Assembly (NCBI GenBank): GCA_963813335.1
Contig: CAWEYL010000001.1
Location: 736,001 to 800,000, forward strand
DNA length: 64,000 nucleotides
Reading direction: 5' to 3'
Source: an uncultured Chloroflexia bacterium
Lineage (GTDB): Bacteria; Chloroflexota; Limnocylindria; Limnocylindrales; CSP1-4
Shown here: in pieces, positions 1-64,000 of the stretch
Numbering within the stretch: the first letter of the stretch is position 1
How the letters are laid out: the number at the start of each line of letters is the position of its first letter
The notes under the pieces: generated by a model
Database searches by the model: none
What the model was told of the DNA's origin: nothing
The model's input: the letters and a program-made list of their open reading frames with translations, nothing else
Translations under genes and position numbers: made by a program

Positions 1-176
1 GCTGGACGACGTGGACGGGCCAGGCGTTCGTGCGTACCCCGTCCGGTCCGAAACGGACCCCGGACGAGGAGGGGTTCATCCTCGTCCGCTCGACCGCGTC
101 CACGCCATCACTGGATCGAAATGCGCCCATCAGCTGCGACTGGCGCCCGGGCGATGTCTGGTAGCAGGAGAGGATC

Positions 177-806
177 GTGACCGTGTTCGTGCCCGACCTT
201 CCGCGGCGCATCGGGGCCATCGCCGTGCCCCAGGACGATGTCTCGGCCGCCACCTGGCGGTGGGCGCACCGCGCCCTCCCGGACTACCTGCTGACGCACT
301 CCGTGCGCGCTTACTGCTGGGGAGCGGCGATCGCGGCGGGCGAGGGCTGGGCGTTCGACGCCCAGGTCCTGTGGACGGCGTCGCTGATGCACGACTACGG
401 GCTGACCCGGATCCCCAGGAACACGATGTGTTTCGAGGTCGAGGGGGCAGAGATCGCGCGCCGGTTCCTCGAGAAGGCCGGGATGGACCCGGAGGCTGCC
501 GACCGCGCCGCGATCGCGATCATCCTCCACATGGCGCCGGGCGTCGACCTGTCGGACGGCGTGGAGGCGGTCCTGCTCGACCGCTCGACGGGACTGGACG
601 TCCGGGGCGACGGATACGACCTGGTCGACGCGGTACGCGAGGGGGTCATGCGCGAGTTCCCGCGACGCGCGTTCGATCGCCGCTTCCTCGCGGCCATCCG
701 GCGCGAGGCCGCGCTCCGCCCGACCTGCCAGAGCGCGCGACTGCTGCACCAGGCCGATCTCGCCGGCTGGATGGCCCGCTCTCCCTGGGCGGCCGAACGG
801 CGCTAG
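177..806 (+). CDS. HD domain-containing metal-dependent hydrolase
   Basis: HSVRAY and LMHDYG (HD) motifs; purine-rich RBS (GGAGAGGA) before GTG. Confidence 0.8.
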   Translation: MTVFVPDLPRRIGAIAVPQDDVSAATWRWAHRALPDYLLTHSVRAYCWGAAIAAGEGWAFDAQVLWTASLMHDYGLTRIPRNTMCFEVEGAEIARRFLEKAGMDPEAADRAAIAIILHMAPGVDLSDGVEAVLLDRSTGLDVRGDGYDLVDAVREGVMREFPRRAFDRRFLAAIRREAALRPTCQSARLLHQADLAGWMARSPWAAERR

Positions 807-834
807 CCCACCGACCGGTGCACAATGGCGCGCG

Positions 835-2808
835 ATGAGCGAGGCCACCTCTCCCGTGGACGACGCGACCGGTGATCTGCTGAAGGCCGGACGGGACGCG
901 CTGGTTCGGCACGAATGGGCCGAGGCATACGACCGGCTGACCGAAGCGGACGCCGCCGGCGCGCTGTCCGGCGAGGACCTGGAGCGCCTCGGCCAGGCCG
1001 CGTTCTTCGTCGCCAAGGCCGACATCGAGCGCGAGGTCAAGGAGCGTGCCTTCAAGGTCTACGAGGGGGCGGGCAACCAGATCCGCGCGGCCTACATCGC
1101 CCTCGATCTCGCCCGTGACTATGCGTTCTCGGGCAACCACGCCATCTCGACGGTCTGGGTCCGGCGGGCCGAGCGGATCCTCGGGCCGGACGGGGACACC
1201 TACGCCCACGGCTACCTGGCCCTGATCAAGAGCCTCGGCGCGGGCAGCAGTGGCGACATGGACGCCGCCGTCGCCCTCGCCGAGCGGGCGATCGAGATCG
1301 GTGAAGGCGCCGCCGACGCCGACCTCAAGGCGTTCGGGCTGATCAACATGGGGTCGCTCAAGATCGCCAACGGGGATACGAGCGATGGCATCGCCCTCAT
1401 GGAGGAAGCATCCATCGCCGCGGTGAACGGCGAGCTGTCGCCCTTCACGACCGGGGTCACGGCCTGCTCGATGATCAGCGCCTGCCGCGACCTCAACGAC
1501 TACCGGCGGGCGAACGAGTGGATCGAGGCGACCGAGCGCTACTGCCATCGCCAAGCGCTCTCCGGCTTCCCGGGCATCTGCAAGATCCATCGCGCCGAGA
1601 TCGCGGCCGTCGGGGGCGCCTGGGAGCGGGCGGAGCAGGACCTCGAGAAGGCCACCAGCGAGCTCGGCGCCTTCAACGCCACGCCGCCGCAGGCGGACGG
1701 CTTCTACGCGATCGGCGACATCCGCCGGCTGCGTGGCGACTTCGCGGGCGCCGAGGCGGCGCTTCGTGAGGCGCATGCCCGGGGCCGCTCGCCGCAGCCC
1801 GCCCTCGCGCTGATCCGCCTGGCCGAGGGCAAGGTCAAGGCGGCGATGACCGCCATCGATGCCGCGGTCGCCGAGCGCGGCTGGGACCGCTGGGCGAAGG
1901 CGCGCCTCTACCCCGCGCAGGCCGAGATCGCGATCGCGGCCGGCGACCTCGCCGTCGCACGGGTCGCGGTCGATGCCCTCAACGAGACCGTGGCCTCGTA
2001 TCCGTCGCCCGCGCTCGAGGCCGGGCGGCAGGCGACGCTGGGTCGCGTGCTGCTGGCGGAGGGCGACGCCGCGGGGGCCGCCGAGGCGCTGCGCAGCTCG
2101 ATCCGCGGCTGGCGCGAGGTCGGCTCGCCGTACGAGGTCGCCCGCGCCCGGGCGGTCCTGTCGCGGGCGCTGCGGACCGTCGGCGACGACGACGATGCGG
2201 AGCTCGAGCTCGATGCCGCGCTGGACGACTTCCGCCGGCTCGGGGCCCGCGTCGACATCGAGACCGCGGAGCGCGAGCTGCGCGATGCCGAGGACCGGCG
2301 CAGCGGCCCGGTCTCGGCGCGGATGACGTTCATGTTCACCGACATCGTCGGGTCGACGAACCTGGCAGAGGCGCTCGGCGACCAGGCCTGGGAGCGGCTC
2401 CTGCGCTGGCACGACGACATGCTCCGCAAGGTGATCACGGCCGGGGGAGGGGTCATCGTCAACTCGACCGGCGACGGGTTCTTCGCGGCGTTCACCTCGG
2501 CCAGGGCCGCGGTCGATGCCGGGATCGCCATCCAGCGCGCCCTTCGCGAGCAGCGCGACGCCAGCGGCTTCGCCATCGCCGTCCGCATCGGGCTCCATAC
2601 CGCCGACGCCAACCGTCGCGGCGACGACTACAGCGGCAAGGGCGTCCATGTGGCCGCGAGGGTCGCGGGGGAAGCCACGGGCGGCGAGATCATCGCCACG
2701 ACCGACACGCTCGACGAGGCGGGCGACGTCCGCGCCGGGCCGCCGACGCCGACCGCCCTGAAGGGCGTCACCGAGCCGGTCTCGCTCGCCCGCATCGACT
2801 GGAGCTGA
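835..2808 (+). CDS. TPR-like helical-repeat protein with C-terminal class III nucleotide cyclase domain
   Basis: C-terminal FTDIVGST...GDGF...RIGLHT...VHVAARV; N-terminus resembles the helical domain of large LuxR-family regulators. Confidence 0.85.
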   Translation: MSEATSPVDDATGDLLKAGRDALVRHEWAEAYDRLTEADAAGALSGEDLERLGQAAFFVAKADIEREVKERAFKVYEGAGNQIRAAYIALDLARDYAFSGNHAISTVWVRRAERILGPDGDTYAHGYLALIKSLGAGSSGDMDAAVALAERAIEIGEGAADADLKAFGLINMGSLKIANGDTSDGIALMEEASIAAVNGELSPFTTGVTACSMISACRDLNDYRRANEWIEATERYCHRQALSGFPGICKIHRAEIAAVGGAWERAEQDLEKATSELGAFNATPPQADGFYAIGDIRRLRGDFAGAEAALREAHARGRSPQPALALIRLAEGKVKAAMTAIDAAVAERGWDRWAKARLYPAQAEIAIAAGDLAVARVAVDALNETVASYPSPALEAGRQATLGRVLLAEGDAAGAAEALRSSIRGWREVGSPYEVARARAVLSRALRTVGDDDDAELELDAALDDFRRLGARVDIETAERELRDAEDRRSGPVSARMTFMFTDIVGSTNLAEALGDQAWERLLRWHDDMLRKVITAGGGVIVNSTGDGFFAAFTSARAAVDAGIAIQRALREQRDASGFAIAVRIGLHTADANRRGDDYSGKGVHVAARVAGEATGGEIIATTDTLDEAGDVRAGPPTPTALKGVTEPVSLARIDWS

Positions 2809-2817
2809 CCGGTCCGC

Positions 2818-4005
2818 ATGCGCGCGGGCCGGTCGCGGGCGATCGCCATCGCCTCCATCGCCGTCGCCGTCGCCGTCGGCTGCGCGCCGGTGGACCCGAG
2901 CCCGGCGCCATCCGCGCCATACGCGCCATCCGCGATCCCTAGTACCCGTCCGTCGCCGTCTGCCGCGCTCGCATCGCCGTCGCCGTCACCGAGCGCCCGG
3001 TCCACCGCGCCGACCGTGGCCCAGCTGATCGGTCAGAAGCTGGTGATCCGGATCGGCGGCACGACCGCGTCGCCGGCGGTCCTCCAGCGGATCCAGCGCG
3101 GCGAGGTGGGCGGGGTGATCCTCTTCGGGCCGAACATCGGCACCCCGGCCGCGCTGCGGGCGCTCACGGACGCCCTCCAGGCGGCAGCCGCCAAGGGCCG
3201 CCAGCCGCCCCTCCTGATCGCGGTCGACCAGGAGGGTGGCGAGATCACCCGGATCCCGTGGGCTCCGCCGACCCTCACGCCCGCCGAGATGGGACGCGAC
3301 GGCCGTCCCTCGGTCGCGCACGACCAGGGGCTCGCGACGGCGACGGCGCTCCACGACCTCGGCATCAACGTGGACTTCGCGCCGGTGGCCGACGTCCCGA
3401 CCGGTCCGACCTCGTTCATGGAGGCGGCCGGCCGCACGTTCTCGATGTCGTCGGCGACCGTCTCGGACCTCGCCGACGCCTTCGCCGCAGGTCTCGAGGA
3501 GGGCGGCGTCCTCCCGTCCATGAAGCACTTCCCGGGGATCGGCCCGGCGACGCGGAACACCGACGATGCCGTGGTCGTGATCGATGCCTCGGCGGAGGAG
3601 CTGGACGCCGGCCTGCTGCCGTACCAGACCGCCATCGGCGAGCGGATCCCGCTGGTCATGCTCTCGAACGCCACCTATCCCGCGTACGACGCGGATGACG
3701 CCGCTGGCTGGTCGCGCGCCATCGGCATCACCCTCCTGCGCGACGAGATGGGCTTCGCGGGCGTGACCATCACGGACTCGCTCGACGGCACCGCCAAGGC
3801 GCGCGGCCTCGCCAGCGCGGACCTGGCCGAGCAGGCCGCCCGTGCCGGCACGGACCTGTTGCTGCTGACCGGATCGGAGGCGACGTCGGCCGGCACCTTC
3901 CAGCGGCTCGTCCGCGAGGCGACCGCCGGCGACATCGACCAGGCGACCCTGCTGGCGTCGTACGACCGGATCCTCGCGCTGAAGGCGGGGCTGTCGCCCG
4001 CCTAG
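2818..4005 (+). CDS. Glycoside hydrolase family 3 (beta-N-acetylhexosaminidase-like) lipoprotein
   Basis: AVDQEGG, APVAD, KHFPGIG and ITDSL motifs; N-terminal lipobox-like VGC followed by a P/S linker. Confidence 0.88.
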   Translation: MRAGRSRAIAIASIAVAVAVGCAPVDPSPAPSAPYAPSAIPSTRPSPSAALASPSPSPSARSTAPTVAQLIGQKLVIRIGGTTASPAVLQRIQRGEVGGVILFGPNIGTPAALRALTDALQAAAAKGRQPPLLIAVDQEGGEITRIPWAPPTLTPAEMGRDGRPSVAHDQGLATATALHDLGINVDFAPVADVPTGPTSFMEAAGRTFSMSSATVSDLADAFAAGLEEGGVLPSMKHFPGIGPATRNTDDAVVVIDASAEELDAGLLPYQTAIGERIPLVMLSNATYPAYDADDAAGWSRAIGITLLRDEMGFAGVTITDSLDGTAKARGLASADLAEQAARAGTDLLLLTGSEATSAGTFQRLVREATAGDIDQATLLASYDRILALKAGLSPA

Positions 4006-4383
4006 CTCGAGCGGAGCGGGTCCGCGACCGTATCCCGGGCGATCCGCACGACCGCCCTCGACATGCGGCTCATCCATAGCCCACGCTCAAGCGCGCCGAC
4101 ATGCCCACGATGACGCGTCTTGGGAACGGCCGCGACCAGCGTCTCCCGCACGAGTCACCGTTGATCGGCCGTCGGGCGGGTCGGATCGAAGGCTTATCGG
4201 ATCCGTTCGCCAGATCTCATGAATGGCAGTCATATCCGTCGAGCGAAGGGATGTCCAGGCCCGCGGATGACCCCGGGCATCCGCCGCTGACTGGCCGGGC
4301 GCTGCTGGCGTCGTACGACCGGATCCTCGCGCTGAAGGCGGGGCTGTCGCCCGGCTAGCTGGAGCGGAGCAGGTCCTCGAACG
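3949..4383. repeat. Direct repeat: 52 bp identical (3949-4000 = 4302-4353), extending imperfectly about 30 bp further
   Basis: ctgctggcgtcgtacgaccggatcctcgcgctgaaggcggggctgtcgcccg occurs twice, offset by 353 bp. Confidence 0.95.
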
Positions 4384-4984
4384 GCACCGGGTCCGTGAAC
4401 GGGTCGCGCGGCGCGCCGGGCACCGTCGCGGCCATCGCCGCGGCCAGCTCGCGTGCCGCGCGCTCGATGCGGTCGACGAGGCGACCGTCGGCGGCCACGG
4501 CGCCTTCCCCCCAGTCCTCGGTCGCGGCGTAGACCGCCGTCGGGACCGTGGCGGCGTTGAGGTACGCGAACAGCGGTCGCACGGCGTGCTCGAGGGCCAG
4601 CGAATGGCGGGCCGTGCCGCCGGTCGCGGCGATCAGGACGGGCTTCCCGGCGAACCCGCCCCGCTCGATCACGTCGAAGAACATCTTGAACAGGCCGCTG
4701 TACGAGGCGCTGAAGATGGGTGTCACGGCCACCAGCCCGTCTGCCGCCAGGACGGCGTCGGTCGCCGCCCGCAGGCTCGGGCTCGAGAAGCCGGTCAGCA
4801 GGTGATCGGTCAGGTCGTGCGCATGGGCGCGCAGCTCGACCACCTCGACCACGGGCTCGATGCCCGCGGCACGCAGGTCCCGCTCGGTCGCGGCCGCGAT
4901 CCGGTCGGCGAGCAGCCGGGTCGAGGACGGCTGTCCGAGCCCGGCGCTGACGACGACCAGCGAGCGGTGCCGACCGTCGCTCAT
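4355..4984 (-). CDS. NADPH-dependent FMN reductase (CE1759-like)
   Basis: VVSAGLGQPSSTRLLAD, TPIFSASYSGLFK, ATGGTARHSL; ATG overlaps the stop of the upstream LLM gene. Confidence 0.9.
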   Translation of the reverse strand: MSDGRHRSLVVVSAGLGQPSSTRLLADRIAAATERDLRAAGIEPVVEVVELRAHAHDLTDHLLTGFSSPSLRAATDAVLAADGLVAVTPIFSASYSGLFKMFFDVIERGGFAGKPVLIAATGGTARHSLALEHAVRPLFAYLNAATVPTAVYAATEDWGEGAVAADGRLVDRIERAARELAAAMAATVPGAPRDPFTDPVPFEDLLRSS

Positions 4985-6105
4985 GCCGGGACCGGCTCCG
5001 CGAGACGGTCCGCCGCATCGGCCCCGACGACGGGGGCCGCGACGCGCGGATGCAGCGGCGCGTCGGGGACGTGCGCGGGGCGTCCGATCGCGAACTCCCG
5101 GCGCAGGACGGGGACCACGAGCTCGCCCAGCATCTCCAGCTGGTGGAGGGCCTCCTCGAGCGGCAAGCCCGCGTGATCCACCAGGAAGAGCTGGCGCTGG
5201 TAGTCGCCCACGACGTCGCGGAACGCGAGCGTGCGGTCGATGACCTCCTGCGGGCTCCCGACGGTCAACGGTGTCTGGGCCATGTAGTCCTCGAGCGAGG
5301 GTCCGCCGCCGTAGACCGGGGCGTGGTCGAAGTATGGCCGGAACGTCCGGATCGCCTCCTGGGAGTCCGCGCGCATGAAGACCTGGCCCCCGAGGCCCAC
5401 GATCGCCTGGTCGGCCGGCCCATGCTCGTAGTGCTCGTAGCGCTGGCGGTACAGCGCCACCATGCGCTGGACGTGCTCCTTCGGCCAGAAGATGTTGTTG
5501 TGGAAGAACCCGTCGCCGTAGTAGGCCGCCTGCTCGGCGATCTCCGGACTGCGGATCGAGCCGTGCCAGACGAACGGCGGGACGCCGTCGAGCGGCCGTG
5601 GCGTCGCGGTAAATCCGGTCAGCGGCGTGCGGAACTTGCCCTGCCAGTCCACGACGTCCTCGCGCCACAGGCGGTGGAGCAGGGCGTAGTTCTCGTAGGC
5701 CAGCGCGATCCCGTCGCGGATGTCCTGGCCGAACCACGGGTAGACCGGGCCCATGTTGCCGCGACCCAGCATCAGGTCGACCCGGCCGCCGGCCAGGTGC
5801 TGGAGCATCGCGTAGTCCTCGGCGATCTTCACCGGGTCGTTGGTGGTGATCAGGGTCGTCGCGGTCGAGAGGACCAGCCGCTCGGTCTTCGCGGCGATGT
5901 AGCCCAGCATCGTCGTGGGTGAGGAGGGGACGAACGGCGGGTTGTGGTGCTCGCCGGTCGCGAACACGTCGAGCCCGACCTCCTCCGCCTTGAGCGCGAT
6001 GGCGACCATCGCCTGGACGCGCTCCGCATCCGTCGGCGTTCGACCCGTGAGCGGGTCCATCGTCACGTCGCCGACCGTGAAGACCCCGAATTGCATCTGT
6101 GCCAT
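4981..6105 (-). CDS. LLM-class flavin-dependent oxidoreductase (luciferase-like monooxygenase)
   Basis: MQFGVFTVGD, GEHHNPPF, TTNDPVKIAED, WHGSIRS; paired with the FMN reductase. Confidence 0.92.
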   Translation of the reverse strand: MAQMQFGVFTVGDVTMDPLTGRTPTDAERVQAMVAIALKAEEVGLDVFATGEHHNPPFVPSSPTTMLGYIAAKTERLVLSTATTLITTNDPVKIAEDYAMLQHLAGGRVDLMLGRGNMGPVYPWFGQDIRDGIALAYENYALLHRLWREDVVDWQGKFRTPLTGFTATPRPLDGVPPFVWHGSIRSPEIAEQAAYYGDGFFHNNIFWPKEHVQRMVALYRQRYEHYEHGPADQAIVGLGGQVFMRADSQEAIRTFRPYFDHAPVYGGGPSLEDYMAQTPLTVGSPQEVIDRTLAFRDVVGDYQRQLFLVDHAGLPLEEALHQLEMLGELVVPVLRREFAIGRPAHVPDAPLHPRVAAPVVGADAADRLAEPVPA

Positions 6106-6126
6106 GCCCGGAGTGTACACGATTGA

Positions 6127-6144
6127 TAGTTGCATGTGCAACTA
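6127..6144. promoter_or_regulatory. Palindromic operator TAGTTGCA-tg-TGCAACTA (MarR-like) upstream of the LLM operon
   Basis: Perfect 8-bp inverted repeat, AT-rich, about 20 bp upstream of the start codon. Confidence 0.65.
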
Positions 6145-6264
6145 CTTGCGTCCGACCACGACCCGGGGTGGTCCGAAGGTCCGGCTGGTCAACGGGACCG
6201 GCGACGCGCGACCATGACAGCCCGCCGCTGCGACCCCCATCCCTGTCTGCTGGAGGAACCCCCG

Positions 6265-6444
6265 ATGATCCGAGGACCACGGAGCCTGGGTGACCCGTTC
6301 GAAGGCCGAGGGGCGCAGCGCACGCGCGTCCGCCTGCGCATCGAGGGCGTCATCGCGTTGACCCTCGCGGTCGCCGCGTTCAGCATCGCCCTGGCCCTCT
6401 GGGTCGGCACGCTCGCGCCGTTCGTGGTCCGCCTCGCGCACTGA
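6265..6444 (+). CDS. Small membrane protein (59 aa)
   Basis: GGAGG RBS before ATG; one hydrophobic helix (VIALTLAVAAFSIALALWVG). Confidence 0.6.
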   Translation: MIRGPRSLGDPFEGRGAQRTRVRLRIEGVIALTLAVAAFSIALALWVGTLAPFVVRLAH

Positions 6445-6583
6445 CGGCCGTCGGGCGCGGCGCCCACGCCGGCCCGCGTCAGACCCGTGCGAGATGGCGA
6501 GGCGTGCCCGAGACGCGCCATGACGCCGCCGTCGTACCGTGGAGCGGACCGGGACGGACCGGATCGCTCGCGGAGGGGAGACG

Positions 6584-8299
6584 ATGGCTGGTGAATTCGA
6601 CATCGTTGGCTCGAACGCGGCCGCGCGCTTCAGTCTGCGGGTGCACCGCGGCGAGGGGATGGCCCTGCTCGCCATGGACTGGCGGAACGGCCAGCCGCCG
6701 GCCGACTTCGTCGGGTTCTCGATCGAGTATCGACCGCCCAGCAGCCTGTCCTTCTTCGCCCTGAGCAACCGGTTGGCCTTCACGACCGCACCGGCCAACG
6801 TCGGCCCGAACCCGAAGTCCACGCTGTTCGCCCCGATCCAGAAGTTCCGCTGGGTCCATTTCCCGTATGACCCCGAGCAGACGGGCGCGTATCGCTACCG
6901 GGTCCGCCCGGCATTCATGGACGCCGGGCGCACGATCACCTGGGGCGACGCCCAGGAGGTCGACATCGAGCTGCGTCGGGAGACCTACCCGGGGGTGCTG
7001 AACGTCGCCTTCGCCCGGGGCTTCGTCTCGTCGCAGGCGTTCGTCGACCGCTACGAGAGCGCCGGCAAGATCTCGACCCTGCTGCCGTCGACCGCGGCCA
7101 AGGGGCTGACGTTCCAGCCGACGCATCCGAAGACCGCCGACGCGCTCGCATGGATGGGGTTCGAGGCGCGGAGCGCGATCCTGCAGGTGCTCGACGAGGC
7201 GATCGCCGACGTCAGCGCCGAGGTGCGGGTCGTGGCGTACGACCTGAACGAGCCGGAGATCGTCGGCCGGCTCGAGCAGCTCGGCGCGCGGCTCAAGGTC
7301 ATCATCGACGACGACGGCGACCACGGCGCCGCGGGGTCGGCCGAGGACCAGGCGGAGGCGAGGCTGAAGGTCAGCGCCGGATCGACCCACGTCAAGCGCC
7401 AGCACATGGGCAAGCTGCAGCACAACAAGACGATCGTGGTCCAGGGCGACAGCGTCCAGGCCGTCGTCTGCGGCTCGACGAACTTCTCCTGGCGCGGCCT
7501 GTACGTCCAGGCCAACAACGCGATCGTCCTGCGCGGCATCAAGCCGGCCAAGGTCTTCCGGACGGCGTTCGACGGCTACTGGGCGAAGGGCGTGCCCGCC
7601 ACGTTCGGGGTGACCCTCTCGACGAGCTGGCGCGACCTGGGGCTGCCCGGCATCGACGCGAAGGTCTCGTTCTCCCCACACGCCTCGTCCAATGCCCGGC
7701 TCAAGGCGGTGTCGGACGACATCGGGCTCGCCTCGTCGAGCGTCCTCTACTCGCTGGCGTTCCTGTACATGACGACCAAGGGGCCCGTGTTCGACGCCAT
7801 CAAGAAGGTCACGGACGACCCCGACATCTTCGTCTACGGCATGTCCGACAAGAAGGTCGGCGGCGGGATCGACATGCAGCTCCCCGACGGCAAGGTCGCG
7901 CCGCTGAGCCCCCAGGCGCTCACCGAGCACGTCCCGCAGCCGTTCAAGCGCGAGCCGAGCGCGGCCGGCGGGGTGCGGATGCATCACAAGTTCGTGGTCA
8001 TCGATTTCGACAAGCCGACCGCCCGGGTGTACACGGGCTCGTACAACTTCTCCGGCGCCGCGGATCTCGACAACGGCGAGAACCTGGTCCGCATCCGCGA
8101 CCGGCGGATCGCCGTCGCGTACATGGTCGAGGCGCTGCGCCTGTTCGACCACTACCACTTCCGCGTGAAGCAGCTCGACGCGGCGACGGCGGCGACGACC
8201 CTTGAGCTCAAGGAGCCGCCGACCGCCGGGAACGCCGCGTGGTGGCTGGAGGACTACACGGACCCGGTCAAGATCCGCGACCGGAAGACGTTCGCGTGA
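6584..8299 (+). CDS. Phospholipase D superfamily protein with two HxK motifs
   Basis: HNKTIVV...GSTNFS and HHKFVVID...GSYNFS...ENL; GGAGGGGAG RBS; no signal peptide. Confidence 0.88.
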   Translation: MAGEFDIVGSNAAARFSLRVHRGEGMALLAMDWRNGQPPADFVGFSIEYRPPSSLSFFALSNRLAFTTAPANVGPNPKSTLFAPIQKFRWVHFPYDPEQTGAYRYRVRPAFMDAGRTITWGDAQEVDIELRRETYPGVLNVAFARGFVSSQAFVDRYESAGKISTLLPSTAAKGLTFQPTHPKTADALAWMGFEARSAILQVLDEAIADVSAEVRVVAYDLNEPEIVGRLEQLGARLKVIIDDDGDHGAAGSAEDQAEARLKVSAGSTHVKRQHMGKLQHNKTIVVQGDSVQAVVCGSTNFSWRGLYVQANNAIVLRGIKPAKVFRTAFDGYWAKGVPATFGVTLSTSWRDLGLPGIDAKVSFSPHASSNARLKAVSDDIGLASSSVLYSLAFLYMTTKGPVFDAIKKVTDDPDIFVYGMSDKKVGGGIDMQLPDGKVAPLSPQALTEHVPQPFKREPSAAGGVRMHHKFVVIDFDKPTARVYTGSYNFSGAADLDNGENLVRIRDRRIAVAYMVEALRLFDHYHFRVKQLDAATAATTLELKEPPTAGNAAWWLEDYTDPVKIRDRKTFA

Positions 8300-9137
8300 C
8301 GGCGTCGCTACCCTGCGGGCGCATGACGATCACGGCTTCGAGGTACTCGCTCGACACGACCATCGTGCCGTCCTCCGCGCGGTTGAACTGGGCGATGAGG
8401 TCGACGATATCGGCCTCGAGGCCGGCGTAGCCCACCACGCCGACCGCCTCGAACGCCTTGAGCGTCGGTCCGTAGTAGCGGCGCCAGTAGTCGACGAACG
8501 CCGCGGGCGACCGATCGCGGAAGGTGAGCGTGCGCGTCTCGGCGCGCAGCTCGGCGATGCTGTCGCCGAACAGCTCCTGGAGCCGCTCCTCGGTGCCCCA
8601 CTGGATCGGCGAGCGCAGGCCCGCCGGCGGCGGGACGTGCCGGCCGATGGTCTTGAAGAGCTGGCCGATGAACCCCGACGGCGTGTGGGCGACGAGGCCG
8701 ATCCGGCCGCCGGGCCGGGTCACCCGCACGAGTTCGTTCGCGGTCTGCTCCTGGTCGGGTGCGAACATCGCCCCGAAGACGGAGCTCACGACATCGACGC
8801 TCTGGTCGGCGACGGGGAGCGCCTCGGCGTCGCCCTCGAGGAACTCGATCTCGAGGCCCTCGGCGGCGGTCCGCCGCCGCGCCCGGTCGAGGAGGGACGG
8901 CACGTAGTCGACGCCGACGACGTCACAGCCACGCCGCGCGGCCGCGAGCGCGGCGTTGCCGCTCCCGGTCGCCACGTCGAGGACGCGCTCGGTCGAGCGG
9001 ACGTCCAGCGTCTCGATCAACAGCTCCGCCACGATCAGGATCTGCGTCCCGACCATGTGGTAGTCGCCGCTGGACCACGTCGCCTGCTGGCGCTGCTTGA
9101 TGGCGGCCAGGTCGGGCCGCGCTGTCATGACGGTCAT
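8268..9137 (-). CDS. Class I SAM-dependent methyltransferase
   Basis: VLDVATGSGNAA, EGDAEALP, VFGAMFAPD. Confidence 0.92.
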   Translation of the reverse strand: MTVMTARPDLAAIKQRQQATWSSGDYHMVGTQILIVAELLIETLDVRSTERVLDVATGSGNAALAAARRGCDVVGVDYVPSLLDRARRRTAAEGLEIEFLEGDAEALPVADQSVDVVSSVFGAMFAPDQEQTANELVRVTRPGGRIGLVAHTPSGFIGQLFKTIGRHVPPPAGLRSPIQWGTEERLQELFGDSIAELRAETRTLTFRDRSPAAFVDYWRRYYGPTLKAFEAVGVVGYAGLEADIVDLIAQFNRAEDGTMVVSSEYLEAVIVMRPQGSDAVTRTSSGRGS

Positions 9138-9202
9138 GTGTCGCTCCTTGTTCGGAAGGGTCGGTGTGGATGTCGCTGTCGGGCATGCGCGGGCTCGGCG
9201 GC

Positions 9203-9295
9203 CTACCGCCGGAACCCGTCCCGCGTGTCGACCCCGAGGACGACGGCGAAGATGCCGAGGACCGCGAGGGCGACGAGGACTGCGAAGAGGACCAT
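9203..9295 (-). CDS. 30-aa membrane microprotein MVLFAVLVALAVLGIFAVVLGVDTRDGFRR
   Basis: GAGGAG RBS, ATG at 9295, TAG at 9203; hydrophobic helix followed by GVDTRD; below the ORF-track cutoff. Confidence 0.65.
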   Translation of the reverse strand: MVLFAVLVALAVLGIFAVVLGVDTRDGFRR

Positions 9296-9460
9296 GAGAA
9301 GACTCCTCTGACCTGGGTCAGTGCTGGCTGGTATGCCCACAGCCTCGGGTCTTTAGGGGCAGTGGCACATCGGGAGGAGTGGCTATTTCTCCGGTCCGCA
9401 CCCTTTAGGGCCGCCGTGGCGTGCCATCATCGCGATGACCCGTGGACTGAAGGAGACGCC

Positions 9461-9829
9461 TTGGCCGGACCCGCGACCGTCGACGACTACCTGGCCGCAC
9501 TCCCGCCCGAGCGGCGGGTCGGCGTCGAGGAGCTGCGCCGCGCGGTCAGGACCGCCGCTCCCGAGGCCACCGAGACCATCGCCTACCAGATGCCCGCGCT
9601 GCGCGGCCGCGGCGGGCAGTTCCTGGTGTCGTACGCCGCGTTCAAGCGGCACTACAGCCTCTTCCCGGCCAGCGGCGCGGTCATCGAGGCGCTGGGCGAC
9701 GAGCTGACGCCCTACCTGGCGGGGAAGGGGACCATCCGGTTCCCGGCCTCGGAGCCGATCCCGACGGACCTCGTGACGCGGATCGTCAAGGTGCGGCTGA
9801 CCGAGAACGCCGAGCACGCACCGCGGTGA
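9461..9829 (+). CDS. DUF1801 (YdhG-like) domain protein
   Basis: TVDDYLAAL...PEATETIAYQMP...YAAFKRHYSLFP...KGTIRF; AAGGAG RBS before TTG. Confidence 0.85.
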   Translation: MAGPATVDDYLAALPPERRVGVEELRRAVRTAAPEATETIAYQMPALRGRGGQFLVSYAAFKRHYSLFPASGAVIEALGDELTPYLAGKGTIRFPASEPIPTDLVTRIVKVRLTENAEHAPR

Positions 9830-10218
9830 GCTCCGTCCTCCTCGTGATGTACCTCTTCGTCTGGGTGTGGACGATGGGGTTCCTGATCACGGCGATGTAT
9901 CTCGGCGCCGGGATGGCATCGATCCGCCGGCAGCTCCCGATGCTCGCCCTGGTCGCGGTCGGGACGCTGGTCACGATCGCTGCGGTCGCGATCCTGCCCG
10001 GGATCGTCGGCGAAGGCGGCATCTTCCTGCTGCTCATCGCAGCGAACGTGATGTTCTTCGTCTGGAGCCGGTCCCGCCGGAGCAGGCCGGTCCCCGCGGA
10101 TCCGGAACGCCTGGCGCGGGCGAGGCCGGCCCTGCGCGGACTCGCGATCGTCTACGTCATCGGCCTCGCGGCGGCCATGGTGATCGTGATCGTCGAGACG
10201 TCCAGGCCGGTCGGCTAG
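9826..10218 (+). CDS. Hypothetical membrane protein
   Basis: About four hydrophobic segments; GTGA overlap with the upstream gene. Confidence 0.7.
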   Translation: MSSVLLVMYLFVWVWTMGFLITAMYLGAGMASIRRQLPMLALVAVGTLVTIAAVAILPGIVGEGGIFLLLIAANVMFFVWSRSRRSRPVPADPERLARARPALRGLAIVYVIGLAAAMVIVIVETSRPVG

Positions 10219-10829
10219 CCCACCCGCAGGCCGAGCGCCTCGGCGATCGCCACCGCCTGCTCGATATCGATCTTCGCGCCGACGATGTCCACGTTGAGCG
10301 GGTCGAGCGAGGAGAGGTCGCTGCCGCGCAGGTCCGAGCCGTGGAACGACGCCCGATGCAGCCGGGCGCCCGACAGGTCCACGTCGCGGACGGTCGCGCC
10401 ATCGAACCGCGCTCCGGACAGGTCCGCCTCGCGCATCCGGACCGTGCGGAAGGTCGCCTCGGCCAGGTCGGCCCCCGGCAGGCCGACGAGGGACCAGTCA
10501 CCGCCCTCGACAGCCATCAGCTTGTGGTCGCAGCGGTCGAACTGGCTGCCGACGAGCTTGCAGGTCGTGAACGCGACATCGAAGAACGAGCAGTGGACGA
10601 ACGTGCAGTTGGTGAAGGCCGTGTCGATCAGCTTCGACGCGTTGAAGCGGACCTCGCGGAACGTGCAGTCGGCGAAGAGGGCGCCGCGCACGACCACGTC
10701 CGACAGGTCGACCCCGTCGAACAGGACGGCGTCGTGGTGCGAGCCCGACAGCGGCGCCTCGCCCCATGCCGCCGCATCGAACGTCGAGGTCGTCGGCGGG
10801 CGCGGGTCGCCAGTCGAGTGATCGGCCAT
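10215..10829 (-). CDS. Pentapeptide repeat protein
   Basis: Tandem A(D/N)LxX and xxFxx repeats (ADLSG, ARFDG, SDLRG). Confidence 0.88.
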   Translation of the reverse strand: MADHSTGDPRPPTTSTFDAAAWGEAPLSGSHHDAVLFDGVDLSDVVVRGALFADCTFREVRFNASKLIDTAFTNCTFVHCSFFDVAFTTCKLVGSQFDRCDHKLMAVEGGDWSLVGLPGADLAEATFRTVRMREADLSGARFDGATVRDVDLSGARLHRASFHGSDLRGSDLSSLDPLNVDIVGAKIDIEQAVAIAEALGLRVG

Positions 10830-10959
10830 CTGCCAATCAAACCATGCGGCGGTGCCAGTCGTAGGCACCGACGAGGGATTCGTGCCATCGTCTCCCTGAC
10901 GACCCGCGGCGTGCCCAGTCCGCCGGCCTATCACCGCGACCCCGCGAAGGAGCTCCCCC

Positions 10960-11388
10960 TTGACGGACACTGCCGCACCGACCTTCGAAGACCGCGTCAT
11001 CGCCGACATGCGCGCCCACGATGGGAACGTCACCAGCGGACCGCTGGCCGGACATCCGCTGCTGATCATGACGGCCGTCGGCGCGGTGTCCGGGCTCCCT
11101 CGTCGCTCGCTCCTCACATGGTCCCGCGACGGCGACGACTACATGGTGGCGGGCACGAATGGCGGGTCGCGGACGGATCCCGCGTGGGCCCGCAACATCG
11201 TCGCCAACCCCGACGTGACGATCGAGGTCGGCAACCGCGAGTTCGCGGCGGCCGCGGCCATCGTCGACGAGACCGATCGCCCCCGCCTCTGGGACGCGCA
11301 CGTGGCCGCCCTGCCGTGGTTCGCCGACTATCCCGCCAAGTCCGGCCGCGCTATCCCGATGGCGCGCATCTCGCTGAAGGCCCGCTGA
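10960..11388 (+). CDS. Deazaflavin (F420)-dependent nitroreductase-family oxidoreductase
   Basis: LLIMTAVGAVSG.PR, GGSRTDPAWARNIVANPDVTIEVG, RAIP. Confidence 0.85.
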   Translation: MTDTAAPTFEDRVIADMRAHDGNVTSGPLAGHPLLIMTAVGAVSGLPRRSLLTWSRDGDDYMVAGTNGGSRTDPAWARNIVANPDVTIEVGNREFAAAAAIVDETDRPRLWDAHVAALPWFADYPAKSGRAIPMARISLKAR

Positions 11389-11419
11389 CCGCCCGCCGCG
11401 GTCCTGTCACGCTGCGACG

Positions 11420-12127
11420 ATGCGAACGGAACGCGTCTTCGGGATCGTCGGTGGGACCGGTCCGGAATCGACCATCGACTACTACCGGTCGCTCGGCTCG
11501 ACCTGGCGGCGGCGCCGCCCCGACGGCACGCACCCGCGGGTGATCATCGACAGCGTCGATGGCGGCACGGTGATCCGCCTCCTCGGCGAGGGCGAGTACG
11601 CCACGGTCGGCCGCGCGTTCGGCGCTGCCGTCGCGGAGCTGGCGGCCGCCGGCTGCGGTGCGGCGCTGATCGCCTCGAACCTCGGTCACATGGCGTTCGA
11701 GCACCTCGATCCGCCCCCGGCCATCCCGCTGATCCACATCGTGGACGCGGCGCTCGCGGCCGCAGTCGCCGGCGGCTATCGGCGGGTCGGCATCATCGGT
11801 ACGCGGTTCGTGGTCGAGTCGCGGCTCTACCCGGACCGCTTCGACCCTGCCGGCATCCGGATCGTCCAGCCGACGGCCGCCGAGGAGGACGTCGTCCACG
11901 GCATCTACTACGGCGAGCTGCTCGATGGCGTGATCCGCGACGAGAGCCGTGAGCGGATCGTGGCCGTCATCGCGGCGATGCGCGACCGCGACCGCATCGA
12001 CGCCCTGCTCCTCGGCGGCACGGAGCTCGCGCTGATCCTGACCGAGCCGTCCTATGCCGGCGTCCCGGTCCTGAATACCGCCCAGATCCAGGTCGACGCG
12101 GCCGTCGACTGGCTGCTCGGGGAGTAG
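11420..12127 (+). CDS. Aspartate/glutamate racemase family protein
   Basis: GIVGGTGPESTIDYY, IPLIHIVD, GIIGTRF, GGTEL. Confidence 0.85.
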   Translation: MRTERVFGIVGGTGPESTIDYYRSLGSTWRRRRPDGTHPRVIIDSVDGGTVIRLLGEGEYATVGRAFGAAVAELAAAGCGAALIASNLGHMAFEHLDPPPAIPLIHIVDAALAAAVAGGYRRVGIIGTRFVVESRLYPDRFDPAGIRIVQPTAAEEDVVHGIYYGELLDGVIRDESRERIVAVIAAMRDRDRIDALLLGGTELALILTEPSYAGVPVLNTAQIQVDAAVDWLLGE

Positions 12128-12161
12128 CGCGGGACCGGCGCCGAACCCCTACTCTCGACGC

Positions 12162-13100
12162 ATGACTGACGAACCCCTCGACTCCCCCCTCTACCGGTTC
12201 ACCGACAGCGCGCTCGCCCGGCCGCTGCATCCGGCGCTCGCGGGCGCCCGGGCCGATGTCGTCGCCGCCGCGCGCGACCTGCTGGCCATCCCCGAAGCCG
12301 CCCTGACCCGCCCATGGGCCTGGATCGGCGGCAGCGAGGAGGAGGTCCGCTACGGCGCCTACCGCGCCGCCGAGGCGCTCGAGCTGGCCGAGATCGAGGC
12401 ACGCTCAGCCGCGTCCGCCGTCGATCCGGACGAACGGCGGGCGGCCAGGCTCATCGGTCCGACCACGGCGGCGCGCTGGGACCTCCACGGCCTGCTCCTG
12501 CCCCTCGACGACACGCTGCTCGACGCCGATCCCGGGGGAGGGGAGTGGTCGATCCGTCTCACCATGGGTCACATCATCGGCGGCCAGCGCGGGTACGGCG
12601 GCGGATCGGCCTGGTGGCTCGCCCAGGGGTTCGCGGCCGGCGACCCGGCGATGCCGGGTGGCGCTCCCGACTCGCTGTGGGCCGACCAGCCCGACGAAGC
12701 AACGACCGAGGCCGCGGGCACGGTCGACGAGCTCCTCGCTCGGCTCGACGGCATCACGGACCTCACCACGGAGCGGCTGGCCGGCATGACGGACGAGCAG
12801 GCCGCGCTGGGCGCCACCTGGGCCGGCTTCCGGGTCACGCTGGCCTTCCGGTTCGGGCGCTGGTCGTCGCACATCCGCGAGCACGCCATCCAGATCGAGA
12901 AGACCTTCGCGATGGTCGGGCACACGCCCGACGAGCGGGCGCGGCTGGTGCGCAACCTGCTCGCGGCCTACGGACGCGCCGAGTCCGTCGTCTTCGGCCG
13001 GGTCGGCGTCGATGCCGCCGTCGAGCGCATCGTCGCGGGCGCCGCCGAGGCCAGGGCGGCCGTCGCATCGGCGAGGGCCGCGGCGGGCGGCACCGGCTGA
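12162..13100 (+). CDS. DinB family protein
   Basis: GEWSIRLTMGH and HIREHAIQIEK motifs. Confidence 0.75.
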   Translation: MTDEPLDSPLYRFTDSALARPLHPALAGARADVVAAARDLLAIPEAALTRPWAWIGGSEEEVRYGAYRAAEALELAEIEARSAASAVDPDERRAARLIGPTTAARWDLHGLLLPLDDTLLDADPGGGEWSIRLTMGHIIGGQRGYGGGSAWWLAQGFAAGDPAMPGGAPDSLWADQPDEATTEAAGTVDELLARLDGITDLTTERLAGMTDEQAALGATWAGFRVTLAFRFGRWSSHIREHAIQIEKTFAMVGHTPDERARLVRNLLAAYGRAESVVFGRVGVDAAVERIVAGAAEARAAVASARAAAGGTG

Positions 13101-14080
13101 CGCCTGGACGCCGATGGCGCAAGGTCCTGCTGATCGACCCGGCGCTCGCCACGTTCCGCGAGCGGTTCGGCGCCCGCCTCCCGGACGGGGTCGAGGTCGT
13201 CGCGGTCTCGAGCTTCGATGCCGACGAGTTCGCCCGGCTCGCCCTGGACGCCGAGATCTTCGTGAACGCCCGCCGCCCGGTCGATGCGGCGCTCCTGGCC
13301 ATGGCGCCGGACGTCCGCTTCATCCAGCAGATCGGGGTGGGGACGGACCCGATCGACCTGGCGGCCGTCGAGTCGCGTGGCCTCCTCGTGGCGTATAACC
13401 CGGGCGTCAACAAGACCGGGGCCGCCGAGCACGTGGTGATGCTCATGCTGGCCTTGCTCAAGCGACTGCCGGACACGGAGCGTGCGACACGCGCCGGACG
13501 CTTCGAGCCGTCCGAGGTCATCGCGGCCGGGATCGACGACATGGCGGACGCGACCGTCGGGCTCATCGGGCTCGGGCAGATCGGGCAGTCCGTCGCCGAA
13601 CGCCTGGTCCCGTTCGGGCCGCGGATCGTCTACTCCGCGCGTCACGCGGTGCCGGAGGCCGAGGAAGGCCTCGGCGTCGAGCGGCTGGCCATCCCCGAGC
13701 TCCTGGCGGCATCGACGATCGTCAGCCTGCATTTGCCGCTGTCGTCCGAGACGCGCAACCTGATCGGCGCGCCCGAGCTCGCGCGGATGCCGCGCGGCAG
13801 CTACCTCGTCAACACCGGCCGCGGCGGCCTGGTCGACGAGGGTGCGCTCCGCGAGGCGATCGAGACCGGCCACCTGGCCGGCGCCGCGCTGGACGTCATC
13901 GAGCGCGAGAACGAGGGCGTGAACCCGTTCGCGGACCTGCCGAACGTGCTCGTGACGCCGCACATCGGCGGCGGCAGCCGGAACAGCATGTCGAACGTCG
14001 TCGAGCGCTGTACGGCGAACATCCGCCGCTACCTCGCCGGGGAGCCCGTCCTCGACGCCGTCGTCACTTCGGCGGGGTGA
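13097..14080 (+). CDS. D-2-hydroxyacid dehydrogenase family protein (start uncertain)
   Basis: GLIGLGQIG, SLHLPLS, VNTGRGGLVDE, VTPHIGG; start is either CTG at 13097 or a frameshifted ATG at 13114. Confidence 0.88.
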   Translation: MTPGRRWRKVLLIDPALATFRERFGARLPDGVEVVAVSSFDADEFARLALDAEIFVNARRPVDAALLAMAPDVRFIQQIGVGTDPIDLAAVESRGLLVAYNPGVNKTGAAEHVVMLMLALLKRLPDTERATRAGRFEPSEVIAAGIDDMADATVGLIGLGQIGQSVAERLVPFGPRIVYSARHAVPEAEEGLGVERLAIPELLAASTIVSLHLPLSSETRNLIGAPELARMPRGSYLVNTGRGGLVDEGALREAIETGHLAGAALDVIERENEGVNPFADLPNVLVTPHIGGGSRNSMSNVVERCTANIRRYLAGEPVLDAVVTSAG

Positions 14081-16034
14081 CGGCGACGCCCTTGACCGTG
14101 ACGTCGAAGACCGTCTTCGACACGCCGACCGGGACGGTCTTCTTGATCTTGAGCGTGCCGCCATCGCCGTCGATGGTCATCACCCCCAGCAGATCGATGA
14201 AGTCTCCTGTGAACCCGTTCGGGCCTGACTGGGCGACCTGCTCCAGGGGGATGCCATAACAGTCGCCAGAGGTCGTGAACTTGCTGCCAGGCGCGAGCGT
14301 GATGAGCCATTTCGGCGGGGTCGCCGGGTCTTCGGCCGCTCCGCGCGTGGCCCGCAGCATCACCGTCCCCTTCTCCTTGAATGCGGCTGGGCACGGGATG
14401 TCCCCGAGCAGCTGGATCGACGTCGTCGCCGGCGCCGAACCCAGGTATGACCCGTCGGGCTGCCTCGCGAGCCGGAGCTTGGTGACCTTGACCGTCGTCC
14501 GATAGGAGGCACCGAGCGCGCTCGTCGTCGAGCTGCCGTCGACGGTCACCTCGAGTTCCTTGCCCCCGACCGTGAACGTCGCCGTCGTCTCGCCGATCCC
14601 GCGGTTCGAGACCGACTTGAAGGTCACGATGCCGGCGTCCTGCGGACTCGGTCCGGCGCTGTACTTGAACGTCGCCGGTGACGGCACCTTCGTCCCCGAT
14701 GGCTCGATCGACTTGACGCCCGTCATCGTGGCCTGGACCGGCTTGTCGAGTTCCGTGTTCTCGAACTTGTGGCGGACCTTCGCGGTCACCGTCATGGTCG
14801 AGCCCGCCCCGACATCGCCGCCGTTCGGGTCGACCGCGACCTCGATGCACTTCCCCGACCGCCAGAACTTCTCGGCGGCTTTCCCCGTGACGTGGACGGC
14901 GAGCCCCACGACGTTCCGCGAGCCCTTGCTCGCGTCGGCGATCTCGGCCATCGTCGTTCCATGCCCCTCGAAGGTGCTCTCGCCCATCGTGAAGACCCCA
15001 TCCGGGCCAAGCGTCGCTCCGGGACTCTTGGTGGAGATCGCGACGTCCCTGAGGTCGGTCTGACCCGCTCCCGGAGCCTTGGTTCCGCCCTTGGACGTGT
15101 GGTCGGTGGTCATGCTGACGGAATCGTGGTCCAGCTCGGCCTGATCGTTCGCAAAGATCTGGACGTCCGCCTTGTCGTCGTCCTGCCACGAGTTCCCGAT
15201 GCGGCCGCCGTCGCCTGAGACGAAGTACAGCTCGCTCGCCGAGAACTCCATGCTGGCGTTGGAGACGCCGCCTGCGTCCGGGCAGGCCTGGACCTCGATA
15301 TGCGCGTGACCATTCCCGTCGATCCGGAAGATCAGGCGGCCGTCCGCGTCGCTCACCTCGCCCTTGGTCTTCGTGGCGACGTCGACGACGACGCGGCTCC
15401 CGGAGGGTGTGACCGAGACGGTGCTGTCGGTCGTGACCGTTCCCTTGCTGGGACCCAGCTGGACCGCGCTCTCATCGTGCGACGACTTGGAGTACGCGCT
15501 TCCGGCCCCCAACCGGCTGTCCACGAGCATGACCGAGGCGATCCACGGTCCGAGGTACGACATGCCCGGCGGTGGGATCGACGCCACACGCGGCTCGGAG
15601 CGCGGCAGGCGGACCGAGGCGAGGATCGCGGTCGGGCCGCGGGACACGACAACCGCCGTCGCGTCATCGACGATCGCCCAGAGCTGGTCCGATCCCGCCT
15701 GGTCCAGCGCCGTCGCGACGGTTGCCGCGTCCGGCCCCAGCGCGTCGGCCATCGCTGCCTTGGTCCGGCCGGCCGCGCGGACGGCGTTCTCCTGCGCGGC
15801 TGCCGGGATCCGGAAGTCGCCACTCGTGTCGAACGCGATCGGGTCGCCCGTGAGCGCACCGCTCGGCGGCGCCGGCGCACCATCGCCAGCCTGGCTGGCC
15901 GGGACAGGCGTCGCGGCCGATGTGCTCGCCGCCGGCGGCCCGCTCGTCACCGGCGTCGTGCCACCACAGGCCGTCGCGACCAGGACGATCGTCGGCAGCA
16001 GGATCCGCCATGACGATCGGCTGCTACCGGCCAC
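14064..16034 (-). CDS. Hypothetical secreted lipoprotein
   Basis: GGAGG RBS before GTG; ILLPTIVLVATAC lipobox; beta-rich T/S/G body with coding-like codon usage. Confidence 0.75.
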   Translation of the reverse strand: MAGSSRSSWRILLPTIVLVATACGGTTPVTSGPPAASTSAATPVPASQAGDGAPAPPSGALTGDPIAFDTSGDFRIPAAAQENAVRAAGRTKAAMADALGPDAATVATALDQAGSDQLWAIVDDATAVVVSRGPTAILASVRLPRSEPRVASIPPPGMSYLGPWIASVMLVDSRLGAGSAYSKSSHDESAVQLGPSKGTVTTDSTVSVTPSGSRVVVDVATKTKGEVSDADGRLIFRIDGNGHAHIEVQACPDAGGVSNASMEFSASELYFVSGDGGRIGNSWQDDDKADVQIFANDQAELDHDSVSMTTDHTSKGGTKAPGAGQTDLRDVAISTKSPGATLGPDGVFTMGESTFEGHGTTMAEIADASKGSRNVVGLAVHVTGKAAEKFWRSGKCIEVAVDPNGGDVGAGSTMTVTAKVRHKFENTELDKPVQATMTGVKSIEPSGTKVPSPATFKYSAGPSPQDAGIVTFKSVSNRGIGETTATFTVGGKELEVTVDGSSTTSALGASYRTTVKVTKLRLARQPDGSYLGSAPATTSIQLLGDIPCPAAFKEKGTVMLRATRGAAEDPATPPKWLITLAPGSKFTTSGDCYGIPLEQVAQSGPNGFTGDFIDLLGVMTIDGDGGTLKIKKTVPVGVSKTVFDVTVKGVAVTPPK

Positions 16035-16158
16035 GGTCGCCCTCCGGATCGGCGACCGCCCGGGTCGTCCGCGGATCGGGAGGGATCCCGACTCGGGCAT
16101 TGTGACCCTCGCCGACACGCGACGTTCCGTCATCCGCCGCGGCGTAGCATGTCCCGTC

Positions 16159-17652
16159 ATGGCGAGCCTTGCTCGGATCGAGCGGTTCGACGTCGCGGTC
16201 GTCGGCGGGGGCGCGGCCGGCTGCGTGATGGCGCGCCGTCTCGCGGAGCGAGGCGATCGATCGGTGGTCCTCCTCGAGGCAGGACCGGACCTGCGCCACG
16301 CCACGCCGGCCGAGTGGCGGGATGGCTGGATCCTGCCCGTCCCGCTCGACTGGGGCTTCGCGTCCGAGCCCGATGCCGCCGGGGCGACCGGCAAGCTCCG
16401 GCGCGGCCGGGTGCTGGGCGGCACCTCCTGGCTGACGCGCTTCGCCGCCCGCGGCGCGCCGGCCGATTTCGACGCCTGGGCGGCGCGAGGCAACCCGGGC
16501 TGGGGCTACGCGGACGTCCTGCCGGCGTTCCGTCGTGTCGAGGCCGACGCCGAGTTCGGTGGCGATCCCTGGCACGGCCACGAGGGGCCGATCCCCATCA
16601 CGCGCTACCCGGGACTGGCGCGGTCGGACGTCCATGCCGCGGCGGTCGACGCGCTCGTCGCGATGGGCTGCCCGGCCGTCGCCGATCACAATGCGCTGGA
16701 CGCGGTCGGCGTCGGACCGTTGCCGATGAGCACGCGCGACGGCGTGCGGGTCACCTCGGTCGACGCGTTTCTCCCGCTCGACCCGCAGCCGGCCGGCCTC
16801 GAGGTCCGCGGCGACTCGCCGGTCGCCAGCGTGTCGACTCGATGCCGGGCGTGCGACGGGCGTGCGACTCGTCGACGGCACGAGTTGCAGGCCGGGCTGG
16901 TGATCCTCGCCGCCGGGACCTACGGCAGCCCGCCGATCCTCATGCGCTCGGGCATCGGTCCAGCGGACCATCTGCGCGACATGGGCATCGAGGTCACGGT
17001 CGACCTGGCGGGCGTCGGCGCGAACCTGGCGGACCACCCGGGCGTCGATCTCGACACCGGCTGGCACGGCCCCGCCACGACCGGGCCGGTCCTCCATTCG
17101 ATCGCGACACTGCGAAGCAGCAGCGCCACGTCCGGCGGCGCCCCGGACCTGATGTTCTGGGTCAGCGACCCCGCCGGGACGGAGCCCGGCTTCTACGTCG
17201 ACCCCATCCTGCTCAAACCCCGCTCGCGCGGCACCGTCCGACTGCGCTCGGCGGAGCCGACGGCGACACCCCGGATCGCGCTGCCGAGCCTCGAGGACCC
17301 GGCCGACGTCGACCGACTCGTCGAGGGCTACCGGATCGGCGTGGAGCTCGCGAACCGGCCGGAGATCCGGCGTCTGGCGACTGGAGCCGCGCCGACGCTG
17401 CCGGCCACGCCCGGGGAGATCCGGGCCAGGGTGCGCGAGAACGCCTACTCCATCCCGCACGTCGTCGGCACGTGCCGGATGGGGCCGTCACCCGATGACG
17501 GCGACGTCGTGGATGCCCTGGGCAAGGTCCACGGCGTCGACGGGCTGCACGTCGTCGACGCGTCGATCATCCCGGACGCCCCATCCGGCTTCCCGCACCT
17601 GATCACGATCATGCTGGCCGAGCACCTCTCTGCGCGACTCGCCGCGGACTGA
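16159..17652 (+). CDS. GMC family oxidoreductase (local compensating frameshifts near 16830-16885)
   Basis: VVGGGAAG, LLEAG, RGRVLGGTS, LMRSGIGP, GVGANLADHP, HVVGTCRMG, VVDASIIP. Confidence 0.9.
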   Translation: MASLARIERFDVAVVGGGAAGCVMARRLAERGDRSVVLLEAGPDLRHATPAEWRDGWILPVPLDWGFASEPDAAGATGKLRRGRVLGGTSWLTRFAARGAPADFDAWAARGNPGWGYADVLPAFRRVEADAEFGGDPWHGHEGPIPITRYPGLARSDVHAAAVDALVAMGCPAVADHNALDAVGVGPLPMSTRDGVRVTSVDAFLPLDPQPAGLEVRGDSPVASVSTRCRACDGRATRRRHELQAGLVILAAGTYGSPPILMRSGIGPADHLRDMGIEVTVDLAGVGANLADHPGVDLDTGWHGPATTGPVLHSIATLRSSSATSGGAPDLMFWVSDPAGTEPGFYVDPILLKPRSRGTVRLRSAEPTATPRIALPSLEDPADVDRLVEGYRIGVELANRPEIRRLATGAAPTLPATPGEIRARVRENAYSIPHVVGTCRMGPSPDDGDVVDALGKVHGVDGLHVVDASIIPDAPSGFPHLITIMLAEHLSARLAAD

Positions 17653-17658
17653 CGGCCG

Positions 17659-19845
17659 CTACGGCTGCTCGGCCGCGAACGCCGCGACGTAGGAGCGGTT
17701 CAGGTAGAGCAGGGTCCCGCTCCCGTTGGTGGTCTTGACGTTCGCGTTCAGCGTGACCGCGAAGGCGCACTTCTTGTCGGCCCCGAGCAGACCGCCGAGC
17801 GTCGTGTTCGAGTCGACGTACGCCGGGGCGGGCGGCTTGCCCCGCTCCGCGAACTCGCCCATCGAGTACGGCGTGCCACCGCCGATGCCCTTGACGATCG
17901 ACATCGAGTAGCCCGCCAGGAACGACGGATCCGTGGAGCCGTGCACGTGGGGGTGATATGCCCGGTAGAGGATCGAGACGTGGTCGCCGGCTGCGCCGTC
18001 GAGGAACTGGCAGGTCGGCGTGCCACTCGACCCGGACAGCTGGATCCCCTCGATGACCGCGCTTGCCGGGCGGTTGTCCCACCACAGCGCGTGCGTCAGG
18101 GCTGAGAACGGCACGTTGTCGGGCGGACCGGCCTGGACCCGCCAACGCCCGAACGTGAACGCCTTCTGGGTGCCGGTGCCGGTCGAGCCGGTCGGCCGGA
18201 TCTGGTTCCCGCCGCCATCGAAGACCTCGATGCGCACGAGGTACTTGCCGTCGGGACGCTGGGTCGTGTCGAGGATGGCGTGGAACTGGTTGTCGTCCCA
18301 TTGCTCCATCGCGCTCAGCAGCCCGCCCGTCTCGTACGGGATCTCGAAGAGGCCGCTCGAGTTCGGACCGAGCGAGTGCTGTGCCCGGATCCAGCCCGTG
18401 CCGAACACCCACTTCCAGGATGTCCAGGCGGGGATGGCGACCGGCGTCCAACCGCCGACCGGATCGCCGTGGGCGTCGGCGGCGGCAACGTCCACACGGA
18501 AGTAGCGGGCGAGCGACTGCATGCCGGGGCTGAAGAAGTAGCGGAGCCCGAGCGAGCCGCCGAGCGGCAGGTTGACGCCGGGACCGTCCACGGCGGAGGG
18601 GCTGAGCAGCCCGTCGGTCGTGCCCAGGTCCAGCACGGAGTCCGGCGAATCCTGGTTCGGGGTGCCGAGGTTCCAAGTCTGGGTCGATCCGATCGAGTGC
18701 AGCAGGACCGTCGCGTCGCCGGCACCCGGGACCACCGGATCGCTGCCGCACGACACGCCCGCCAGGCTGTACGACGTCAGGGTGGGATGCGCCCCGGCCG
18801 CGAACCACTGTCCGGCGGCAGGGCCGTCGTAGATGGTCACGGTCACGCCGTTGATGACCTGCTTGACCTTGTAGGCGTACTCGTCGCTGCAGTTCGGGAG
18901 GTAGATCCGCGGGAAGTCGCGCCAGCACGCCGTGAACGTCCCGTTGTCGGCGATGAGCCCCTCGCCGACCTTCGTGCCCACCCCGCACGTGCACCACAGG
19001 TACGGTCGCAGCTTGATGTACTCGGACAGGCGGTCGCCCTTGAGGGTGCGCAGGGCGAAGGTGTCGCGTTCAAGGTTCAGCTTGCGGATGTCGAGCGCTC
19101 CGCCGCTGGCGACCTGCTCGAGCATGGCGAACGGCGCCGGATCCGGGCCTGGACCGGGTGGGAACGGCCCCGGATCGGGGTCGGGCGGGAAGGGCACGGG
19201 GAAGGGGGGATCGCCGGGTGGCGGCCAGTGCGGCGGCCACTCCACCGGTCCGTCGTACCAGTCGCCCGGGTCGATCACGATCGGGGGCTCGCAGCAGCAG
19301 GTCCGCCGGTACACCTCCACGATGCCCTGGCAGACGGTGGCGCAGCGGTAGGGATGGAAGACGGAGACCGGATCGACGAGGGAGACGTCGACGAGCTTCG
19401 CGGCCGAGGTCTTGGCCGACAGCGTCGAGAGGGCGCCGATCGTCGTCGAGGCCTTGACGTAGTCGATGAGGTGCCAGTAGGGGAAGCAGCGGCGGACGCT
19501 GCCGGAGACGCACTCGGTGAACCCGTACCACGGACCCCACGCCCCTTCGGGCAGGCGCAGGGCGTCGCCCTGGAAGAGCTCGCGCGCCTCCTCGATGCGG
19601 TATCCGAGGAACTGGTCGCCGCCGGCCGAGGGGTCGGCCGAGGCATCCCCGATCACGATCTGCGACGCCTTGTCGAGCGCGCTCGCGGCCAGCGTGAACT
19701 TCCCGTCCGCGGCCACCTTGGCGGACCCGACGACCTTGCCGTCGGCGGCCAGCGCGTGCACCGCGATCGCCGGTCGCTCCTCGCGCCCCTCCGCGCCCAC
19801 CAGCTCGATGCGGCCGCTCAGCCCGGCAGTCTTCCCCTCGGCCAT
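17659..19845 (-). CDS. Hypothetical Cys-rich 728-aa protein with Pro-rich linker, no signal peptide
   Basis: Long ORF with strong GC3 bias and GAGGGG RBS; RRTCCC and CTCG clusters; PPDPDPGPFPPGPGPDP segment. Confidence 0.85.
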   Translation of the reverse strand: MAEGKTAGLSGRIELVGAEGREERPAIAVHALAADGKVVGSAKVAADGKFTLAASALDKASQIVIGDASADPSAGGDQFLGYRIEEARELFQGDALRLPEGAWGPWYGFTECVSGSVRRCFPYWHLIDYVKASTTIGALSTLSAKTSAAKLVDVSLVDPVSVFHPYRCATVCQGIVEVYRRTCCCEPPIVIDPGDWYDGPVEWPPHWPPPGDPPFPVPFPPDPDPGPFPPGPGPDPAPFAMLEQVASGGALDIRKLNLERDTFALRTLKGDRLSEYIKLRPYLWCTCGVGTKVGEGLIADNGTFTACWRDFPRIYLPNCSDEYAYKVKQVINGVTVTIYDGPAAGQWFAAGAHPTLTSYSLAGVSCGSDPVVPGAGDATVLLHSIGSTQTWNLGTPNQDSPDSVLDLGTTDGLLSPSAVDGPGVNLPLGGSLGLRYFFSPGMQSLARYFRVDVAAADAHGDPVGGWTPVAIPAWTSWKWVFGTGWIRAQHSLGPNSSGLFEIPYETGGLLSAMEQWDDNQFHAILDTTQRPDGKYLVRIEVFDGGGNQIRPTGSTGTGTQKAFTFGRWRVQAGPPDNVPFSALTHALWWDNRPASAVIEGIQLSGSSGTPTCQFLDGAAGDHVSILYRAYHPHVHGSTDPSFLAGYSMSIVKGIGGGTPYSMGEFAERGKPPAPAYVDSNTTLGGLLGADKKCAFAVTLNANVKTTNGSGTLLYLNRSYVAAFAAEQP

Positions 19846-19930
19846 GACGCCCCTCTTCCCGGCTCAGGTGACCTGCGCATGGGCAGGTCGATCGACGACG
19901 AAGTCCGGCCGGGAGCCTGACAGCCGGGCC

Positions 19931-19990
19931 ATCACCGCCTCGCCACGGGGCGGTCACATGGGCGTCACCGCTGCGTCACGGGTGTGTCAG
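19931..19990. promoter_or_regulatory. Phased direct-repeat array (6 GTCAC-like pentamers, 11-bp period); putative SARP binding site
   Basis: atcac 19931, gccac 19942, gtcac 19953, 19964, 19975, gtcag 19986; minus-strand -10-like CAGGCT at 19914-19919. Confidence 0.75.
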
Positions 19991-20105
19991 CCGGAAGTCC
20001 CGGGGCGCCCGCCGAACGTTTGCTTGACCGGCCGCCGCCGACCGACGCAGACTGGCCGGGAGGGCGCGGGGAGCGCGATTCCGCCGCATCGCGGTTGGGG
20101 ACACG

Positions 20106-20846
20106 ATGGGCATGCGAGGCGCCAGGAGGCCTGCGGGCGTGCGATCCTGGCTTTCATTGACCGACGAGTTCGAACTCGTCGTCCACGGCCGCGAGATCGG
20201 GCTGCCGCATAGCGTCGAGCGCGTCGTGGCCTACATCGGCCTCTCGACGCAGCCGGTCCACCGGCTGAAGCTGGCCGGTACCCTCTGGCCGGATGTCGCG
20301 GAGGTCCAGGCCGCGCGCAGCCTGCGAACGGCGCTGTGGCGCCTCCAGCGGGGCGGGGTCCGCATCGTGGACGCCCACGAGGATCGCGTCGCCCTGCTGC
20401 CGATGGTGCGCGTCGACGTGATCGAGCTGTTCGACCTCTGCCGCGAGCTGCTCGACGACCGCGACGGCCAGGCGCTCGGACGGGTCAGCGACCTGATCGA
20501 CAACACCGAGCTGCTGCCCGACTGGGACGAGGAATGGGTCGTGGCCGATCGGGAGCGCTATCGGATGCTGCGACTCCAGGCCCTCGAGTTGGCGGCGGAA
20601 CGGCTGATCGTCCGCGCCGAATTCGGGCGGGCCATGGAAGCCGCGCTGGCCGCGACCATCAGCGACCCGCTGCGCGAGAGCGCCCGGCGCCTCGTGATCC
20701 GGGTGCACCTCGCCGAGGGCAACCTCGCGTCCGCGCTGCGCGCGTATGACGACTATCGGACCCTGCTGGACCGCGAGATCGGGGTGGAACCGTCGCTTGC
20801 GATGCAGCGGCTCATCGGCTCGCTGGAGGCCGTGCCCGTCAGCTGA
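20106..20846 (+). CDS. Small SARP-family activator (winged helix + BTAD domain)
   Basis: LAGTLWPD...ARSLRTALWRL, VDV, ELLPDWDEEWVVADRER, DPLRESA, EGN, LDREIGVEPS. Confidence 0.9.
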   Translation: MGMRGARRPAGVRSWLSLTDEFELVVHGREIGLPHSVERVVAYIGLSTQPVHRLKLAGTLWPDVAEVQAARSLRTALWRLQRGGVRIVDAHEDRVALLPMVRVDVIELFDLCRELLDDRDGQALGRVSDLIDNTELLPDWDEEWVVADRERYRMLRLQALELAAERLIVRAEFGRAMEAALAATISDPLRESARRLVIRVHLAEGNLASALRAYDDYRTLLDREIGVEPSLAMQRLIGSLEAVPVS

Positions 20847-20849
20847 CCG

Positions 20850-22271
20850 TCAGGGGCTCCAGAACCCGATGTCGCCATCGAGCGGATACGGGTCGCCGCC
20901 GTCCGGGAAGAGGACGTCGGTGTGGGTGTCGCCGGCCGCGTCGACCTGCGGGACGAGGATCGACGAGCTGTCGGGCGCCCACATCCGATGGCTCAGAGCG
21001 TACTGGTCGAAGTAGGTCAGCACCTGGTTGGTGTAGCGCTCGGCGGGCGCGACCTCGGGGTTCGACCGGATCGCGCCGGACGCGACATCCACGAAGACCA
21101 TGTGGACCTCGATCGAGCCGCTCGGTGACGCCGACGGTGCGGGGCTGCTGCTCGCGGTGGTCGCGCCGGCCGGGACCGGCACCACCCGGATCGCCGCGAT
21201 CGTCTTGCCGTCGGGCGACCAGGCGAAGCTGACGACCTCGCCGTCCAGCAGCGTCCGCACGTCGCCCGACGCCGCGTCGATCAGGCGCAGCGGGCCGAGC
21301 GGGACGCCCACCGCGGACGCGACTCCCGTGGTCTCGCCGATGGAGGCCAGCACGTCGCCCGCCGGCGAGAAGTCCAGGGCGGCCAGGCCGACCACCGGCA
21401 TCGAGTGCTCGTGGGTGCCGTCACGGGTCGCGACGACGACCGCGTCCGTGCCGGTGGTGCCCGCGCGGACGTAGCCCACGTAGGCGCCGTCTGCGCTCAC
21501 GTCAGGCGAGCGGAAGCTGCCGGGTGTCGCGATCGCGGGGGCGACGGCCTGGCCGTTCATGGCGAGCTCGCCGAGGAACGCGTCGGCACCGGTGCCGATG
21601 TGGGCGAGCAGCCGGTCGGACCCGCTCCAGTCGTAGTAGAACGGCGACCCGCTGCGGATCAGGGAGCCTGGGCCGCTGCCGTCGACCGCCGCGCTCCCAT
21701 CGGAGGGCGCGATCCGCAGCGAGATGCCGCCGTCCTCGTCGGACAGGAACGAGACGGCCTTGCCCTCGGGATGCCACGAGAGGTAGAACGGCCCGACGCC
21801 CGCCTTCCGGAAGATCACGCGCGGTGGCACGGGGGACCCGGACGTCGCCAGGCCCACGTCGATGACCACCACCGACGTGTCGGTCGCCGTGGTGCGGATC
21901 GCGGCGATCAGCCGGCCATCGGGCGACCAGGCCGGGAACCCGTAGGTGCCCGTCGACGCATCGACGAGTGGCGTGCTCGCGCCGTGGGCGTCGACCAGCG
22001 AGAGCGACCCATCCGCGTGCGCCAGGGCGATGGTACCCGCGCCCGCGAACGGCCGGATGTTCGGCGCGGTGCTGGTCCCGGGCGTGACGCCCGGTGTGGC
22101 AGCGGGCGAGGCGGTCGGCGGGAGGAGCGGCCCCAGCGTGACGTCGGCGGCGGGGGACGGCCGATCCGGCGTGGCGGGGGCACACGCGGAGGCGATCAAG
22201 GCGGCGGACACGAGCAGGCCGGCAGCCCCCAGGGTCCGGGTCCATGCTCGGGCGCGTCCTGCCTCCATCAC
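20850..22271 (-). CDS. TolB-like beta-propeller (PD40 repeat) lipoprotein
   Basis: LIASAC lipobox; repeated WSPDG/FSPAG/WAPDS motifs. Confidence 0.8.
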   Translation of the reverse strand: MMEAGRARAWTRTLGAAGLLVSAALIASACAPATPDRPSPAADVTLGPLLPPTASPAATPGVTPGTSTAPNIRPFAGAGTIALAHADGSLSLVDAHGASTPLVDASTGTYGFPAWSPDGRLIAAIRTTATDTSVVVIDVGLATSGSPVPPRVIFRKAGVGPFYLSWHPEGKAVSFLSDEDGGISLRIAPSDGSAAVDGSGPGSLIRSGSPFYYDWSGSDRLLAHIGTGADAFLGELAMNGQAVAPAIATPGSFRSPDVSADGAYVGYVRAGTTGTDAVVVATRDGTHEHSMPVVGLAALDFSPAGDVLASIGETTGVASAVGVPLGPLRLIDAASGDVRTLLDGEVVSFAWSPDGKTIAAIRVVPVPAGATTASSSPAPSASPSGSIEVHMVFVDVASGAIRSNPEVAPAERYTNQVLTYFDQYALSHRMWAPDSSSILVPQVDAAGDTHTDVLFPDGGDPYPLDGDIGFWSP

Positions 22272-22324
22272 CGCACGATACGCGCGAGGGCCGCCGATGG
22301 ATGCGTCCCTGGCGCGTTCGCGCC

Positions 22325-22477
22325 CTAGACGATCGGGTCGACCTGCTCGTCCTCGGGGATAACGCCGGGCTTGGGCGGCGTCTCCTCCGGCTCGATGTCG
22401 TCGTCCTCATCGCGGCCGTCGACGTCGGGGTCGTCCACGAGCGGCGGCCCCATGGGTTCCTGCGGGTCCTGCGGCAT
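22325..22477 (-). CDS. 50-aa acidic, Pro-rich microprotein (MPQDPQEPMGPPLVDDPDVDGRDEDDDIEPEETPPKPGVIPEDEQVDPIV)
   Basis: G-rich RBS directly after the stop of the upstream gene; ATG 22477, TAG 22325. Confidence 0.6.
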   Translation of the reverse strand: MPQDPQEPMGPPLVDDPDVDGRDEDDDIEPEETPPKPGVIPEDEQVDPIV

Positions 22478-22489
22478 GTCGGAGTCCCC

Positions 22490-23383
22490 CTACGCCGGAT
22501 CGATGACGGAGCTGTGCATGAACCGCGCACCGGCGCGGTCCACCTGGTGCCAGACCCGGCTGCCACCCACGCTCTGGCCTTGCCTGGTCGTGCCGAAGAC
22601 GCGGATCCGCGCGCCGTTGCGGCGCCGGTCGACCACGTTGCCCTTGCCCGGGACGCCGCCAGGCTTCGAGCGCACGAGCGCGACGGGCACCGTGACCACG
22701 TACTCGCCCGAACCGGAAGACGTGGCGCCGAACGTGAACTTGACGGGCGCGACTGCCTGGACCGGGTGCCCGGGCGCGACGCCGACCGGGTGTCGCGTCG
22801 GGAAGACCGCGGCATAGGCTCTGCCCTGGCCGACCGTGCCGTGGGCCAGCTCGAGGGCGCCGGCGGCCTGGCGCAGCAGCGCGGTCGGGACGGGTTGTGG
22901 CGCCTTCGCGATCCCATGGAAGCGGTGGTCGTCCAGCGGGTCGTAGACATCGCCGTTGGGCAGCCACAGCACGATGTGACCGTCCTCGAACTCCTTGCTG
23001 CCGGCGAACGCGGTGCCCAGGAACGGCTTGTACTTGAGCTGGAGGGCGATCGCGTGCCCGTCCTGGCGGAGGTCGTCGAGCTCGTCGAAGTCGATCGGCG
23101 TCTCGACGTCGATGGTGATGCCGTGATGCTTGAGCACGGCCCGGATCTGCCGCAGGTTCAGCCCCGGCGACCCCGAGTCGGGCGTCGGCTCGTTGCTCTC
23201 CTTGCGGACCTGGGTCCCGGTGATCTTGACGCCGCTATCGAATTCGGCGCCCATCGCGGCGACGAACGCCGTGCAGTTGACCCAGCCCTGGAACACCTTC
23301 TTGCCCTTCGCGTTGATGAAGGTGCTCTTGTCGCCGCTGATCGCCGGGTTCTGTGCCTGGAATGTGACCGTGCCGCCTGCCAT
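22490..23383 (-). CDS. Putative C39-like cysteine peptidase with C-terminal SH3b-like domain
   Basis: Q...WVNCT (Cys), GHIVL (His), YDPL (Asp); C-terminal LVRSKPG...GQSVGGSRVWHQV...FMHSS; GGAGG RBS. Confidence 0.6.
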   Translation of the reverse strand: MAGGTVTFQAQNPAISGDKSTFINAKGKKVFQGWVNCTAFVAAMGAEFDSGVKITGTQVRKESNEPTPDSGSPGLNLRQIRAVLKHHGITIDVETPIDFDELDDLRQDGHAIALQLKYKPFLGTAFAGSKEFEDGHIVLWLPNGDVYDPLDDHRFHGIAKAPQPVPTALLRQAAGALELAHGTVGQGRAYAAVFPTRHPVGVAPGHPVQAVAPVKFTFGATSSGSGEYVVTVPVALVRSKPGGVPGKGNVVDRRRNGARIRVFGTTRQGQSVGGSRVWHQVDRAGARFMHSSVIDPA

Positions 23384-23428
23384 CTCGAACCTCCATCGGC
23401 TTGCGTCGGCCGACTCTAGGCGGAGGCC

Positions 23429-23455
23429 GTCATGGTCGCGTCACGCCGACGTCTT
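23429..23455. promoter_or_regulatory. Weaker phased array (gtcat/gtcac/gtctt, 11-bp period) upstream of the peptidase gene
   Basis: Copies at 23429, 23440, 23451; minus-strand -10-like TAGAGT at 23413-23418. Confidence 0.4.
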
Positions 23456-23487
23456 GACCACGCACGCCGATTGGTATCCTGCCGCCG

Positions 23488-24741
23488 GTGCGACTCCTTC
23501 CGGCCCGCGCCGTCGACGCCGTCTCCCCGCCGCGGCTCGGGGGGAGCTTCAGGTGGCTGCTCACCGCCGAGATCATCACCAACCTCGGCGACGGCGTCGC
23601 CATCGCCGCCGGCCCGCTCCTGGTCGCTTCGCTGACGCATGACCCGTTCCTCGTCTCGATGGCGCTGCTGAGCGAATACCTGCCGACCCTGCTATTCGGG
23701 GTCGTGGCCGGTGCGGCGGCGGACCGCTTCGACCGACGCCGGATGGTGGCCGCGGTCAACGTCGTCCGGGCGATCGTCCTGGCCATCCTCACCGTCACGA
23801 TCGCCACCGGTGCCGTCGAGATCGCGATCGTGCTCGCGGCGCTGTTCGCGATGGGCACCGCCGAGGCCTTCGCCGATACCGCGGGGAGCTCGCTGGTCCC
23901 GAACCTCGTACAGCGCGAGGACCTCGGGACGGCCAACGCGCGGCTGGAGGGCGCGTACATCCTCACGAACCAGCTCATCGGCCCGCCGGTGGGCGCCTTC
24001 CTGTTCGTCGTGGGCATGGCCCTCCCGTTCGCCACGAACGCGGCGTGCTTCGCCCTGGGCGCGCTGCTGGTCATGCGCGTCGCGACGAGCCAGCCGGCCG
24101 TCGAGGCACCGGAGGAGGGGTCGAGCCTGGTCGCGGAGATGCGCGAGGGGTTGCGCTGGCTCATGGGCCACGCCCCGATGCGGACGCTCGCCCTGACGAT
24201 CTTCGCGTTCAACGTCACCTATGGCGCGGCGTTCGCGGTCCTGGTGCTCTACGCCTCGGAGCGGCTCGGGATGGACGCCTTCGGGTTCGGGCTCCTGACG
24301 ACGGCGGTCGCCATCGGCGGCATCATCGGCACGGCCTCATACGGGTCCCTCGAGCGGCGCTTCCGCCTCGCCGATATCATGCGGGTCGGCCTGGTCATCG
24401 AGACGCTCACTCACCTCGTGCTCGCCCTGACGACCTCGGCCGCCGTCGCGCTCCTGACGATGGGCATCTTCGGCGCCCACGCCTTCGTGTGGGGCACGAC
24501 GTCGACGGTCGTCCGCCAGCGCGCCGTCCCCGACGCGATGCTCGGCCGGGTGACCGGCATCTACCACGTCGCGCTCGTCGGCGGCCTGGTGATCGGGACG
24601 CCGCTCGGCGGGCTCCTGGCATCGACCTACGGGATCACGGCTCCCTTCTGGTTCGGGTTCATCGGCTCCGCGCTGCTCGTGGTCATCCTTTGGCGCCAGT
24701 TCGACCTCATCGTGCATGCTGGCGACACGGCAGCGAGGTAG
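23488..24741 (+). CDS. MFS transporter
   Basis: About 12 TM segments; GAAADRFDRRR motif A. Confidence 0.92.
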   Translation: MRLLPARAVDAVSPPRLGGSFRWLLTAEIITNLGDGVAIAAGPLLVASLTHDPFLVSMALLSEYLPTLLFGVVAGAAADRFDRRRMVAAVNVVRAIVLAILTVTIATGAVEIAIVLAALFAMGTAEAFADTAGSSLVPNLVQREDLGTANARLEGAYILTNQLIGPPVGAFLFVVGMALPFATNAACFALGALLVMRVATSQPAVEAPEEGSSLVAEMREGLRWLMGHAPMRTLALTIFAFNVTYGAAFAVLVLYASERLGMDAFGFGLLTTAVAIGGIIGTASYGSLERRFRLADIMRVGLVIETLTHLVLALTTSAAVALLTMGIFGAHAFVWGTTSTVVRQRAVPDAMLGRVTGIYHVALVGGLVIGTPLGGLLASTYGITAPFWFGFIGSALLVVILWRQFDLIVHAGDTAAR

Positions 24742-24744
24742 GTC

Positions 24745-25731
24745 ATGAAGGCAGCGATCCGCACGCGGTACGGCTCACCCGACGTGGTCGAGCTTCGCGA
24801 CGTCGACCGCCCGACGCCGACGGGCAGTCAGGTGCTGGTGCGCGTGGTGGCCGCGTCGGTGAACCGCGCCGACCTCGACCTGATCGAGCCGCGACCGCAG
24901 GTCTCCCGCGTGTTCCTCGGCCTGCGCGGTCCGCGCAACCACCGCCTTGGCATCGACGTCGCCGGCGTCGTCGAGGCTGCCGGTCCGGACGCGAAACGCT
25001 TCAAGCCGGGCGACGCGGTCTTCGCGGACCTGTACCCGTTCGGGAGCGGGAGCTTCGCCGAGTACGCCTGCGCGCCGGAGCGGGCCTTCCTGCCGATCCC
25101 GGCCGGGATGTCGTTCGAGACGGCCGCGACGCTGCCGCATTCTGGGACGCTCGCGATGCAGGGCCTCCGGCGCCGGAACGGCCGCACGCTCCGTCCCGGC
25201 GACCAGGTGCTGATCGATGGCGCATCGGGCAACGTCGGCCCGTTCGCTGTCCAGGTCGCGAAGGCGCTGGGCGCCGAGGTCACCGCGACGGCCAGCCCGG
25301 CCAAGCTCGACTTCGTGCGCTCGCTCGGGGCTGATCACGTCCTGGACTACACGGCCGTCGACTACACGCGAGCGGGTGCGCGCTACGACTGGATCCTGGA
25401 TACGGACTCGCACCATCCGATCTTTCGCTGCCGGCGCGCGCTCAAGCCCGGGGGCACGTACGTGACGCTCGGTGGCACGGCGTGGCCGCTCCTCATCGGG
25501 CTGACGATCGGGCCGCTCGTCTCGCTCGTCACCAGTCGCTGGTCGGGCCTGATGCTCTGGTGGAAGCCGTTCGGCCGGGCGGACATCGAGGCGCTGTCGG
25601 CGCTCATCGCCGATGGCAAGGTCGTCCCGGCCATCGATCGGCGGTTCTCGCTCAGCCAGGCCGTGGACGCGCTCCGCTACGTCGACCAGAAGCAGGCGAA
25701 GGGCAAGGTCCTGATCGTCATCGACGGATGA
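24745..25731 (+). CDS. NAD(P)-dependent alcohol dehydrogenase / quinone reductase (MDR family)
   Basis: YGSPDV, AASVNRAD, GSFAEY, GASGNVG, GKVLI. Confidence 0.9.
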   Translation: MKAAIRTRYGSPDVVELRDVDRPTPTGSQVLVRVVAASVNRADLDLIEPRPQVSRVFLGLRGPRNHRLGIDVAGVVEAAGPDAKRFKPGDAVFADLYPFGSGSFAEYACAPERAFLPIPAGMSFETAATLPHSGTLAMQGLRRRNGRTLRPGDQVLIDGASGNVGPFAVQVAKALGAEVTATASPAKLDFVRSLGADHVLDYTAVDYTRAGARYDWILDTDSHHPIFRCRRALKPGGTYVTLGGTAWPLLIGLTIGPLVSLVTSRWSGLMLWWKPFGRADIEALSALIADGKVVPAIDRRFSLSQAVDALRYVDQKQAKGKVLIVIDG

Positions 25732-25792
25732 CGATGCCCAGAGTCGACCGACGTCGGCTGGCGCGGCGCGCTCGACGCGCCACGCTGGGCGG

Positions 25793-26740
25793 ATGATCAC
25801 GCAGAACCCGCCGGCCAAGCGCCCGCTCTCCCTCGTCGACTTCGGCTCGCTCCTCTTCCTCGGTGCCGTCTGGGGTGCCGTGTTCCTGTTCATGCGCATC
25901 GCTGCGCCCGAGGTGGGCCCGGTGTGGGCGGCGGAGATCCGGCTCGCGATCGGCGCCTCCGTGCTGGTCGTCGTCGCCGGCCGGCGGACGTGGACCGCGG
26001 CTCGTGGCCGGCTCGCCAGCTTCCTCATCGTCGGCGCGCTGTTCTCGGCGGTGCCGTTCACACTGATCTCGTACGCCACGCTCACGCTGCCGGCCGGCTT
26101 CACCGCGCTGCTCAACGCCGCGACCCCGCTGTTCACGGCGGCCATCGGCGTCGCGTTCCTCGGCCAGCGGATCGGCCCGCGGGTCGCGGCCGGGCTCGTG
26201 GTCGGGGTGGTCGCGGTGATCGTTCTCGTCGGCTTCTCGCCGCTCGAGCCGGGACCGACGACGCTCCTCGCGGTCGCCGCGGGCCTCGGCGCGCCGCTCA
26301 GCTACGCGTTCGCGGGCAACTTCGTCCGCGCCCGCCTCTCGAGCGTGGCGCCACTCGAGCTCGCGACCGGCATGCTCGTCGCGGGCGCGTTCGAGGCGCT
26401 CCCCGTCGCCATCCTGACCGGCGCGCCCGGCACGCCCTCGACCGAAGGGCTCGTCTCGCTCATCGCGGTGGGCACCCTCTCGACCGCCGTGGCCTGGCCG
26501 ATCTTCTTCCGCGTCCTCCGGCGCACGACGCCGACCGCGGCCAGCACCGTGACCTTCGTGGTCCCTGCGTTCGCGCTGACGTGGGGCTCGCTCGTCCTCG
26601 CCGAGCCCATCGAAGCGAGCCTGATCGCGGGCTTCGGCCTGATCCTCGTCAGCCTCGCGCTGGTCCTCGGGATCGTGCCCGCCGCACGGCCCGCGGTCCT
26701 GGCGCGGGCTCGGGCGTGGGTCGGCGCGACCCTCGGCTAG
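25793..26740 (+). CDS. DMT/EamA family transporter
   Basis: About 10 TM segments; VWGAVFLFMRIA, LLNAATPLF. Confidence 0.9.
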   Translation: MITQNPPAKRPLSLVDFGSLLFLGAVWGAVFLFMRIAAPEVGPVWAAEIRLAIGASVLVVVAGRRTWTAARGRLASFLIVGALFSAVPFTLISYATLTLPAGFTALLNAATPLFTAAIGVAFLGQRIGPRVAAGLVVGVVAVIVLVGFSPLEPGPTTLLAVAAGLGAPLSYAFAGNFVRARLSSVAPLELATGMLVAGAFEALPVAILTGAPGTPSTEGLVSLIAVGTLSTAVAWPIFFRVLRRTTPTAASTVTFVVPAFALTWGSLVLAEPIEASLIAGFGLILVSLALVLGIVPAARPAVLARARAWVGATLG

Positions 26741-27405
26741 GTCCCGAGATCCCGGTCCTCCAGCTCCCAGGCGTGGTCCATCGCGTGGTGGCCGGTGCGC
26801 CGCACGAGGAACTGGATCGGCCATGACCGGGCCGCCTTGCCCTGCTCGTTGTAGGCGCGGATGGCAGCGAGGTACGCCTGCCGATGCGCGGCGAGGCCCT
26901 CCGGCGTGAGGACGAGGTCGAACGGCGTGCGGACCTCGACCTTGCGCGAGAACTGGTCGGGCTCCGTCAGGTAGACGTGGCGGATGATCTCGTCGCGGCT
27001 GCGCCCGCCGCCGCGGGACCCCGGACGGAGCTCCCCCGAGACGCGCGCGGCCACCGCGTCGAACTCGGCCCAGCACGCGCGCAGGAGATCGAGTCGCCGT
27101 TCCAGGTCCGCGGGCGCGAGGACCGCGCGCTCGACCTGCGACGGCACGTGGGCGACGCCCCAGAAGTCGGTCGAGCTCGAGCCGGCGACCCGTTCGACGA
27201 CCTCCAACCCGCGCGAACGCGCGAACTCGGGGCCCATCCCGGCCCGCTCGGCGACGCCCGCGTACCGGGGCGCGTAGGCGAGCAACCGCGCGATGGCGTC
27301 CTCCTCGGATGTGCCCCAGCGGTCCAGTCCCGGCCAGTCCGTGGCCCCGGCCACGACCCGGCGCGACTTGCCGAGCTCGAGGATCACCCGCAGCGGATCG
27401 GTCAT
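26737..27405 (-). CDS. Conserved hypothetical protein
   Basis: Coding-like ORF; DWPGLDRWG, C-terminal RRTGHHAMDHAWELEDR. Confidence 0.75.
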   Translation of the reverse strand: MTDPLRVILELGKSRRVVAGATDWPGLDRWGTSEEDAIARLLAYAPRYAGVAERAGMGPEFARSRGLEVVERVAGSSSTDFWGVAHVPSQVERAVLAPADLERRLDLLRACWAEFDAVAARVSGELRPGSRGGGRSRDEIIRHVYLTEPDQFSRKVEVRTPFDLVLTPEGLAAHRQAYLAAIRAYNEQGKAARSWPIQFLVRRTGHHAMDHAWELEDRDLGT

Positions 27406-27527
27406 GGCGGACAGCCTAGTCGAGGCGGCACGTCGGCATGAGCGGGCCGCTTGGTCGGTCCATCACGCGACTTCCGGCCCTAGTGCCCGGTGGCTGGTCA
27501 CGGCACGCTCGCACCCGGAGGTACGCC

Positions 27528-28085
27528 ATGAAGATCCTTGTCGCCTATGCCAGCCGCCACGGTTCCACCAAGGGCATCGCCGAGCGCGTCGCGCAGACGC
27601 TCGAAGGGACCGGACTGGACGTCACGCTCCGGTCGGTCGAGGAAGCCGGCGCCGTTGACGACTACGACGCGTTCGTCATCGGGAGCGCGGCCTACATGGG
27701 CGGCTGGCTCGGCTCGGCGACCGCGTTCGTGCGCCGGAACCGCGACGTCCTCGCGGGCCATCGCGTCTGGCTGTTCAGCAGTGGGCCCATCGGGACCGAG
27801 CCCGTCGACGCCAAGGGCCGGGACCAGCTGGTGGCGGCAAGGCCCAAGGAGTTCACGGAATTCGACCGGACCATCCGCCCATACGGTGAGCGGGTGTTCT
27901 TCGGCGCGTACGACCCCTCCGCGGAGCCGACCGGCCTGGCCGAGAACCTCATGAACCGGTTCATGCGCCTGATGCCCGCCGCGCGCGATGCGCTCCCGAT
28001 CGGCGACTTCCGCGACTGGCCGGCGATCGAGGGGTGGGCGACCGAGATCGCCCACCACCTGCAGCCCGTCGGCGTGCCGGCGTAA
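27528..28085 (+). CDS. Flavodoxin domain protein (HemG-like)
   Basis: ILVAYASRHGSTKGIAE, GSAAY, WLFSSGP, GDFRDW; GGAGG RBS. Confidence 0.88.
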   Translation: MKILVAYASRHGSTKGIAERVAQTLEGTGLDVTLRSVEEAGAVDDYDAFVIGSAAYMGGWLGSATAFVRRNRDVLAGHRVWLFSSGPIGTEPVDAKGRDQLVAARPKEFTEFDRTIRPYGERVFFGAYDPSAEPTGLAENLMNRFMRLMPAARDALPIGDFRDWPAIEGWATEIAHHLQPVGVPA

Positions 28086-28092
28086 CCGGGGC

Positions 28093-28968
28093 TCAGCCCT
28101 CGGGGAGGACCTCGCGCAGCCTGGCCGCGAACGCGTCGGGCTCGCCGGTCTGGCCGTACTCGCCACCGAGGAAGCCGCCATGACCGCTCGGGAAGGCGGC
28201 GACCGTGGTGCCGAGCCGCTCGGCCGCGGCCTCCGCGCCCCGGTGGGCCATCTCGCCGTCGGACTCGGCGCCCGCGGCGAGCACGATCCGGGTCGGCGCG
28301 GCCTGCAACGCGGCGAAGTCCGGCTGGTAGTGCGTGCAGGTCACGATGTTCTGGAAGAGCAGCGGGTCCGTGCGGTTGCCGTCGTCGCCGGCCGGTAGAC
28401 CGAACATCGCCGGGTCCGGGGCCGGCTGCGCCGCGAGCTCCGCGGTCATCGGCCCCTTGTGGCTCACCGCCACGATGAACTGGGCCATGGCCGGACCGAA
28501 GCCCTGCCGCTCGTAGGTCTCGCCGATGGCCGCGGTGAACGCCATCGCGCCGTCGCGGTCAGGCAGGATCGAGGCGAGCGGCGGCTCGTGGGCGACCAGC
28601 GTCCGCACGTCCTGCGGGTGCGCGGCCACCAGGGCGAGCGCGTTCACCGCCCCGCCGCTGCTGGCGAACAGGTCGACGGGACCGCCGCCGACCGCGGCGA
28701 TGATCCGATGCAGGTCGTCGGCGTGCTGCTCGGGCGTCGAGCGGCTCGCCGGGTCCGCCTTCACGCTGCGCTCGACGCCGCGCGGGTCGTAGGTGACCAC
28801 CGTGCGGTCCGGGAAGTGTCCGGCCAGCGTCGCGAACCCGCCCGCGCCCATCGGCGACCCGATCAGGAACAGGACCGGGGCGGGGGAGTCCGCCCGCCGG
28901 ACGTCATAGGTCAGGACGGCGCCGGGCGCCTCGATCGTCTGCGTCGTGGGCTCGGTCATCGTGGTCAT
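28093..28968 (-). CDS. Alpha/beta fold hydrolase
   Basis: YDPRG, ASSGG nucleophile elbow, HEPP, GHGGF; AGGAGG RBS. Confidence 0.88.
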   Translation of the reverse strand: MTTMTEPTTQTIEAPGAVLTYDVRRADSPAPVLFLIGSPMGAGGFATLAGHFPDRTVVTYDPRGVERSVKADPASRSTPEQHADDLHRIIAAVGGGPVDLFASSGGAVNALALVAAHPQDVRTLVAHEPPLASILPDRDGAMAFTAAIGETYERQGFGPAMAQFIVAVSHKGPMTAELAAQPAPDPAMFGLPAGDDGNRTDPLLFQNIVTCTHYQPDFAALQAAPTRIVLAAGAESDGEMAHRGAEAAAERLGTTVAAFPSGHGGFLGGEYGQTGEPDAFAARLREVLPEG

Positions 28969-29481
28969 CGCGCACCTCCTGCGGCCGCCGCCGTCTCGGC
29001 GAGGATCGCGTCGATCTGGCCGACCGCCTGCGTGAGGCCCTCCTCCATGCCCATCGCCAGGACCTGCTCCATGGCTTCGACGGTGCGGGAAGTGGCTCTC
29101 GATCTGCATCCGCGTGCGGGTGGCGTCGATCGGCTCGATCGTGACGATCCCCTCGCCGCGCGGGAAGTCGTCATTCGGCGTCCCGTCCTCGTTCGCGAAC
29201 CCGTCGATGAAGACGAGTCGGCGCGGCGGATCGACCTCGACGATATCCCAGAAACCGTGCGGCTGGTCGCCACTCGGGCCGGTCATGTGGTACTCGACGT
29301 GGCTGCCGACCGCGAGGTCGTGCTTCGTGAAGGTGGCGGGGTAGGTCGGCGGACCCCACCAGCGCTCGAGCTGGCGCGGATCGGCCCACAGCTCCCAGAC
29401 GCGTGCGGGCGACGCGTCGAACTCTGCGGTCAGGGTCATGGTCAGGGCCTCGGGGTCCTTGCGGACAGCGGTCACCGTCAT
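28965..29481 (-). CDS. SRPBCC/AHA1 domain protein (one frameshift near 29085)
   Basis: RVWELWADPRQLERWWGP...; C-terminal MGMEEG lies in a second frame. Confidence 0.85.
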
Positions 29482-29825
29482 GCGATGGTCTCCTCCGTGC
29501 TGCTGATGAGGGCCGTCATGCGGTCGACGCGACCGCGCCACAGCGACTCGTACTGGTCGAGCAGGCCGCGCGCCATGCGGAGCCCCTCGATGTTCGTGCG
29601 CACGACCTTGCGGCGGCCGGTGCGCTCCTTGGTGATGAGGCCGGCCCGCTCGAGCACCGCGACGTGCTTCTGCACGGCCGCGAAGCTCATGGGGTAATGC
29701 CCGGCCAGTTCGGCGACGCCCTCGCTGCCAGCCAGCGCCCGCAGCACGATGTCGCGCCGGGTGGCGTCGGCAAGGGCGGCGAAGACGTGGTCGGCGTTGA
29801 GGGCGAGCTGCATTGATACAACCAT
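29478..29825 (-). CDS. ArsR/SmtB family transcriptional regulator
   Basis: FAALADATRRDI, MSFAAVQKHVAVLERAGLI; start at 29825 or 29813. Confidence 0.9.
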   Translation of the reverse strand: MVVSMQLALNADHVFAALADATRRDIVLRALAGSEGVAELAGHYPMSFAAVQKHVAVLERAGLITKERTGRRKVVRTNIEGLRMARGLLDQYESLWRGRVDRMTALISSTEETIA

Positions 29826-29835
29826 ACGGTTGTAT
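29816..29835. promoter_or_regulatory. ArsR autoregulatory operator ATACAACC-N4-GGTTGTAT
   Basis: Perfect 8-bp inverted repeat overlapping the ArsR start. Confidence 0.75.
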
Positions 29836-29878
29836 GACGGCCACGTCAAGCCCCAGGCGATGCGGGTAGGCTCCCGTC

Positions 29879-30682
29879 GTGCCATCCATCGACGATCTCG
29901 TCCCGGGTGACCGTGACCAGCTGGACGGTGTGGTCGCGCTGCTGCGTGCGGTCCTTGACGACGGTGCCCTGGCCGTCTACCTGTATGGCTCGGCCGTCCG
30001 CGGCGGCCTCCGCGCCGACAGCGATCTCGACATCTTCGTCGTCACGCGGCGCCCGACGACGCCCACCGAGCGGAAAGCGCTGATCGACGGCCTCATGGGA
30101 CGGTCCCGGTCATCGGAATCTCCGGAACGACGGCATCTCGAGGTGACGGTCGTCGTGCTTGCCGATGTCCGACCGTGGCGGTATCCGCCGCCGCTCGAGA
30201 TGCAGTACGGCGACTGGTGGCGGGACGCGTTCGGAGCCGGCGACCTCTCGCCGTGGACGTCACCGAGCGCCGATCTCGCCGTCCTCCTGGCGTCCGTCCG
30301 CGCCGAGGGCGTGCCGCTGTTCGGCCCGCCGGTCGTCCAGTTGCTCGATCCGGTGCCGCGCGAGGATCTCGAGCAAGCGGTTCGAGAGGTCATCCCGGAA
30401 CTGCTGCCGGGCCTGGGTCAGGACCACACGCGGCACGCGCTGCTCACGCTGGCCCGGATCTGGTACACCCTGGCGACCGGCGAGATCGAGTCGAAAGCCA
30501 CAGCCGCCACGTGGGCGATGGCGCGCATGCCCGCCGGGACAGGTGACGGGCTTCGCCTGGCCCTCGCGGGCTACCTTGGCGAGACGCCGGACACGTGGGA
30601 TGAGCCGGCGCTCGCGGCCGCACGAAGCGACTGGCAGGCGATGCTCGCTGCGCTCGGACCCGACGACGCCGGATCCCCGTAG
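29879..30682 (+). CDS. Aminoglycoside adenylyltransferase family protein (AadA/ANT-like)
   Basis: YLYGSAV.GGLR..SDLD, LEVTVV, PWRYPP..EMQYGDW, DLAVLL, LTLARIWYT...I.SK. Confidence 0.85.
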   Translation: MPSIDDLVPGDRDQLDGVVALLRAVLDDGALAVYLYGSAVRGGLRADSDLDIFVVTRRPTTPTERKALIDGLMGRSRSSESPERRHLEVTVVVLADVRPWRYPPPLEMQYGDWWRDAFGAGDLSPWTSPSADLAVLLASVRAEGVPLFGPPVVQLLDPVPREDLEQAVREVIPELLPGLGQDHTRHALLTLARIWYTLATGEIESKATAATWAMARMPAGTGDGLRLALAGYLGETPDTWDEPALAAARSDWQAMLAALGPDDAGSP

Positions 30683-30770
30683 CCCGTCGACGTCGAAGCA
30701 GGGCGTCGTCGCAGTAGCGATACGAGCCATACTCGGGTCAGGCGGGGCCGTGATCCAAGGAGGCATCCCA

Positions 30771-31208
30771 GTGGCGAACTTGGTCGTCCATTTCGAGATC
30801 CAGGCGTCGGAGCCGCAGCAGCTGATCGACTTCTACTCCGAGCTCCTCGGCTGGCGGTTCACCCAGTTCGGCGAGGTGCCGTACTGGTCGATCGACACGG
30901 GGGAGGGGGCCATCGGCAATGTCGCCGGCTCGGCCGGGCACGGCATCAACGGCGGCCTCAACCTTCGACGCGGGCCGAAGCCGGAGATCGGCGCGCCGGT
31001 CATGGGCTGCAACATCGTCGTCGGCGTGGACGACGTCGATGCCCTGATGCTTCACGCGGTCGAGCTCGGGGGCATGGAGGCGCTCGCCGCCCAGGACATG
31101 CAGGGCGTCGGTCGCGTCGGCTACCTGCTCGACCCCGACAACAACGTCTTCGGCCTGATCTCGGCGGTCATGTCCGACGGCACGGTCGGGATGGGCGGCG
31201 GGAGCTAG
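30771..31208 (+). CDS. VOC (glyoxalase/bleomycin resistance) family protein
   Basis: VVHFEI, FYSELLGW, GINGG, DPDNNVFGL; AAGGAGG RBS. Confidence 0.9.
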   Translation: MANLVVHFEIQASEPQQLIDFYSELLGWRFTQFGEVPYWSIDTGEGAIGNVAGSAGHGINGGLNLRRGPKPEIGAPVMGCNIVVGVDDVDALMLHAVELGGMEALAAQDMQGVGRVGYLLDPDNNVFGLISAVMSDGTVGMGGGS

Positions 31209-31312
31209 CGTCGTCGCGCGCCATCGACCGCCGGAACGGTCGATCGCGGGCGCGCCATAATCCGCCGAGGCCGTGGATACGACCGGGCCGCTCCCACACG
31301 AGGTGAAGGTCA

Positions 31313-32341
31313 ATGGCCACCCAGCGCTTCGAGTCGTCGGTCACGGCGGTCTCCTGGATCCCGTCCGAGGCCATCAGCGGCCCGTCGAAGGTCCCGTTCG
31401 AGTTCGGCGTCACCCACTACGACGAGCCGCCACCCGATCGGCTGGAGAGCCTCGAGGCCCTTCGAACGAGCGACCGCTTTCGCGAGGCGAACGAGCTCCG
31501 GGCGTTCATCGAGGTGGAGGACGGGCGGATCGTCAGCGCCGGACACCTCGGCCAGGGCCATATCGGCGCGACGACCGTCCGGGTGGGCCCGGCAGCGCTC
31601 CGGTTCCCGGCGGTCCAACTGCCGGACATCCAGTCGGACCCCGAGATCGGTGCCTCATCGGCCCGCTTCGTGCAGACGATCGGAGGTCGGATGGGCCTGC
31701 CGACGCCGCGCCCGGTACGGCACAAGCCATTCGTCCAGTTCTGGCCGTCGATCGCGTGGACGACCCTGGCCCTGACGATCAACACCGACGGGACGTCGAG
31801 CCACGAGCTCGTCGGCGCGAGCCCGTTCCCGCGTCACTGGGTCTACGACGACGATGGCCGACTCGTCGAGAAATCCGGCGTGATCGACTTCGGAAAGTGG
31901 TTCAACGAGTCCTACGGCGACCGGACCCCGTGGGGCGAGCAGGATTCCCCAGCGGTGGTCGCCGCCGTCGAATCGGCCCTGGAGCGATCGCTCTCGAGCG
32001 CGATCATGAGCGGCGGCGAGAAGCCGAAGATCCGCTCGATGACCGAGGGCGAGACCCTCGTCCGCCAGGGGGATCCTGGCACCGACGTCTTCCTGATCCT
32101 GGACGGGATCTTCGTCGTGGAAGTCGACGGCAACGCGGTCGCCGAGATCGGGCCCGGAGCGGTGGTCGGCGAGCGCGCCAGCCAGCTCGCCGGCAAACGG
32201 ACGGCGACGCTGTGGGCTCGCACGAAGGGCCGCGTGGCGAGCGTCCCGCACGAGACGCTGGACCTGCAGGGACCTTGGCCGCCTCGCCGCCACGCGTCAG
32301 CACGCGGAGCTGACCTCGGTCCACGGACCGCCGAGGGCTAG
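31313..32341 (+). CDS. Cyclic nucleotide-binding domain protein (possible frameshift near the C-terminus)
   Basis: C-terminal GETLVRQGDPG..VFLILDG...GPGAVVGE...RTAT; unknown N-terminal domain. Confidence 0.8.
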   Translation: MATQRFESSVTAVSWIPSEAISGPSKVPFEFGVTHYDEPPPDRLESLEALRTSDRFREANELRAFIEVEDGRIVSAGHLGQGHIGATTVRVGPAALRFPAVQLPDIQSDPEIGASSARFVQTIGGRMGLPTPRPVRHKPFVQFWPSIAWTTLALTINTDGTSSHELVGASPFPRHWVYDDDGRLVEKSGVIDFGKWFNESYGDRTPWGEQDSPAVVAAVESALERSLSSAIMSGGEKPKIRSMTEGETLVRQGDPGTDVFLILDGIFVVEVDGNAVAEIGPGAVVGERASQLAGKRTATLWARTKGRVASVPHETLDLQGPWPPRRHASARGADLGPRTAEG

Positions 32342-33063
32342 CGCGTGACGCAGATGCCGGGGGGCTCGGGGGTGTCGTGCGCGGCGCCCGCCGGGTACTT
32401 GCGCGTCCACGCGTAGAGGTCCGACAGGTCCTTCCCTGTGCCGAGCACGCCGATGTAGGCGTTGCCGCAGGTGACGCGGACGTTGGCGATGCCGTTCTCG
32501 TTGCGGAAGCACCCGTTCCGGCTGGGGCTCATGGGCGAGTTCTCCCAGTTGAAGACGCCGGGATCGTCCCAGTTCCCGACACCGTCACCGGGCGCCCAGG
32601 CCGCGTCGCCCGGCTTGTCGTGTTCGCAGTCTCCCGTGGCCAGAGGGATGTCGTACGAGGCGAGGCGAGTCATGTAGGCGTACGTGGCCTCGTTCTCCGT
32701 CGGGAGCCAGTAGACGCCGACGCTCGCGACGAGCGGGTCGTCGGGGCGGCACTCGATGGCGTCGAGGGTGTTCTCGGGCAGGTCGCTCCGGCGCGGCACG
32801 CAGTCGATCGCGGCGTCCGGGCGCAGCAGGGCGACGAGCTTCCGCTCGGCGGCGGTCATCGCCGACGAGGGCCGCGGCGTGGGGGCCGGCGTGACTACCG
32901 GAGCGGGCGTCGCGGCGGGGGACGGTGACGGCGTGACCACCGCGGAGGGCGCCGCGGTCGCGACCGGCGTACCCGTCGGGGCGGGGGAGGCCGACGGGCC
33001 CGACGACGTGGCGCAGGCGGCGACGAGCACGAGCACGGCGGGCAGGAACGCGAGACGGCGCAT
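32338..33063 (-). CDS. Hypothetical lipoprotein
   Basis: MRRLAFLPAVLVLVAAC lipobox, P/S/T linker, Cys-containing domain. Confidence 0.8.
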   Translation of the reverse strand: MRRLAFLPAVLVLVAACATSSGPSASPAPTGTPVATAAPSAVVTPSPSPAATPAPVVTPAPTPRPSSAMTAAERKLVALLRPDAAIDCVPRRSDLPENTLDAIECRPDDPLVASVGVYWLPTENEATYAYMTRLASYDIPLATGDCEHDKPGDAAWAPGDGVGNWDDPGVFNWENSPMSPSRNGCFRNENGIANVRVTCGNAYIGVLGTGKDLSDLYAWTRKYPAGAAHDTPEPPGICVTR

Positions 33064-33277
33064 CGATATGGTGCCTCTGAGGTTGCAGATCGACGAAGGA
33101 TCTGCCGCTCAGGATGCGCGTCCACTGCCACCGAGTCGCGTGACGGGCGTCCTCATCCCGGCATGGACGATCGTCCAGCCTCCGGGCCGGCGCGCCTGCG
33201 AAGGGACGCCCGGTCCCAGGGCGGGTCCGCGATGGCCGCGCTCGCCCCGGACGCCTCAGGGCGGGATCGAGGGATCG

Positions 33278-34774
33278 TCAGACGACGTTGATGGTCCCTT
33301 GAGCGTCCAGAGGACACGGGAGAGACGGATCGAACGTGATGTGGATCGCGCTCGCGACGAAGAACCCGCCGATGTGCTGCGCGGCGATCTCCGGTGGCGT
33401 GCCTGGCTGTGTCAGGTTCACGTCCTGCGCGAAGACGTAGACGCGCCACAGTCCGTGGACGTCGAGGTGATGCTTGAGCAGGAGTCGATACGCCCCCTCC
33501 AGGTCGAGCGAGCCGGCGTAGACGCCGTCGTTCGCGCCAGGATCGAATCCGAGCCCGTCGTCGGTCAGGGGGACCACGAAGTACAGGCTCCCGGGCGAGC
33601 GGAACAGGGCGAACGAATACAGGTCGGAGCCCTTGAACAGGCTGCCCCCCGGCCTGTGGAACTTCGCCCGGACCCAAAGCGGGTCGAATGGGTGGACGGT
33701 CGCCGGCGTCTCGACATCGACGCCGTCCGACTCGTGGATATTGGTCTGGGTCTCGCTGACGGAGTACTCGTACGTCTGACCCGTCGTGAACCGTGTATAG
33801 GTCCAATCCACATCGGCGGTGTAGGGCTTGCCCGCGTTCGGCGCATCGGGGAGCGTCCACTCGGCGATCACCTTCTCGCCGATCGTCAGCTCGGCCGCGG
33901 CCGGTGGGGTCTTCTCCTGGCCGCGCCAGAACGGGTCTGCAGCATCTGAGAGCGCGACGGCCGCAGCGACGGTCGCGATCGCCGACGCGACGCCCGCGAC
34001 CGTGTAGTCGCGTTCGGGGCCAGCGCCGGGATCCGGCGTGCAGCACGAGACGGACGGGTCCGTCTCCTCGAAGGTCCCGCTCGCGCCGAACGACGCCGTG
34101 CCGGCCCCCAGCGCGGCAGCCACGATGGCGACGATGGCGGCGATGATGGCGATGATGATCGCCAGGATCTTCCACCAGGGGTCCGAGAATGGAAGGTCGC
34201 CATGGACCCCGGTGAACGCCGGGTTCGGGGCCCATGCCAGGGTCATCCCGGTCGGCACCCACGGCCCGCCGTCGGGCGGGCAGTCGCACTTGCCGTCACG
34301 ACGACTCCCCCAGGTCGGCTTCTGGAGGATGGCGCTGATGTCGGACGCTGTGAGCGTCCCTTCCTCGACGGTGCAGGTGTAGGAATTGGTCGTGCTGTCG
34401 AAGCGGGTCTGCGACACGAAGATCTGCTGGATGGTGCGCCGCGACTCGAAGCCGTCGGCCTTGGCCACGAAGCTCACGAGACGCTTGCCAGGGGTCGCGT
34501 GTTCGAAGTTCGCGTCCCACATCACCTGGACCGATGCGCCGGCCGGGATCGACGCGAACGAGACGGTCTTGGCGACGGGTGCGATGCCGGGGTCGCCGAC
34601 GCTCTCGAGATAGATGCTGACGTTGCTCAGCGCCGAGGTCGACGTGTTCGTGTAGTGGCAACCGATCCGGAGGTTGTAGAGCGCGTTGTCGAAGATCCCG
34701 TCGGGCAACATGATGTTGGTGACGGGCTCGATGGCGAATGGCCGGGAGAGGACCTGCATCGGAGTGGCGCTCAC
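33278..34774 (-). CDS. Hypothetical 498-aa protein with internal hydrophobic hairpin and DDG..D..A.DG.Y motif
   Basis: GTGA overlap with the upstream gene; WWKILAIIIAIIAAIVAIVAAALG and VAGVASAIATVAAAVAL; DDGLGFDPGANDGVYAG. Confidence 0.85.
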   Translation of the reverse strand: MSATPMQVLSRPFAIEPVTNIMLPDGIFDNALYNLRIGCHYTNTSTSALSNVSIYLESVGDPGIAPVAKTVSFASIPAGASVQVMWDANFEHATPGKRLVSFVAKADGFESRRTIQQIFVSQTRFDSTTNSYTCTVEEGTLTASDISAILQKPTWGSRRDGKCDCPPDGGPWVPTGMTLAWAPNPAFTGVHGDLPFSDPWWKILAIIIAIIAAIVAIVAAALGAGTASFGASGTFEETDPSVSCCTPDPGAGPERDYTVAGVASAIATVAAAVALSDAADPFWRGQEKTPPAAAELTIGEKVIAEWTLPDAPNAGKPYTADVDWTYTRFTTGQTYEYSVSETQTNIHESDGVDVETPATVHPFDPLWVRAKFHRPGGSLFKGSDLYSFALFRSPGSLYFVVPLTDDGLGFDPGANDGVYAGSLDLEGAYRLLLKHHLDVHGLWRVYVFAQDVNLTQPGTPPEIAAQHIGGFFVASAIHITFDPSLPCPLDAQGTINVV

Positions 34775-35628
34775 GACTGCTTCTCCTTCCGCTCCGTCCG
34801 CTTGGCCTTCTGGGCGACGACCACGAACCCAAGCCCGCCGAGGACCCTGTCGCCGTCGCGCTCGACGATCCTGACCAGCTCGTATTCGTTCTCGGGCAGG
34901 CCTTTCGCCCGGACGGCAAGGTGGACGGCCGTCGAGGTTCCGCGAGGCACGGCCAGCTCGAGCCTGTCCTTCCCGATCGGATCCTTCGCTCCGACGCAGC
35001 GAGCCTCGAGGTCGAGGCCGGCCTCGGCGCGAGGTCGCTTGGCCGGCCGCAGCCCGCGAAGGCCCAGGCCGGCCAGGGTCCGGGCATCGAGCTCGCCGCC
35101 GACGTCAGCCGTCAAGGTCACCCGCTTGTCGGCGCGCAGCAGCCCCGACACCGTGAGGATGAGCGACATCGCCTGGCCGCCCGCCACGAGGACGGTGAGG
35201 TTCTTCTGCGCCACCTGTCGGTAGGTCGGTGGGTCGAACGCGTCAGGCAACGGGTTCGGAAGGGGATCGCTGGCGTGGTTGGCGACCGCCACCAGGCACT
35301 CGTGGCCGCCGTTCACCATCACGGGGGTCCATGGGACCAGGCACAGGGCGTCCTGGGCCCCGCCGGCCGGCAAGTCCGCGTAGGCCGATCCGACGAACGT
35401 GGCGTTGCTGCGCGTGACCTGCAAGGCCGGGTTCGCCCAGTAGAAATCGAGCCTCACGCCGTTGGCGTCCGAGCTACCGAGGTTGGCGACGTGGGCCCAG
35501 AGGTACGCCGTCTCGCCGGCGGCCGGACTGCCGGGTGAAGCCGTTGGATCGCTCCCAGGGACCACCCAGATATCCGGACTCAGGTACCAGTCCGGGATGC
35601 CATCGCGGATGAGCAACTGGACGGACAT
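34771..35628 (-). CDS. Hypothetical protein with Ig/CARDB-like SPDIWV domain
   Basis: SPDIWV...AHVANLG...FYWANP...HECLVA...QVAQKNL; GAGGGGG RBS. Confidence 0.8.
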   Translation of the reverse strand: MSVQLLIRDGIPDWYLSPDIWVVPGSDPTASPGSPAAGETAYLWAHVANLGSSDANGVRLDFYWANPALQVTRSNATFVGSAYADLPAGGAQDALCLVPWTPVMVNGGHECLVAVANHASDPLPNPLPDAFDPPTYRQVAQKNLTVLVAGGQAMSLILTVSGLLRADKRVTLTADVGGELDARTLAGLGLRGLRPAKRPRAEAGLDLEARCVGAKDPIGKDRLELAVPRGTSTAVHLAVRAKGLPENEYELVRIVERDGDRVLGGLGFVVVAQKAKRTERKEKQS

Positions 35629-35709
35629 GGCCGACCCCCTCTGGCGATCGTCGTGACGACCTGAGGTGGAACGCCCCAAGGCCGAGGCGAGAAGATTGCC
35701 CTCAACGGC

Positions 35710-35747
35710 GTCACCAGCTCGTCACTCGAGAGTCACCCGAGAGTCAC
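35710..35747. promoter_or_regulatory. Phased direct-repeat array (4 perfect GTCAC, 11-bp period); putative SARP binding site
   Basis: gtcac at 35710, 35721, 35732, 35743; minus-strand -10-like CAATCT at 35693-35698. Confidence 0.75.
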
Positions 35748-35811
35748 GGATGGACGTCAGGTCGCCTCACCGAAGACGACCTGGAACGCCGGCACCGCCG
35801 CGGCGGTGCCC

Positions 35812-36787
35812 TCAGCGGGCGGCGACGGGTCGGACCAGCCGCAGGAGCTCACCCACCCGGGCGATCTGCTCCGGCGTCCGGTAGATCGCGTTGTTGAAGG
35901 TGAACCCGGTGAACCCGGCCTCGATGTACTCGCCGAGGGTGTCGACGACCTGCTCGGGCGTCCCGGCGACGACATACGGCCGCCGCTCCACCGGCATGAG
36001 CTCCAGGAACGCCTTGGCCTCCGCGTCCGAGCCGACCACGACGACCGGCGCCCCGATCGTGCGCTCGATCGTGGCCGGATCCCGGTCGATCTCCTCGCAG
36101 TAGCGGACCAGCAGCTCGTCCTTGTGGCGCAGGGTCGGGAGCCCGAGCGCGAACCAGTGCGTCATGTCGGCGAACCGCGCGGCGATGCGCAGCGTCCGCT
36201 GCTCGCCGCCACCGCCCACGAGGATGGGCGGGCCGCCCGCCTGGATCGGCCGCGGGCTGTTGAGCGCCTCGTGGATGCGGTAGTGCTGGCCGTGGAAGGT
36301 CGGCCGCTCCTCGGTGAACATCAGGGTGGCGATCGTCAGCGCCTCCTCGAGGCGGTCCATCCGCTCCTTCAGCGGCGGGAAGTCGATCCCGTAGCCGATG
36401 TGCTCCTCCTCGTTCCACGCCGCACCGAGCCCGAAGATCGCCCGGCCGCCGGACACGCACGTCCAGCGTGGTGACCTGCTTGGCGAGCATGGCCGGGTTC
36501 CGGTACGTGACGCCGGTCACGAGCGTCCCCAGGCGGACGGTCGAGGTCTCGCGTGCGAGCGCGGAGAGGACCGACCAGCCCTCGAGCATCGGCTCGGCGA
36601 TCGAGCCCACGCCCTGGATCTGGTACAGGTGGTCCATCACCGTGACGAGCTCGAAGCCGGCCGCCTCGGCGGCCTTCGCCTGCTCGACGACACGGTCGAA
36701 GAGGCGCTCCGGCGGGACGTCCGGGTGGCTGTAGCTGGGGAGGTGGAGACCGAACCAGGGGTGGCGCGAGGCCGTCGCAGTCGTCAT
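35812..36787 (-). CDS. LLM-class F420-dependent oxidoreductase (frameshift near 36457)
   Basis: VMDHLYQI, LGTLVTGVTYRNPAMLAK, then SGGRAIFGLGAAW and GGGGE in a second frame. Confidence 0.88.
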
Positions 36788-36908
36788 CCGGGAAGGATGC
36801 ACCCATCGCCGGGATGGTGCGGGGAGTCGGGCGCGGGACGACGCCCGCCCGATATGCTCACGGGGCGGCATGGATGGACGGCCGTGCGAGCAGGGGAGGG
36901 ACCCGACG

Positions 36909-38318
36909 ATGGCGCTGGCACCGAGCGTCCTGACCGGCGAGCAGCTGGCGGGGCTCCGTGCGGCGTTCGCCGGCCCGATCATCACCCCGGACGACGGTCA
37001 CTACGACCAGGCGCGCCACCTGTGGAACGACGTCCACGATCGCAGGCCGGCCGTCATCGTCCAGCCGCGGTCGAGCGCGGAGGTCGCGACCGCCATCCGG
37101 TTCGCCCGCGAGCACGACCTCGCCCTGGCCGTCCGGTCCGGTGGCCACAGTCCCTCGGGCCACTCGACCTGCGACGGCGGTCTCGTGGTGGACATGTCGC
37201 AGATGCGCGGCGTGACCGTCGATCCGGCGACGCGCACGGCCAGGGCCAACGGCGGCGCGCTCCTCGGCGAGCTCGACGTCGCCGCGCAGGCGCACGGGCT
37301 CGTCTGCCCCATCGGCGTCATCGGCCATACCGGCGTGGCCGGGCTCACCCTCGGCGGCGGCGTCGGGCGGCTCCAGCGGCACTTCGGGCTGACCATCGAC
37401 AACCTGCGCGCGGTCGAGCTCGTGACCGCCGACGGCCGGTCCGTCCGCACGAGTGAGACCGAGGAGCCCGAGCTGTTCTGGGGCATGCGCGGCGCCGGCT
37501 GGAACTTCGGGATCGCCACGGCGTTCGAGTTCGGGCTGCAGCCCTTCGGCCCGGATCTCCATCGAGGGGCGCTCGTCTATCCCGCCGCGGCCGCCCGCGA
37601 CGTCTGGGCGGTCTTCGAGGACTACGCCGCGAGCGCCCCGGAGGCCGTCTCGATGATCTACTCGCTCGCGCCGGCCGACGAGGAGACCGTCGCCCGCGCG
37701 AACGGCGTGGCGCTCGGCGACCCCATCGTGGTCGTCTCGTTCAACCACAGCGGCCGCGCCGAGGACGTCGAGCGCGATACCGCCGGCCTGCGCCGCGGTC
37801 CGGAGCCGGTCTCGGCGAGCAACGGCAGCGAGCCCTACCTCGAGGTCCAGGCCGCCCACGACCTCGTGCTCGGCTGGGGCCACCGCTCGTTCATCAAGGG
37901 CCTGTACGCCGACGTGTTCCGCCCCGAGGCGCTCGATGCACTTGTCGACCACGTCGCCGACGGTCCGGCCGGGGGTTCGTTCTCGGTCACGGCGCAGGGC
38001 GGCGCGATCGCCCGGGCGGAGGAGGGGTCGGCGGCCTACGCCGGGCGGGCGGCCCGCTTCGACCACAGCGCCGACGTCGCCTGGGAGGACCCCGCCGACG
38101 ACGACGCCAACCGCGCCTGGACCCGCCGCGCGATGTCGTTCGTCGAGGCGGACGCCATCGAAGGACGCTACGCGAACGAGAACGCCGACGACGGCCCGGC
38201 TGAGTCGCGCCTCATCTACGGCGACGCGAAGCTCGCCCGCCTGGCCGCGCTGAAGCGGACCTGGGACCCGGACAACGTCTTCCGACTGAACCACAACGTG
38301 GCGCCCGCGCCGGACTGA
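36909..38318 (+). CDS. FAD-binding oxidoreductase (berberine bridge enzyme-like)
   Basis: AVRSGGHS, GLTLGGG, LFWGMRGAG.NFGI, LKRTWDPDNVFRLN. Confidence 0.92.
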   Translation: MALAPSVLTGEQLAGLRAAFAGPIITPDDGHYDQARHLWNDVHDRRPAVIVQPRSSAEVATAIRFAREHDLALAVRSGGHSPSGHSTCDGGLVVDMSQMRGVTVDPATRTARANGGALLGELDVAAQAHGLVCPIGVIGHTGVAGLTLGGGVGRLQRHFGLTIDNLRAVELVTADGRSVRTSETEEPELFWGMRGAGWNFGIATAFEFGLQPFGPDLHRGALVYPAAAARDVWAVFEDYAASAPEAVSMIYSLAPADEETVARANGVALGDPIVVVSFNHSGRAEDVERDTAGLRRGPEPVSASNGSEPYLEVQAAHDLVLGWGHRSFIKGLYADVFRPEALDALVDHVADGPAGGSFSVTAQGGAIARAEEGSAAYAGRAARFDHSADVAWEDPADDDANRAWTRRAMSFVEADAIEGRYANENADDGPAESRLIYGDAKLARLAALKRTWDPDNVFRLNHNVAPAPD

Positions 38319-38360
38319 CCGGGGGTCAGCCCGACGCTGGACGCTGCGACGTCCCCGGGA

Positions 38361-39464
38361 TCAGGGGGCCGGTTCGTACACGAGCGTTCCGCCGTCCTTG
38401 AGCGTGATGGTCAGCCCACCACCGTTCACGATCGCGTAGCTGGCGCTGTTCGTGAGCGCGAGGATGTACAGGTCCGATTTCGACCCCTCGCCGCAGAGGA
38501 CGATGCTCGACGGCCCAGGCACGATCGACAGGCCTCCGGTCGCGGTCGCCGTCCAGGTACCGATCAACACGTTGCAGTCGGCCGTCGCGCTGAAGGTCCC
38601 GGCCGCGGCGAATGAGACCGTGTACTTGAAGCGCTCGGCGGCCGGGACCTCGCCGCCGGCCACGGGCTCGCGCGTGGTGAACGATGCGAGCTGCCAGTTC
38701 GTGTCCACGAGGTCCCCGCCGGCCGGCGGCGTCGGCGTCGGCGTCGGCGTGGGCGCAGGGGTCGGCGTCGGTGCCGGGGTCGGGGTGGGTGTCGGCGCAG
38801 GAGTCGGTGCTGGCGTCGCGGTCGGCTTGGCCGTCGGGCCAGCGCTCGGTGCCTCGGATTCCGGCGGCGTGGGGGACGGGGTCGGGGTCGGCGTCGGGCT
38901 GGGCGTGGGCGACGGACTCGCGGTCGGCGTCGGACTCGGCGTCGGGGACGGAGAAGGCGTCGGACTCGGACTGGCCGTCGGGACCGCCGTCGGGACGACG
39001 GGCGCGGTCGCGGAGTCCACGAACGTGCCCGTCCCGCCTTCGGACGTGGTCAGCGTCAGGTGAGCTCCCGAGACCGCCCACGTCTCCACCGTGCCGAGGG
39101 AATGCGCGAACAGGCTGCCGTATGAGCCCTCCGGGCAGGCCACGAGCGTGCTCGGGCCGGGGGTGATGGTGATGCCATCGGTGCGAGAGGTCGAGTAGGT
39201 GCCACTGACCGCGTTGCAGTCCGCCCGCGCGGCGAAGGTGTCATCGGTCGCGAACGTGATCGTGTAGCGCGGCTGGTCGGCAGCCGGGACGACGCCCTGG
39301 AAGGCGGGCGTCTGCCCGGTGATCGCGGCGAGCTGCCATGTCCGGCCGGTCAGCGACCCGCTCTCCGATCCTCGGTTGACGAACGCAAAGAGCAGCAACC
39401 CGGCGACGATCACGCCGACGACGATGAGTGCGATGGTCGTGGTCTGCGGACGCTCTTCTTCCAT
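38361..39464 (-). CDS. Membrane-anchored protein with two META domains and a Pro/Thr linker
   Basis: Two copies of WQLA...YT..F...ADCN...ST/SI..C; PT repeats between them. Confidence 0.85.
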
Positions 39465-39554
39465 GGGATCCCCCTGACGATCGGGAACCGCCAAGACGGG
39501 ACGGGCGGCAGGCCCAAGATGCTAACGGAACTGCCGGTCGCGTACCCTGTGGCC

Positions 39555-39908
39555 ATGTCGCAGGTGATCGATTACATCGAGTTCGCGGTCGACGACCTGG
39601 AGCAGTCGAAGGCCTTCTACGCGACGGCGCTCGGCTGGACGTTCAACGACTACGGCCCTGACTACGCGGGCGTCAAGGACCCGCGGACCGGCGGGGAGTT
39701 CGCCGGGCTCAACCCACAGCCCGTCGCCTCGCGCGGCGAAGGGGTGCTGGCGCTGATCCGCACCGACGATGCCGACGCGGCCCTGGTCAGCGTGCTGGAG
39801 GCGGGTGGCCGGGTCCACGTGGCGATGCACGACTATCCGGGTGGCCGTCGCTTCATGTTCGCGGATCCCTCCGGGAACGTCCTCGGCGTCTACGAGCCCG
39901 CCGAGTAG
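39555..39908 (+). CDS. VOC family protein
   Basis: IDYIEF, FYATALGWTFNDYGPDY, YPGGRRF.FADPSGN. Confidence 0.9.
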   Translation: MSQVIDYIEFAVDDLEQSKAFYATALGWTFNDYGPDYAGVKDPRTGGEFAGLNPQPVASRGEGVLALIRTDDADAALVSVLEAGGRVHVAMHDYPGGRRFMFADPSGNVLGVYEPAE

Positions 39909-40052
39909 CGGCGCGTAACGTCTGAGGGGCGCTCCGCGTCCCAGTCTCGCCGGCCGAGACGACCGCGGCGTGACAAATTCGCGTGCACCAGCGAAGATGT
40001 CGCGGCCGCCGGGGACGAGGCCCGGCGCCGGCCGACCGCACATGAGCATCTG

Positions 40053-42160
40053 ATGACCGACTTGCCCAACAACGAAGCCGACCAGGCTGCCAACGCCTCA
40101 ACACCCGACGACGAGACGCCCGCCGGCGTCGCCACGCCCGACGACGAGACGCCCGCCGGCGTGCCGCGCCCGCCGGCGACCCTGAGCTCGCGGCGCTCGT
40201 GGGGGGCGATGGGGCGCCTGCCGATGACGAGACGACCCAGGCCGCCCCGGATGATGCCACCGCGGATGATGCGACCACCGCCGACGTCGATGCCGTGCCG
40301 GTCCTGCCCGTCGCGGCCGCCGTGACCGACGGCGAGCCCCCGGCACGGCCTCGGCGCCGACGGTCGCTCGTCCTCCGCTTCGGCGTCTCGTTCGTCCTGG
40401 GCTTCCTGCTCGCCGTCGGCATCGGCACCGGCGTCCTGTACGCGTGGGGCCAGCAGTACGACGGCCGGGTCCTGCCCGGCGTCCGCGTCGGCAGCACGGA
40501 ACTCGGCGGGCTCACCCGCGAGCAGGCGGAGGCGGAGATCGCGAACGCCTATGGGTCGCTCGGCACCGGGCAGATCACGCTCACCGGCCCGGACGGCCAG
40601 ACGACGACCATCAGCTACGCCGACGTCGGCCGCGGCCCCGACACCTCGGCGCTGCTCGACGCGGCACTCGCGGCAGGCCGCCAGGGCGAGCCCCTCGCGA
40701 ACCTCATCGGCGCACCCCAGGCCGCGATCCACGGCGTGACCCTCGACTCCGCCGTCGCCTACGACCGCGACAAGCTGGCGGCCGCCGTCGAGACCCTCGC
40801 CACGACGATCGACCAGACCCCCGCGGACGCCTCCGTGTCGGCCGGCCAGGGCGGGACGTTCAGCGTCTCCCCGGCGAAGGACGGTCGCGCCGTGGACAAG
40901 GCGGCCCTGCTGACCGCGCTCGACCAGCAGCTCGCGGCGCTCGACACGCCGGCGTCGATCACGATGGCCGTGCCGGTCGTGTCGTTGGCACCCGCCGTCG
41001 CCACCGCCTCGGCCGAGGCGGCGAAGGCGGCCGCGGATCGAATGGCCGCCGACGTGGTCGTCGCCCGGGGCGAGGACAGCTGGACGATCGCCGGCACGAG
41101 CCTCGCGCCGCTGATCTCGTTCTCGACCGCGGCCGACGGGAGCATCACCCCGGTCTTCGACGAGTCGGGCCTCGACCCGATCCTCAAGACGCTGGCCAAG
41201 AATGTCAACCAGACCGCGCGGGACGCGGGCCTCAAGCTGGTCGGCGGACACGTCGTCGCCACCGGCACCAGCCGCGAGGGCCGAACGCTCAACGCTGACG
41301 GCATGAAGGCCGCGATCATCAGCGAGATCGGGGCCCGCCAGGCGGGCGCGGCGGCATCGCCGGTCGAGGCCGTCGTCAAGGCCGTCGACCCGAAGCTGAC
41401 CATCGGCCGACGCCAAGGCGTTCGCCGCCAAGATGCGGCCCATCAGCTCGTACAGCGTCTTCTACTGGGTCATCGTCAACAACCACTGGGGCGGGAACAT
41501 CGAGGCGCCGGCCACGAAGATCAACGGCACGGTCGTGCCGGCAGGCGCGACGTTCGACTTCTGGAAGGTCGTCGGCGACCTGCGCAAGCTCCCGGGCACG
41601 GGCCCCGGCAACGCGATCGAGGGCGGGAAGATCACCGTCACCGGCGCGTTCGGCGGCGGCATCTGCACCACGTCCACGACGCTGTTCAACGCGGCGTTCC
41701 GGGCCGGCATGGTGCCGCTCGCCAAGCAGAACCACAACGAGTTCATCACCCGGTATCCGCCGGGCCTCGATGCCACCGTGTGGATCGTCGGCAACACCAA
41801 GCAGACCATGAGCTTCAAGAACGACACCAAGTACCCGATCCTGATCACGCGGACCGTCACCCAGGCCGGCAGCAAGCGATGGCTCACGTTCAAGATCTGG
41901 AGCGTGCCGAACGGCCGGACCGCCAAGGTCAGCAACCTGGTCATCCAGCACGGCCCGACGCGCGATCCACACGGATCGTGAAGGATCCGACCAAGCCCGT
42001 GGGGTACCGGTTCTTCAACAACGCCCCGGCGGACGGCGCCAAGGTGTGGGTCACCGTGTCGATCTACGACCACGGCAAGCTCCACTGGACGAAGCGGTAC
42101 TTCTCGAACTACCCAGCGGTCGACGGCGTCACCGTGGTGGGAACCAAGAAGACGACCTGA
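40053..42160 (+). CDS. VanW family protein with peptidoglycan-binding domains (several frameshifts)
   Basis: TM anchor, VLPGVRVG, VanW core GGGICTTSTTLFNA and YPPGLDATV, FKNDT; frame changes near 40160-40200, 41405 and 41960. Confidence 0.8.
40104..40162 (+). repeat. In-frame 33-bp tandem repeat (TPDDETPAGV x2)
   Basis: cccgacgacgagacgcccgccggcgt at 40104 and 40137. Confidence 0.85.
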
Positions 42161-42185
42161 CGCCCGTCTGGCTGGCGCTGGGGGA

Positions 42186-42223
42186 GGGGGATCAGCGCGA
42201 CAGATCGGGGTGATCGCCCCTTT
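42186..42223 (+). terminator. Possible intrinsic terminator after the VanW gene
   Basis: gggggatca...tgatcgcccc imperfect stem followed by ttt. Confidence 0.35.
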
Positions 42224-42332
42224 CGTCGAGCGGGCGTCGTCGATAGCGTCCGGCGCATGGACCGTCAGGGCGTCGTGCCACCTCGGACACAGACCTTCCT
42301 CCTCGAGACGGTACCTGGCCAGGGGAGATCCC

Positions 42333-42987
42333 GTGAACCGACTTCGTGCCGTCCTGATGTCCCTGGCCGTCGTCCTCGTCGCATGCAACGCCACGACGGG
42401 CGGCTCCTCCGGCCCGTCCGAGGCCGCCGTCGCGTCGCCGGTCGCCGTCTCGAGCCTGACCGCGACCGACACACCCGAGACGTCCGCGCCGACCAGCGCG
42501 CCCAGCCCGAGCCCAAGCCAGAGCGATGTGCCCGTCGTCGGGGCGTCGGCCACGCCCGGCGCCTCAGCCAGCCCCGGATCGATCGACCCGTGCACCCTGC
42601 TGACCGCCGCCGAAGCATCGAAGGTCATCGGCACCAAGGTGGGCGCCGGCGTCAGCGCAATCCGCTGATCCGCTCCGGGTCTGCACGTTCAAGGGGAGCG
42701 GCCAGACGGAGCTGAAGGTGTTCCTGGCGGCTCCGGCCCCAGACGCCAAGACCGCGAGCGGCTACTGGGATGGCCAACGCGCCGAGGTCCCGGCAGACAT
42801 CCCCATCAAGGACCTGACCGAGTTCGATCGGTCGGCCTACGGCACGGGTGCCTCCGTAGGGCTGCCCATCAGCGCCCTCTTCGTCCTCGACGGCAGGTAC
42901 TTCTTCGAGGTCTACTGCGGGTTCCCGGCCTGCTCACAGAAGGCCAGCCTGGGCGCCGCCGACCACATCGCCGGCCGTCTGCCCTGA
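42333..42987 (+). CDS. Hypothetical lipoprotein (frameshifted near 42660)
   Basis: VVLVAC lipobox, P/S linker, IDPCTLLT motif; continues in ORF 42718-42987. Confidence 0.7.
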
Positions 42988-43012
42988 TGCGACGGCGCGC
43001 GTCGAGGCCGTC

Positions 43013-43573
43013 CTAGACGTCGGCCTCGGGCGCCTCCATGCGCTCGAGGAGCGCCAACGTCGTCTGCCAGCTGCGGATCGTCATCGACTTGTAGGCCGGC
43101 GTCCCCACGATCTTGCTGAGGCGGCTCTTGGTCCGTTGGGCACTCAGTCGCTGCGAGTAGATCACGCCGCTTCCGGGCCACACCTCGTCGACGCCGGGCC
43201 GCGGGTCGAAGACCTGCATGGCCGTCGGCGCGTCGATGTCGATGAGGAACACCGCGTCGCTGTGGTACGTCTCCGGATGATCGCCGAAGCCCTTCGGCCG
43301 GTTCCGGACGACGGCGCGGAGCTGGTCCAGCGTCAGGATCAGCACCGCGATCAGCTCGCTGTCGAGCTTGAAGGTCTTGGGGAGCGCCTCCTCGAGCTCT
43401 CGCTTGATCGCGGTCGCGGACTGGTCGGAGCTCAGGATCACGTTGCCGCTGGCGATGTAGGTGGAGACCTTCGTGTGGCCGTGCGATTCGAGGAGGTCGC
43501 GCAGGGCCGCCATCGGCACCTTGTTCCGGCCGCCGACGTTGATCCCGCGCAGGAGGACGAGGTATCGGGTCAC
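43013..43573 (-). CDS. DUF1697 domain protein
   Basis: YLVLLRGINVGGRNKVPMAAL, TYIASGNV, TIRSWQT. Confidence 0.9.
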   Translation of the reverse strand: MTRYLVLLRGINVGGRNKVPMAALRDLLESHGHTKVSTYIASGNVILSSDQSATAIKRELEEALPKTFKLDSELIAVLILTLDQLRAVVRNRPKGFGDHPETYHSDAVFLIDIDAPTAMQVFDPRPGVDEVWPGSGVIYSQRLSAQRTKSRLSKIVGTPAYKSMTIRSWQTTLALLERMEAPEADV

Positions 43574-43575
43574 GC

Positions 43576-44031
43576 TCAGCGCTTCCCGAACCCCGGGATG
43601 GCCGTGGCCTGCTGCATCCACGAGGCGATCTGGCGTTCGTCGATGTCGTCCAGGGAGGCGAGGTCCACGCCGCGCGTGGCCTTGCCCATCCCGATCGGCG
43701 TCACCGGCGGTTCGGGCTGGAGGGAGGTGCCGCGCCCGAACGCGAGCTTGACGTGGCCTTCGAAGCCGCCGCACGAGAAGCACCAGCCGTCGCCGACGCC
43801 ATAGAACGCCATGCCCCATTTCACGGCGCGCTGCAGGTCCGGCAGCGTCTCGGCCGCCAGGGCATCGACGCGCTCGGCGATGGAGCGTTGCGGCTGCGGC
43901 AGGCTGGCGATGTAGGCGAAGACCGGCTTGTCGCCGACCGCGGCCTTGGCGGGGCTGGCCCTGCCCGTCATGGCGGCCGGCAGCGTCGTGAGGACGTTGC
44001 CTTGCTCGGCCGTCGGCTTCTGGCTTGCCAT
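43576..44031 (-). CDS. DUF1801 domain protein
   Basis: AVKWGMAFYG, HVKLAF..GTSL.P.PP; GAGGAGG RBS. Confidence 0.8.
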   Translation of the reverse strand: MASQKPTAEQGNVLTTLPAAMTGRASPAKAAVGDKPVFAYIASLPQPQRSIAERVDALAAETLPDLQRAVKWGMAFYGVGDGWCFSCGGFEGHVKLAFGRGTSLQPEPPVTPIGMGKATRGVDLASLDDIDERQIASWMQQATAIPGFGKR

Positions 44032-44151
44032 GACGCACCTCCTCGTGCCGCCGGCGATGGCGGCGACGCATCATACGAATGATGCCGAACTCGACGGAGC
44101 GACCGAAGGCCACGAACGTCGGGTCGGATCCTGGAGCAGGGAAGGGGACCC

Positions 44152-44816
44152 GTGAAGCTTCTCCTCACGTCCGGCGGCGTCACGAACGCGAGCATCCGCG
44201 ACGCCCTGGTCGAGCTGCTGGGCAAGCCGATCGAGGACGCCGCGGCGTTGTGCATCCCGACGGCGCAGTGGGGCCACCCGATGTGCGACCCGACCTCGGC
44301 GCGGGGCTTCGTCACCGGCCTGCCCCCGTGGGGTGGCATGACCTCGATGGCGTGGAAGTCGCTGGGCCTCCTCGAGCTGACGGCCCTGCCGACGATCGGC
44401 GCGGAGCGCTGGGTCCCCTGGGTCCGCGAGGCCGACGTCCTGCTCGTCGACGGCGGCGACGCCACGTACCTGTGCCACTGGATGCGCGCGTCCGGGCTCG
44501 CGGACCTCCTGCCATCGCTGCCCGACACGACCTGGGTCGGGCGTGAGCGCCGGGAGCATGGTGATGACCCCGCGGATCGGCGACTTCTTCGTGGAGTGGC
44601 CGTCGGCGCCGGACGACCGCACCCTGGGCATCGTCGACTTCGCGATCTTCCCGCACCTGGACGTCTTCCCGACGAACACGCTCGCCGCGGCCGAGCGCTG
44701 GGCGGCCGACATCGGCATCCCGGGCGTACGTCATGGACGACCAGACCGCCATCCGGGTCGTCGACGGCAAGGTCGACGTCATCTCCGAGGGGACCTGGAA
44801 GCTGCTCGGCAGGTAG
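44152..44816 (+). CDS. Peptidase E (S51)-like class I glutamine amidotransferase domain protein (frameshifted)
   Basis: KLLLTSGG, CIPTA, DGGD; SAGSM nucleophile and FPHLD in a second frame; SEGTW in a third. Confidence 0.82.
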
Positions 44817-44820
44817 TCTC

Positions 44821-44856
44821 GACGGGCCGGGCCCCGGGGGAGGGGACCGGCCCGTC
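44821..44856. terminator. Stem-loop between convergent genes
   Basis: gacgggccgg...ccggcccgtc 10-bp perfect stem. Confidence 0.65.
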
Positions 44857-44862
44857 GTTCAT

Positions 44863-45112
44863 TCAGCGCTGGTAGTGGTCGCGGTCGCCGTCAAAAGCTG
44901 CCACTGCTGAGGCAGCAGGCCGCGTAGCGCTTGCCCGACCCGCATGGGCAGGGATCCTTGCGACCGAGCTTCTCGATGGAAGCAACTCCTTGTCGCCGTG
45001 CACGACGCGGTCGCCGCGCTTGACGTTCGTCTCCGACGGGAACCCGCGGCGACGCTTGCTAGTGGGCTCGAAAGCGCACCTGCGCTTCGAGGTCTCGATC
45101 GTGGCGTGCCAT
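44863..45112 (-). CDS. Small SEC-C motif zinc-binding protein (frameshifted; pseudogene or sequencing error)
   Basis: GAGGAGG RBS; [13 protein letters not shown]...KELL, then [21 protein letters not shown] in another frame. Confidence 0.7.
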
Positions 45113-45279
45113 GACGCACCTCCTCTGGAGCTGGGTGCGACCGAAGCACCTCGGCGCTGCGGGACTATGACACCCGAGGTGACACCGCGCTCGCGCACAC
45201 TCGCCGCGTCATCGGCGAGACGGCCGTCTCCTACACTCGCCGACGCTGTCCGCCGATCGAGCCGGAGGGACGTGAAGCG

Positions 45280-45807
45280 TTGATCACGAGTCCACCGACA
45301 CTGGTCTATCGCGCGATCAGCCGAGCGAGCCATGCCATGGGCCGACGTTGGCCGAGCCTCGACGTTCCGGTGAAGCCCCAGCGCTGGAACGGCGAGGCCC
45401 AGCCCACCATCTATGCGTCACTCGAGCCTGAGGTCGCCGCGGCCGAGAAGCTCGGCCACCTCGCGTCGTCCAGCACCTTGGCATCAGCACGCGCCTTCTG
45501 GGGCTCTGCTCCTGCGATCCACGAAGTGCTTGTCGTCTCATTCGTGCCTGACCTGTTTCGCACGAGCCTCGTCGACCTGAGCGGCCTGCCCGATATCGGT
45601 GACTTCCTGACACCGAATTTGACCGCCAGCCAGGGGTTGGCCGCGGTTCTCGTCGCGAGCGGGGCGACGGCACTACGCGTCCCGTCGGCGGTCTTCTGGC
45701 CCGACGTCCGGCTGAATGAGGTCTACTTCGTCACGCTTGCCGGCCAACTCGGGCAAGCGGATTTCCCAGCCGTCACAGAGCACGGTTGGTACATCGGTGC
45801 CGCTTGA
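45280..45807 (+). CDS. RES domain protein (putative NAD+-consuming toxin)
   Basis: VYR...RWN...IYASLE...AAE...SQGLA...LRVPSA...N pattern of the RES family. Confidence 0.7.
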
Positions 45808-45850
45808 CAGTGGGATAAGGGTGGGATACGGTCGGGATACGCATGGGAGA
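45804..45850 (+). promoter_or_regulatory. Sigma70-type promoter TTGACA-N17-TACGGT overlapped by four GGGA(T/G)A repeats at 11-bp period
   Basis: TTGACA 45804-45809, TACGGT 45827-45832; repeats at 45812, 45823, 45834, 45845. Confidence 0.7.
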
Positions 45851-45855
45851 CGGAC

Positions 45856-46257
45856 ATGTCCGCCGTCATCGAGTCCATCCAGGTCGTCCAAGGTGCGACC
45901 GACCAAACCTCTCTGTTGACCGTTGCGCGCTTCTTCCGGGTCCCGCCGACGGGCGAGGTCATGCAAAAGCTGACCGGCAAGGGCAGTTCGGTCCTGGAGC
46001 GCGTCAAGAATGGCGGCAAGCTCGGATCGGCGGATGACCGGGCGCACTTGGAAGTCCTGGCAGCGTTCGTGCGCGAGTTGGGCGGCTACCTTGCGCGCGC
46101 GATGGGGCCCAGGGATGACTCTGGATTCGGGATGGAACGTTGGCTCGCCGGCGGGCAGGTCGAGGTCGGCGCCCGTATCTACCGGCCGATCGACGCACTT
46201 TCCGATCGCGACCTGGCGGTGGGCGCCTTGAATACGCTTCGAGCGACACTGGATTGA
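45856..46257 (+). CDS. Hypothetical protein, putative Xre/MbcA/ParS-like antitoxin
   Basis: Adjacent to the RES gene; C-terminal WL...RPIDAL resembles the toxin-binding domain of RES antitoxins; possible N-terminal HTH. Confidence 0.5.
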   Translation: MSAVIESIQVVQGATDQTSLLTVARFFRVPPTGEVMQKLTGKGSSVLERVKNGGKLGSADDRAHLEVLAAFVRELGGYLARAMGPRDDSGFGMERWLAGGQVEVGARIYRPIDALSDRDLAVGALNTLRATLD

Positions 46258-46288
46258 TAAACCATCGGGTCAAGTCCAACGAGGGCCG

Positions 46289-48223
46289 TTGATGCACCTC
46301 TATCAAGGCACGACCGACCAATTCATTGGCGACGCCACCCAGGCACGCATCGCCAACTACTTGTCTGACCGGTTCTTCGAGGAGTTCCGGTATCGGCCGG
46401 GGCAGTCCGAGGTCAATTCGTGGCGCAACTCGCTCGCCGCGATGGCCAATGTCCTCCAATCTGCGGACCTTACGGACCAGGGGATCCTCGTCGAGCTGAA
46501 GCTCCCGCTGTCTTCGAAACGCCTCGACGTGATGATCACGGGCTCCAACCCGGTCACCGGGGACTCCGCGGTGATCGTCGAGCTCAAGCAGTGGACGGAC
46601 GTCGGCCGCTCGAACGTCACCGACTGCGTGACGATCGACTACGGCGGCCGGGCGCGAGACACGCTGCATCCATCGCGGCAGGTCGCCCAATACCAGCGGT
46701 ATCTGCTCGACACCCATCCAGCCTTCGGCGACGATCCGGCCATCTCCCTCGACGCCTGCGCCTACCTGCACAACGCCGAGCGCGACCCGAAGTCGCCGCT
46801 GAACCTTCCTGAATTCACTTCCCTCATGGCCTCGAACCCGGCTTTCACCGGGAGCGAGCGGAGCGCGCTGATCGACTTTCTCGAGGCGCGAGTGGTCGGG
46901 CCCGATGACGGCTCGATCCTCGATCGTGTCGCGAGCACGGCGTTCCGCCCGCACAAGCGTCTGCTCGACCATGTCGCGCGAGTCATCAAGCAGGAGCCGG
47001 TCTTCACGCTCCTGGACGAGCAGCAGGTCGCCTACAACGCGATCATGGATTCGGTCCGGTCGGCCGGCCAGAACCAGCAGAAGGTCGCGTTCATCGTCGC
47101 GGGCGGGCCTGGGACCGGGAAGTCGGTCATCGCGGTCAACCTGGTAGCGGAGCTATCCGGACTCGGCCTGCGGACCCTGCACCTCACGGGCTCGAAGGCC
47201 TTCACGGAGAACCTTCGGAAGATCGTCGGGCCGCGTGCCAGCGCGATGTTCAAGTACTTCCGCGACACGGCGACCGTCGACGAGCCACTCGATGTAGCCA
47301 TCCTCGACGAGGCTCATCGGATTCGGACGATCAGCACGAGCCGCTTCACTCCGGCGAAGGCCCGAACTGGCAAGGCCCAGATCGACGACATCCTCGACGC
47401 GAGCCGAGTCACGGTGTTCTTCATCGATGACCTGCAGGTGGTTCGTCCAGGCGAGGTCGGCAGCACGGACCTGATTTGCGAGTCGGCCGCCAAACGCGGC
47501 CTCGAAGTCCGCGAGTTCGAGCTCGAGGCGCAGTTCCGCTCGAACGGCTCCGACGCCTTCATCCAATGGGTCGATAACACGCTTGAGCTGGCGCGAACAC
47601 CGCAGGTCCTTTGGCCGATGGACGATGACTTCGACTTCCGAATCGTCGGCTCGGTCGGCCAACTCGAGCACATGATCCGTGCCAAGGCGGGGGAGGGGTC
47701 GACCGCTCGCCTCGTCGCCGGGTTCTGTTGGCCCTGGTCCGACCCCGACGACACGGGCGACCTTGTGCCCGACGTCAGGGTGGGGGAGTGGTCGATGCCC
47801 TGGAATGCCAAGGACGGCGTCGGTCGGCTCGGGTCAGGCATTCCGAAGTCAGACTTCTGGGCGAGCGCGCCGGAGGGGATCAACCAAGTCGGCTGCGTCT
47901 ACACGGCGCAGGGCTTCGAGTTCGACTACGTCGGGGTCATCTTCGGCCCGGATCTCGTGCTACGGACGATGGAAGGCGGGTGGCTCGGCCAGCGCGACGC
48001 AGTCGCACGACCGAGTCGTCCGCCGTGGCGTCACCGATCAGGAATTCACCGAGTTCGTGAAGAGCACGTACCGCGTACCTGCTGACGCGGGGCCTCCGCG
48101 GCTGCTACGTTGTACTTCATGGACGCCGCGACGCGGGACTTCCTTCTTAGCCGCTGTGAGCGCATCCTACCCGCCGCATTGAACGCGGCTGAGACTGCTC
48201 GGGAATTCGAGCCGACAGAATGA
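46289..48223 (+). CDS. DUF2075 family nuclease-helicase (frameshifts near 47960-48115)
   Basis: N-terminal PD-(D/E)xK-like RLDVMI...IVELKQW; Walker A GGPGTGKS, Walker B ILDEAH, QFR, YTAQGFEFDYVGV; repaired C-terminus ...TRGLRG...MDAATRDF ends at TGA 48223. Confidence 0.85.
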
Positions 48224-50971
48224 GTCGAGCTACCGGGGAACCCGATTTCGATCCAGCCGACGCGGCGGGTGAACAGCCCGAGCGCATCGCCCCTGAGACA
48301 ACAACGACCGGAGAAACGAACCCGCTTATCGCAATGTCCGCACGGGTTGACCCCTGGCTGCAGGACCTTATTCGTCGTGCCTACACGCAGGGGCGTTTGA
48401 GCGCCGCAGATATCTCGGCGGGCCTGGACCTGCTGAAGAGGGACAAACACATCGACATCGGGGCTGGTGGAATTGAGGCCGAGCCGCTCACGGCTGCGCA
48501 CCTCCGGCCGACGACAACGACCGCGCTGCCAGTTGTGCTGAACGCGCTTGCGGAAGCTCGGTCCGTGAACAGGCTCGCAGATGATCAGGAGCTCAACTTC
48601 GCCGTAACCGGGGTAACGGTGATCTATGGCGACAACGCGAGCGGGAAGAGTGGCTACACCCGCCTCTTGAAGAGGCTTTGCCGGACGCGGTCTGGGGCTC
48701 GTGAGCCGATACTCTCGGACGTCTTCGCCACTGTTGGCGGATTCAGGCCCCGGGCTGAGGTCCGTTTTACGATCGGAGGAGGCGCAGTCCAATCCGCGAT
48801 ATGGCAAGAAGGCGACGACCCTCCGGCAGACCTCTCGAGGCTTTCGGTCTTCGACGCGAGGTCGATTCCCATCTACGCGGATCAACACAATGAGATGGAG
48901 TTTCTCCCTTATCACCTAGACGTTCTCCCCGAAGTCGCCCGTGGCATGCAGCACATGGCGGAGCTTCTTGAGGTCGAGATACTGGCGTCGCGTCGAGTCC
49001 TCGAGCGAGCATTCCCTGTCGATGTGCGCGAGACATCTGCCGAAGCGCGCGTCCGCGGACTGACGACCGAGGCGCCGGCGGATGAGTTGGCGACCGCAGC
49101 CGAAATCACCGAACTCGCCAGCTTGTCGGTGGACGAGCGCGAAGAACTTCGCGTCCTGCGCCTGGCGCTAGCTGAGCATGATCCTCGTGCGGCCGGCGCC
49201 AGACGGACTGAGGCAACTCGTTTCCGCGCGATCGCCGAGCGTCTGATCCCCGCCGAACAACTCCTATCAGACGAGGCGATTGGACGGCTCTCCGCCCTCC
49301 GAGATGAGGCAACGGCCGCAGCAATGGCCGCGGATATGGCTGCCTCAGAGGCGTTCAGTGGAGGAACCGTTTCCCGGAGCGGGAACCGACGCTTGGCGAA
49401 GAATGTATGGGTACGCCGGCGCACTTCTATCGTCAGGCGGACCAGCAGACGAATTCCCGCCGTCGCATCAGGGGGCTGTCTGTCCCCTGTGTATGCAGGA
49501 ACTCGGGCCGGATGCCGTAGATCGCTTCGCGAGATTTCAACGATTTGTTGTCGATCATGCGGCCGCCGAAGCACGCCGCCTTCACGGCTTAGTGGAGGAG
49601 GCATTGGTCCTGATCAGGGACCTCGCTCTCCCGTCACCTGAGTCCGTTTCCGGACTACTTGGTGGGGGAGAGGAGCTTCCGGGACCTGACCCCGCAGGTT
49701 CATTTGTCGAGGCGTTGGTTCAGCGGCGAGCCCTCGTGATCGACGGGCAAGGAGCCGGCGAGCCCCTGGCTCCGCTTACTGGATCCGTTGCCGCCAGCGC
49801 GGAAGCTCGAGCCGCGACACTCGACAGCGAAGCGGCCGCAATTGATGCGAGTGTCGACGACACCCAAAGGCGCGTGGTCGAAGGCCGAGCCAGAGACTTG
49901 AGCGCGCGCGAGGCCCTCGCCGCGCACCTCGACGACCTCCTGGACCGACGCGAGCATGCCGATCGACTTCGTGGACTGCGGCGTGCGCGGAGCGACTGTG
50001 ACACCACGTCCATGTCGCGGTATGCCACAGAACTTCGGCGACAGTTCGTTACGCGCGACTACGCGGATTCGCGCTCAGGACTGAAGCCGCCGCCGTTGGA
50101 TTGGGATACCTACCCCTTCGTATCGACGACCGTACCGAACACGGCGTTAGGCCACATTCGCGTAGCCCTCGACGCTCCGGCCAGCCCAAGGAACCGAGAG
50201 GTCGTAGCGGCACGGTGAGTACCGGGGGCTCGCGCTCGCATGCTTCCTCGCAGAGCTGTCCGACGCGCCCGGTCACTCAGGCATCGTTGTAGACGATCCA
50301 GTGTCCTCGCTGGACCAAGCTCGAACCATCGCAGTGGCGCGACGCCTAGTTCGGTGAGGCAGCTGACGGCCGCCAGGTCATCGTATTCACACACGATCTG
50401 GTGTTTCTCGAAGCGATCCGAGCAGCTGCCTCCGCGACGCAAGTACCGTACCTATCGCATTGGCCGACTCGAGGCGCCGATGATCGGCCCGGCGTGGTGC
50501 GGCCCAATCAGGAGCCTTGGCAGGTTCGCAAGGTACGCACTCGACTTGGCGACCTAAGACAGAGCCAAGCTCAGCTTGCGAGACCCCAGGACCGGTCATC
50601 CGATTTCTATCGCCAGGAGGTGACAGCGTTCTACGCTGCCCTCCGCGAGACATGGGAACGACTGGTCGAGGAACTCCTGCTAAACGACGTGGTCGGGCGA
50701 TTTCAAGTCTCCGTCGCCACTCAGCGTCTCAAAAGGCGTCGAGGTGGGAGACCCTGACTACGCGGCGATATTCCACGCAATGGCTCGTGTCTCCACATTC
50801 TCAGGACACGACACGGCCTTAGCTCGCCACATCGCCCTTCCATCAGCCGACGAGATGCTCGTGGATATCACTGAGCTCGCCACCTATGTCGATTTCATCA
50901 ATGCACGTCGCGGACCGCTGGAAACCAGGCGAAGGCGACTTGAGGAGCCACCAGCAGGTGCGCTGGCTTAA
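48220..50971 (+). CDS. SMC/Rad50-like ABC ATPase with zinc hook, RloC-like (multiple frameshifts)
   Basis: YGDNASGKSG Walker A; CPLC hook; GEYRGLALACFLAE signature region; VVDDPVSSLD Walker B/D-loop; VFTHD H-loop; C-terminal RETWERLVEELL...SGHD. Confidence 0.8.
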
Positions 50972-51050
50972 GGAAGGGTTCGCGGCGTAGACATAACTCA
51001 CCTTATCGGAAGTGACATATCCCTGCATGCGCGGTCCCGCGGCATGTGCG

Positions 51051-51638
51051 TCATGTCCAGCCGAACAACGTGGCCGGCGTCCCCGGTGGTGGCCACAGCA
51101 CCGTCGCCATGACGAGCGCCGCGACCGTTGATCCAGAGAGCGACATGACCAGGTCCTGGATCGTGTTCTCGTACGTCAACTGGAGCCCGGACGAGCCGCT
51201 CTGCATCATCGCGAATTCACCGACCTCCCAGAGGATGTCGACGACGGCCCCGAAGCCCAGGACGAGGCCGAACAGGATCCAGCGCTCGCCGACGAGCGGC
51301 GCGATGGCCAGTCCGAACGCGATGCAGAGGCAGAACCAGCCGACCGAATGCGGGATGGCGTCGAAGCCCTTGATGGCGAACAACCCGAGGACATTCGCAC
51401 CGGCGTCGAGCGCGAACGGGATCCCGAGCGCGATGTCGGCCGCGAACGGGTATGGGCCGGGTCGACCGCCGGCCAGCCAGACGAGTGGGATCAGGACCGT
51501 CGTGGCTGGATACAGGACCGCCCGCACACCCATGGCCTTGCCGGCGAAGCGGGAGGGATCCGGCCGGACGATCGGGTAGACCGACAGCGCGATCACCATC
51601 GCCTTGACGATGACATCGATGACGAGACCGATGCTCAT
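51051..51638 (-). CDS. Hypothetical membrane protein
   Basis: Multiple TM segments; D..PH and LWEVGEF...Y.NTIQDL motifs. Confidence 0.75.
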   Translation of the reverse strand: MSIGLVIDVIVKAMVIALSVYPIVRPDPSRFAGKAMGVRAVLYPATTVLIPLVWLAGGRPGPYPFAADIALGIPFALDAGANVLGLFAIKGFDAIPHSVGWFCLCIAFGLAIAPLVGERWILFGLVLGFGAVVDILWEVGEFAMMQSGSSGLQLTYENTIQDLVMSLSGSTVAALVMATVLWPPPGTPATLFGWT

Positions 51639-51684
51639 CCCGTCAGTATCGCGCCGTCAGGCGGGGGCGGGAACATGCCGTTCC

Positions 51685-52509
51685 TCAGCTCGCCCGACAC
51701 GCCAGGTACGCGTACAGCGGCAGGTCGAGCGCGATGTGCCACAGCATCGGCAGCAGCAGCGAGCGGGTCCGCAGCGTGATGACGCCCGCGATGAAGCCGC
51801 CGAGGCCGAGCGCCGCCATCAGCACGATCGGCGAGCCGCCGACGTCGGGGCCGCCGTGCGCCAGCCCGAACACGACGGCCTGGGCGATCAACGCTGCGTA
51901 GCTGCCGGTGACCCGTCCCGTCCATGACATGAGCGCGCCGCGGTAGGCCAGCTCCTCGGACGCGCCGTTCGCGATCGCGAACACCAGTGCCGGGATCAGG
52001 AACCACAGGTTCCCGAGCTCGAGCGAGAACGTCCCGAAGAACGGCCGCGCCAGCAGGGAACCGACGAGCAGCCCGATCGGCCCGAGCACGATCGCCCCCA
52101 CGACCGCCCAGCGCACGACCGACCGCGACGGCCATCGGAGCCCCAGGTCCCTCCCCTTCGCGCGCAGGACGACCGCGAGGACGGCCAGCACGCCGATGAC
52201 GAGCACGCCCTCGGCCAGCCGCCAGACTGCCGGCGGCGACCCGAACGACGTGCAGTCGCCGCCTCCCGGGTCAGCGACCGGCGGCGGCAGGAGCCCCCAG
52301 GTGAGCCCGACGGCGACCGGGATCGGCGCTGCCCAGGCCCAGCGGACCGGTGCATCGCGGCGCACCGCGACCACGGTCCCGCCGACGAGCACGGCCAGCA
52401 CGAACGGGCGCGTCTCGCGCACGGCCGCCGCGAGGACGATCAGCGCGAGCGGGACGAACGAGCGGGCGAACTCGGCCGGGTCCGCTGGCAGTGCGCGCAG
52501 GCTCCGCAC
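51685..52509 (-). CDS. CPBP/CAAX (Abi) family intramembrane metalloprotease
   Basis: EELAYRG, FGLAH, H..LD motifs. Confidence 0.88.
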   Translation of the reverse strand: MRSLRALPADPAEFARSFVPLALIVLAAAVRETRPFVLAVLVGGTVVAVRRDAPVRWAWAAPIPVAVGLTWGLLPPPVADPGGGDCTSFGSPPAVWRLAEGVLVIGVLAVLAVVLRAKGRDLGLRWPSRSVVRWAVVGAIVLGPIGLLVGSLLARPFFGTFSLELGNLWFLIPALVFAIANGASEELAYRGALMSWTGRVTGSYAALIAQAVVFGLAHGGPDVGGSPIVLMAALGLGGFIAGVITLRTRSLLLPMLWHIALDLPLYAYLACRAS

Positions 52510-52689
52510 GGGTCCCCTTCCCTGCTCCGGGCGAGCGTCTCCGGGTCATCGCGCGCACGAAAACGCCCGAAGGAACCGCCGATCAACAGTCGACCCCACC
52601 AATGCAAGCACCGGCGACATCGCTCGTTGTTCAGGGCCCCTTCGGGCAAGACCTACGATACCCGGGCGGACCGGCCGACTGGAAGGGTG

Positions 52690-52751
52690 TTATCCACGAG
52701 TTTGCGAGTTGCTGCCGCCTATCCGCGATGGTTATCCACACGCTGTCCACG
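52690..52751 (+). promoter_or_regulatory. Cluster of DnaA-box-like 9-mers
   Basis: TTATCCACG 52690, perfect TTATCCACA 52732, degenerate CTATCCGCG 52719 and CTGTCCACG 52743. Confidence 0.45.
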
Positions 52752-52759
52752 ACGGGCGC

Positions 52760-53713
52760 CTAGACGTTGCTCCCGGTGATGATCAGGAGCGCGGCGCCAC
52801 CCGTCACGGGGCGCTGCAGGGCGGCCGCCCATGACGCCGCCGCGGCCCCTTCGACGGTGATCCCGAGCTCGCTGGTCAGCTCGGCCTGCGCCTCGTGCAG
52901 CGCCGCCTCGGAGACCAGCAGCATCTCGTCGACGCGGCCGGCCATCAGCTCGACGGACTGCGGCACGGCGACCCGGGCGGCGATCCCGTCCGCGTAGGTC
53001 GTCACGCTGGGCGTGTCGATGGCCCGGCCGGCCCGCCAGCTGAGGGTCATCGCGGGCGCCCCTTCGGCCTGCACGCCGACGACGGCGCAGCCGGGCGCCG
53101 CCTCCTTGAGCCACGCCCCGACGCCGTTGATCAGCGCACCGTTGCCGACCGGCACGAACGCGGCGGCCACCTCGGGGAGGCGTCCCGTGGCGACCGCATC
53201 GGTCACCTCGAGCGCCATCGTGGCGGCGCCGGCCGAGATCGAGGGGTCCTCGCCGTCGACCAGGAACTCGCCGCCATGCTCGGCGGCGTAGGCGCGGGCC
53301 GCGGCCACCGCCGCATCGAAGTCCTCGCCGACCTGGTGGACCGTGGCGCCGAGGGTCCGCATCCGGACGATCTTGCCCGGGTTCGCGTGCAGCGACGCGA
53401 AGACCACGGTCGAGACGCCGACGTAGCGCGCGGCATACGGGATCCCCTGCCCGAAGTTGCCGGCCGAAGCCACCACGATGGGCCGGTCCGGGCCGATCCT
53501 CCCCTGCCCTGCCAGGCGGTGCACGGCGACCCACGTCCCGCGGCCCTTGAACGAGCGGATGGGGTTGTCGGTCTCGACTTTGACGACGACGGGCGACCCG
53601 AGCCGCGCCGAGAGCCCCGGGTGCACGTACTGCGGCGACCCGGTGAACGCCGGGTCGATCTCCGGGTGGACCGCCCGGATGGCGTCGGCCTCGAGCTCGG
53701 GGACGCGGATCAT
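52760..53713 (-). CDS. PLP-dependent threonine/serine dehydratase family protein
   Basis: KVE...SFKGRG, ASAGNFGQG, VPVGNGALI, ITGSN; GGAGG RBS. Confidence 0.9.
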   Translation of the reverse strand: MIRVPELEADAIRAVHPEIDPAFTGSPQYVHPGLSARLGSPVVVKVETDNPIRSFKGRGTWVAVHRLAGQGRIGPDRPIVVASAGNFGQGIPYAARYVGVSTVVFASLHANPGKIVRMRTLGATVHQVGEDFDAAVAAARAYAAEHGGEFLVDGEDPSISAGAATMALEVTDAVATGRLPEVAAAFVPVGNGALINGVGAWLKEAAPGCAVVGVQAEGAPAMTLSWRAGRAIDTPSVTTYADGIAARVAVPQSVELMAGRVDEMLLVSEAALHEAQAELTSELGITVEGAAAASWAAALQRPVTGGAALLIITGSNV

Positions 53714-54372
53714 GGTTCCTCCAAGGTATTCGGCTCGTGATCGGTCTGGCGCCACCGGTCGGCGAGGACCTGAACGGGGATGATCAGCAGCCAGCTCAGC
53801 TCGACGCCCGGCGGCCCGATCAATGGCAGCAGCACGAGCGACGGCAGCATCACGATCGGGACGGCCATGCCGCGAAGGCTGGACGACCGGACGTGATGTC
53901 GCGACAGGCCCGGCACCGTGAGGCCCGCGCGGTCGGCGTACAGCCACGACACGGTCCCCATGATCCCGGCCGCTGAGAGCGTCACGGCGTAGAAGACGAC
54001 GGCGGCCGCGGTATCGCCGTACTCACCGATGACGCCGGTCGGGAACGGGATCAGGGCGACGAAGCCAAGGAGCAGGAGGTTGATGGTGGCCAACCGGAAG
54101 TCGATCCGCTCGACGACCTGGTAGCGGCGCCAGTGGGCCAGCCAGTAGGTGCCGATCGTGAGGAAGCTGAGGGCGTATGCGAACAGGCGCGGGGCCTGCG
54201 CCTGCAAGGCCCGCAGCACGTCATCGCTCGTCGCATGCTCGCCGAGATCCGGGAGCCGGAGCTCGATCACCAGCAGCGTGATGGCGATCGCAAAGACGGC
54301 ATCCGAGAAGAAGAGGACCCGCTCGAATGCGAGTCCATCGCCGACGGACTCACGTGACGACCGCGATCGCAC
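53710..54372 (-). CDS. TMEM175 family potassium channel (start uncertain)
   Basis: FFSDAVFAIAITLLV signature; YWLAH; IPFPT. Confidence 0.9.
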   Translation of the reverse strand: MRSRSSRESVGDGLAFERVLFFSDAVFAIAITLLVIELRLPDLGEHATSDDVLRALQAQAPRLFAYALSFLTIGTYWLAHWRRYQVVERIDFRLATINLLLLGFVALIPFPTGVIGEYGDTAAAVVFYAVTLSAAGIMGTVSWLYADRAGLTVPGLSRHHVRSSSLRGMAVPIVMLPSLVLLPLIGPPGVELSWLLIIPVQVLADRWRQTDHEPNTLEEP

Positions 54373-54373
54373 G

Positions 54374-54907
54374 TCAGGCCTCGAGCGGGTCGACGCGCTC
54401 GTCGTGGAGCTGCGGGACGCCGTCGGCGTCGATGGCCACCACGACCAGCGGGATCGGGCTGGCGCCGTCGACGATCGACACGCGGGCCGCGCCGTCGATG
54501 ACGACCATCCGCAGCGGCGCGCCCCGATCCGAGCTCGTCTCCTGCCACGCGGCGGCCGCGGCGGCGATGACCGACTCGTCGATGAGCACCGGGCCGTCGG
54601 GGTCGAACGCCACGCCCGTGATGTGCTGGATGCCGTCGCGGTCGACCCGGTTGCCGTGGAGCGTGCCGTCCGGCTCGGGGTGGAGCGTCAGGAGCACGCC
54701 GCCCGTCGACAGCTCGAGGTGGCTGAAGCGGCGGTCCGGGCCGGTCTCGAGCAGCAGCGAGTGGACGATCGCCCCGTCGCGGGTCACGACCTCGCGCCAG
54801 CGCCGGCCGCGCCGGCCCTCGGACATCGTCCAGACCACGGTGCGGTCGCCCCAGCGGCCGCTCCCGGCCAGCCGGCGTGGCGCCGTCGTCGCTCGTGGCC
54901 CGGTCAT
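54374..54907 (-). CDS. Hypothetical protein
   Basis: ATGA overlap with the hflX stop; [21 protein letters not shown]. Confidence 0.7.
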
Positions 54908-56226
54908 CGGTCTGCGGCGACCGCCGCCGCTTCCGCCACCGCCCCGGTCCAGGCGTCGGCCACGGCGAGCAGCTCCCCGGCCAGCGACGGCGCGACCCGT
55001 CCGACGATGCGGACGTCGCGCTCGCGGTACTCGACCTCGACGGTCCCGCGCTCGCGGACGCGCGCCAGCAGCTCGCCGGCCGTGTACGGCAGCGTGACGT
55101 CGATATCGACCCAGAGCGACGCCAGCAGCGCCGCGGTGGCCGCCCGGAGCGTCTCCATGCCGTAGCCGGTCATGGCCGAGACGAACACGGCGCCCGCGAT
55201 CGACGGCGCCGGCGTCGCGCCGTCGGCCGAGCGGTCGAGCAGGTCGACCTTGTTGAAGGCCACGAGGCGCGGCTTCTCCCCCGCCCCGAGCTCGTCGAGG
55301 ACGGTCTGGACGGTCGCGCGGTGCTCGTCCTTGTGCGGGTCCGACGCGTCGACCACCTCGATCAGCACGTCCGCGCGGTTGACCTCCTCGAGCGTCGCCC
55401 GGAACGCGTCGACCAGCTGGTGCGGGAGCTTGTGGATGAACCCGACGGTGTCGGTGACGATCGCCGTCTGGCCGTCGCCGAGCTTGACCTGACGGCTCGT
55501 CGGGTCGAGCGTCGCGAAGAGCTTGTCCTCGGCCAGCGCCACCTCCGAGCCGACGAGCGAGTTCAGCAGCGTTGACTTGCCGGCATTCGTGTAACCGACG
55601 ATGCCGACGGTCGGCCACAGGCGGCGGTCCCGGCCGCGAGCCGCCGTCTCGCGCTGCTGGCGGACCTGCTCCACGCGCTCCTTCATCTTCGCGATGCGCG
55701 TGCGGATGATCCGGCGGTCGGTCTCCAGCTGGCTCTCGCCGGGACCGCGGGAGCCGATGCCGCCCTGGGTGCGCGAGAGGTGGGTCCACATCCGGGTCAG
55801 GCGCGGCAGCTGGTACTCGAGCTGGGCCAGCTCCACCTGGAGCCGGCCCTCGTGGGTCTGGGCATGCAGCGCGAAGATGTCGAGGATCAGCCGGCTGCGG
55901 TCGATGACCTTGACCTTGAGGTGCTCCTCGAGCGCGCGCTGCTGGGCCGGCGAGAGCTCGTCGTCGGCGACGAGCAGGTCGAAGTCGGTCTCGCGCTTGG
56001 CGGCGACGAGGTCGTCGGCCTTGCCCTTGCCCACGTACCAGTTGGGGTCGATGTGACGGCGGTTCTGCCACTCGGCGCCCACGACGTCGGCGCCCGCCGT
56101 CGTCGCCAGGTTGGCGAGCTCGGCGAGCGACTCCTCCGCGGTCCAGCCGTCGTCCCCGCCGGTGTCGACCGCGACGAGGAACGCCTTCTCGACGGGCGTG
56201 CTGAGGTCGATCAGGTCCTTGGGCAT
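54904..56226 (-). CDS. hflX: GTPase HflX
   Basis: [53 protein letters not shown]. Confidence 0.96.
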
Positions 56227-56269
56227 CGCCGAAGGATAGTCGCTGGACGTCGCGGCGTACCGTTGGGGC

Positions 56270-56803
56270 GTGCTGAGGACGCGGTCACTGGGCCTCGGGA
56301 TCTGCCTGCTCGTGCTGGGATGCGGGAGCCCGCCTCCGTCATCCCTGCCCGGCGTGCCCGCGCATGCCGAGGTCCGCGATGGCCGGTTCGTGCTCACCTT
56401 CGACCTGCCCAAGGACACCTATTCGGCGGATGAGCCCATCGACGGCGCGGCGACCCTGGCCGTGGATGGCGGCGCGGCGGTGCCCTACGGCGCGTCGGGC
56501 CTGGGAGCCATCGGGTTCGGGTTCGCCGAGGTGAACGGGCCACGGGCGATGGGGCCCGCCTTCACCGCCGACTGCCGCGCCGGCGTGCTGGTCCCGGGGA
56601 CGCCGGTCACCTCGCCCATCACGAAGTCGGGCGGCTACACCGAGGACGACCCGCTGGCGCCCTTCTACCGGTCGTTCTTCGCCGACAAGGTGGTCCACCT
56701 GCCGCCGGGCGACTGGAAGATCACCGCGCTCGCGTCGTTCGTGGAGCAGCGCGACTGCGGCGGGGACGCGCACGACATGACCGCCACGGTCAACGTGCAC
56801 GTC
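56270..56803 (+). pseudogene. Hypothetical lipoprotein lacking its own stop (reads into the antisense strand of the permease)
   Basis: LLVLGC lipobox; coding-like up to ATVNVHV, then antisense-like sequence. Confidence 0.55.
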
Positions 56804-57084
56804 AGGACCGGTTCGAGGCTCCCCTGCTGCCGCTCGCCGGCGACGGCGTACGCGGCGAGGACGGACGGCGCGAAGATCGGGATGGCGAGCATGTACAACA
56901 GGAGGTGCCACCCGCTCACGGTCGCGACGGACGCTCCCGATGACCGGAAGACCACGAACAGCGGCTGGATGAGGAAGACGAGGGGGAAGACCGCCGTCGC
57001 GACGAGGACGGAGCCGTGCCGCCGGTACTCGCGAAGCTCCTTGCGGGTGATGGCCAGCACCCGCCTCCGGCTCATCCCCTTCAC
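56801..57084 (-). pseudogene. ABC-2 type permease, truncated after about 95 aa
   Basis: AITRKELRE...AGERQQGSLEPVLT, after which the remaining TM segments are missing. Confidence 0.7.
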
Positions 57085-58061
57085 GGCGCGGTCCTCCTCG
57101 TCGTCGATCAGCTCGAGGTAGACATCCTCGAGCGAGTGGCGTGACTCTTCGATCGCGAGGACATCCGCGCCAGCGGCCACCAAGGCCCGGGTGACGTGCG
57201 GCGCGGCGAGGGCGGGGTCCGAGACCGTGAGCACATAGACCGTCGGCCCATCCTCTCGCCACGAATTCGACACCGGGAAGGTGACCGAAGGACGCGGTCC
57301 GGCGTGTCGAGCGGCGCCACGGTCCTGACGGTGAGCGCCCGGGCGAACAGCTGGTCGCGAAGCTCCTCGGGCCGTCCGATCGAGCGCAGGGAGGTGTTCA
57401 GGATCGCGACGCGGTCGCAGAGGCGCTCCGCCTCCTCGAGACGATGGGTGGTCAGGAAGATCGTCACGCCGCGACGCCCGAGTCCCACGATCAGCTCGTG
57501 GACCTCCCGAGCCGCGACGGGGTCGAGACCCGCCGTGGGTTCATCGAGGAACAGCACCTCCGGTTCGCTGAGCAGCGCCCTGGCGAGGGCCGTCCGCTGA
57601 CGGAGCCCCTTGGAGAGCGTCCCGCACAGGTCATGCGCGCGGTCGGTCAGGCCCATCGCGCCAAGTGCGCCCTCGATGCGAACCTCTGGGTGGGCCACCT
57701 CGTACAGGTCGGCGAAGCATCGGAGGTTCTCGAGGACGCTCAGGCGGAGGTACAGGCCCGGAGACTCAGGCATGACCGCGATCCGTCGGCGGATCTCCAC
57801 GCCGTTCCCGGGCATCAACGCGATCCCGGCGACCGTTGCCGAGCCAGAGGTGGGGGCGATAAGCGTGCCCAGCGCGCGGACGGTGGTCGTCTTGCCCGCG
57901 CCGTTGGGCCCGAGGAACCCGAAGATCTCGCCGCGCGCCACGTCGAACGAGATGTCGTCGACCGCGAGGCGATCACCGAAGCGCTTCGAGAGGTTCCGCA
58001 CCGACAACGCGGGTGCGACACCGTCATTTCCCGGCAGCTGTCCGACGACCTCGCCGCTCAT
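57085..58061 (-). CDS. ABC transporter ATP-binding protein (frameshift near 57270-57290)
   Basis: GPNGAGKTT, LSKGLRQR, LFLDEPT, TTH; C-terminal SLEDVYLEL in a second frame. Confidence 0.88.
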
Positions 58062-58130
58062 CACGGCGGTAGCGTAGCGCGAAGACGCCGGATGCCCCGA
58101 CGGGCCGAACGGGGGCCCACGGCGCGACGG

Positions 58131-59099
58131 TCAACCGCCGAGGATGCGGGCGAGCGATCCGGCGGCGATGAGGTCCGAGGCGGCCAGCCGACGGTCGCGG
58201 TCGAGCCCGCGCGTCCGGGTCGGATCGGCATCGAGCCAGGTGATGTCCGGCTCCGACCGGAACCACGTCGCCTGGCGTTTCGCGAACGCGACGTTGCGGC
58301 GGATATCCTCCTCGAGGGCGTCCTCGAGCGTCGCGTCACCGTCGAGGACCGACCACGCTTCGCGGTAGCCGATCGCACTGAAGGCCGGGAGGCCGGGGTC
58401 GAAGCGCTCGCGGAGGGCCCGCGCCTCCTCGATGAGCCCGGCGTCGAACTGGGCGCGCGCCCGGGTCGCGATGCGCGCACGATGCGCCTCCGATCCGAGA
58501 CGGAGACCGATCCAGGCGACCGGGCCCGGGTAGCCGCGCGCTGGCGGGCGCGGCGCGTCGCCCTGCAGTTCGGCGATCTCGAGCGCGCGCACGACGCGCC
58601 GCGGGTTGCGCAGGTCTACGTCCGCGGCGAGTTCAGGCGCCAGTGCCTCGAGACGGAGGACGCTCGCCGCGAGGCCGTCGTGGGCCAGCGTTGACTCCAT
58701 ACGGGCGCGGACGGCCGGGTCGCTGGGCAGCGCGTCGGTGTCGATGCCCCGCGCGACGGCGCGCAGGTAGAAGCCAGTCCCGCCGGCGAGGATGGCGACC
58801 CCGTCTCGGGCGGCGAGGTCGTCAAGGACGCTGCGGGCGTGCCTGGCGAAGTCGGCGACGCTGAACGGCGCGTCCGGGTCGACGAGGTCCAGGCCGTGAT
58901 GCGGGACGCGGGCACGCTCCTCGGGGGTCGCCTTGGCCGTGCCGATGTCGAGGCCGCGGAACACCTGGCGGGAGTCCGCGGAGATGATCTCGGCGACGCG
59001 ACCGCGGGCAGCCAGCGCCTCGGCCAGCTCGATCGCGGCCGCGGTCTTGCCGGTCGCGGTGGCGCCGGCGATGACGACCAGCGGCGGGGCTCCGGTCAC
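58131..59099 (-). CDS. miaA: tRNA dimethylallyltransferase
   Basis: GATATGKT, ISADSRQV..GLDIGTAK, GGTGFY, RRVVRALE, AIGYRE, AKRQATWF. Confidence 0.96.
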   Translation of the reverse strand: MTGAPPLVVIAGATATGKTAAAIELAEALAARGRVAEIISADSRQVFRGLDIGTAKATPEERARVPHHGLDLVDPDAPFSVADFARHARSVLDDLAARDGVAILAGGTGFYLRAVARGIDTDALPSDPAVRARMESTLAHDGLAASVLRLEALAPELAADVDLRNPRRVVRALEIAELQGDAPRPPARGYPGPVAWIGLRLGSEAHRARIATRARAQFDAGLIEEARALRERFDPGLPAFSAIGYREAWSVLDGDATLEDALEEDIRRNVAFAKRQATWFRSEPDITWLDADPTRTRGLDRDRRLAASDLIAAGSLARILGG

Positions 59100-60712
59100 G
59101 AGGCGACGACTGCGCCTCGCAGGGCATACGGGCCGGCGTGGTCGATGCGGACGGTGACGAGCCGCCCGACGAGATCGTCGCCGCCGCCGAGGTGGACCAG
59201 CTTGTTGCCGCGCGTCCGGCCGGTGAGGCCGGCCCGCGCACCCGCCCCGCCCGACTCGTGCTCGTGGGAGCGCGGCGCCCCGACCGCCTCGACCAGGACC
59301 TCCAGCTCGCGGCCGAGCCACGCCTGGTTGCGCTCGAGCCCGATCCCCTCCTGCAGCGCGAGCAGCTCGTTGAGGCGGCGGCGCTTGGTCTCGGGCGGGA
59401 CGTCGTCGGGGAGCCGGGTCGCGGGCGTGCCCGGGCGCGGCGAGTACGCGGCCGCGAAGACCTGGTCGTAGCGGACGGCCTCGAGGAGCCGCAGGGTGGC
59501 CTGGAACTGCTCCTCGGTCTCGCCGCAGAACCCGACGATGACATCGGTCGAGACGGTGATGCCGGGGACCGCCTCGCGGATCCGCGCCAGGCGCTCCTGG
59601 TAGTGGTCGATCGTGTACTGGCGGCCCATCCGCCGGAGCACCGCGTCGTCGCCCGACTGGACCGGCAGATGCAGGTGCTCGCAGATGCTCTCGCAGTCGG
59701 CGAGGGCCGCGATCAGCCGGTCCGAGAGGTCCCACGGGTGCGACGTCACGAAGCGCAGCCGCCCGATGGCCGGCCGCCCGTCCACGGTCCGCAGGCCGTC
59801 GATGGCGCGGAGGAGCTCGGCGAGGTCCGGTCGCCCGTGCAGGTCGAGCTGGCGGCCGGCCCAGCGCGCGTCGTCGACGTGGCCGAAGCGCGGGTCGGGC
59901 GCGAGGTCGTGGCCGTAGGAGTTGACGTTCTGGCCGAGCAGCGTGACCTCGTGATAGCCGGCGGCGGCGAGCGAGCGGGCCTCGGCCACGATCTCGTCGA
60001 ACGGGCGGCTGCGCTCCGGGCCGCGGCTGAATGGCACGATGCAGTACGTGCAGGTCTTGTCGCAGCCGTAGATGATCGGCAGCCAGGCGCTGATCGTCGA
60101 GCCGCGCGCGACCGTGCCGGCCCCGACCGCCGTCGCGCGCGTCGCCGCCAGGCCGTCCGCGACGCCGACGGTGGTCCGATGCACGACCGTCGTCCCACCC
60201 ACGGCGCCGATGGGCGCCTGCGCCGACGCCAGGCCGAGCCGGTCGACGAGCTCGGGCTCCTCGTCCGGCCGCAGGAACAGGTCGACGGCCGGGTAGCGGC
60301 GGCGGAGGCCGTCGCGCTCGGGCTCGCGGACCGCGCAGCCGGTGAGGACCACGCGCAGGCCCGGGTTGGCCTGCTTCAGCTTCCCGAGCTGGCCCTGCCG
60401 GCCGATGATCTTCTGCTCGGCGCCCTCACGGATCGCGCACGAGTTGATGACGATCAGGTCGGCGTCGTCGAAGCCGCTCGCTTCCGCGCAGCCCGCCTGG
60501 AGCAGGCGCCCGGCCATCTCCTCCGAGTCGCTCCGGTTCATCTGGCAGCCGAGCGTCCACAGGTGGAAGCGCGGCAGGGCCCGGCTCTCCGGCAGGTACT
60601 CGGCGAGCCGCTCGTCGTCGGGCGTGGCCGGGCGACGCGGGTCGGCAACCGTCGGCGGCGGCGCGATCTCGAGCATCGGCAGGGCACGGTCGAGCGTGCT
60701 TCGTTCGGTCAT
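59096..60712 (-). CDS. miaB: tRNA-2-methylthio-N6-dimethylallyladenosine synthase
   Basis: GCQMN..DSE, CDKTCTYC radical SAM motif, LLGQNVNSYG, TRAM domain. Confidence 0.96.
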   Translation of the reverse strand: MTERSTLDRALPMLEIAPPPTVADPRRPATPDDERLAEYLPESRALPRFHLWTLGCQMNRSDSEEMAGRLLQAGCAEASGFDDADLIVINSCAIREGAEQKIIGRQGQLGKLKQANPGLRVVLTGCAVREPERDGLRRRYPAVDLFLRPDEEPELVDRLGLASAQAPIGAVGGTTVVHRTTVGVADGLAATRATAVGAGTVARGSTISAWLPIIYGCDKTCTYCIVPFSRGPERSRPFDEIVAEARSLAAAGYHEVTLLGQNVNSYGHDLAPDPRFGHVDDARWAGRQLDLHGRPDLAELLRAIDGLRTVDGRPAIGRLRFVTSHPWDLSDRLIAALADCESICEHLHLPVQSGDDAVLRRMGRQYTIDHYQERLARIREAVPGITVSTDVIVGFCGETEEQFQATLRLLEAVRYDQVFAAAYSPRPGTPATRLPDDVPPETKRRRLNELLALQEGIGLERNQAWLGRELEVLVEAVGAPRSHEHESGGAGARAGLTGRTRGNKLVHLGGGDDLVGRLVTVRIDHAGPYALRGAVVAS

Positions 60713-61647
60713 GGGCGTCCAGCCGACTGTACGCCGAGCGCGGCGCGCACGCCATCGGCCACTGACGGCGGGATCCACAGGTAGGCGTGGGCGTCGGCGT
60801 AGCTCCCGAGGTCGCCGTGGTAGTCGCTGCCGCCGGTCTGGACGAGGCCGAGCTCGGTCGCCACCTTGCGCACGGACTTCGTGGTGGCGGCGTCGAACGA
60901 GCGGTAGTGGACCTCGAGGCCGCGCAGGCCGCCGTCGACGAGCTCCTGGACGACCTCGATGCGGGCACGCGCCTCGCTGAAGTGGGCCAGTGCCGCGAAG
61001 CCCCCGGCCGCCCTGATGACGTCGATCGCCTCCTGCGGACCCAGGCCCTCGCGCTGGATGTACGCCGGGCAGCCGTGGCCGAGCAGCCGCCGGAAGGCGT
61101 CCTCGACGCTGCTCGCGTGGCCGGCGGCCATCAGCGCCCGCGCGATCGTCGGCCGGCCGAGCGCATCGTCGTCAACGGTCCGCAGCGCCTCGACCTGCGC
61201 GTCGATCGCGAGGCCGAGCTCGCGCAATCGCTCGACGGTGCGCTCGAAGCGGATGCGCCGCCGGTCCCGCTGCGCCAAGAGCGTGGCTTCGAAGGCGTCG
61301 TCGCCGGGGTCCATGCCGAACCCGAGGATGTGGAGCTCGCCCTCCCACAGCCCGAGGTCCCGGGTGACGAGCGCGTTGATCTCGACGCCCGGGACGAGCT
61401 CGAGGCCCGCCGGGACGGCCCCCGCCGCCACGACCTCGCGATAGCCGGCCAGCGTGTCGTGGTCGGTCAGGGCCATGAACGTCACGCCGACTGCCGCAGC
61501 GGCCGCGACCAGGTCGGCCGCGGCCATGACGCCGTCCGAGCGGGTCGTGTGCGTATGCAGGTCGACGGTCGAGGGGAACGGCGCCGGGCTGCGGCCCTGC
61601 CACGCCGCCAACGGGTCGTGGCGCCGCCGACGAGCGGGCGTCGCCAC
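60709..61647 (-). CDS. PHP domain phosphoesterase
   Basis: DLHTHTTRSDG, LTDHD, GVEI, GGSDYHG. Confidence 0.92.
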   Translation of the reverse strand: MATPARRRRHDPLAAWQGRSPAPFPSTVDLHTHTTRSDGVMAAADLVAAAAAVGVTFMALTDHDTLAGYREVVAAGAVPAGLELVPGVEINALVTRDLGLWEGELHILGFGMDPGDDAFEATLLAQRDRRRIRFERTVERLRELGLAIDAQVEALRTVDDDALGRPTIARALMAAGHASSVEDAFRRLLGHGCPAYIQREGLGPQEAIDVIRAAGGFAALAHFSEARARIEVVQELVDGGLRGLEVHYRSFDAATTKSVRKVATELGLVQTGGSDYHGDLGSYADAHAYLWIPPSVADGVRAALGVQSAGRP

Positions 61648-61649
61648 CG

Positions 61650-62429
61650 TCAGGCCTCGACGAGCCGCTGGATCCGCTCGATCTGGAGCGCGCGCCCGGT
61701 GGCGGGGTCGATGTCGATCTGGGCGGCGTTGAAGATGACCGGCCCCTCCCCCACCTCGAACCTGGTGGGCAGGGCGTTGATGAACCGCGGCAGCACCGTC
61801 CGCGGTGCGAACCCGATGACGCTCCAGAGCGGCCCCGTCATGCCGAGGTCCGTCTGGTAGGCGGTCCCGTTGGGGAGGATCCGCTCGTCGCCGGTCACGA
61901 TGTGCGTGTGCGTGCCGACGACCGCGCTGACCCGCCCGTCGAGGTGCAGGCCGAAGGCGTTCTTCTCCGAGGTCAGCTCGCAGTGGAAGTCGACGAGGCG
62001 GACCGGCGGCAGCGGCTCGGATGATTCGTCGAGCAGCCGGTCGGCGTCGGTGAACGGGTTCTCGATCTGCTGCATGTAGGTGCGGCCCTGGAGGTTGATG
62101 ACCGCGATGTCGGTGCCGTCGAGGCCGCTGTAGACGCCCCAGCCGCGGCCCGGGACCTCGTGCGTGCCGTAGTTGAGCGGCCGCAGGACGCGGTCGTTCG
62201 CCTCGAGGAACGGGTAGATCTCGCGCTTGTCCCAGATGTGGTTGCCCGACGTGATGACGTCGACGCCGGCGGCGAGGATGGACTCCGCGGTCGAGGGCGT
62301 GAGGCCCATGCCGCCCGCGACGTTCTCGCCGTTGGCGGTCACGAAGTCGATGCCGCGCTCCTCGCGGAGGCCCGGCAGCAGGGCCTCGACCGTCTCGCGG
62401 CCGGGCTTGCCGATCATGTCGCCGATCAT
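61650..62429 (-). CDS. ymdB: YmdB-like (TIGR00282) metallophosphoesterase (true start may lie slightly upstream)
   Basis: GDMIGKPGR, NGEN, GNHIWD, DFH.E.TSEK, GTHTH, DLGMTGP; downstream of rny. Confidence 0.9.
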   Translation of the reverse strand: MIGDMIGKPGRETVEALLPGLREERGIDFVTANGENVAGGMGLTPSTAESILAAGVDVITSGNHIWDKREIYPFLEANDRVLRPLNYGTHEVPGRGWGVYSGLDGTDIAVINLQGRTYMQQIENPFTDADRLLDESSEPLPPVRLVDFHCELTSEKNAFGLHLDGRVSAVVGTHTHIVTGDERILPNGTAYQTDLGMTGPLWSVIGFAPRTVLPRFINALPTRFEVGEGPVIFNAAQIDIDPATGRALQIERIQRLVEA

Positions 62430-62509
62430 CAGGACGCGCAGGGCACCCTTGGGCCGCGGGGCGTCCCCGTTGGCAGGGTTCCCGAGCCGCGTCCGCCCGA
62501 TGGGCGCGG

Positions 62510-64000
62510 TTACTTCGCGTACTCCACGGCGCGGGTCTCGCGGATGACCGTGACCTTGATCTGGCCCGGGTAGGTCAACTGCTCTTCGATCTTCTTGACG
62601 ATGTCGCGTGCCAGGCGCGTCGCCGTCAGGTCGTCGATCTCCTCGGGGCGGACGAGGATGCGCACCTCGCGCCCGGCCTGGACCGCGAACGAGCGCTCCA
62701 CGCCGGTGAAGCTCTCGGCGATGGCCTGCAGGTCCTCGAGCCGCTTGACGTACGTGTCCATCGATTCGCCGCGGGCGCCCGGCCGCGATGCGCTGATCGC
62801 GTCGGCGACCTGGACGATCGGCGCCTCGAGGCAGGCGTACTCGACTTCCTGGTGGTGGGCGGCGATGGCGTTGATCACCTTGAACGGCAGGTTGTGCCGC
62901 TGCGCGATCGCGGCGCCGATGGCCGCGTGCGCGCCCTCGACCTCGTGGTCGACCGCCTTGCCGATGTCGTGGAGCAGCCCGCCCATCTTGGCGACCTGGA
63001 CGTCGGCGCCGATCTCGGCCGCGATGACCGCTGCCAGGTGGCTGGTCTCGACGACGTGGTTGAGCACGTTCTGGCCGTAGCTCGTCCGGAACTTGAGCCG
63101 GCCGAGGAGCTTGATGATCTCCGCGGGGAGCCCGGGGACACCGGACTCGTAGGCGGCCGTCTCGCCGGCCTGGCGCATCACGAGGTCGACCTCGGCACGT
63201 GCCTTGGCGACGACTTCTTCGATGCGGCCGGGGTGGATGCGCCCGTCGGCGATGAGCTTGGTGACCGCGATCCGCGCCACCTCGCGGCGGACCGGGTCGA
63301 AGCCCGAGAGGATGACCGTCTCTGGGGTGTCGTCGATGATCAGGTCGACGCCGGTCGCCTGCTCGAGCGCCCGGATGTTGCGGCCCTCGCGCCCGATGAT
63401 CCGGCCCTTCATCTCGTCCGACGGCAGGTGCACGACCGAGACCGTGTGCTCGGCGGTGTGGTCCGCGGCCACGCGCTGCATCGCGGTGACCACGATGTCG
63501 CGGGCCTTCTCCTGGGCTTCCTCGCGCGCGGCGCGCTCGATGGCGCGGCCGAGCTTGACGGCATCGTGCTCGGCCTCTTCGCGGACGGCCTCGAGGAGGA
63601 CGCCCTTCGCGTCCTCGGCCGACATGCCGGAGACGCGTTCCAGGGCGACGACCTGCTCCTGCTGGGCGCGGGCGAGATCCTCGCGGGTCTTGTCGAGTTC
63701 GCGCTCGCGCTCGAGGAGCTTGCGGTCGCGCTGCTCGAGCATGTCGGTGCGCTGGTCGAGCGCCTCGTCGCGGGAGAGGAGGCGGCGTTCGAGCCCGGCG
63801 AGCTCGTTGCGCTTGGCGCGAGCCTCGTCCTCGGCTTCGCCCTGCAGGCGGAGCTTCTCGTCCTTCGCCTCGAGGATGAGCTCCTTCTGGCGGGCGCGAG
63901 CCTCGGCTTCGATGCGGCGGGCCTCCGACTGGGCGGCCTTCATCGTCTGCGATGCCCAGAGGCTCCGGACGAGCACGCCGAGTACGGCTCCGCCGGCGGC
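62510..64000 (-). CDS. rny: Ribonuclease Y (N-terminus runs off the window)
   Basis: [15 protein letters not shown] domain, LLHDIGK HD domain, [27 protein letters not shown]. Confidence 0.97.

Follow-up and report, generated by a model that had tools for sequence, protein, structure and literature searches.

The 64-kb window analysed here, the whole stretch of DNA under study, belongs to a genome assembly of 2.54 Mb (81% complete) and encodes a small stand-alone SARP-type activator together with the only four-copy, 11-bp-phased GTGAC arrays in that genome. The explanation that we favour, at somewhat better than even confidence, is that this sensor-less activator acts at such arrays, in cis at array A and in trans at array B, and that a third site, C, represents a sister class. 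Array A (19931..20001, minus strand) comprises seven phased GTGAC-like units directed towards a 728-aa gene. The earlier note had located six of them within 19931-19990, correctly (ATCAC 19931, GCCAC 19942, GTCAC 19953, GTCAC 19964, GTCAC 19975, GTCAG 19986), and a seventh in-phase unit is GTCCC at 19997. Array B (35710..35747, minus strand) comprises four perfect phased units directed towards a 285-aa gene, with GTCAC starting at 35710, 35721, 35732 and 35743, as also noted before. Site C (23429..23444, minus strand) is a phased pair, GTGACG/ATGACG, with pentamers GTCAT 23429, GTCAC 23440 and GTCTT 23451, the third copy having two mismatches. On the sense (minus) strand the word is GTGAC at all three, and the open reading frames at the locus are coding-like (GC3 0.88-0.93).

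Four-copy arrays at period 11 exceed chance: five runs with ≤2 mismatches were found in the genome, all overlapping A or B (overlap taken from the three-copy list), and none at periods 8-10 or 12-15. An independent-site estimate gives 7e-6 chance occurrences per genome for four perfect copies and 0.006 for three. A matrix trained on other genomes places A at rank 1 and B at rank 2 genome-wide. Site C ranks 21 under that matrix, where between 9 and 128 controls at other periods score as high, so the triple that had been proposed at 23429-23455 keeps its coordinates but, taken alone, is not above chance; only its -10 geometry and its conservation in two orthologues speak for it. A relaxed pattern (phased pair, 10-11 nt, NANNNT) occurs within the window exactly at A, B and C.

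The minus-strand orientation and the -10-like hexamers described earlier are right. Predicted -10 elements lie, all on the minus strand, 11 nt past the last unit of A (CAGGCT, 19914..19919), 11 nt past that of B (CAATCT, 35693..35698) and 10 nt past that of C (TAGAGT, 23413..23418). The same distance is kept in relatives of A (CAGGCT in L015 and L019, CAGCCT in L018) and in orthologues of the gene behind C (TAGTGT and TAGCCT in L285 and L286). NANNNT stands 10 or 11 nt past the last unit in 14/23 SARP-linked arrays versus 7/57 other arrays; at any other spacer from 3 to 29 it occurs in ≤2/23 SARP-linked arrays, and at 3.8% of random positions. A sigma-70 -35/-10 pair was sought around array B (32900-36000) and not found. 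Back to back with array A, a probable sigma-A-type promoter (20024..20053, plus strand; TTGACC, 18 nt, CAGACT) is likely the SARP gene's own; by eye, a TTGAC word with a CAGACT, TACGGT or TAGGGT hexamer recurs in L015, L016, L019, L022 and L042. The arrays agree with the SARP operator rule of direct repeats at 11 or 22 bp with the 3' repeat about 8 bp before the -10 element, and setting the T of GTGAC on AfsR T-27 in the numbering of PMC10936776 places the hexamer at -13/-12.

The activator gene (20106..20846, plus strand) encodes 246 aa with a winged-helix part, a BTAD domain (PF03704, 57 bits against a cut-off of 22; Pfam E 3e-15) and the recognition helix LRTALWR. AfsR (8hvr) matches the protein in phmmer at E 4e-5, and a subfamily profile (A3) spans residues 9-235 against AfsR, including the DNA-binding domain, at E 2.5e-17; this alignment and the kept contact residues place the protein among the OmpR-type winged helices. 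The AfsR DNA contacts W74, Q81, R87, T88 and R92, as listed in PMC10936776, correspond to W61, Q68, R74, T75 and R79. Pfam Trans_reg_C did not match at E 0.001, so a strict Pfam-pair definition would miss this SARP. NB-ARC, TPR and LuxR extensions are absent, the protein ending after 246 aa with the stop at 20846, and relatives are mostly 220-340 aa long (best 150). By hand tally, an array adjoins 22/30 proteins with a helix ending in W-R or W-K and 0/10 with other helices, seven of those ten being one clade. The protein belongs to a large subfamily of stand-alone small SARPs (889 50%-identity clusters at E 1e-30). The same genome encodes two other BTAD proteins (G000:C7 and G000:C1). BTAD match, AfsR alignment and -10 spacing together bear out the earlier assignment of a SARP-type activator with arrays of SARP operator geometry.

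The pairing of SARP and array recurs in many relatives. Among 24 distinct homologues close to the SARP (tblastn E of about 1e-38 or better), 15 have, no further than 450 nt off, a run of phased GTGAC units directed away from their own gene and at the neighbouring one; the other nine have no qualifying array within that distance, and none of the 24 has an array directed at its own start. Periods 9, 10, 12 and 13 never reached the same score in the 29 rows compared. Among 131 genus genomes, 74 three-copy matches fall in the 16 genomes with a close SARP (15/16 positive) versus 74 in the other 115, a period-10 three-copy control gives 23 matches over all 131, and four-copy arrays occur in 10/16 versus 6/115 genomes; these are hand tallies in which kin are not independent, and six SARP-positive genomes with one common lanthipeptide island make the counts overstate independence. 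Phased triples are above chance in 49/115 genomes without a close SARP, where they precede lactonase-propeller, multicopper-oxidase and other genes, so some other protein would read a similar word there. Actinobacterial plasmid loci carry the strict array in only 2/14 cases; the relaxed pattern gives seven matches there at period 11 versus 2-5 at other periods, and a de novo period search over plasmid loci of the 'LRSALC' clade returned no motif above other periods.

Cargo headed by arrays in relatives includes the 728-aa family, eCIS operons, kinase-LanC synthetases and M6/S8/C1 proteases, in lists that are partial owing to a crude gene caller and frameshifts in many of the assemblies. The arrays track the SARP gene across at least seven different cargo contexts. 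Parallels for distant action exist: in one genome (G106) the SARP and the arrays are 34 kb apart, at opposite ends of one eCIS locus, and in two others (G005, G012) an array with a -10 element precedes papain-family genes on contigs other than that of the SARP. Subfamily members adjoin eCIS operons in G144, G033, G106 and records of Rhodococcus opacus, Streptomyces clavuligerus and S. europaeiscabiei, and one branch heads a kinase-LanC cluster. The R. opacus record is NZ_CP095404, with divergent GTGAC pairs at L265:8080 and 8100, and that of S. clavuligerus is CP065238. On this comparison, the recurring unit is the regulator with its predicted operator, and the cargo is exchangeable.

Array A is very probably the cis operator through which the SARP serves the divergent 728-aa gene (17659..19845, minus strand). 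Its product, a mostly beta, multi-domain protein rich in Cys, has a Pro-rich linker and Ig-like domains at the C terminus, and comes from a widespread unnamed family (157 homologues, 12 invariant Cys). Pfam gave no match to the protein and the family profile found nothing among PDB sequences; the structure model (pLDDT 84) matches only generic Ig folds, with Z up to 9.7, and the ESM Atlas returned unnamed clusters only, plus TTR-52 on 30% of one cluster. No conserved neighbours were detected outside closely related loci (29/78 loci, chosen for length). A SARP is present at 7/78 loci of the family, six with a strict array and the seventh with a shorter one; none of the 71 SARP-less loci has an array.

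Array B, 15-16 kb away, is predicted with reasonable though lesser confidence to be a distant target served by the SARP in trans. Behind it lie the genes of a 285-aa protein (34771..35628, minus strand), which has no Pfam or NCBIfam match, and a 498-aa protein (33278..34774, minus strand); the former is directly upstream of the latter at 74/80 loci, the other six being cut by contig ends. The 498-aa protein has an Ig domain, a beta core of long strands into which a hydrophobic helix pair is inserted (about 200-274), and an Ig/choice-of-anchor-X domain. A fold search with its model, which barely probed the central domain (about 124-345), gave only generic Ig-fold matches, its family profile found nothing among PDB sequences, and the ESM Atlas again returned unnamed clusters only. 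We propose that this cassette was horizontally acquired. The 498-aa protein is 69-86% identical across distant phyla, the gene occurs in 1/131 genus genomes with no other genus genome holding the cassette, and 250 family genomes contain only one distant partial match, which has neither an array nor a close SARP. The 498-aa gene was not found on plasmid records, and no conserved neighbours were seen outside closely related loci (22/80 loci, chosen for length). The array-B element is present at 0/60 cassette relatives, and two adjacent 11-mers of B are 10/11 identical, as after recent slippage.

Site C precedes a gene (22490..23383, minus strand) whose 297-aa product is probably a papain-fold (C39-like) peptidase with an SH3-like part at its C terminus, an assignment that we treat as a lead. 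C37 and D148 are invariant in the family and H136 nearly so, the conserved acidic position being given as D148/D152; Peptidase_C39_2 (E 0.0015) and SH3_3 each match 1/26 members weakly, and the family profile has no match among PDB sequences. Site C is a conserved, putative promoter element, but it belongs to a separate class with a broader distribution (RWGACG pair, 10 nt, TANNNT), which by hand tally consists mostly of GAGAC pairs with a 10-nt spacer (83/92). Two orthologues share the architecture of site C in genomes that have no member of the close SARP clade (best SARP profile E about 1e-28, versus 1e-71 or better for clade members), 71/92 sites of the class come from genomes with no close SARP, and units beginning with A number 0/87 in SARP-linked arrays. 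That the small SARP is the main activator of site C is thus doubtful. The C7 protein, found in 92/131 genus genomes, is too common for its part as class-C regulator to be separable by presence; the C1 protein has no clear orthologue set, and a second small-SARP group of relatives has no adjacent site and was itself not found in this genome.

The earlier claim that the SARP co-activates non-adjacent targets other than an antibiotic cluster therefore stands for the non-antibiotic setting and plausibly for B, while C more likely belongs to another class. An antibiotic pathway-specific SARP was rejected, as no PKS, NRPS or RiPP enzyme is encoded among 34 ORFs scanned; neighbours between 9.8 and 42 kb are oxidoreductases, transporters, hydrolases and unknowns, and eCIS sheath, tube and baseplate genes are absent from the same 34 ORFs. 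A stronger form, in which one SARP activates A, B and C as one conserved functional programme, is improbable. The three sites are alike in orientation and -10 geometry, are the sole such sites in the window and lie inside 18 kb, and the first unit of C is a perfect GTGACG, but the rank of C, its unit beginning with A, a start absent from SARP-linked arrays, and the presence of its architecture in genomes without a close SARP count against it. The three targets do not travel together, leaving the single programme that had been proposed unsupported: 285-, 297- and 498-aa genes occur at 0/78 loci of the 728-aa family, the 728-aa gene or a SARP at 0/80 loci of the 498-aa family, and the 498-aa gene is present in just 1/131 genus genomes. 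About as improbable is a reading in which A is the SARP operator while B, like C, is an expanded RWGACG-class site read by another BTAD protein, whether the near-universal MalT-like ATPase with a C-terminal SARP domain (G000:C7), the membrane-anchored SARP (G000:C1, 505 kb) or a gene missing from the assembly. The commonness of C7, the second small-SARP group missing here, the fit of B's last two units to the class-C pattern with a CANNNT hexamer and the presence of class-C sites before cargo-like genes (Hcp, C1 peptidase, TIG proteins) favour it; yet B resembles A in its four pure GTGAC units, 11-nt spacer and weak -10, unlike class C with its mainly GAGAC pairs, neither of the other BTAD proteins shares the SARP's helix (LQVLVSR and LNQTVYF instead), and no phased pair with a -10 element lies beside either.

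Less probable still is a reading in which an OmpR-family response regulator (GlnR-, AfsQ1-, MtrA- or PhoP-like) acts at the arrays and the SARP gene is a mere neighbour. GTGAC-N6-GTGAC does fit the GlnR consensus GTnAC-n6-GTnAC (PMC10704036), and background arrays exist in SARP-less genomes, but the arrays follow the SARP gene over its many cargo contexts, pointing away from it, the -10 geometry separates linked from background arrays, and no nitrogen or phosphate genes were seen among the targets. A Pho box (GTCAC on the sense strand) was rejected because, in divergent and tandem layouts alike, the word running towards the target is GTGAC. Functionless tandem slippage of an 11-mer in GC-rich DNA would account for the near-identical units of B and their absence from relatives, but is very improbable, as B matches A in word, period, orientation and -10 distance 16 kb off, only 2/4 of its units are copies, and other-period four-copy runs are absent from the genome.

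Under the favoured reading, of a small SARP acting at phased GTGAC arrays, the activity of the sensor-less protein would be set by its amount. Protomers would bind side by side, one per (C/G)GTGAC(G) unit. As with AfsR at afsS, the two nearest the promoter would extend over the -35 region and bring in sigma-A RNA polymerase at a weak -10 element lying 10-11 nt past the last GTGAC; extra upstream units would add cooperativity. Array B would be the same kind of operator before the acquired cassette, and site C a real activator-type promoter of the sister class (RWGACG pair, strong TANNNT), most likely served by another regulator, with cross-binding possible. The cargo that can be named resembles antagonism or secretion-related machinery (eCIS, lanthipeptide synthetase, proteases). 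A bolder and tentative extension casts the subfamily as a portable master switch for cargo used in bacterial conflict, driving eCIS, lanthipeptides, proteases and two Ig-fold families, with new genes joining by gaining phased GTGAC units. If so, the 285/498-aa cassette joined the regulon after transfer in this way, the 498-aa protein (a hydrophobic helical hairpin in a beta core) would form, with its obligate partner, a two-component membrane-inserting protein not described before, and the operator would be a search key for antagonism genes not yet characterised.

For a SARP subfamily under-called by standard domain rules, these results predict an operator down to its position and strand, and they supply a motif usable to list co-regulated uncharacterised genes. 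Members of the subfamily neighbour eCIS operons in actinobacteria that can be cultured (R. opacus, S. clavuligerus, S. europaeiscabiei), and for the switching-on of environmental eCIS, BTAD regulators have been proposed without a site. Array B may exemplify how a resident regulator takes control of a transferred cassette.

SARP action at phased repeats is already a known mechanism: AfsR, ActII-ORF4 and DnrI use direct repeats phased at 11 or 22 bp just upstream of the -10 element. AfsR at the afs box of afsS (Streptomyces coelicolor; 8HVR, 8K60; PMC10936776) shares the winged helix plus BTAD, the contact residues, the 11-bp direct repeats and a fixed distance to a poor -10 with no usable -35. 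The protein described here differs in having no NOD/TPR, a pairwise score of about 27 bits and W in place of AfsR S91, and its arrays differ in having 3-7 units rather than two, the word GTGAC(G), targets other than antibiotic regulators and a non-streptomycete host. Small cluster-situated SARPs (ActII-ORF4, DnrI, RedD and PapR2 with GTCAGSS; PMC7040171, PMC12224297) are alike in size, two-domain build, a heptamer plus 4-nt spacer periodicity and adjoining what they activate. Whereas biosynthetic clusters house 82% of the small SARPs of Streptomyces (PMC12224297), this subfamily has mostly non-biosynthetic cargo, no Trans_reg_C match and GTGAC on the sense strand. The BTAD 'shell' regulators of eCIS (Geller et al., PMC8213781) are named there by domain, the relevant passages giving neither binding site nor mechanism. 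The 82 SARP regions in PMC12224297 may contain members of the subfamily, and so may the eCIS tables of PMC8213781. Subfamily members adjoin eCIS operons, although no eCIS lies at the window locus, and a description of this operator was not found in a mostly open-access literature on SARPs in Chloroflexota, GTGAC repeats or eCIS BTAD regulators. The boxes of AfsQ1 and MtrA have the form GTnAC-n6-GTnAC. The GlnR box (PMC10704036) follows the same pattern of letters with an 11-bp period, which is what OmpR-type winged helices would lead one to expect. The word of GlnR/AfsQ1-type sites is thus present here, whereas nitrogen or primary-metabolism targets independent of a SARP neighbour were not found. 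GlnR, AfsQ1 and MtrA are response regulators with global metabolic regulons, whereas the arrays described here follow a SARP gene and keep a fixed distance to the -10 element.

Re-reading of the window sequence bore out the positions given by the earlier note for all three phased repeats: array A (19931-19990; 19931-20001 with a seventh phased unit), array B (35710-35747) and site C (23429-23455), which head minus-strand genes for a 728-aa protein, a 285/498-aa pair and a 297-aa candidate C39-like peptidase, respectively. In the coding orientation of the genes that follow, the word is GTGAC in each, and the gene-proximal unit is followed by the -10-like hexamers already described, CAGGCT (A, 11 nt), CAATCT (B, 11 nt) and TAGAGT (C, 10 nt). 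Across the genome assembly (G000; 2.54 Mb, 81% complete, 72% GC), four-unit runs with ≤2 mismatches occur at period 11 only, and the three-copy list identifies these as A and B. A scan used a matrix built from 87 units (23 arrays, all of other genomes). It put A first at 27.9 bits and B second at 26.2, both higher than anything reached at the control periods (best scores 16.9-21.4); C came 21st, within chance.

The 246-aa protein encoded at 20106-20846 (+), a small stand-alone SARP, has a BTAD domain and can also be aligned to AfsR. Its W61, Q68, R74, T75 and R79 correspond to AfsR W74, Q81, R87, T88 and R92, which are DNA contacts in the AfsR structure (PMC10936776). A 43-row profile of its relatives (the subfamily) spans the entire AfsR SARP domain (E 2.5e-17), and the 246-aa protein has no sensor domain. 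The same source places the downstream AfsR repeat at -29 to -19, with T-27 read by R92; setting the T of GTGAC at T-27 would put the hexamer at -13 or -12, the proper place for a -10 element. The subfamily is large, with 889 representatives at E 1e-30, patchy in the genus (16/131 genomes at E 1e-40) and rare in the phylum (6/301 genomes); members also occur on plasmids, in 24 records (23 actinobacterial). A lipoprotein-like WD40/TolB propeller gene (20850-22271) converges on the SARP gene and adjoins it in the nearest relative too.

Regulator and arrays co-occur. Among 24 distinct close homologues, a phased run lies within 450 nt of 15, directed off the SARP gene to a divergent or tandem neighbour; nine have no array within that distance and none has a run directed at the SARP start; control periods never equal the period-11 score at these loci. 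By hand tally of the 131 genus genomes, the 16 with a SARP contribute 74 three-copy hits and the remaining 115 also 74, against 23 over the whole set at control period 10; one island common to six SARP genomes limits the independence of these counts. NANNNT lies 10 or 11 nt after 14/23 SARP-linked arrays (hand-picked, excluding G000 and its nearest relative, one array being extended to a trailing phased unit); for arrays not linked to a SARP the figure is 7/57, and at random positions 3.8%. The 728-aa family has a SARP at 7/78 loci, six with a strict array; none of the 71 SARP-less loci, many of them short, has one. With a helix ending in W-R or W-K, 22/30 proteins have an array; with other helices, 0/10 do (hand tally). 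Besides the shared island and the nine close homologues lacking a near array, the plasmid loci speak against the pairing: just 2/14 fetched (14 of the 24 records) had a strict array.

Also against it, background arrays are present in 49/115 SARP-less genus genomes, which indicates that another protein reads a similar word, one that fits the GlnR-type consensus GTnAC-n6-GTnAC (PMC10704036). GTGAC arrays of this kind without the -10 geometry precede lactonase-type propeller, multicopper oxidase and cytochrome-c-biogenesis-like genes (loci L209, L245, L190, L250 and L244), suggesting a third regulator. Unlike at Chloroflexota loci, a phased GTGAC/GCGAC/GTGAT triple in S. clavuligerus CP065238 (L273:4821-4850) is directed at the SARP gene itself, possibly for autoregulation, and phased GTAAC/TAACG-type units beside more distant subfamily members (L282, L283) possibly reflect a specificity shift.

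The cargo behind the arrays is exchangeable. In relatives, arrays head genes of the 728-aa family, of kinase-LanC synthetases accompanied by a small Cys-rich ORF, of M6, S8 and C1 proteases, and of extracellular contractile injection system (eCIS) sheath, Pvc16 and eCIS core; the same islands also hold M43 and M28 proteases. On annotated plasmids, subfamily members adjoin eCIS genes in R. opacus, S. europaeiscabiei and S. clavuligerus, and elsewhere S8 or M35 proteases, phospholipase D or peptidoglycan-binding proteins. The available parts of two reports list BTAD among eCIS shell domains, as a proposed regulator with no site given (PMC8213781), and name a BTAD gene in an S. clavuligerus phage-tail network with no mechanism given (PMC13102240). 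Six genus genomes (L223:5276-5647, L226, L207, L210, L213) have a SARP, an array, a 121-124-aa Cys-rich repetitive ORF, a kinase-LanC synthetase and an uncharacterized 472-496-aa protein with its own array; this set is probably a lanthipeptide cluster of class III/IV type whose precursor is unusually long.

Array B has the word, period, orientation and spacer of A; of the three BTAD proteins in G000, only the small SARP has the matching helix. Action at such a distance has parallels in other genomes: in G106 over 34 kb of a single eCIS locus, and in G005 and G012 on contigs other than that of the SARP. Control of B by the SARP is rather probable. The 285-aa and 498-aa genes form an invariant pair (74/80 loci, the remaining loci being cut) whose proteins are 69-86% identical between distant phyla, and no fixed neighbours were found at the loci of relatives. 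The pair occurs in none of the other genus genomes (131-genome set), with a single distant partial match among 250 genomes at family level, and the array-B element precedes 0/60 relatives having enough upstream DNA. From this distribution, B originated in this lineage or in an unsampled donor, and the pair is likely a captured cassette. Nearby are a nucleotidyltransferase with an aminoglycoside adenylyltransferase C-terminal domain (29879-30682) and a cNMP-binding protein (31313-32341), a 72% homologue of which also lies near a 728-aa gene in L018.

The 728-aa and 498-aa models (pLDDT 84 and 72) are both rich in beta structure, contain Ig-like domains and conserved cysteines, and matched no named family in fold, profile and atlas searches. 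Inspection by eye shows no N-terminal signal peptide. The 498-aa model has a hydrophobic helix pair inserted into a long-stranded core; from this anatomy and the subfamily's company, we would guess that the protein and its 285-aa partner insert in a membrane.

Site C is a real element, since its phased pair, 10-nt spacer and TAGNNT are kept upstream of two 297-aa orthologues (64-68% identical, another genus), whose genomes lack the close SARP clade. The wider pattern RWGAC-N6-RWGAC-N10/11-TANNNT gave 92 hits in 45/131 genus genomes versus five for the reversed control; 83/92 have the 10-nt spacer and 71/92 are in genomes without a close SARP (hand tallies). G000 itself has four such sites. Units are mostly GAGACG; this change at the equivalent T abolishes AfsR binding (PMC10936776). 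Targets, from 17 genes in 20 fetched regions, include Hcp, a C1 peptidase, and TIG-domain and uncharacterized proteins. This class, site C included, would constitute a sister regulon. Further phased GAGAC/GTGAC pairs or triples in G000, at C1:44458(+), 46857(-) and 181640(-), C3:573997(-) and C6:131955(-), belong to the same genus-wide class and precede genes for a DUF4062-like/HAD protein, a membrane protein with a TIG-like end, a GLCGGM-motif protein and other uncharacterized proteins. G000 also encodes a MalT-like ATPase with a C-terminal SARP domain (C7:72509-75292, L317), present in 92/131 genus genomes. A second conserved small-SARP group, with helix LRQALWL (L298, L299, L300, L335, L337, L338, L339, L341 and L301), was not found in G000 by tblastn and has no adjacent phased site at the loci of relatives.

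The earlier interpretation, of a small SARP that activates genes at all three sites rather than an antibiotic cluster, is supported in part, with C assigned to the sister regulon. The literature searched yielded no description of this operator, subfamily and cargo arrangement; what is new is the word that the operator uses, the regulator's subfamily, its cargo (non-antibiotic and eCIS) and the likely captured cassette. Of Streptomyces small SARPs, 82% sit in biosynthetic clusters (PMC12224297), and the PapR2 site is GTCAGSS (PMC7040171). Structurally a small SARP, the 246-aa protein is not a regulator of an antibiotic pathway; it is predicted to work as AfsR does at the afs box.

Follow-up and report, generated by a model that had tools for sequence, protein, structure and literature searches.

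The window, a stretch of 64,000 nucleotides from a high-GC bacterial genome, contains an island of four genes at positions 45280 to 50971 of the + strand. As claimed in an earlier note on this DNA, all four genes are co-oriented. They encode a RES-domain protein, a small antitoxin-like protein (ORF2), a DUF2075 nuclease-helicase, and an RloC-like ATPase. The RES and ORF2 genes are 48 nt apart, ORF2 and the DUF2075 gene are 31 nt apart, and the DUF2075 and ATPase genes overlap by 4 nt. We found no terminator-like site on the + strand within the island and no sigma-70-like promoter in the region from 44700 to 51300. Two imperfect 29-nt direct repeats (45178 to 45242; repeat family D4), spaced 36 nt and both ending in ACACTCGCCG, sit 40 to 100 nt upstream of the RES start. 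They form a possible, still speculative, operator or promoter region.

The composition of the island differs from that of its surroundings. The GC content dips to 0.59 to 0.66 across 45.5 to 51 kb, compared with about 0.70 in the flanks. The GC content at third codon positions (GC3) is 0.645 in the ATPase gene, 0.77 to 0.79 in the RES and ORF2 genes, and 0.86 in the DUF2075 gene, versus 0.87 to 0.96 in the flanking genes (n = 12). The excess of A/T-ending codons that had been noticed in the ATPase gene, a foreign codon usage, is therefore real.

The first gene (45280 to 45807, + strand) has a TTG start, shows no evident frameshift, and encodes a protein of 175 amino acids. It matches Pfam RES (E = 1.3e-12; 48.5 bits against a cut-off of 23.2), which bears out its identification as a RES toxin. 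The R (RWN), E (AEK), and S (VPS) motifs are retained by all full-length relatives. The protein scores 21.9 bits with the NCBIfam model Res_ParT_toxin, below the cut-off of 110. Its subfamily is small: a search of 1.84 billion representatives gave 11 matches at E <= 1e-3. Relatives include one at 66% identity and a near-identical copy, P0205, at 97%.

ORF2 (45856 to 46257, + strand; 133 amino acids) follows the toxin gene. It has no Pfam match even at E <= 10, and the antitoxin domain PF09722 was not detected in it. Its 21 homologues are 67 to 100% identical, and none of them has a Pfam domain. One relative is 78% identical, and the first 76 residues of P0204, from another contig, are 100% identical.

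The third gene (46289 to 48223, + strand) reads through to about 642 amino acids once three +1 frameshifts, near 47997, 48076, and 48108, are placed against the intact homologues P0064 to P0067 (about 640 amino acids). The product has an Nhi-like architecture, with a PD-(D/E)xK nuclease at the N terminus and a DUF2075/SF1 helicase after it. The earlier assignment as a nuclease-helicase stands: Pfam SLFN-g3_helicase/DUF2075 is matched at E = 2e-72, and 32 relatives keep the E..D..ExK residues, Walker A, and DEAH with almost no variation. PADLOC gave partial matches only, to PDC-S41 and to Nhi; the Nhi profile is matched in its P-loop region only (positions 182 to 333 of 470; E = 1.6e-10). The clade is unusually conserved, with more than 100 listed clusters at 69 to 90% identity. 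After the frame changes, whose read-through length agrees with the homologues, the DUF2075 stop codon (TGA, 48221 to 48223) overlaps the ATPase start codon (ATG, 48220 to 48222) in an ATGA at 48220 to 48223 of the + strand, as had been proposed. There is no alternative start codon between 48220 and the conserved ATPase N terminus. Because stop and start overlap, the two genes are probably cotranscribed in this genome.

The last gene (48220 to 50971, + strand) encodes a Rad50/SMC-type ABC ATPase of about 915 amino acids when read through six frameshifts, near 49364, 50065, 50150, 50205, 50348, and 50734, which we placed against the 895-amino-acid homologue P0001. A tblastn search with P0001 spanned its residues 11 to 895 across changing frames. 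The four open pieces match the PADLOC profile PDC-S06 at positions 13 to 353, 343 to 574, 688 to 797, and 803 to 857 of 858, and E-values of the window pieces and homologues reach 2e-230. The homologues also exceed the gathering score of Pfam AAA_13, and the best relative is 46% identical. The AF2 model of P0001 has a pLDDT of 83, and the fold matches are SMC, Rad50, and Lamassu LmuB-containing entries.

Most of the ATPase motifs described earlier are present in the translation, namely Walker A (48628 to 48654), Walker B (50283 to 50315), and the H-loop (50377 to 50397). The ABC signature departs from its consensus: VRHGE stands in place of the family's LSEGE, and a single indel fails to restore the consensus. 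A zinc-hook-like CxxC motif, CPLC (49481 to 49492), lies in the middle of a long insert that is modeled as helical on both sides of it, and both cysteines are conserved in 26 of 26 aligned sequences (alignment A1). The C-terminal domain (50641 to 50812) is all-helical. It contains LRETWER (50641 to 50661), with an Arg-x3-Glu, and SGHD (Ser-Gly-His-Asp; 50801 to 50812) 49 residues later. This Arg-x3-Glu-x49-His pattern is that of the RloC/PrrC-type anticodon-nuclease triad; in the family, the Glu and His are found in 26/26 and the Arg in 21/26. The CxxC and the triad bear out the RloC-like reading of this protein. Whether its C terminus is a HEPN domain had been asked. The nearest Atlas structures outside the family are HEPN clusters (TM 0.48 to 0.55), but the PADLOC PrrC model matches family members in the Walker B region only and leaves the C-terminal domain unmatched.

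The DUF2075 and ATPase genes together carry nine frameshifts in 4.7 kb, eight of which are +1 insertions. Frame breaks are confined to 35.8 to 51 kb of the window, an odd pattern if sequencing errors were spread uniformly; the Pfam matches in 0 to 35 kb and 51 to 64 kb each lie whole in one ORF. Unrelated, core-like neighbors in 35.8 to 44.8 kb are broken too: luciferase-like, VanW, and peptidase S51-like genes have split domains, and a META-domain gene is broken by frame switches only. In addition, P0204 (ORF2) and P0205 (RES), near-identical copies from other assemblies, switch frame at sites where the window does not. Because of the prevalence of +1 insertions, these broken neighbors, and the differently broken copies, we consider the nine frameshifts more likely to be assembly or sequencing errors than real decay.

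The alternative is that the frameshifts are real and that a foreign insertion has left behind pseudogenes of DUF2075 and the ATPase. The density of the frameshifts, the restriction of the breaks to one region, and the foreign composition of the island would fit such decay, and the loss of Ser-Glu from the ABC signature could be a real inactivating change. However, apart from that signature, every catalytic motif of both proteins is intact, and with the frame changes in place no stop codon needs read-through. The decay of bacterial genes usually favors deletions, whereas eight of the nine events here are single-base insertions and large deletions are absent. We therefore regard decay as rather unlikely.

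The proposed antitoxin nature of ORF2 holds by its predicted fold and by feature leads. Its AF2 model has a mean pLDDT of 68, and each of its eight best PDB fold matches is a chain of a RES-toxin/antitoxin complex (8qnl, 8qnq, 8gug, 6gw6, and 9r35), at weak scores (E = 0.16 to 1.5; TM about 0.35 to 0.55). Atlas feature scores against clusters carrying PF09722 are 0.88 to 0.89. These model-based leads suggest that ORF2 is probably an Xre/MbcA/ParS-type antitoxin of the adjoining RES protein. Alternatively, ORF2 could serve the DUF2075 gene that follows it, as a small regulator or a partner, which would leave the RES toxin solitary or otherwise paired. Its place just upstream of the DUF2075 gene is the usual one for antitoxins and regulators, and it lacks a Pfam antitoxin domain. 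The ORF2 homologues P0200 to P0202 have a membrane-like N-terminal extension of another kind and no in-frame RES gene before them. Furthermore, P0188 (an ORF2 homologue) and P0081 (a DUF2075 homologue) share a source and a listed longest contig of 45,960 bp. However, the fold and Atlas leads all point to RES/Xre antitoxins. At E <= 1e-3, there are 7004 DUF2075 matches among 8000 scored candidates versus only 22 for ORF2; therefore, most DUF2075 genes are without ORF2. As a weaker point, four other ORF2 contigs (11 to 26 kb) have no size match among 120 listed DUF2075 contigs. A DUF2075 partner is thus improbable, and we retain ORF2 as the probable RES antitoxin.

The earlier note had gone further and inferred a single coupled four-gene system, and the surveys of related loci do not support it. 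At 74 loci of ATPase relatives, tblastn found a DUF2075, RES, or ORF2 relative in none, so the DUF2075-ATPase adjacency is not conserved there. An HMM search of 13,959 six-frame ORFs from the same loci gave only two marginal helicase matches (E = 0.004 and 0.01). Plasmid loci lacked the pairing in 3 of 3 with DUF2075 relatives and 3 of 3 with ATPase relatives. For the closest relatives (P0001, P0064 to P0067, P0184 to P0199, and P0206), these counts speak against a conserved pairing only indirectly. The 33 larger flanking ORFs that we scanned are varied defense or mobile genes (type ISP and type I restriction-modification, nSTAND3, DUF4011 helicases, RmuC, DUF2130, TIR, and relaxase), with no DUF2075 among them. 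Identities to the nearest relatives also diverge: 46% for the ATPase, 66% for RES, 78% for ORF2, and 80 to 90% for DUF2075.

The absence of the pairing elsewhere and the large differences in GC3 and nearest-relative identity lead us to conclude, with a probability of about 0.6, that the island is a horizontally acquired mosaic of three separate modules rather than one four-gene machine. Each is best read as belonging to an already-known kind of anti-phage or toxin-antitoxin module, and each kind has been described as working on its own, which further argues for separate modules. RloC is described as carrying an internal switch (PMC3458546), and Nhi and Nhi-like proteins as single proteins (for Nhi-like, the Millman 2022 preprint). 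The DUF2075-ATPase adjacency looks like local packing and not a conserved partnership.

In a co-functional system of four genes, or of two, the Nhi-like nuclease-helicase would work with the ATPase; for example, the former might generate or unwind DNA ends that trigger the DNA-dependent switch of the latter, and the RES/ORF2 pair would be an additional effector or regulator. The shared orientation, short gaps, and lack of an internal terminator-like site fit this scheme, and the ATGA overlap speaks for cotranslation, at least, of the last two genes here. The RloC nuclease is reported to be activated by its DNA-dependent ATPase (PMC3458546); therefore, an upstream role for a nuclease-helicase is plausible. 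However, such a system is very improbable, given the empty locus counts, the many DUF2075 relatives at 80 to 90% identity when no ATPase relative exceeds 46%, and the sharply unlike GC3 of the two overlapping genes.

For the mosaic of separate modules, we propose the following functions. The first module would be a type II toxin-antitoxin pair of the RES/Xre-like kind, with the toxin gene first; its RES enzyme may deplete NAD+ or ADP-ribosylate a target, while ORF2 would bind and neutralize it and probably repress the promoter. The second, by its architecture, may be a single-protein Nhi-like PD-(D/E)xK nuclease-DUF2075/SF1 helicase that attacks phage DNA. The third would be an RloC-type PDC-S06 protein that combines a Rad50-like ABC head and a coiled-coil insert bearing the CxxC zinc hook with a helical nuclease domain at its C terminus. 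If it works as RloC does, its DNA-dependent ATPase would turn on the cleavage of tRNA anticodon loops and thereby shut down translation.

To our knowledge, known RES/Xre pairs have the antitoxin gene first. The window pair runs from toxin to antitoxin-like gene and also differs from them in the undetected PF09722 and the very small RES subfamily. It resembles the type II systems NatRT (8qnl), VPA0770/VPA0769 (8gug), and P. putida Xre-RES (6gw6) in having a toxin with R, E, and S motifs next to a small all-helical protein whose model resembles their antitoxins. Like Nhi of Staphylococcus epidermidis, the DUF2075 protein joins an N-terminal PD-(D/E)xK nuclease to a DUF2075/SF1 helicase within a single chain, and the preprint of Millman et al. 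(2022) names this domain order Nhi-like. It differs in matching the PADLOC Nhi profile in the P-loop region only.

In terms of family membership, the ATPase and its homologues do not differ from PDC-S06, whose profile they cover end to end. PDC-S06 is an unvalidated single-gene candidate with no demonstrated function in the literature searched; one preprint states that the PADLOC candidates PDC-S04 and PDC-S06 coincided with DefenseFinder RloC and SoFic "respectively." Like RloC of Geobacillus kaustophilus (PMC2610378; Klaiman et al. 2012, PMC3458546), the window ATPase has an ABC head split by a coiled coil with a central CxxC. Lateral mobility and occurrence as a stand-alone gene are further shared traits. 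Unlike the 804-amino-acid GkaRloC, the window protein is about 100 residues longer, with an extra N-terminal helical segment; in addition, the triad Arg is Ser in 5/26 of its relatives, and the window copy is frameshifted. Its C terminus agrees with the published motif definition of RloC, Arg-x3-Glu-x36-52-His (Davidov and Kaufmann 2008, PMC2610378), with a spacing of x49 and a Ser near the His.

The four genes at 45280-50971 are best explained as a mosaic defence island, made up of a toxin-first RES/Xre-like pair, an Nhi-like nuclease-helicase, and an RloC-like PDC-S06 ATPase. All four lie on the + strand. The RES gene (45280-45807) carries the Pfam RES domain, and it is followed by ORF2 (45856-46257), which encodes a 133-aa protein with no Pfam domain. 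The third gene (46289-48223) is assigned to Pfam SLFN-g3_helicase/DUF2075, and the fourth (48220-50971) is an ATPase gene that matches the PADLOC candidate PDC-S06. Pfam, PADLOC, motif, and fold evidence, gene by gene, agrees with the earlier note, which had observed the island correctly and called its genes largely right; an NCBIfam search assigned neither the four proteins nor their intact homologues to a specific family. The GC content of the window is about 0.70, and it drops to 0.59-0.66 across 45.5-51 kb. GC3 is 0.645 in the ATPase gene, 0.86 in the DUF2075 gene, and 0.77 to 0.79 in RES and ORF2, and ranges from 0.87 to 0.96 in 12 flanking genes. These differences point to separate modules.

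The gene next downstream of the island is on the opposite strand. A 16-nt inverted repeat, 94% complementary with a 6-nt loop, lies at 44820-44857, directly after a peptidase S51-like gene. This hairpin is probably the terminator of that gene and would mark the left boundary of the island. At 45178-45242, shortly before the RES start, are two imperfect 29-nt direct repeats, spaced 36 nt apart and each ending in ACACTCGCCG. They may serve as an operator for an Xre-type repressor. A search for integration scars found direct and inverted repeats around the island at chance level only. There are no tRNA genes in the whole window and no Rfam families in 40-55 kb. A promoter and terminator scan returned no promoter-like site and one terminator-like site, on the minus strand, fewer than in shuffled sequences.

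The two larger genes are interrupted by frameshifts, which we placed by comparison with intact homologues (P0064-P0067, of about 640 aa, for DUF2075, and the 895-aa P0001 for the ATPase). The DUF2075 gene has three frame changes near its end (about 47997, 48076, and 48108), each consistent with one extra base, and its read-through length agrees with that of the homologues. Residues 11 to 895 of P0001 align to the ATPase gene, but across changing frames. By inspection, there are six shifts, near 49364, 50065, 50150, 50205, 50348, and 50734. Of these, five appear to be +1 insertions, one of them within an A4 run, and the sixth a -1 deletion. Once the frames are placed in this way, the DUF2075 stop (TGA, 48221-48223) overlaps the ATPase start (ATG, 48220-48222), and the ATGA overlap at 48220-48223 reported in the earlier note is confirmed.

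Unrelated neighbouring genes are broken as well, all of them within 35815-44810. A luciferase-like monooxygenase gene is interrupted at about 36457, one frame covering profile positions 11-93 and another 95-239. A VanW-family gene is interrupted at about 41404 and 41965, and its VanW and PG_binding_4 domains are in different frames inside one 653-aa ORF. A peptidase S51-like gene (about 44538 and 44727) matches below threshold in two frames, one covering profile positions 80-109 and the other 120-164. The two frame switches in a META-domain gene (about 38715 and 38980) appear in the GC3 frame analysis only, with no domain split. In 0-35 kb and 51-64 kb, each Pfam domain match is whole inside one ORF. 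Homologues from other assemblies show the converse: an ORF2 homologue on a 90,401-bp contig (P0204, 100% identity over 76 aa) and a RES homologue (P0205, 97% identity) both have frame changes where the window is intact. Real gene decay in bacteria tends to be deletion-biased. Local assembly error fits the data better than decay, because the shifts are biased toward insertion, the frameshifted genes have no large deletions, and all catalytic motifs survive. The frame breaks at 35.8-51 kb suggest a local stretch of poor assembly, and this cluster of insertion-type frameshifts is a quality warning for annotators of the assembly. Elsewhere, at 28093-29889 on the - strand, a single 598-aa ORF spans alpha/beta-hydrolase and AHSA1/SRPBCC matches, and the GC3 frame call alternates inside it. 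This ORF may be a fusion, a read-through, or a product of further frame errors.

The RES protein scores 48.5 bits against the Pfam RES threshold of 23.2. Its conserved Arg, Glu, and Ser lie in RWN, AEK, and VPS motifs that are present in all full-length relatives. The subfamily is very small, with 11 matches at E<=1e-3 among 1.84 billion representatives. One RES match, the 1370-aa P0209, was set aside as spurious, being a repetitive carbohydrate-binding protein. ORF2 has 21 relatives at 67 to 100% identity. Relaxing the Pfam cut-off to E<=10 still gave no domain for it, Xre_MbcA_ParS_C (PF09722) included. The eight best PDB matches to its AF2 model (pLDDT 68) were all chains of RES-toxin/antitoxin complexes, among them NatRT (8qnl and 8qnq), VPA0770/0769 (8gug), and P. 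putida Xre-RES (6gw6 and 9r35); these matches are weak (E 0.16-1.5), with a probability of 0.96 for the top ones. The Atlas feature score of ORF2 to PF09722-bearing clusters was 0.88-0.89, under the 0.9 line and a lead only. In a search of the ORF2 profile against PDB sequences, only designed WD40 proteins matched, and these were discarded as spurious repeat matches. Neither ORF2 nor RES matched plasmids by tblastn. From its modelled fold, we read ORF2 as the putative antitoxin of RES. The RES toxin proposed in the earlier note stands on its Pfam score and motifs; the antitoxin-like protein beside it is backed by the fold and Atlas leads and not by a Pfam antitoxin domain.

In RES/Xre type II toxin-antitoxin systems, the antitoxin gene is usually upstream of the toxin gene. 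Here ORF2 is downstream of RES, and the 470 nt upstream of RES hold no convincing gene. This is a possible toxin-first RES/Xre-like pair, drawn from a very small RES subfamily. In three ORF2 homologues (P0200-P0202, 225-227 aa), about 92 N-terminal residues form a hydrophobic, membrane-like extension unrelated to RES, and these homologues do not follow RES in frame. The extension may stem from read-through of another upstream gene or from a fusion.

The DUF2075 gene matches Pfam SLFN-g3_helicase/DUF2075 with an E value of 2e-72. In the N-terminal 100 residues of its protein, E68, D79, E97, and K99 are near-invariant in 32 relatives, four distant plasmid ones included, and the Walker A and DEAH motifs are conserved too. 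The Pfam match and the E..D..ExK pattern kept in these relatives uphold the call of a nuclease-helicase. Millman et al. call the nuclease-then-DUF2075 order Nhi-like, and Bari et al. describe it for Nhi. The PADLOC PDC-S41 profile matched the protein only in part. In the homologue search, 7004 of 8000 scored candidates matched at E<=1e-3, and the best 120 clusters (P0064-P0182) ranged from 100% down to 69% identity; two of these best 120 matches are named by source, as Candidatus Wallbacteria and Chloroflexota. For a defence-type gene, this clade shows unusual conservation.

The pieces of the ATPase span positions 13-857 of the 858-position PDC-S06 profile, and P0001 matches positions 9-856 with an E value of 1.5e-158. 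All 62 long relatives (779-926 aa) have AAA_13 in precomputed annotation. Against the AAA_13 (PF13166) gathering threshold of 36 bits, three of four homologues pass (P0001, P0005, and P0026, 50.5-58 bits; P0012, 31.3 bits), and the broken pieces from the window give no AAA_13 match. The AF2 model of P0001 (pLDDT 83) has an ABC head, a long helical insert at about 206-605 that holds the CxxC (396-399), and a C-terminal domain, residues 745-895, made up entirely of helices. In a fold search it matched SMC, Rad50, Lamassu LmuB-containing, and JetC-type entries; this full-model search is dominated by SMC/Rad50 heads and is uninformative on the C-terminal domain. Head motifs GDNASGKSG (Walker A), IVVDDPVSSLD (Walker B/D-loop), and VIVFTHD (switch His) fall in columns that are invariant in 26 relatives. 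CPLC at 49481-49492 is the putative zinc hook: both Cys are present in 26/26, and in the AF2 model the motif sits between long helices. The ABC signature (50203-50240) reads VRHGE, beside the frameshift at about 50205, and is LSEGE in the family, with S and the first E at 90% or more and G and the second E invariant. Here alone, correcting one indel fails to recover the consensus. VRHGE reflects either a further sequence error or a genuine loss of the signature serine.

RloC, as defined by Davidov & Kaufmann (PMC2610378), has PrrC-like ABC motifs with a coiled-coil/zinc-hook CxxC insert, and a C-terminal motif of Arg-x3-Glu-x36-52-His, often with Ser before the His. In the window, the C-terminal triad is R-ETW-E, then 49 residues, then the His of SGHD. 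Among the 26 relatives, R is kept in 21 (Ser in the other 5), and E and H are kept in all. The PDC-S06 profile, the CxxC, and the triad together bear out the RloC-like SMC ATPase, with CPLC and an extra C-terminal domain, that had been proposed. The C-terminal 150 aa are all-helical, and outside the family the closest structures in the Atlas belong to HEPN clusters (TM 0.48-0.55), a lead only. A candidate for the HEPN Rx4-6H motif is R-x6-H before SGHD in the window, with Arg in only 17/26 of the family and K in 6. There was no Pfam HEPN match. In 5/5 relatives, the match to the PADLOC PrrC model was confined to profile positions 167-231 of 372, which is the Walker B region.

PDC-S06 is an unvalidated candidate in the literature found. 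One preprint has PDC-S04 and PDC-S06 coinciding with DefenseFinder RloC and SoFic, "respectively". The PDC-S06 gene to which the preprint refers, in S. thermophilus ST55, is 2190 bp, a size that suits an RloC-type protein. PDC-S06, at least its PDLC04891/04893 subtype, is now tied to published RloC hallmarks, the CxxC hook and Arg-x3-Glu-x49-His. By analogy with RloC, which is characterised by cleavage of tRNA anticodon loops with excision of the wobble nucleotide, switched on by DNA and ATP, this gives it a concrete predicted function, DNA-triggered tRNA cleavage.

The earlier note had joined the four genes in one unnamed defence system. A genome scan with the alignment of the 26 ATPase relatives gave 705 matching stretches. 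Of these, 586 proved to be relatives, and the best 80, which were kept, yielded 74 loci in many phyla. In these 74 loci, tblastn with the window RES, ORF2, and DUF2075 proteins found nothing at E<=1e-3, and HMMs found no RES or ORF2 match in their 13,959 six-frame ORFs. The DUF2075 HMM gave two marginal matches only in the same ORFs (E 0.004 and 0.01), one of them inside a DUF4011 helicase ORF. We scanned 33 of the larger flanking ORFs, chosen by size, and none of the 33 carried DUF2075. Among them were R-M components of types ISP and I, a TIR protein, SMC-like ATPases, a relaxase, and a coupling protein. Also among them were some partners that recur beside ATPase relatives: RmuC (three loci: L020, L040, and L045), DUF2130 (two: L021 and L070), DUF4011-helicase-MTES_1575 nucleases (three: L015, L035, and L072), and nSTAND3 (two: L013 and L022). 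This fits residence in defence islands, and in the case of RmuC and DUF2130 it may point to a looser association.

On plasmids, none of three DUF2075 records examined, of 106 matching, had an adjoining co-oriented AAA_13-type gene; in one, the opposite strand carried an "ATP-binding protein" of unknown family. None of three ATPase records examined, of 284 matching, had a DUF2075 gene within 4 kb. Nearest-relative identity varied sharply, at 46% for the ATPase, 90% for DUF2075, 78% for ORF2, and 66% for full-length RES. Contigs with DUF2075 genes at 80-90% identity should have yielded ATPase relatives far above 46% if the two genes travelled together. The search in question covered the 8000 candidates with most shared words, a choice that would favour close relatives. 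Elsewhere, linkage is hinted at only by contig listings: an ORF2 homologue (P0188) and a DUF2075 homologue (P0081) each have a 45,960-bp contig listed, and the two share a source. The four-gene system is not supported, with co-occurrence at 0/74 ATPase loci and 0/3 plus 0/3 plasmid loci, and the DUF2075-ATPase adjacency likewise shows no sign of conservation, with no pairing among the 74 loci and six plasmid records. Because the island combines module types that are already known, it does not warrant an entry as a new system.

Given the ATGA overlap, DUF2075 and the ATPase are likely to be co-expressed here, with no sign of a conserved partnership. A stronger proposal, which we consider improbable, is that in this lineage the Nhi-like and RloC-like proteins form a translationally coupled unit linking DNA attack to tRNA cleavage, beside a toxin-first RES/Xre-like pair. 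The nuclease-helicase would then yield DNA ends or unwound DNA that would feed the DNA-dependent switch of the ATPase. Toxin-first order, if true, would be new to that toxin-antitoxin family.

As a mosaic, the island can be compared with known systems module by module. The conserved Arg/Glu/Ser RES domain of RES/Xre type II systems is also found here, but the gene order departs from their usual antitoxin-first arrangement. Nhi and Nhi-like proteins have an N-terminal PD-(D/E)xK nuclease and a DUF2075 helicase in one protein, as does the protein of the window; however, the latter matches only positions 182-339 of 470 in the PADLOC Nhi profile, not its full length. The ATPase appears RloC-like on every feature tested against the published description of RloC, and strict membership in the RloC family is one step short of proven. 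The ABC motifs of RloC (Walker A, Walker B/D-loop, and switch His), its CxxC insert, and its C-terminal motif, in the form Arg-x3-Glu-x49-His, are likewise present in the ATPase of the window.
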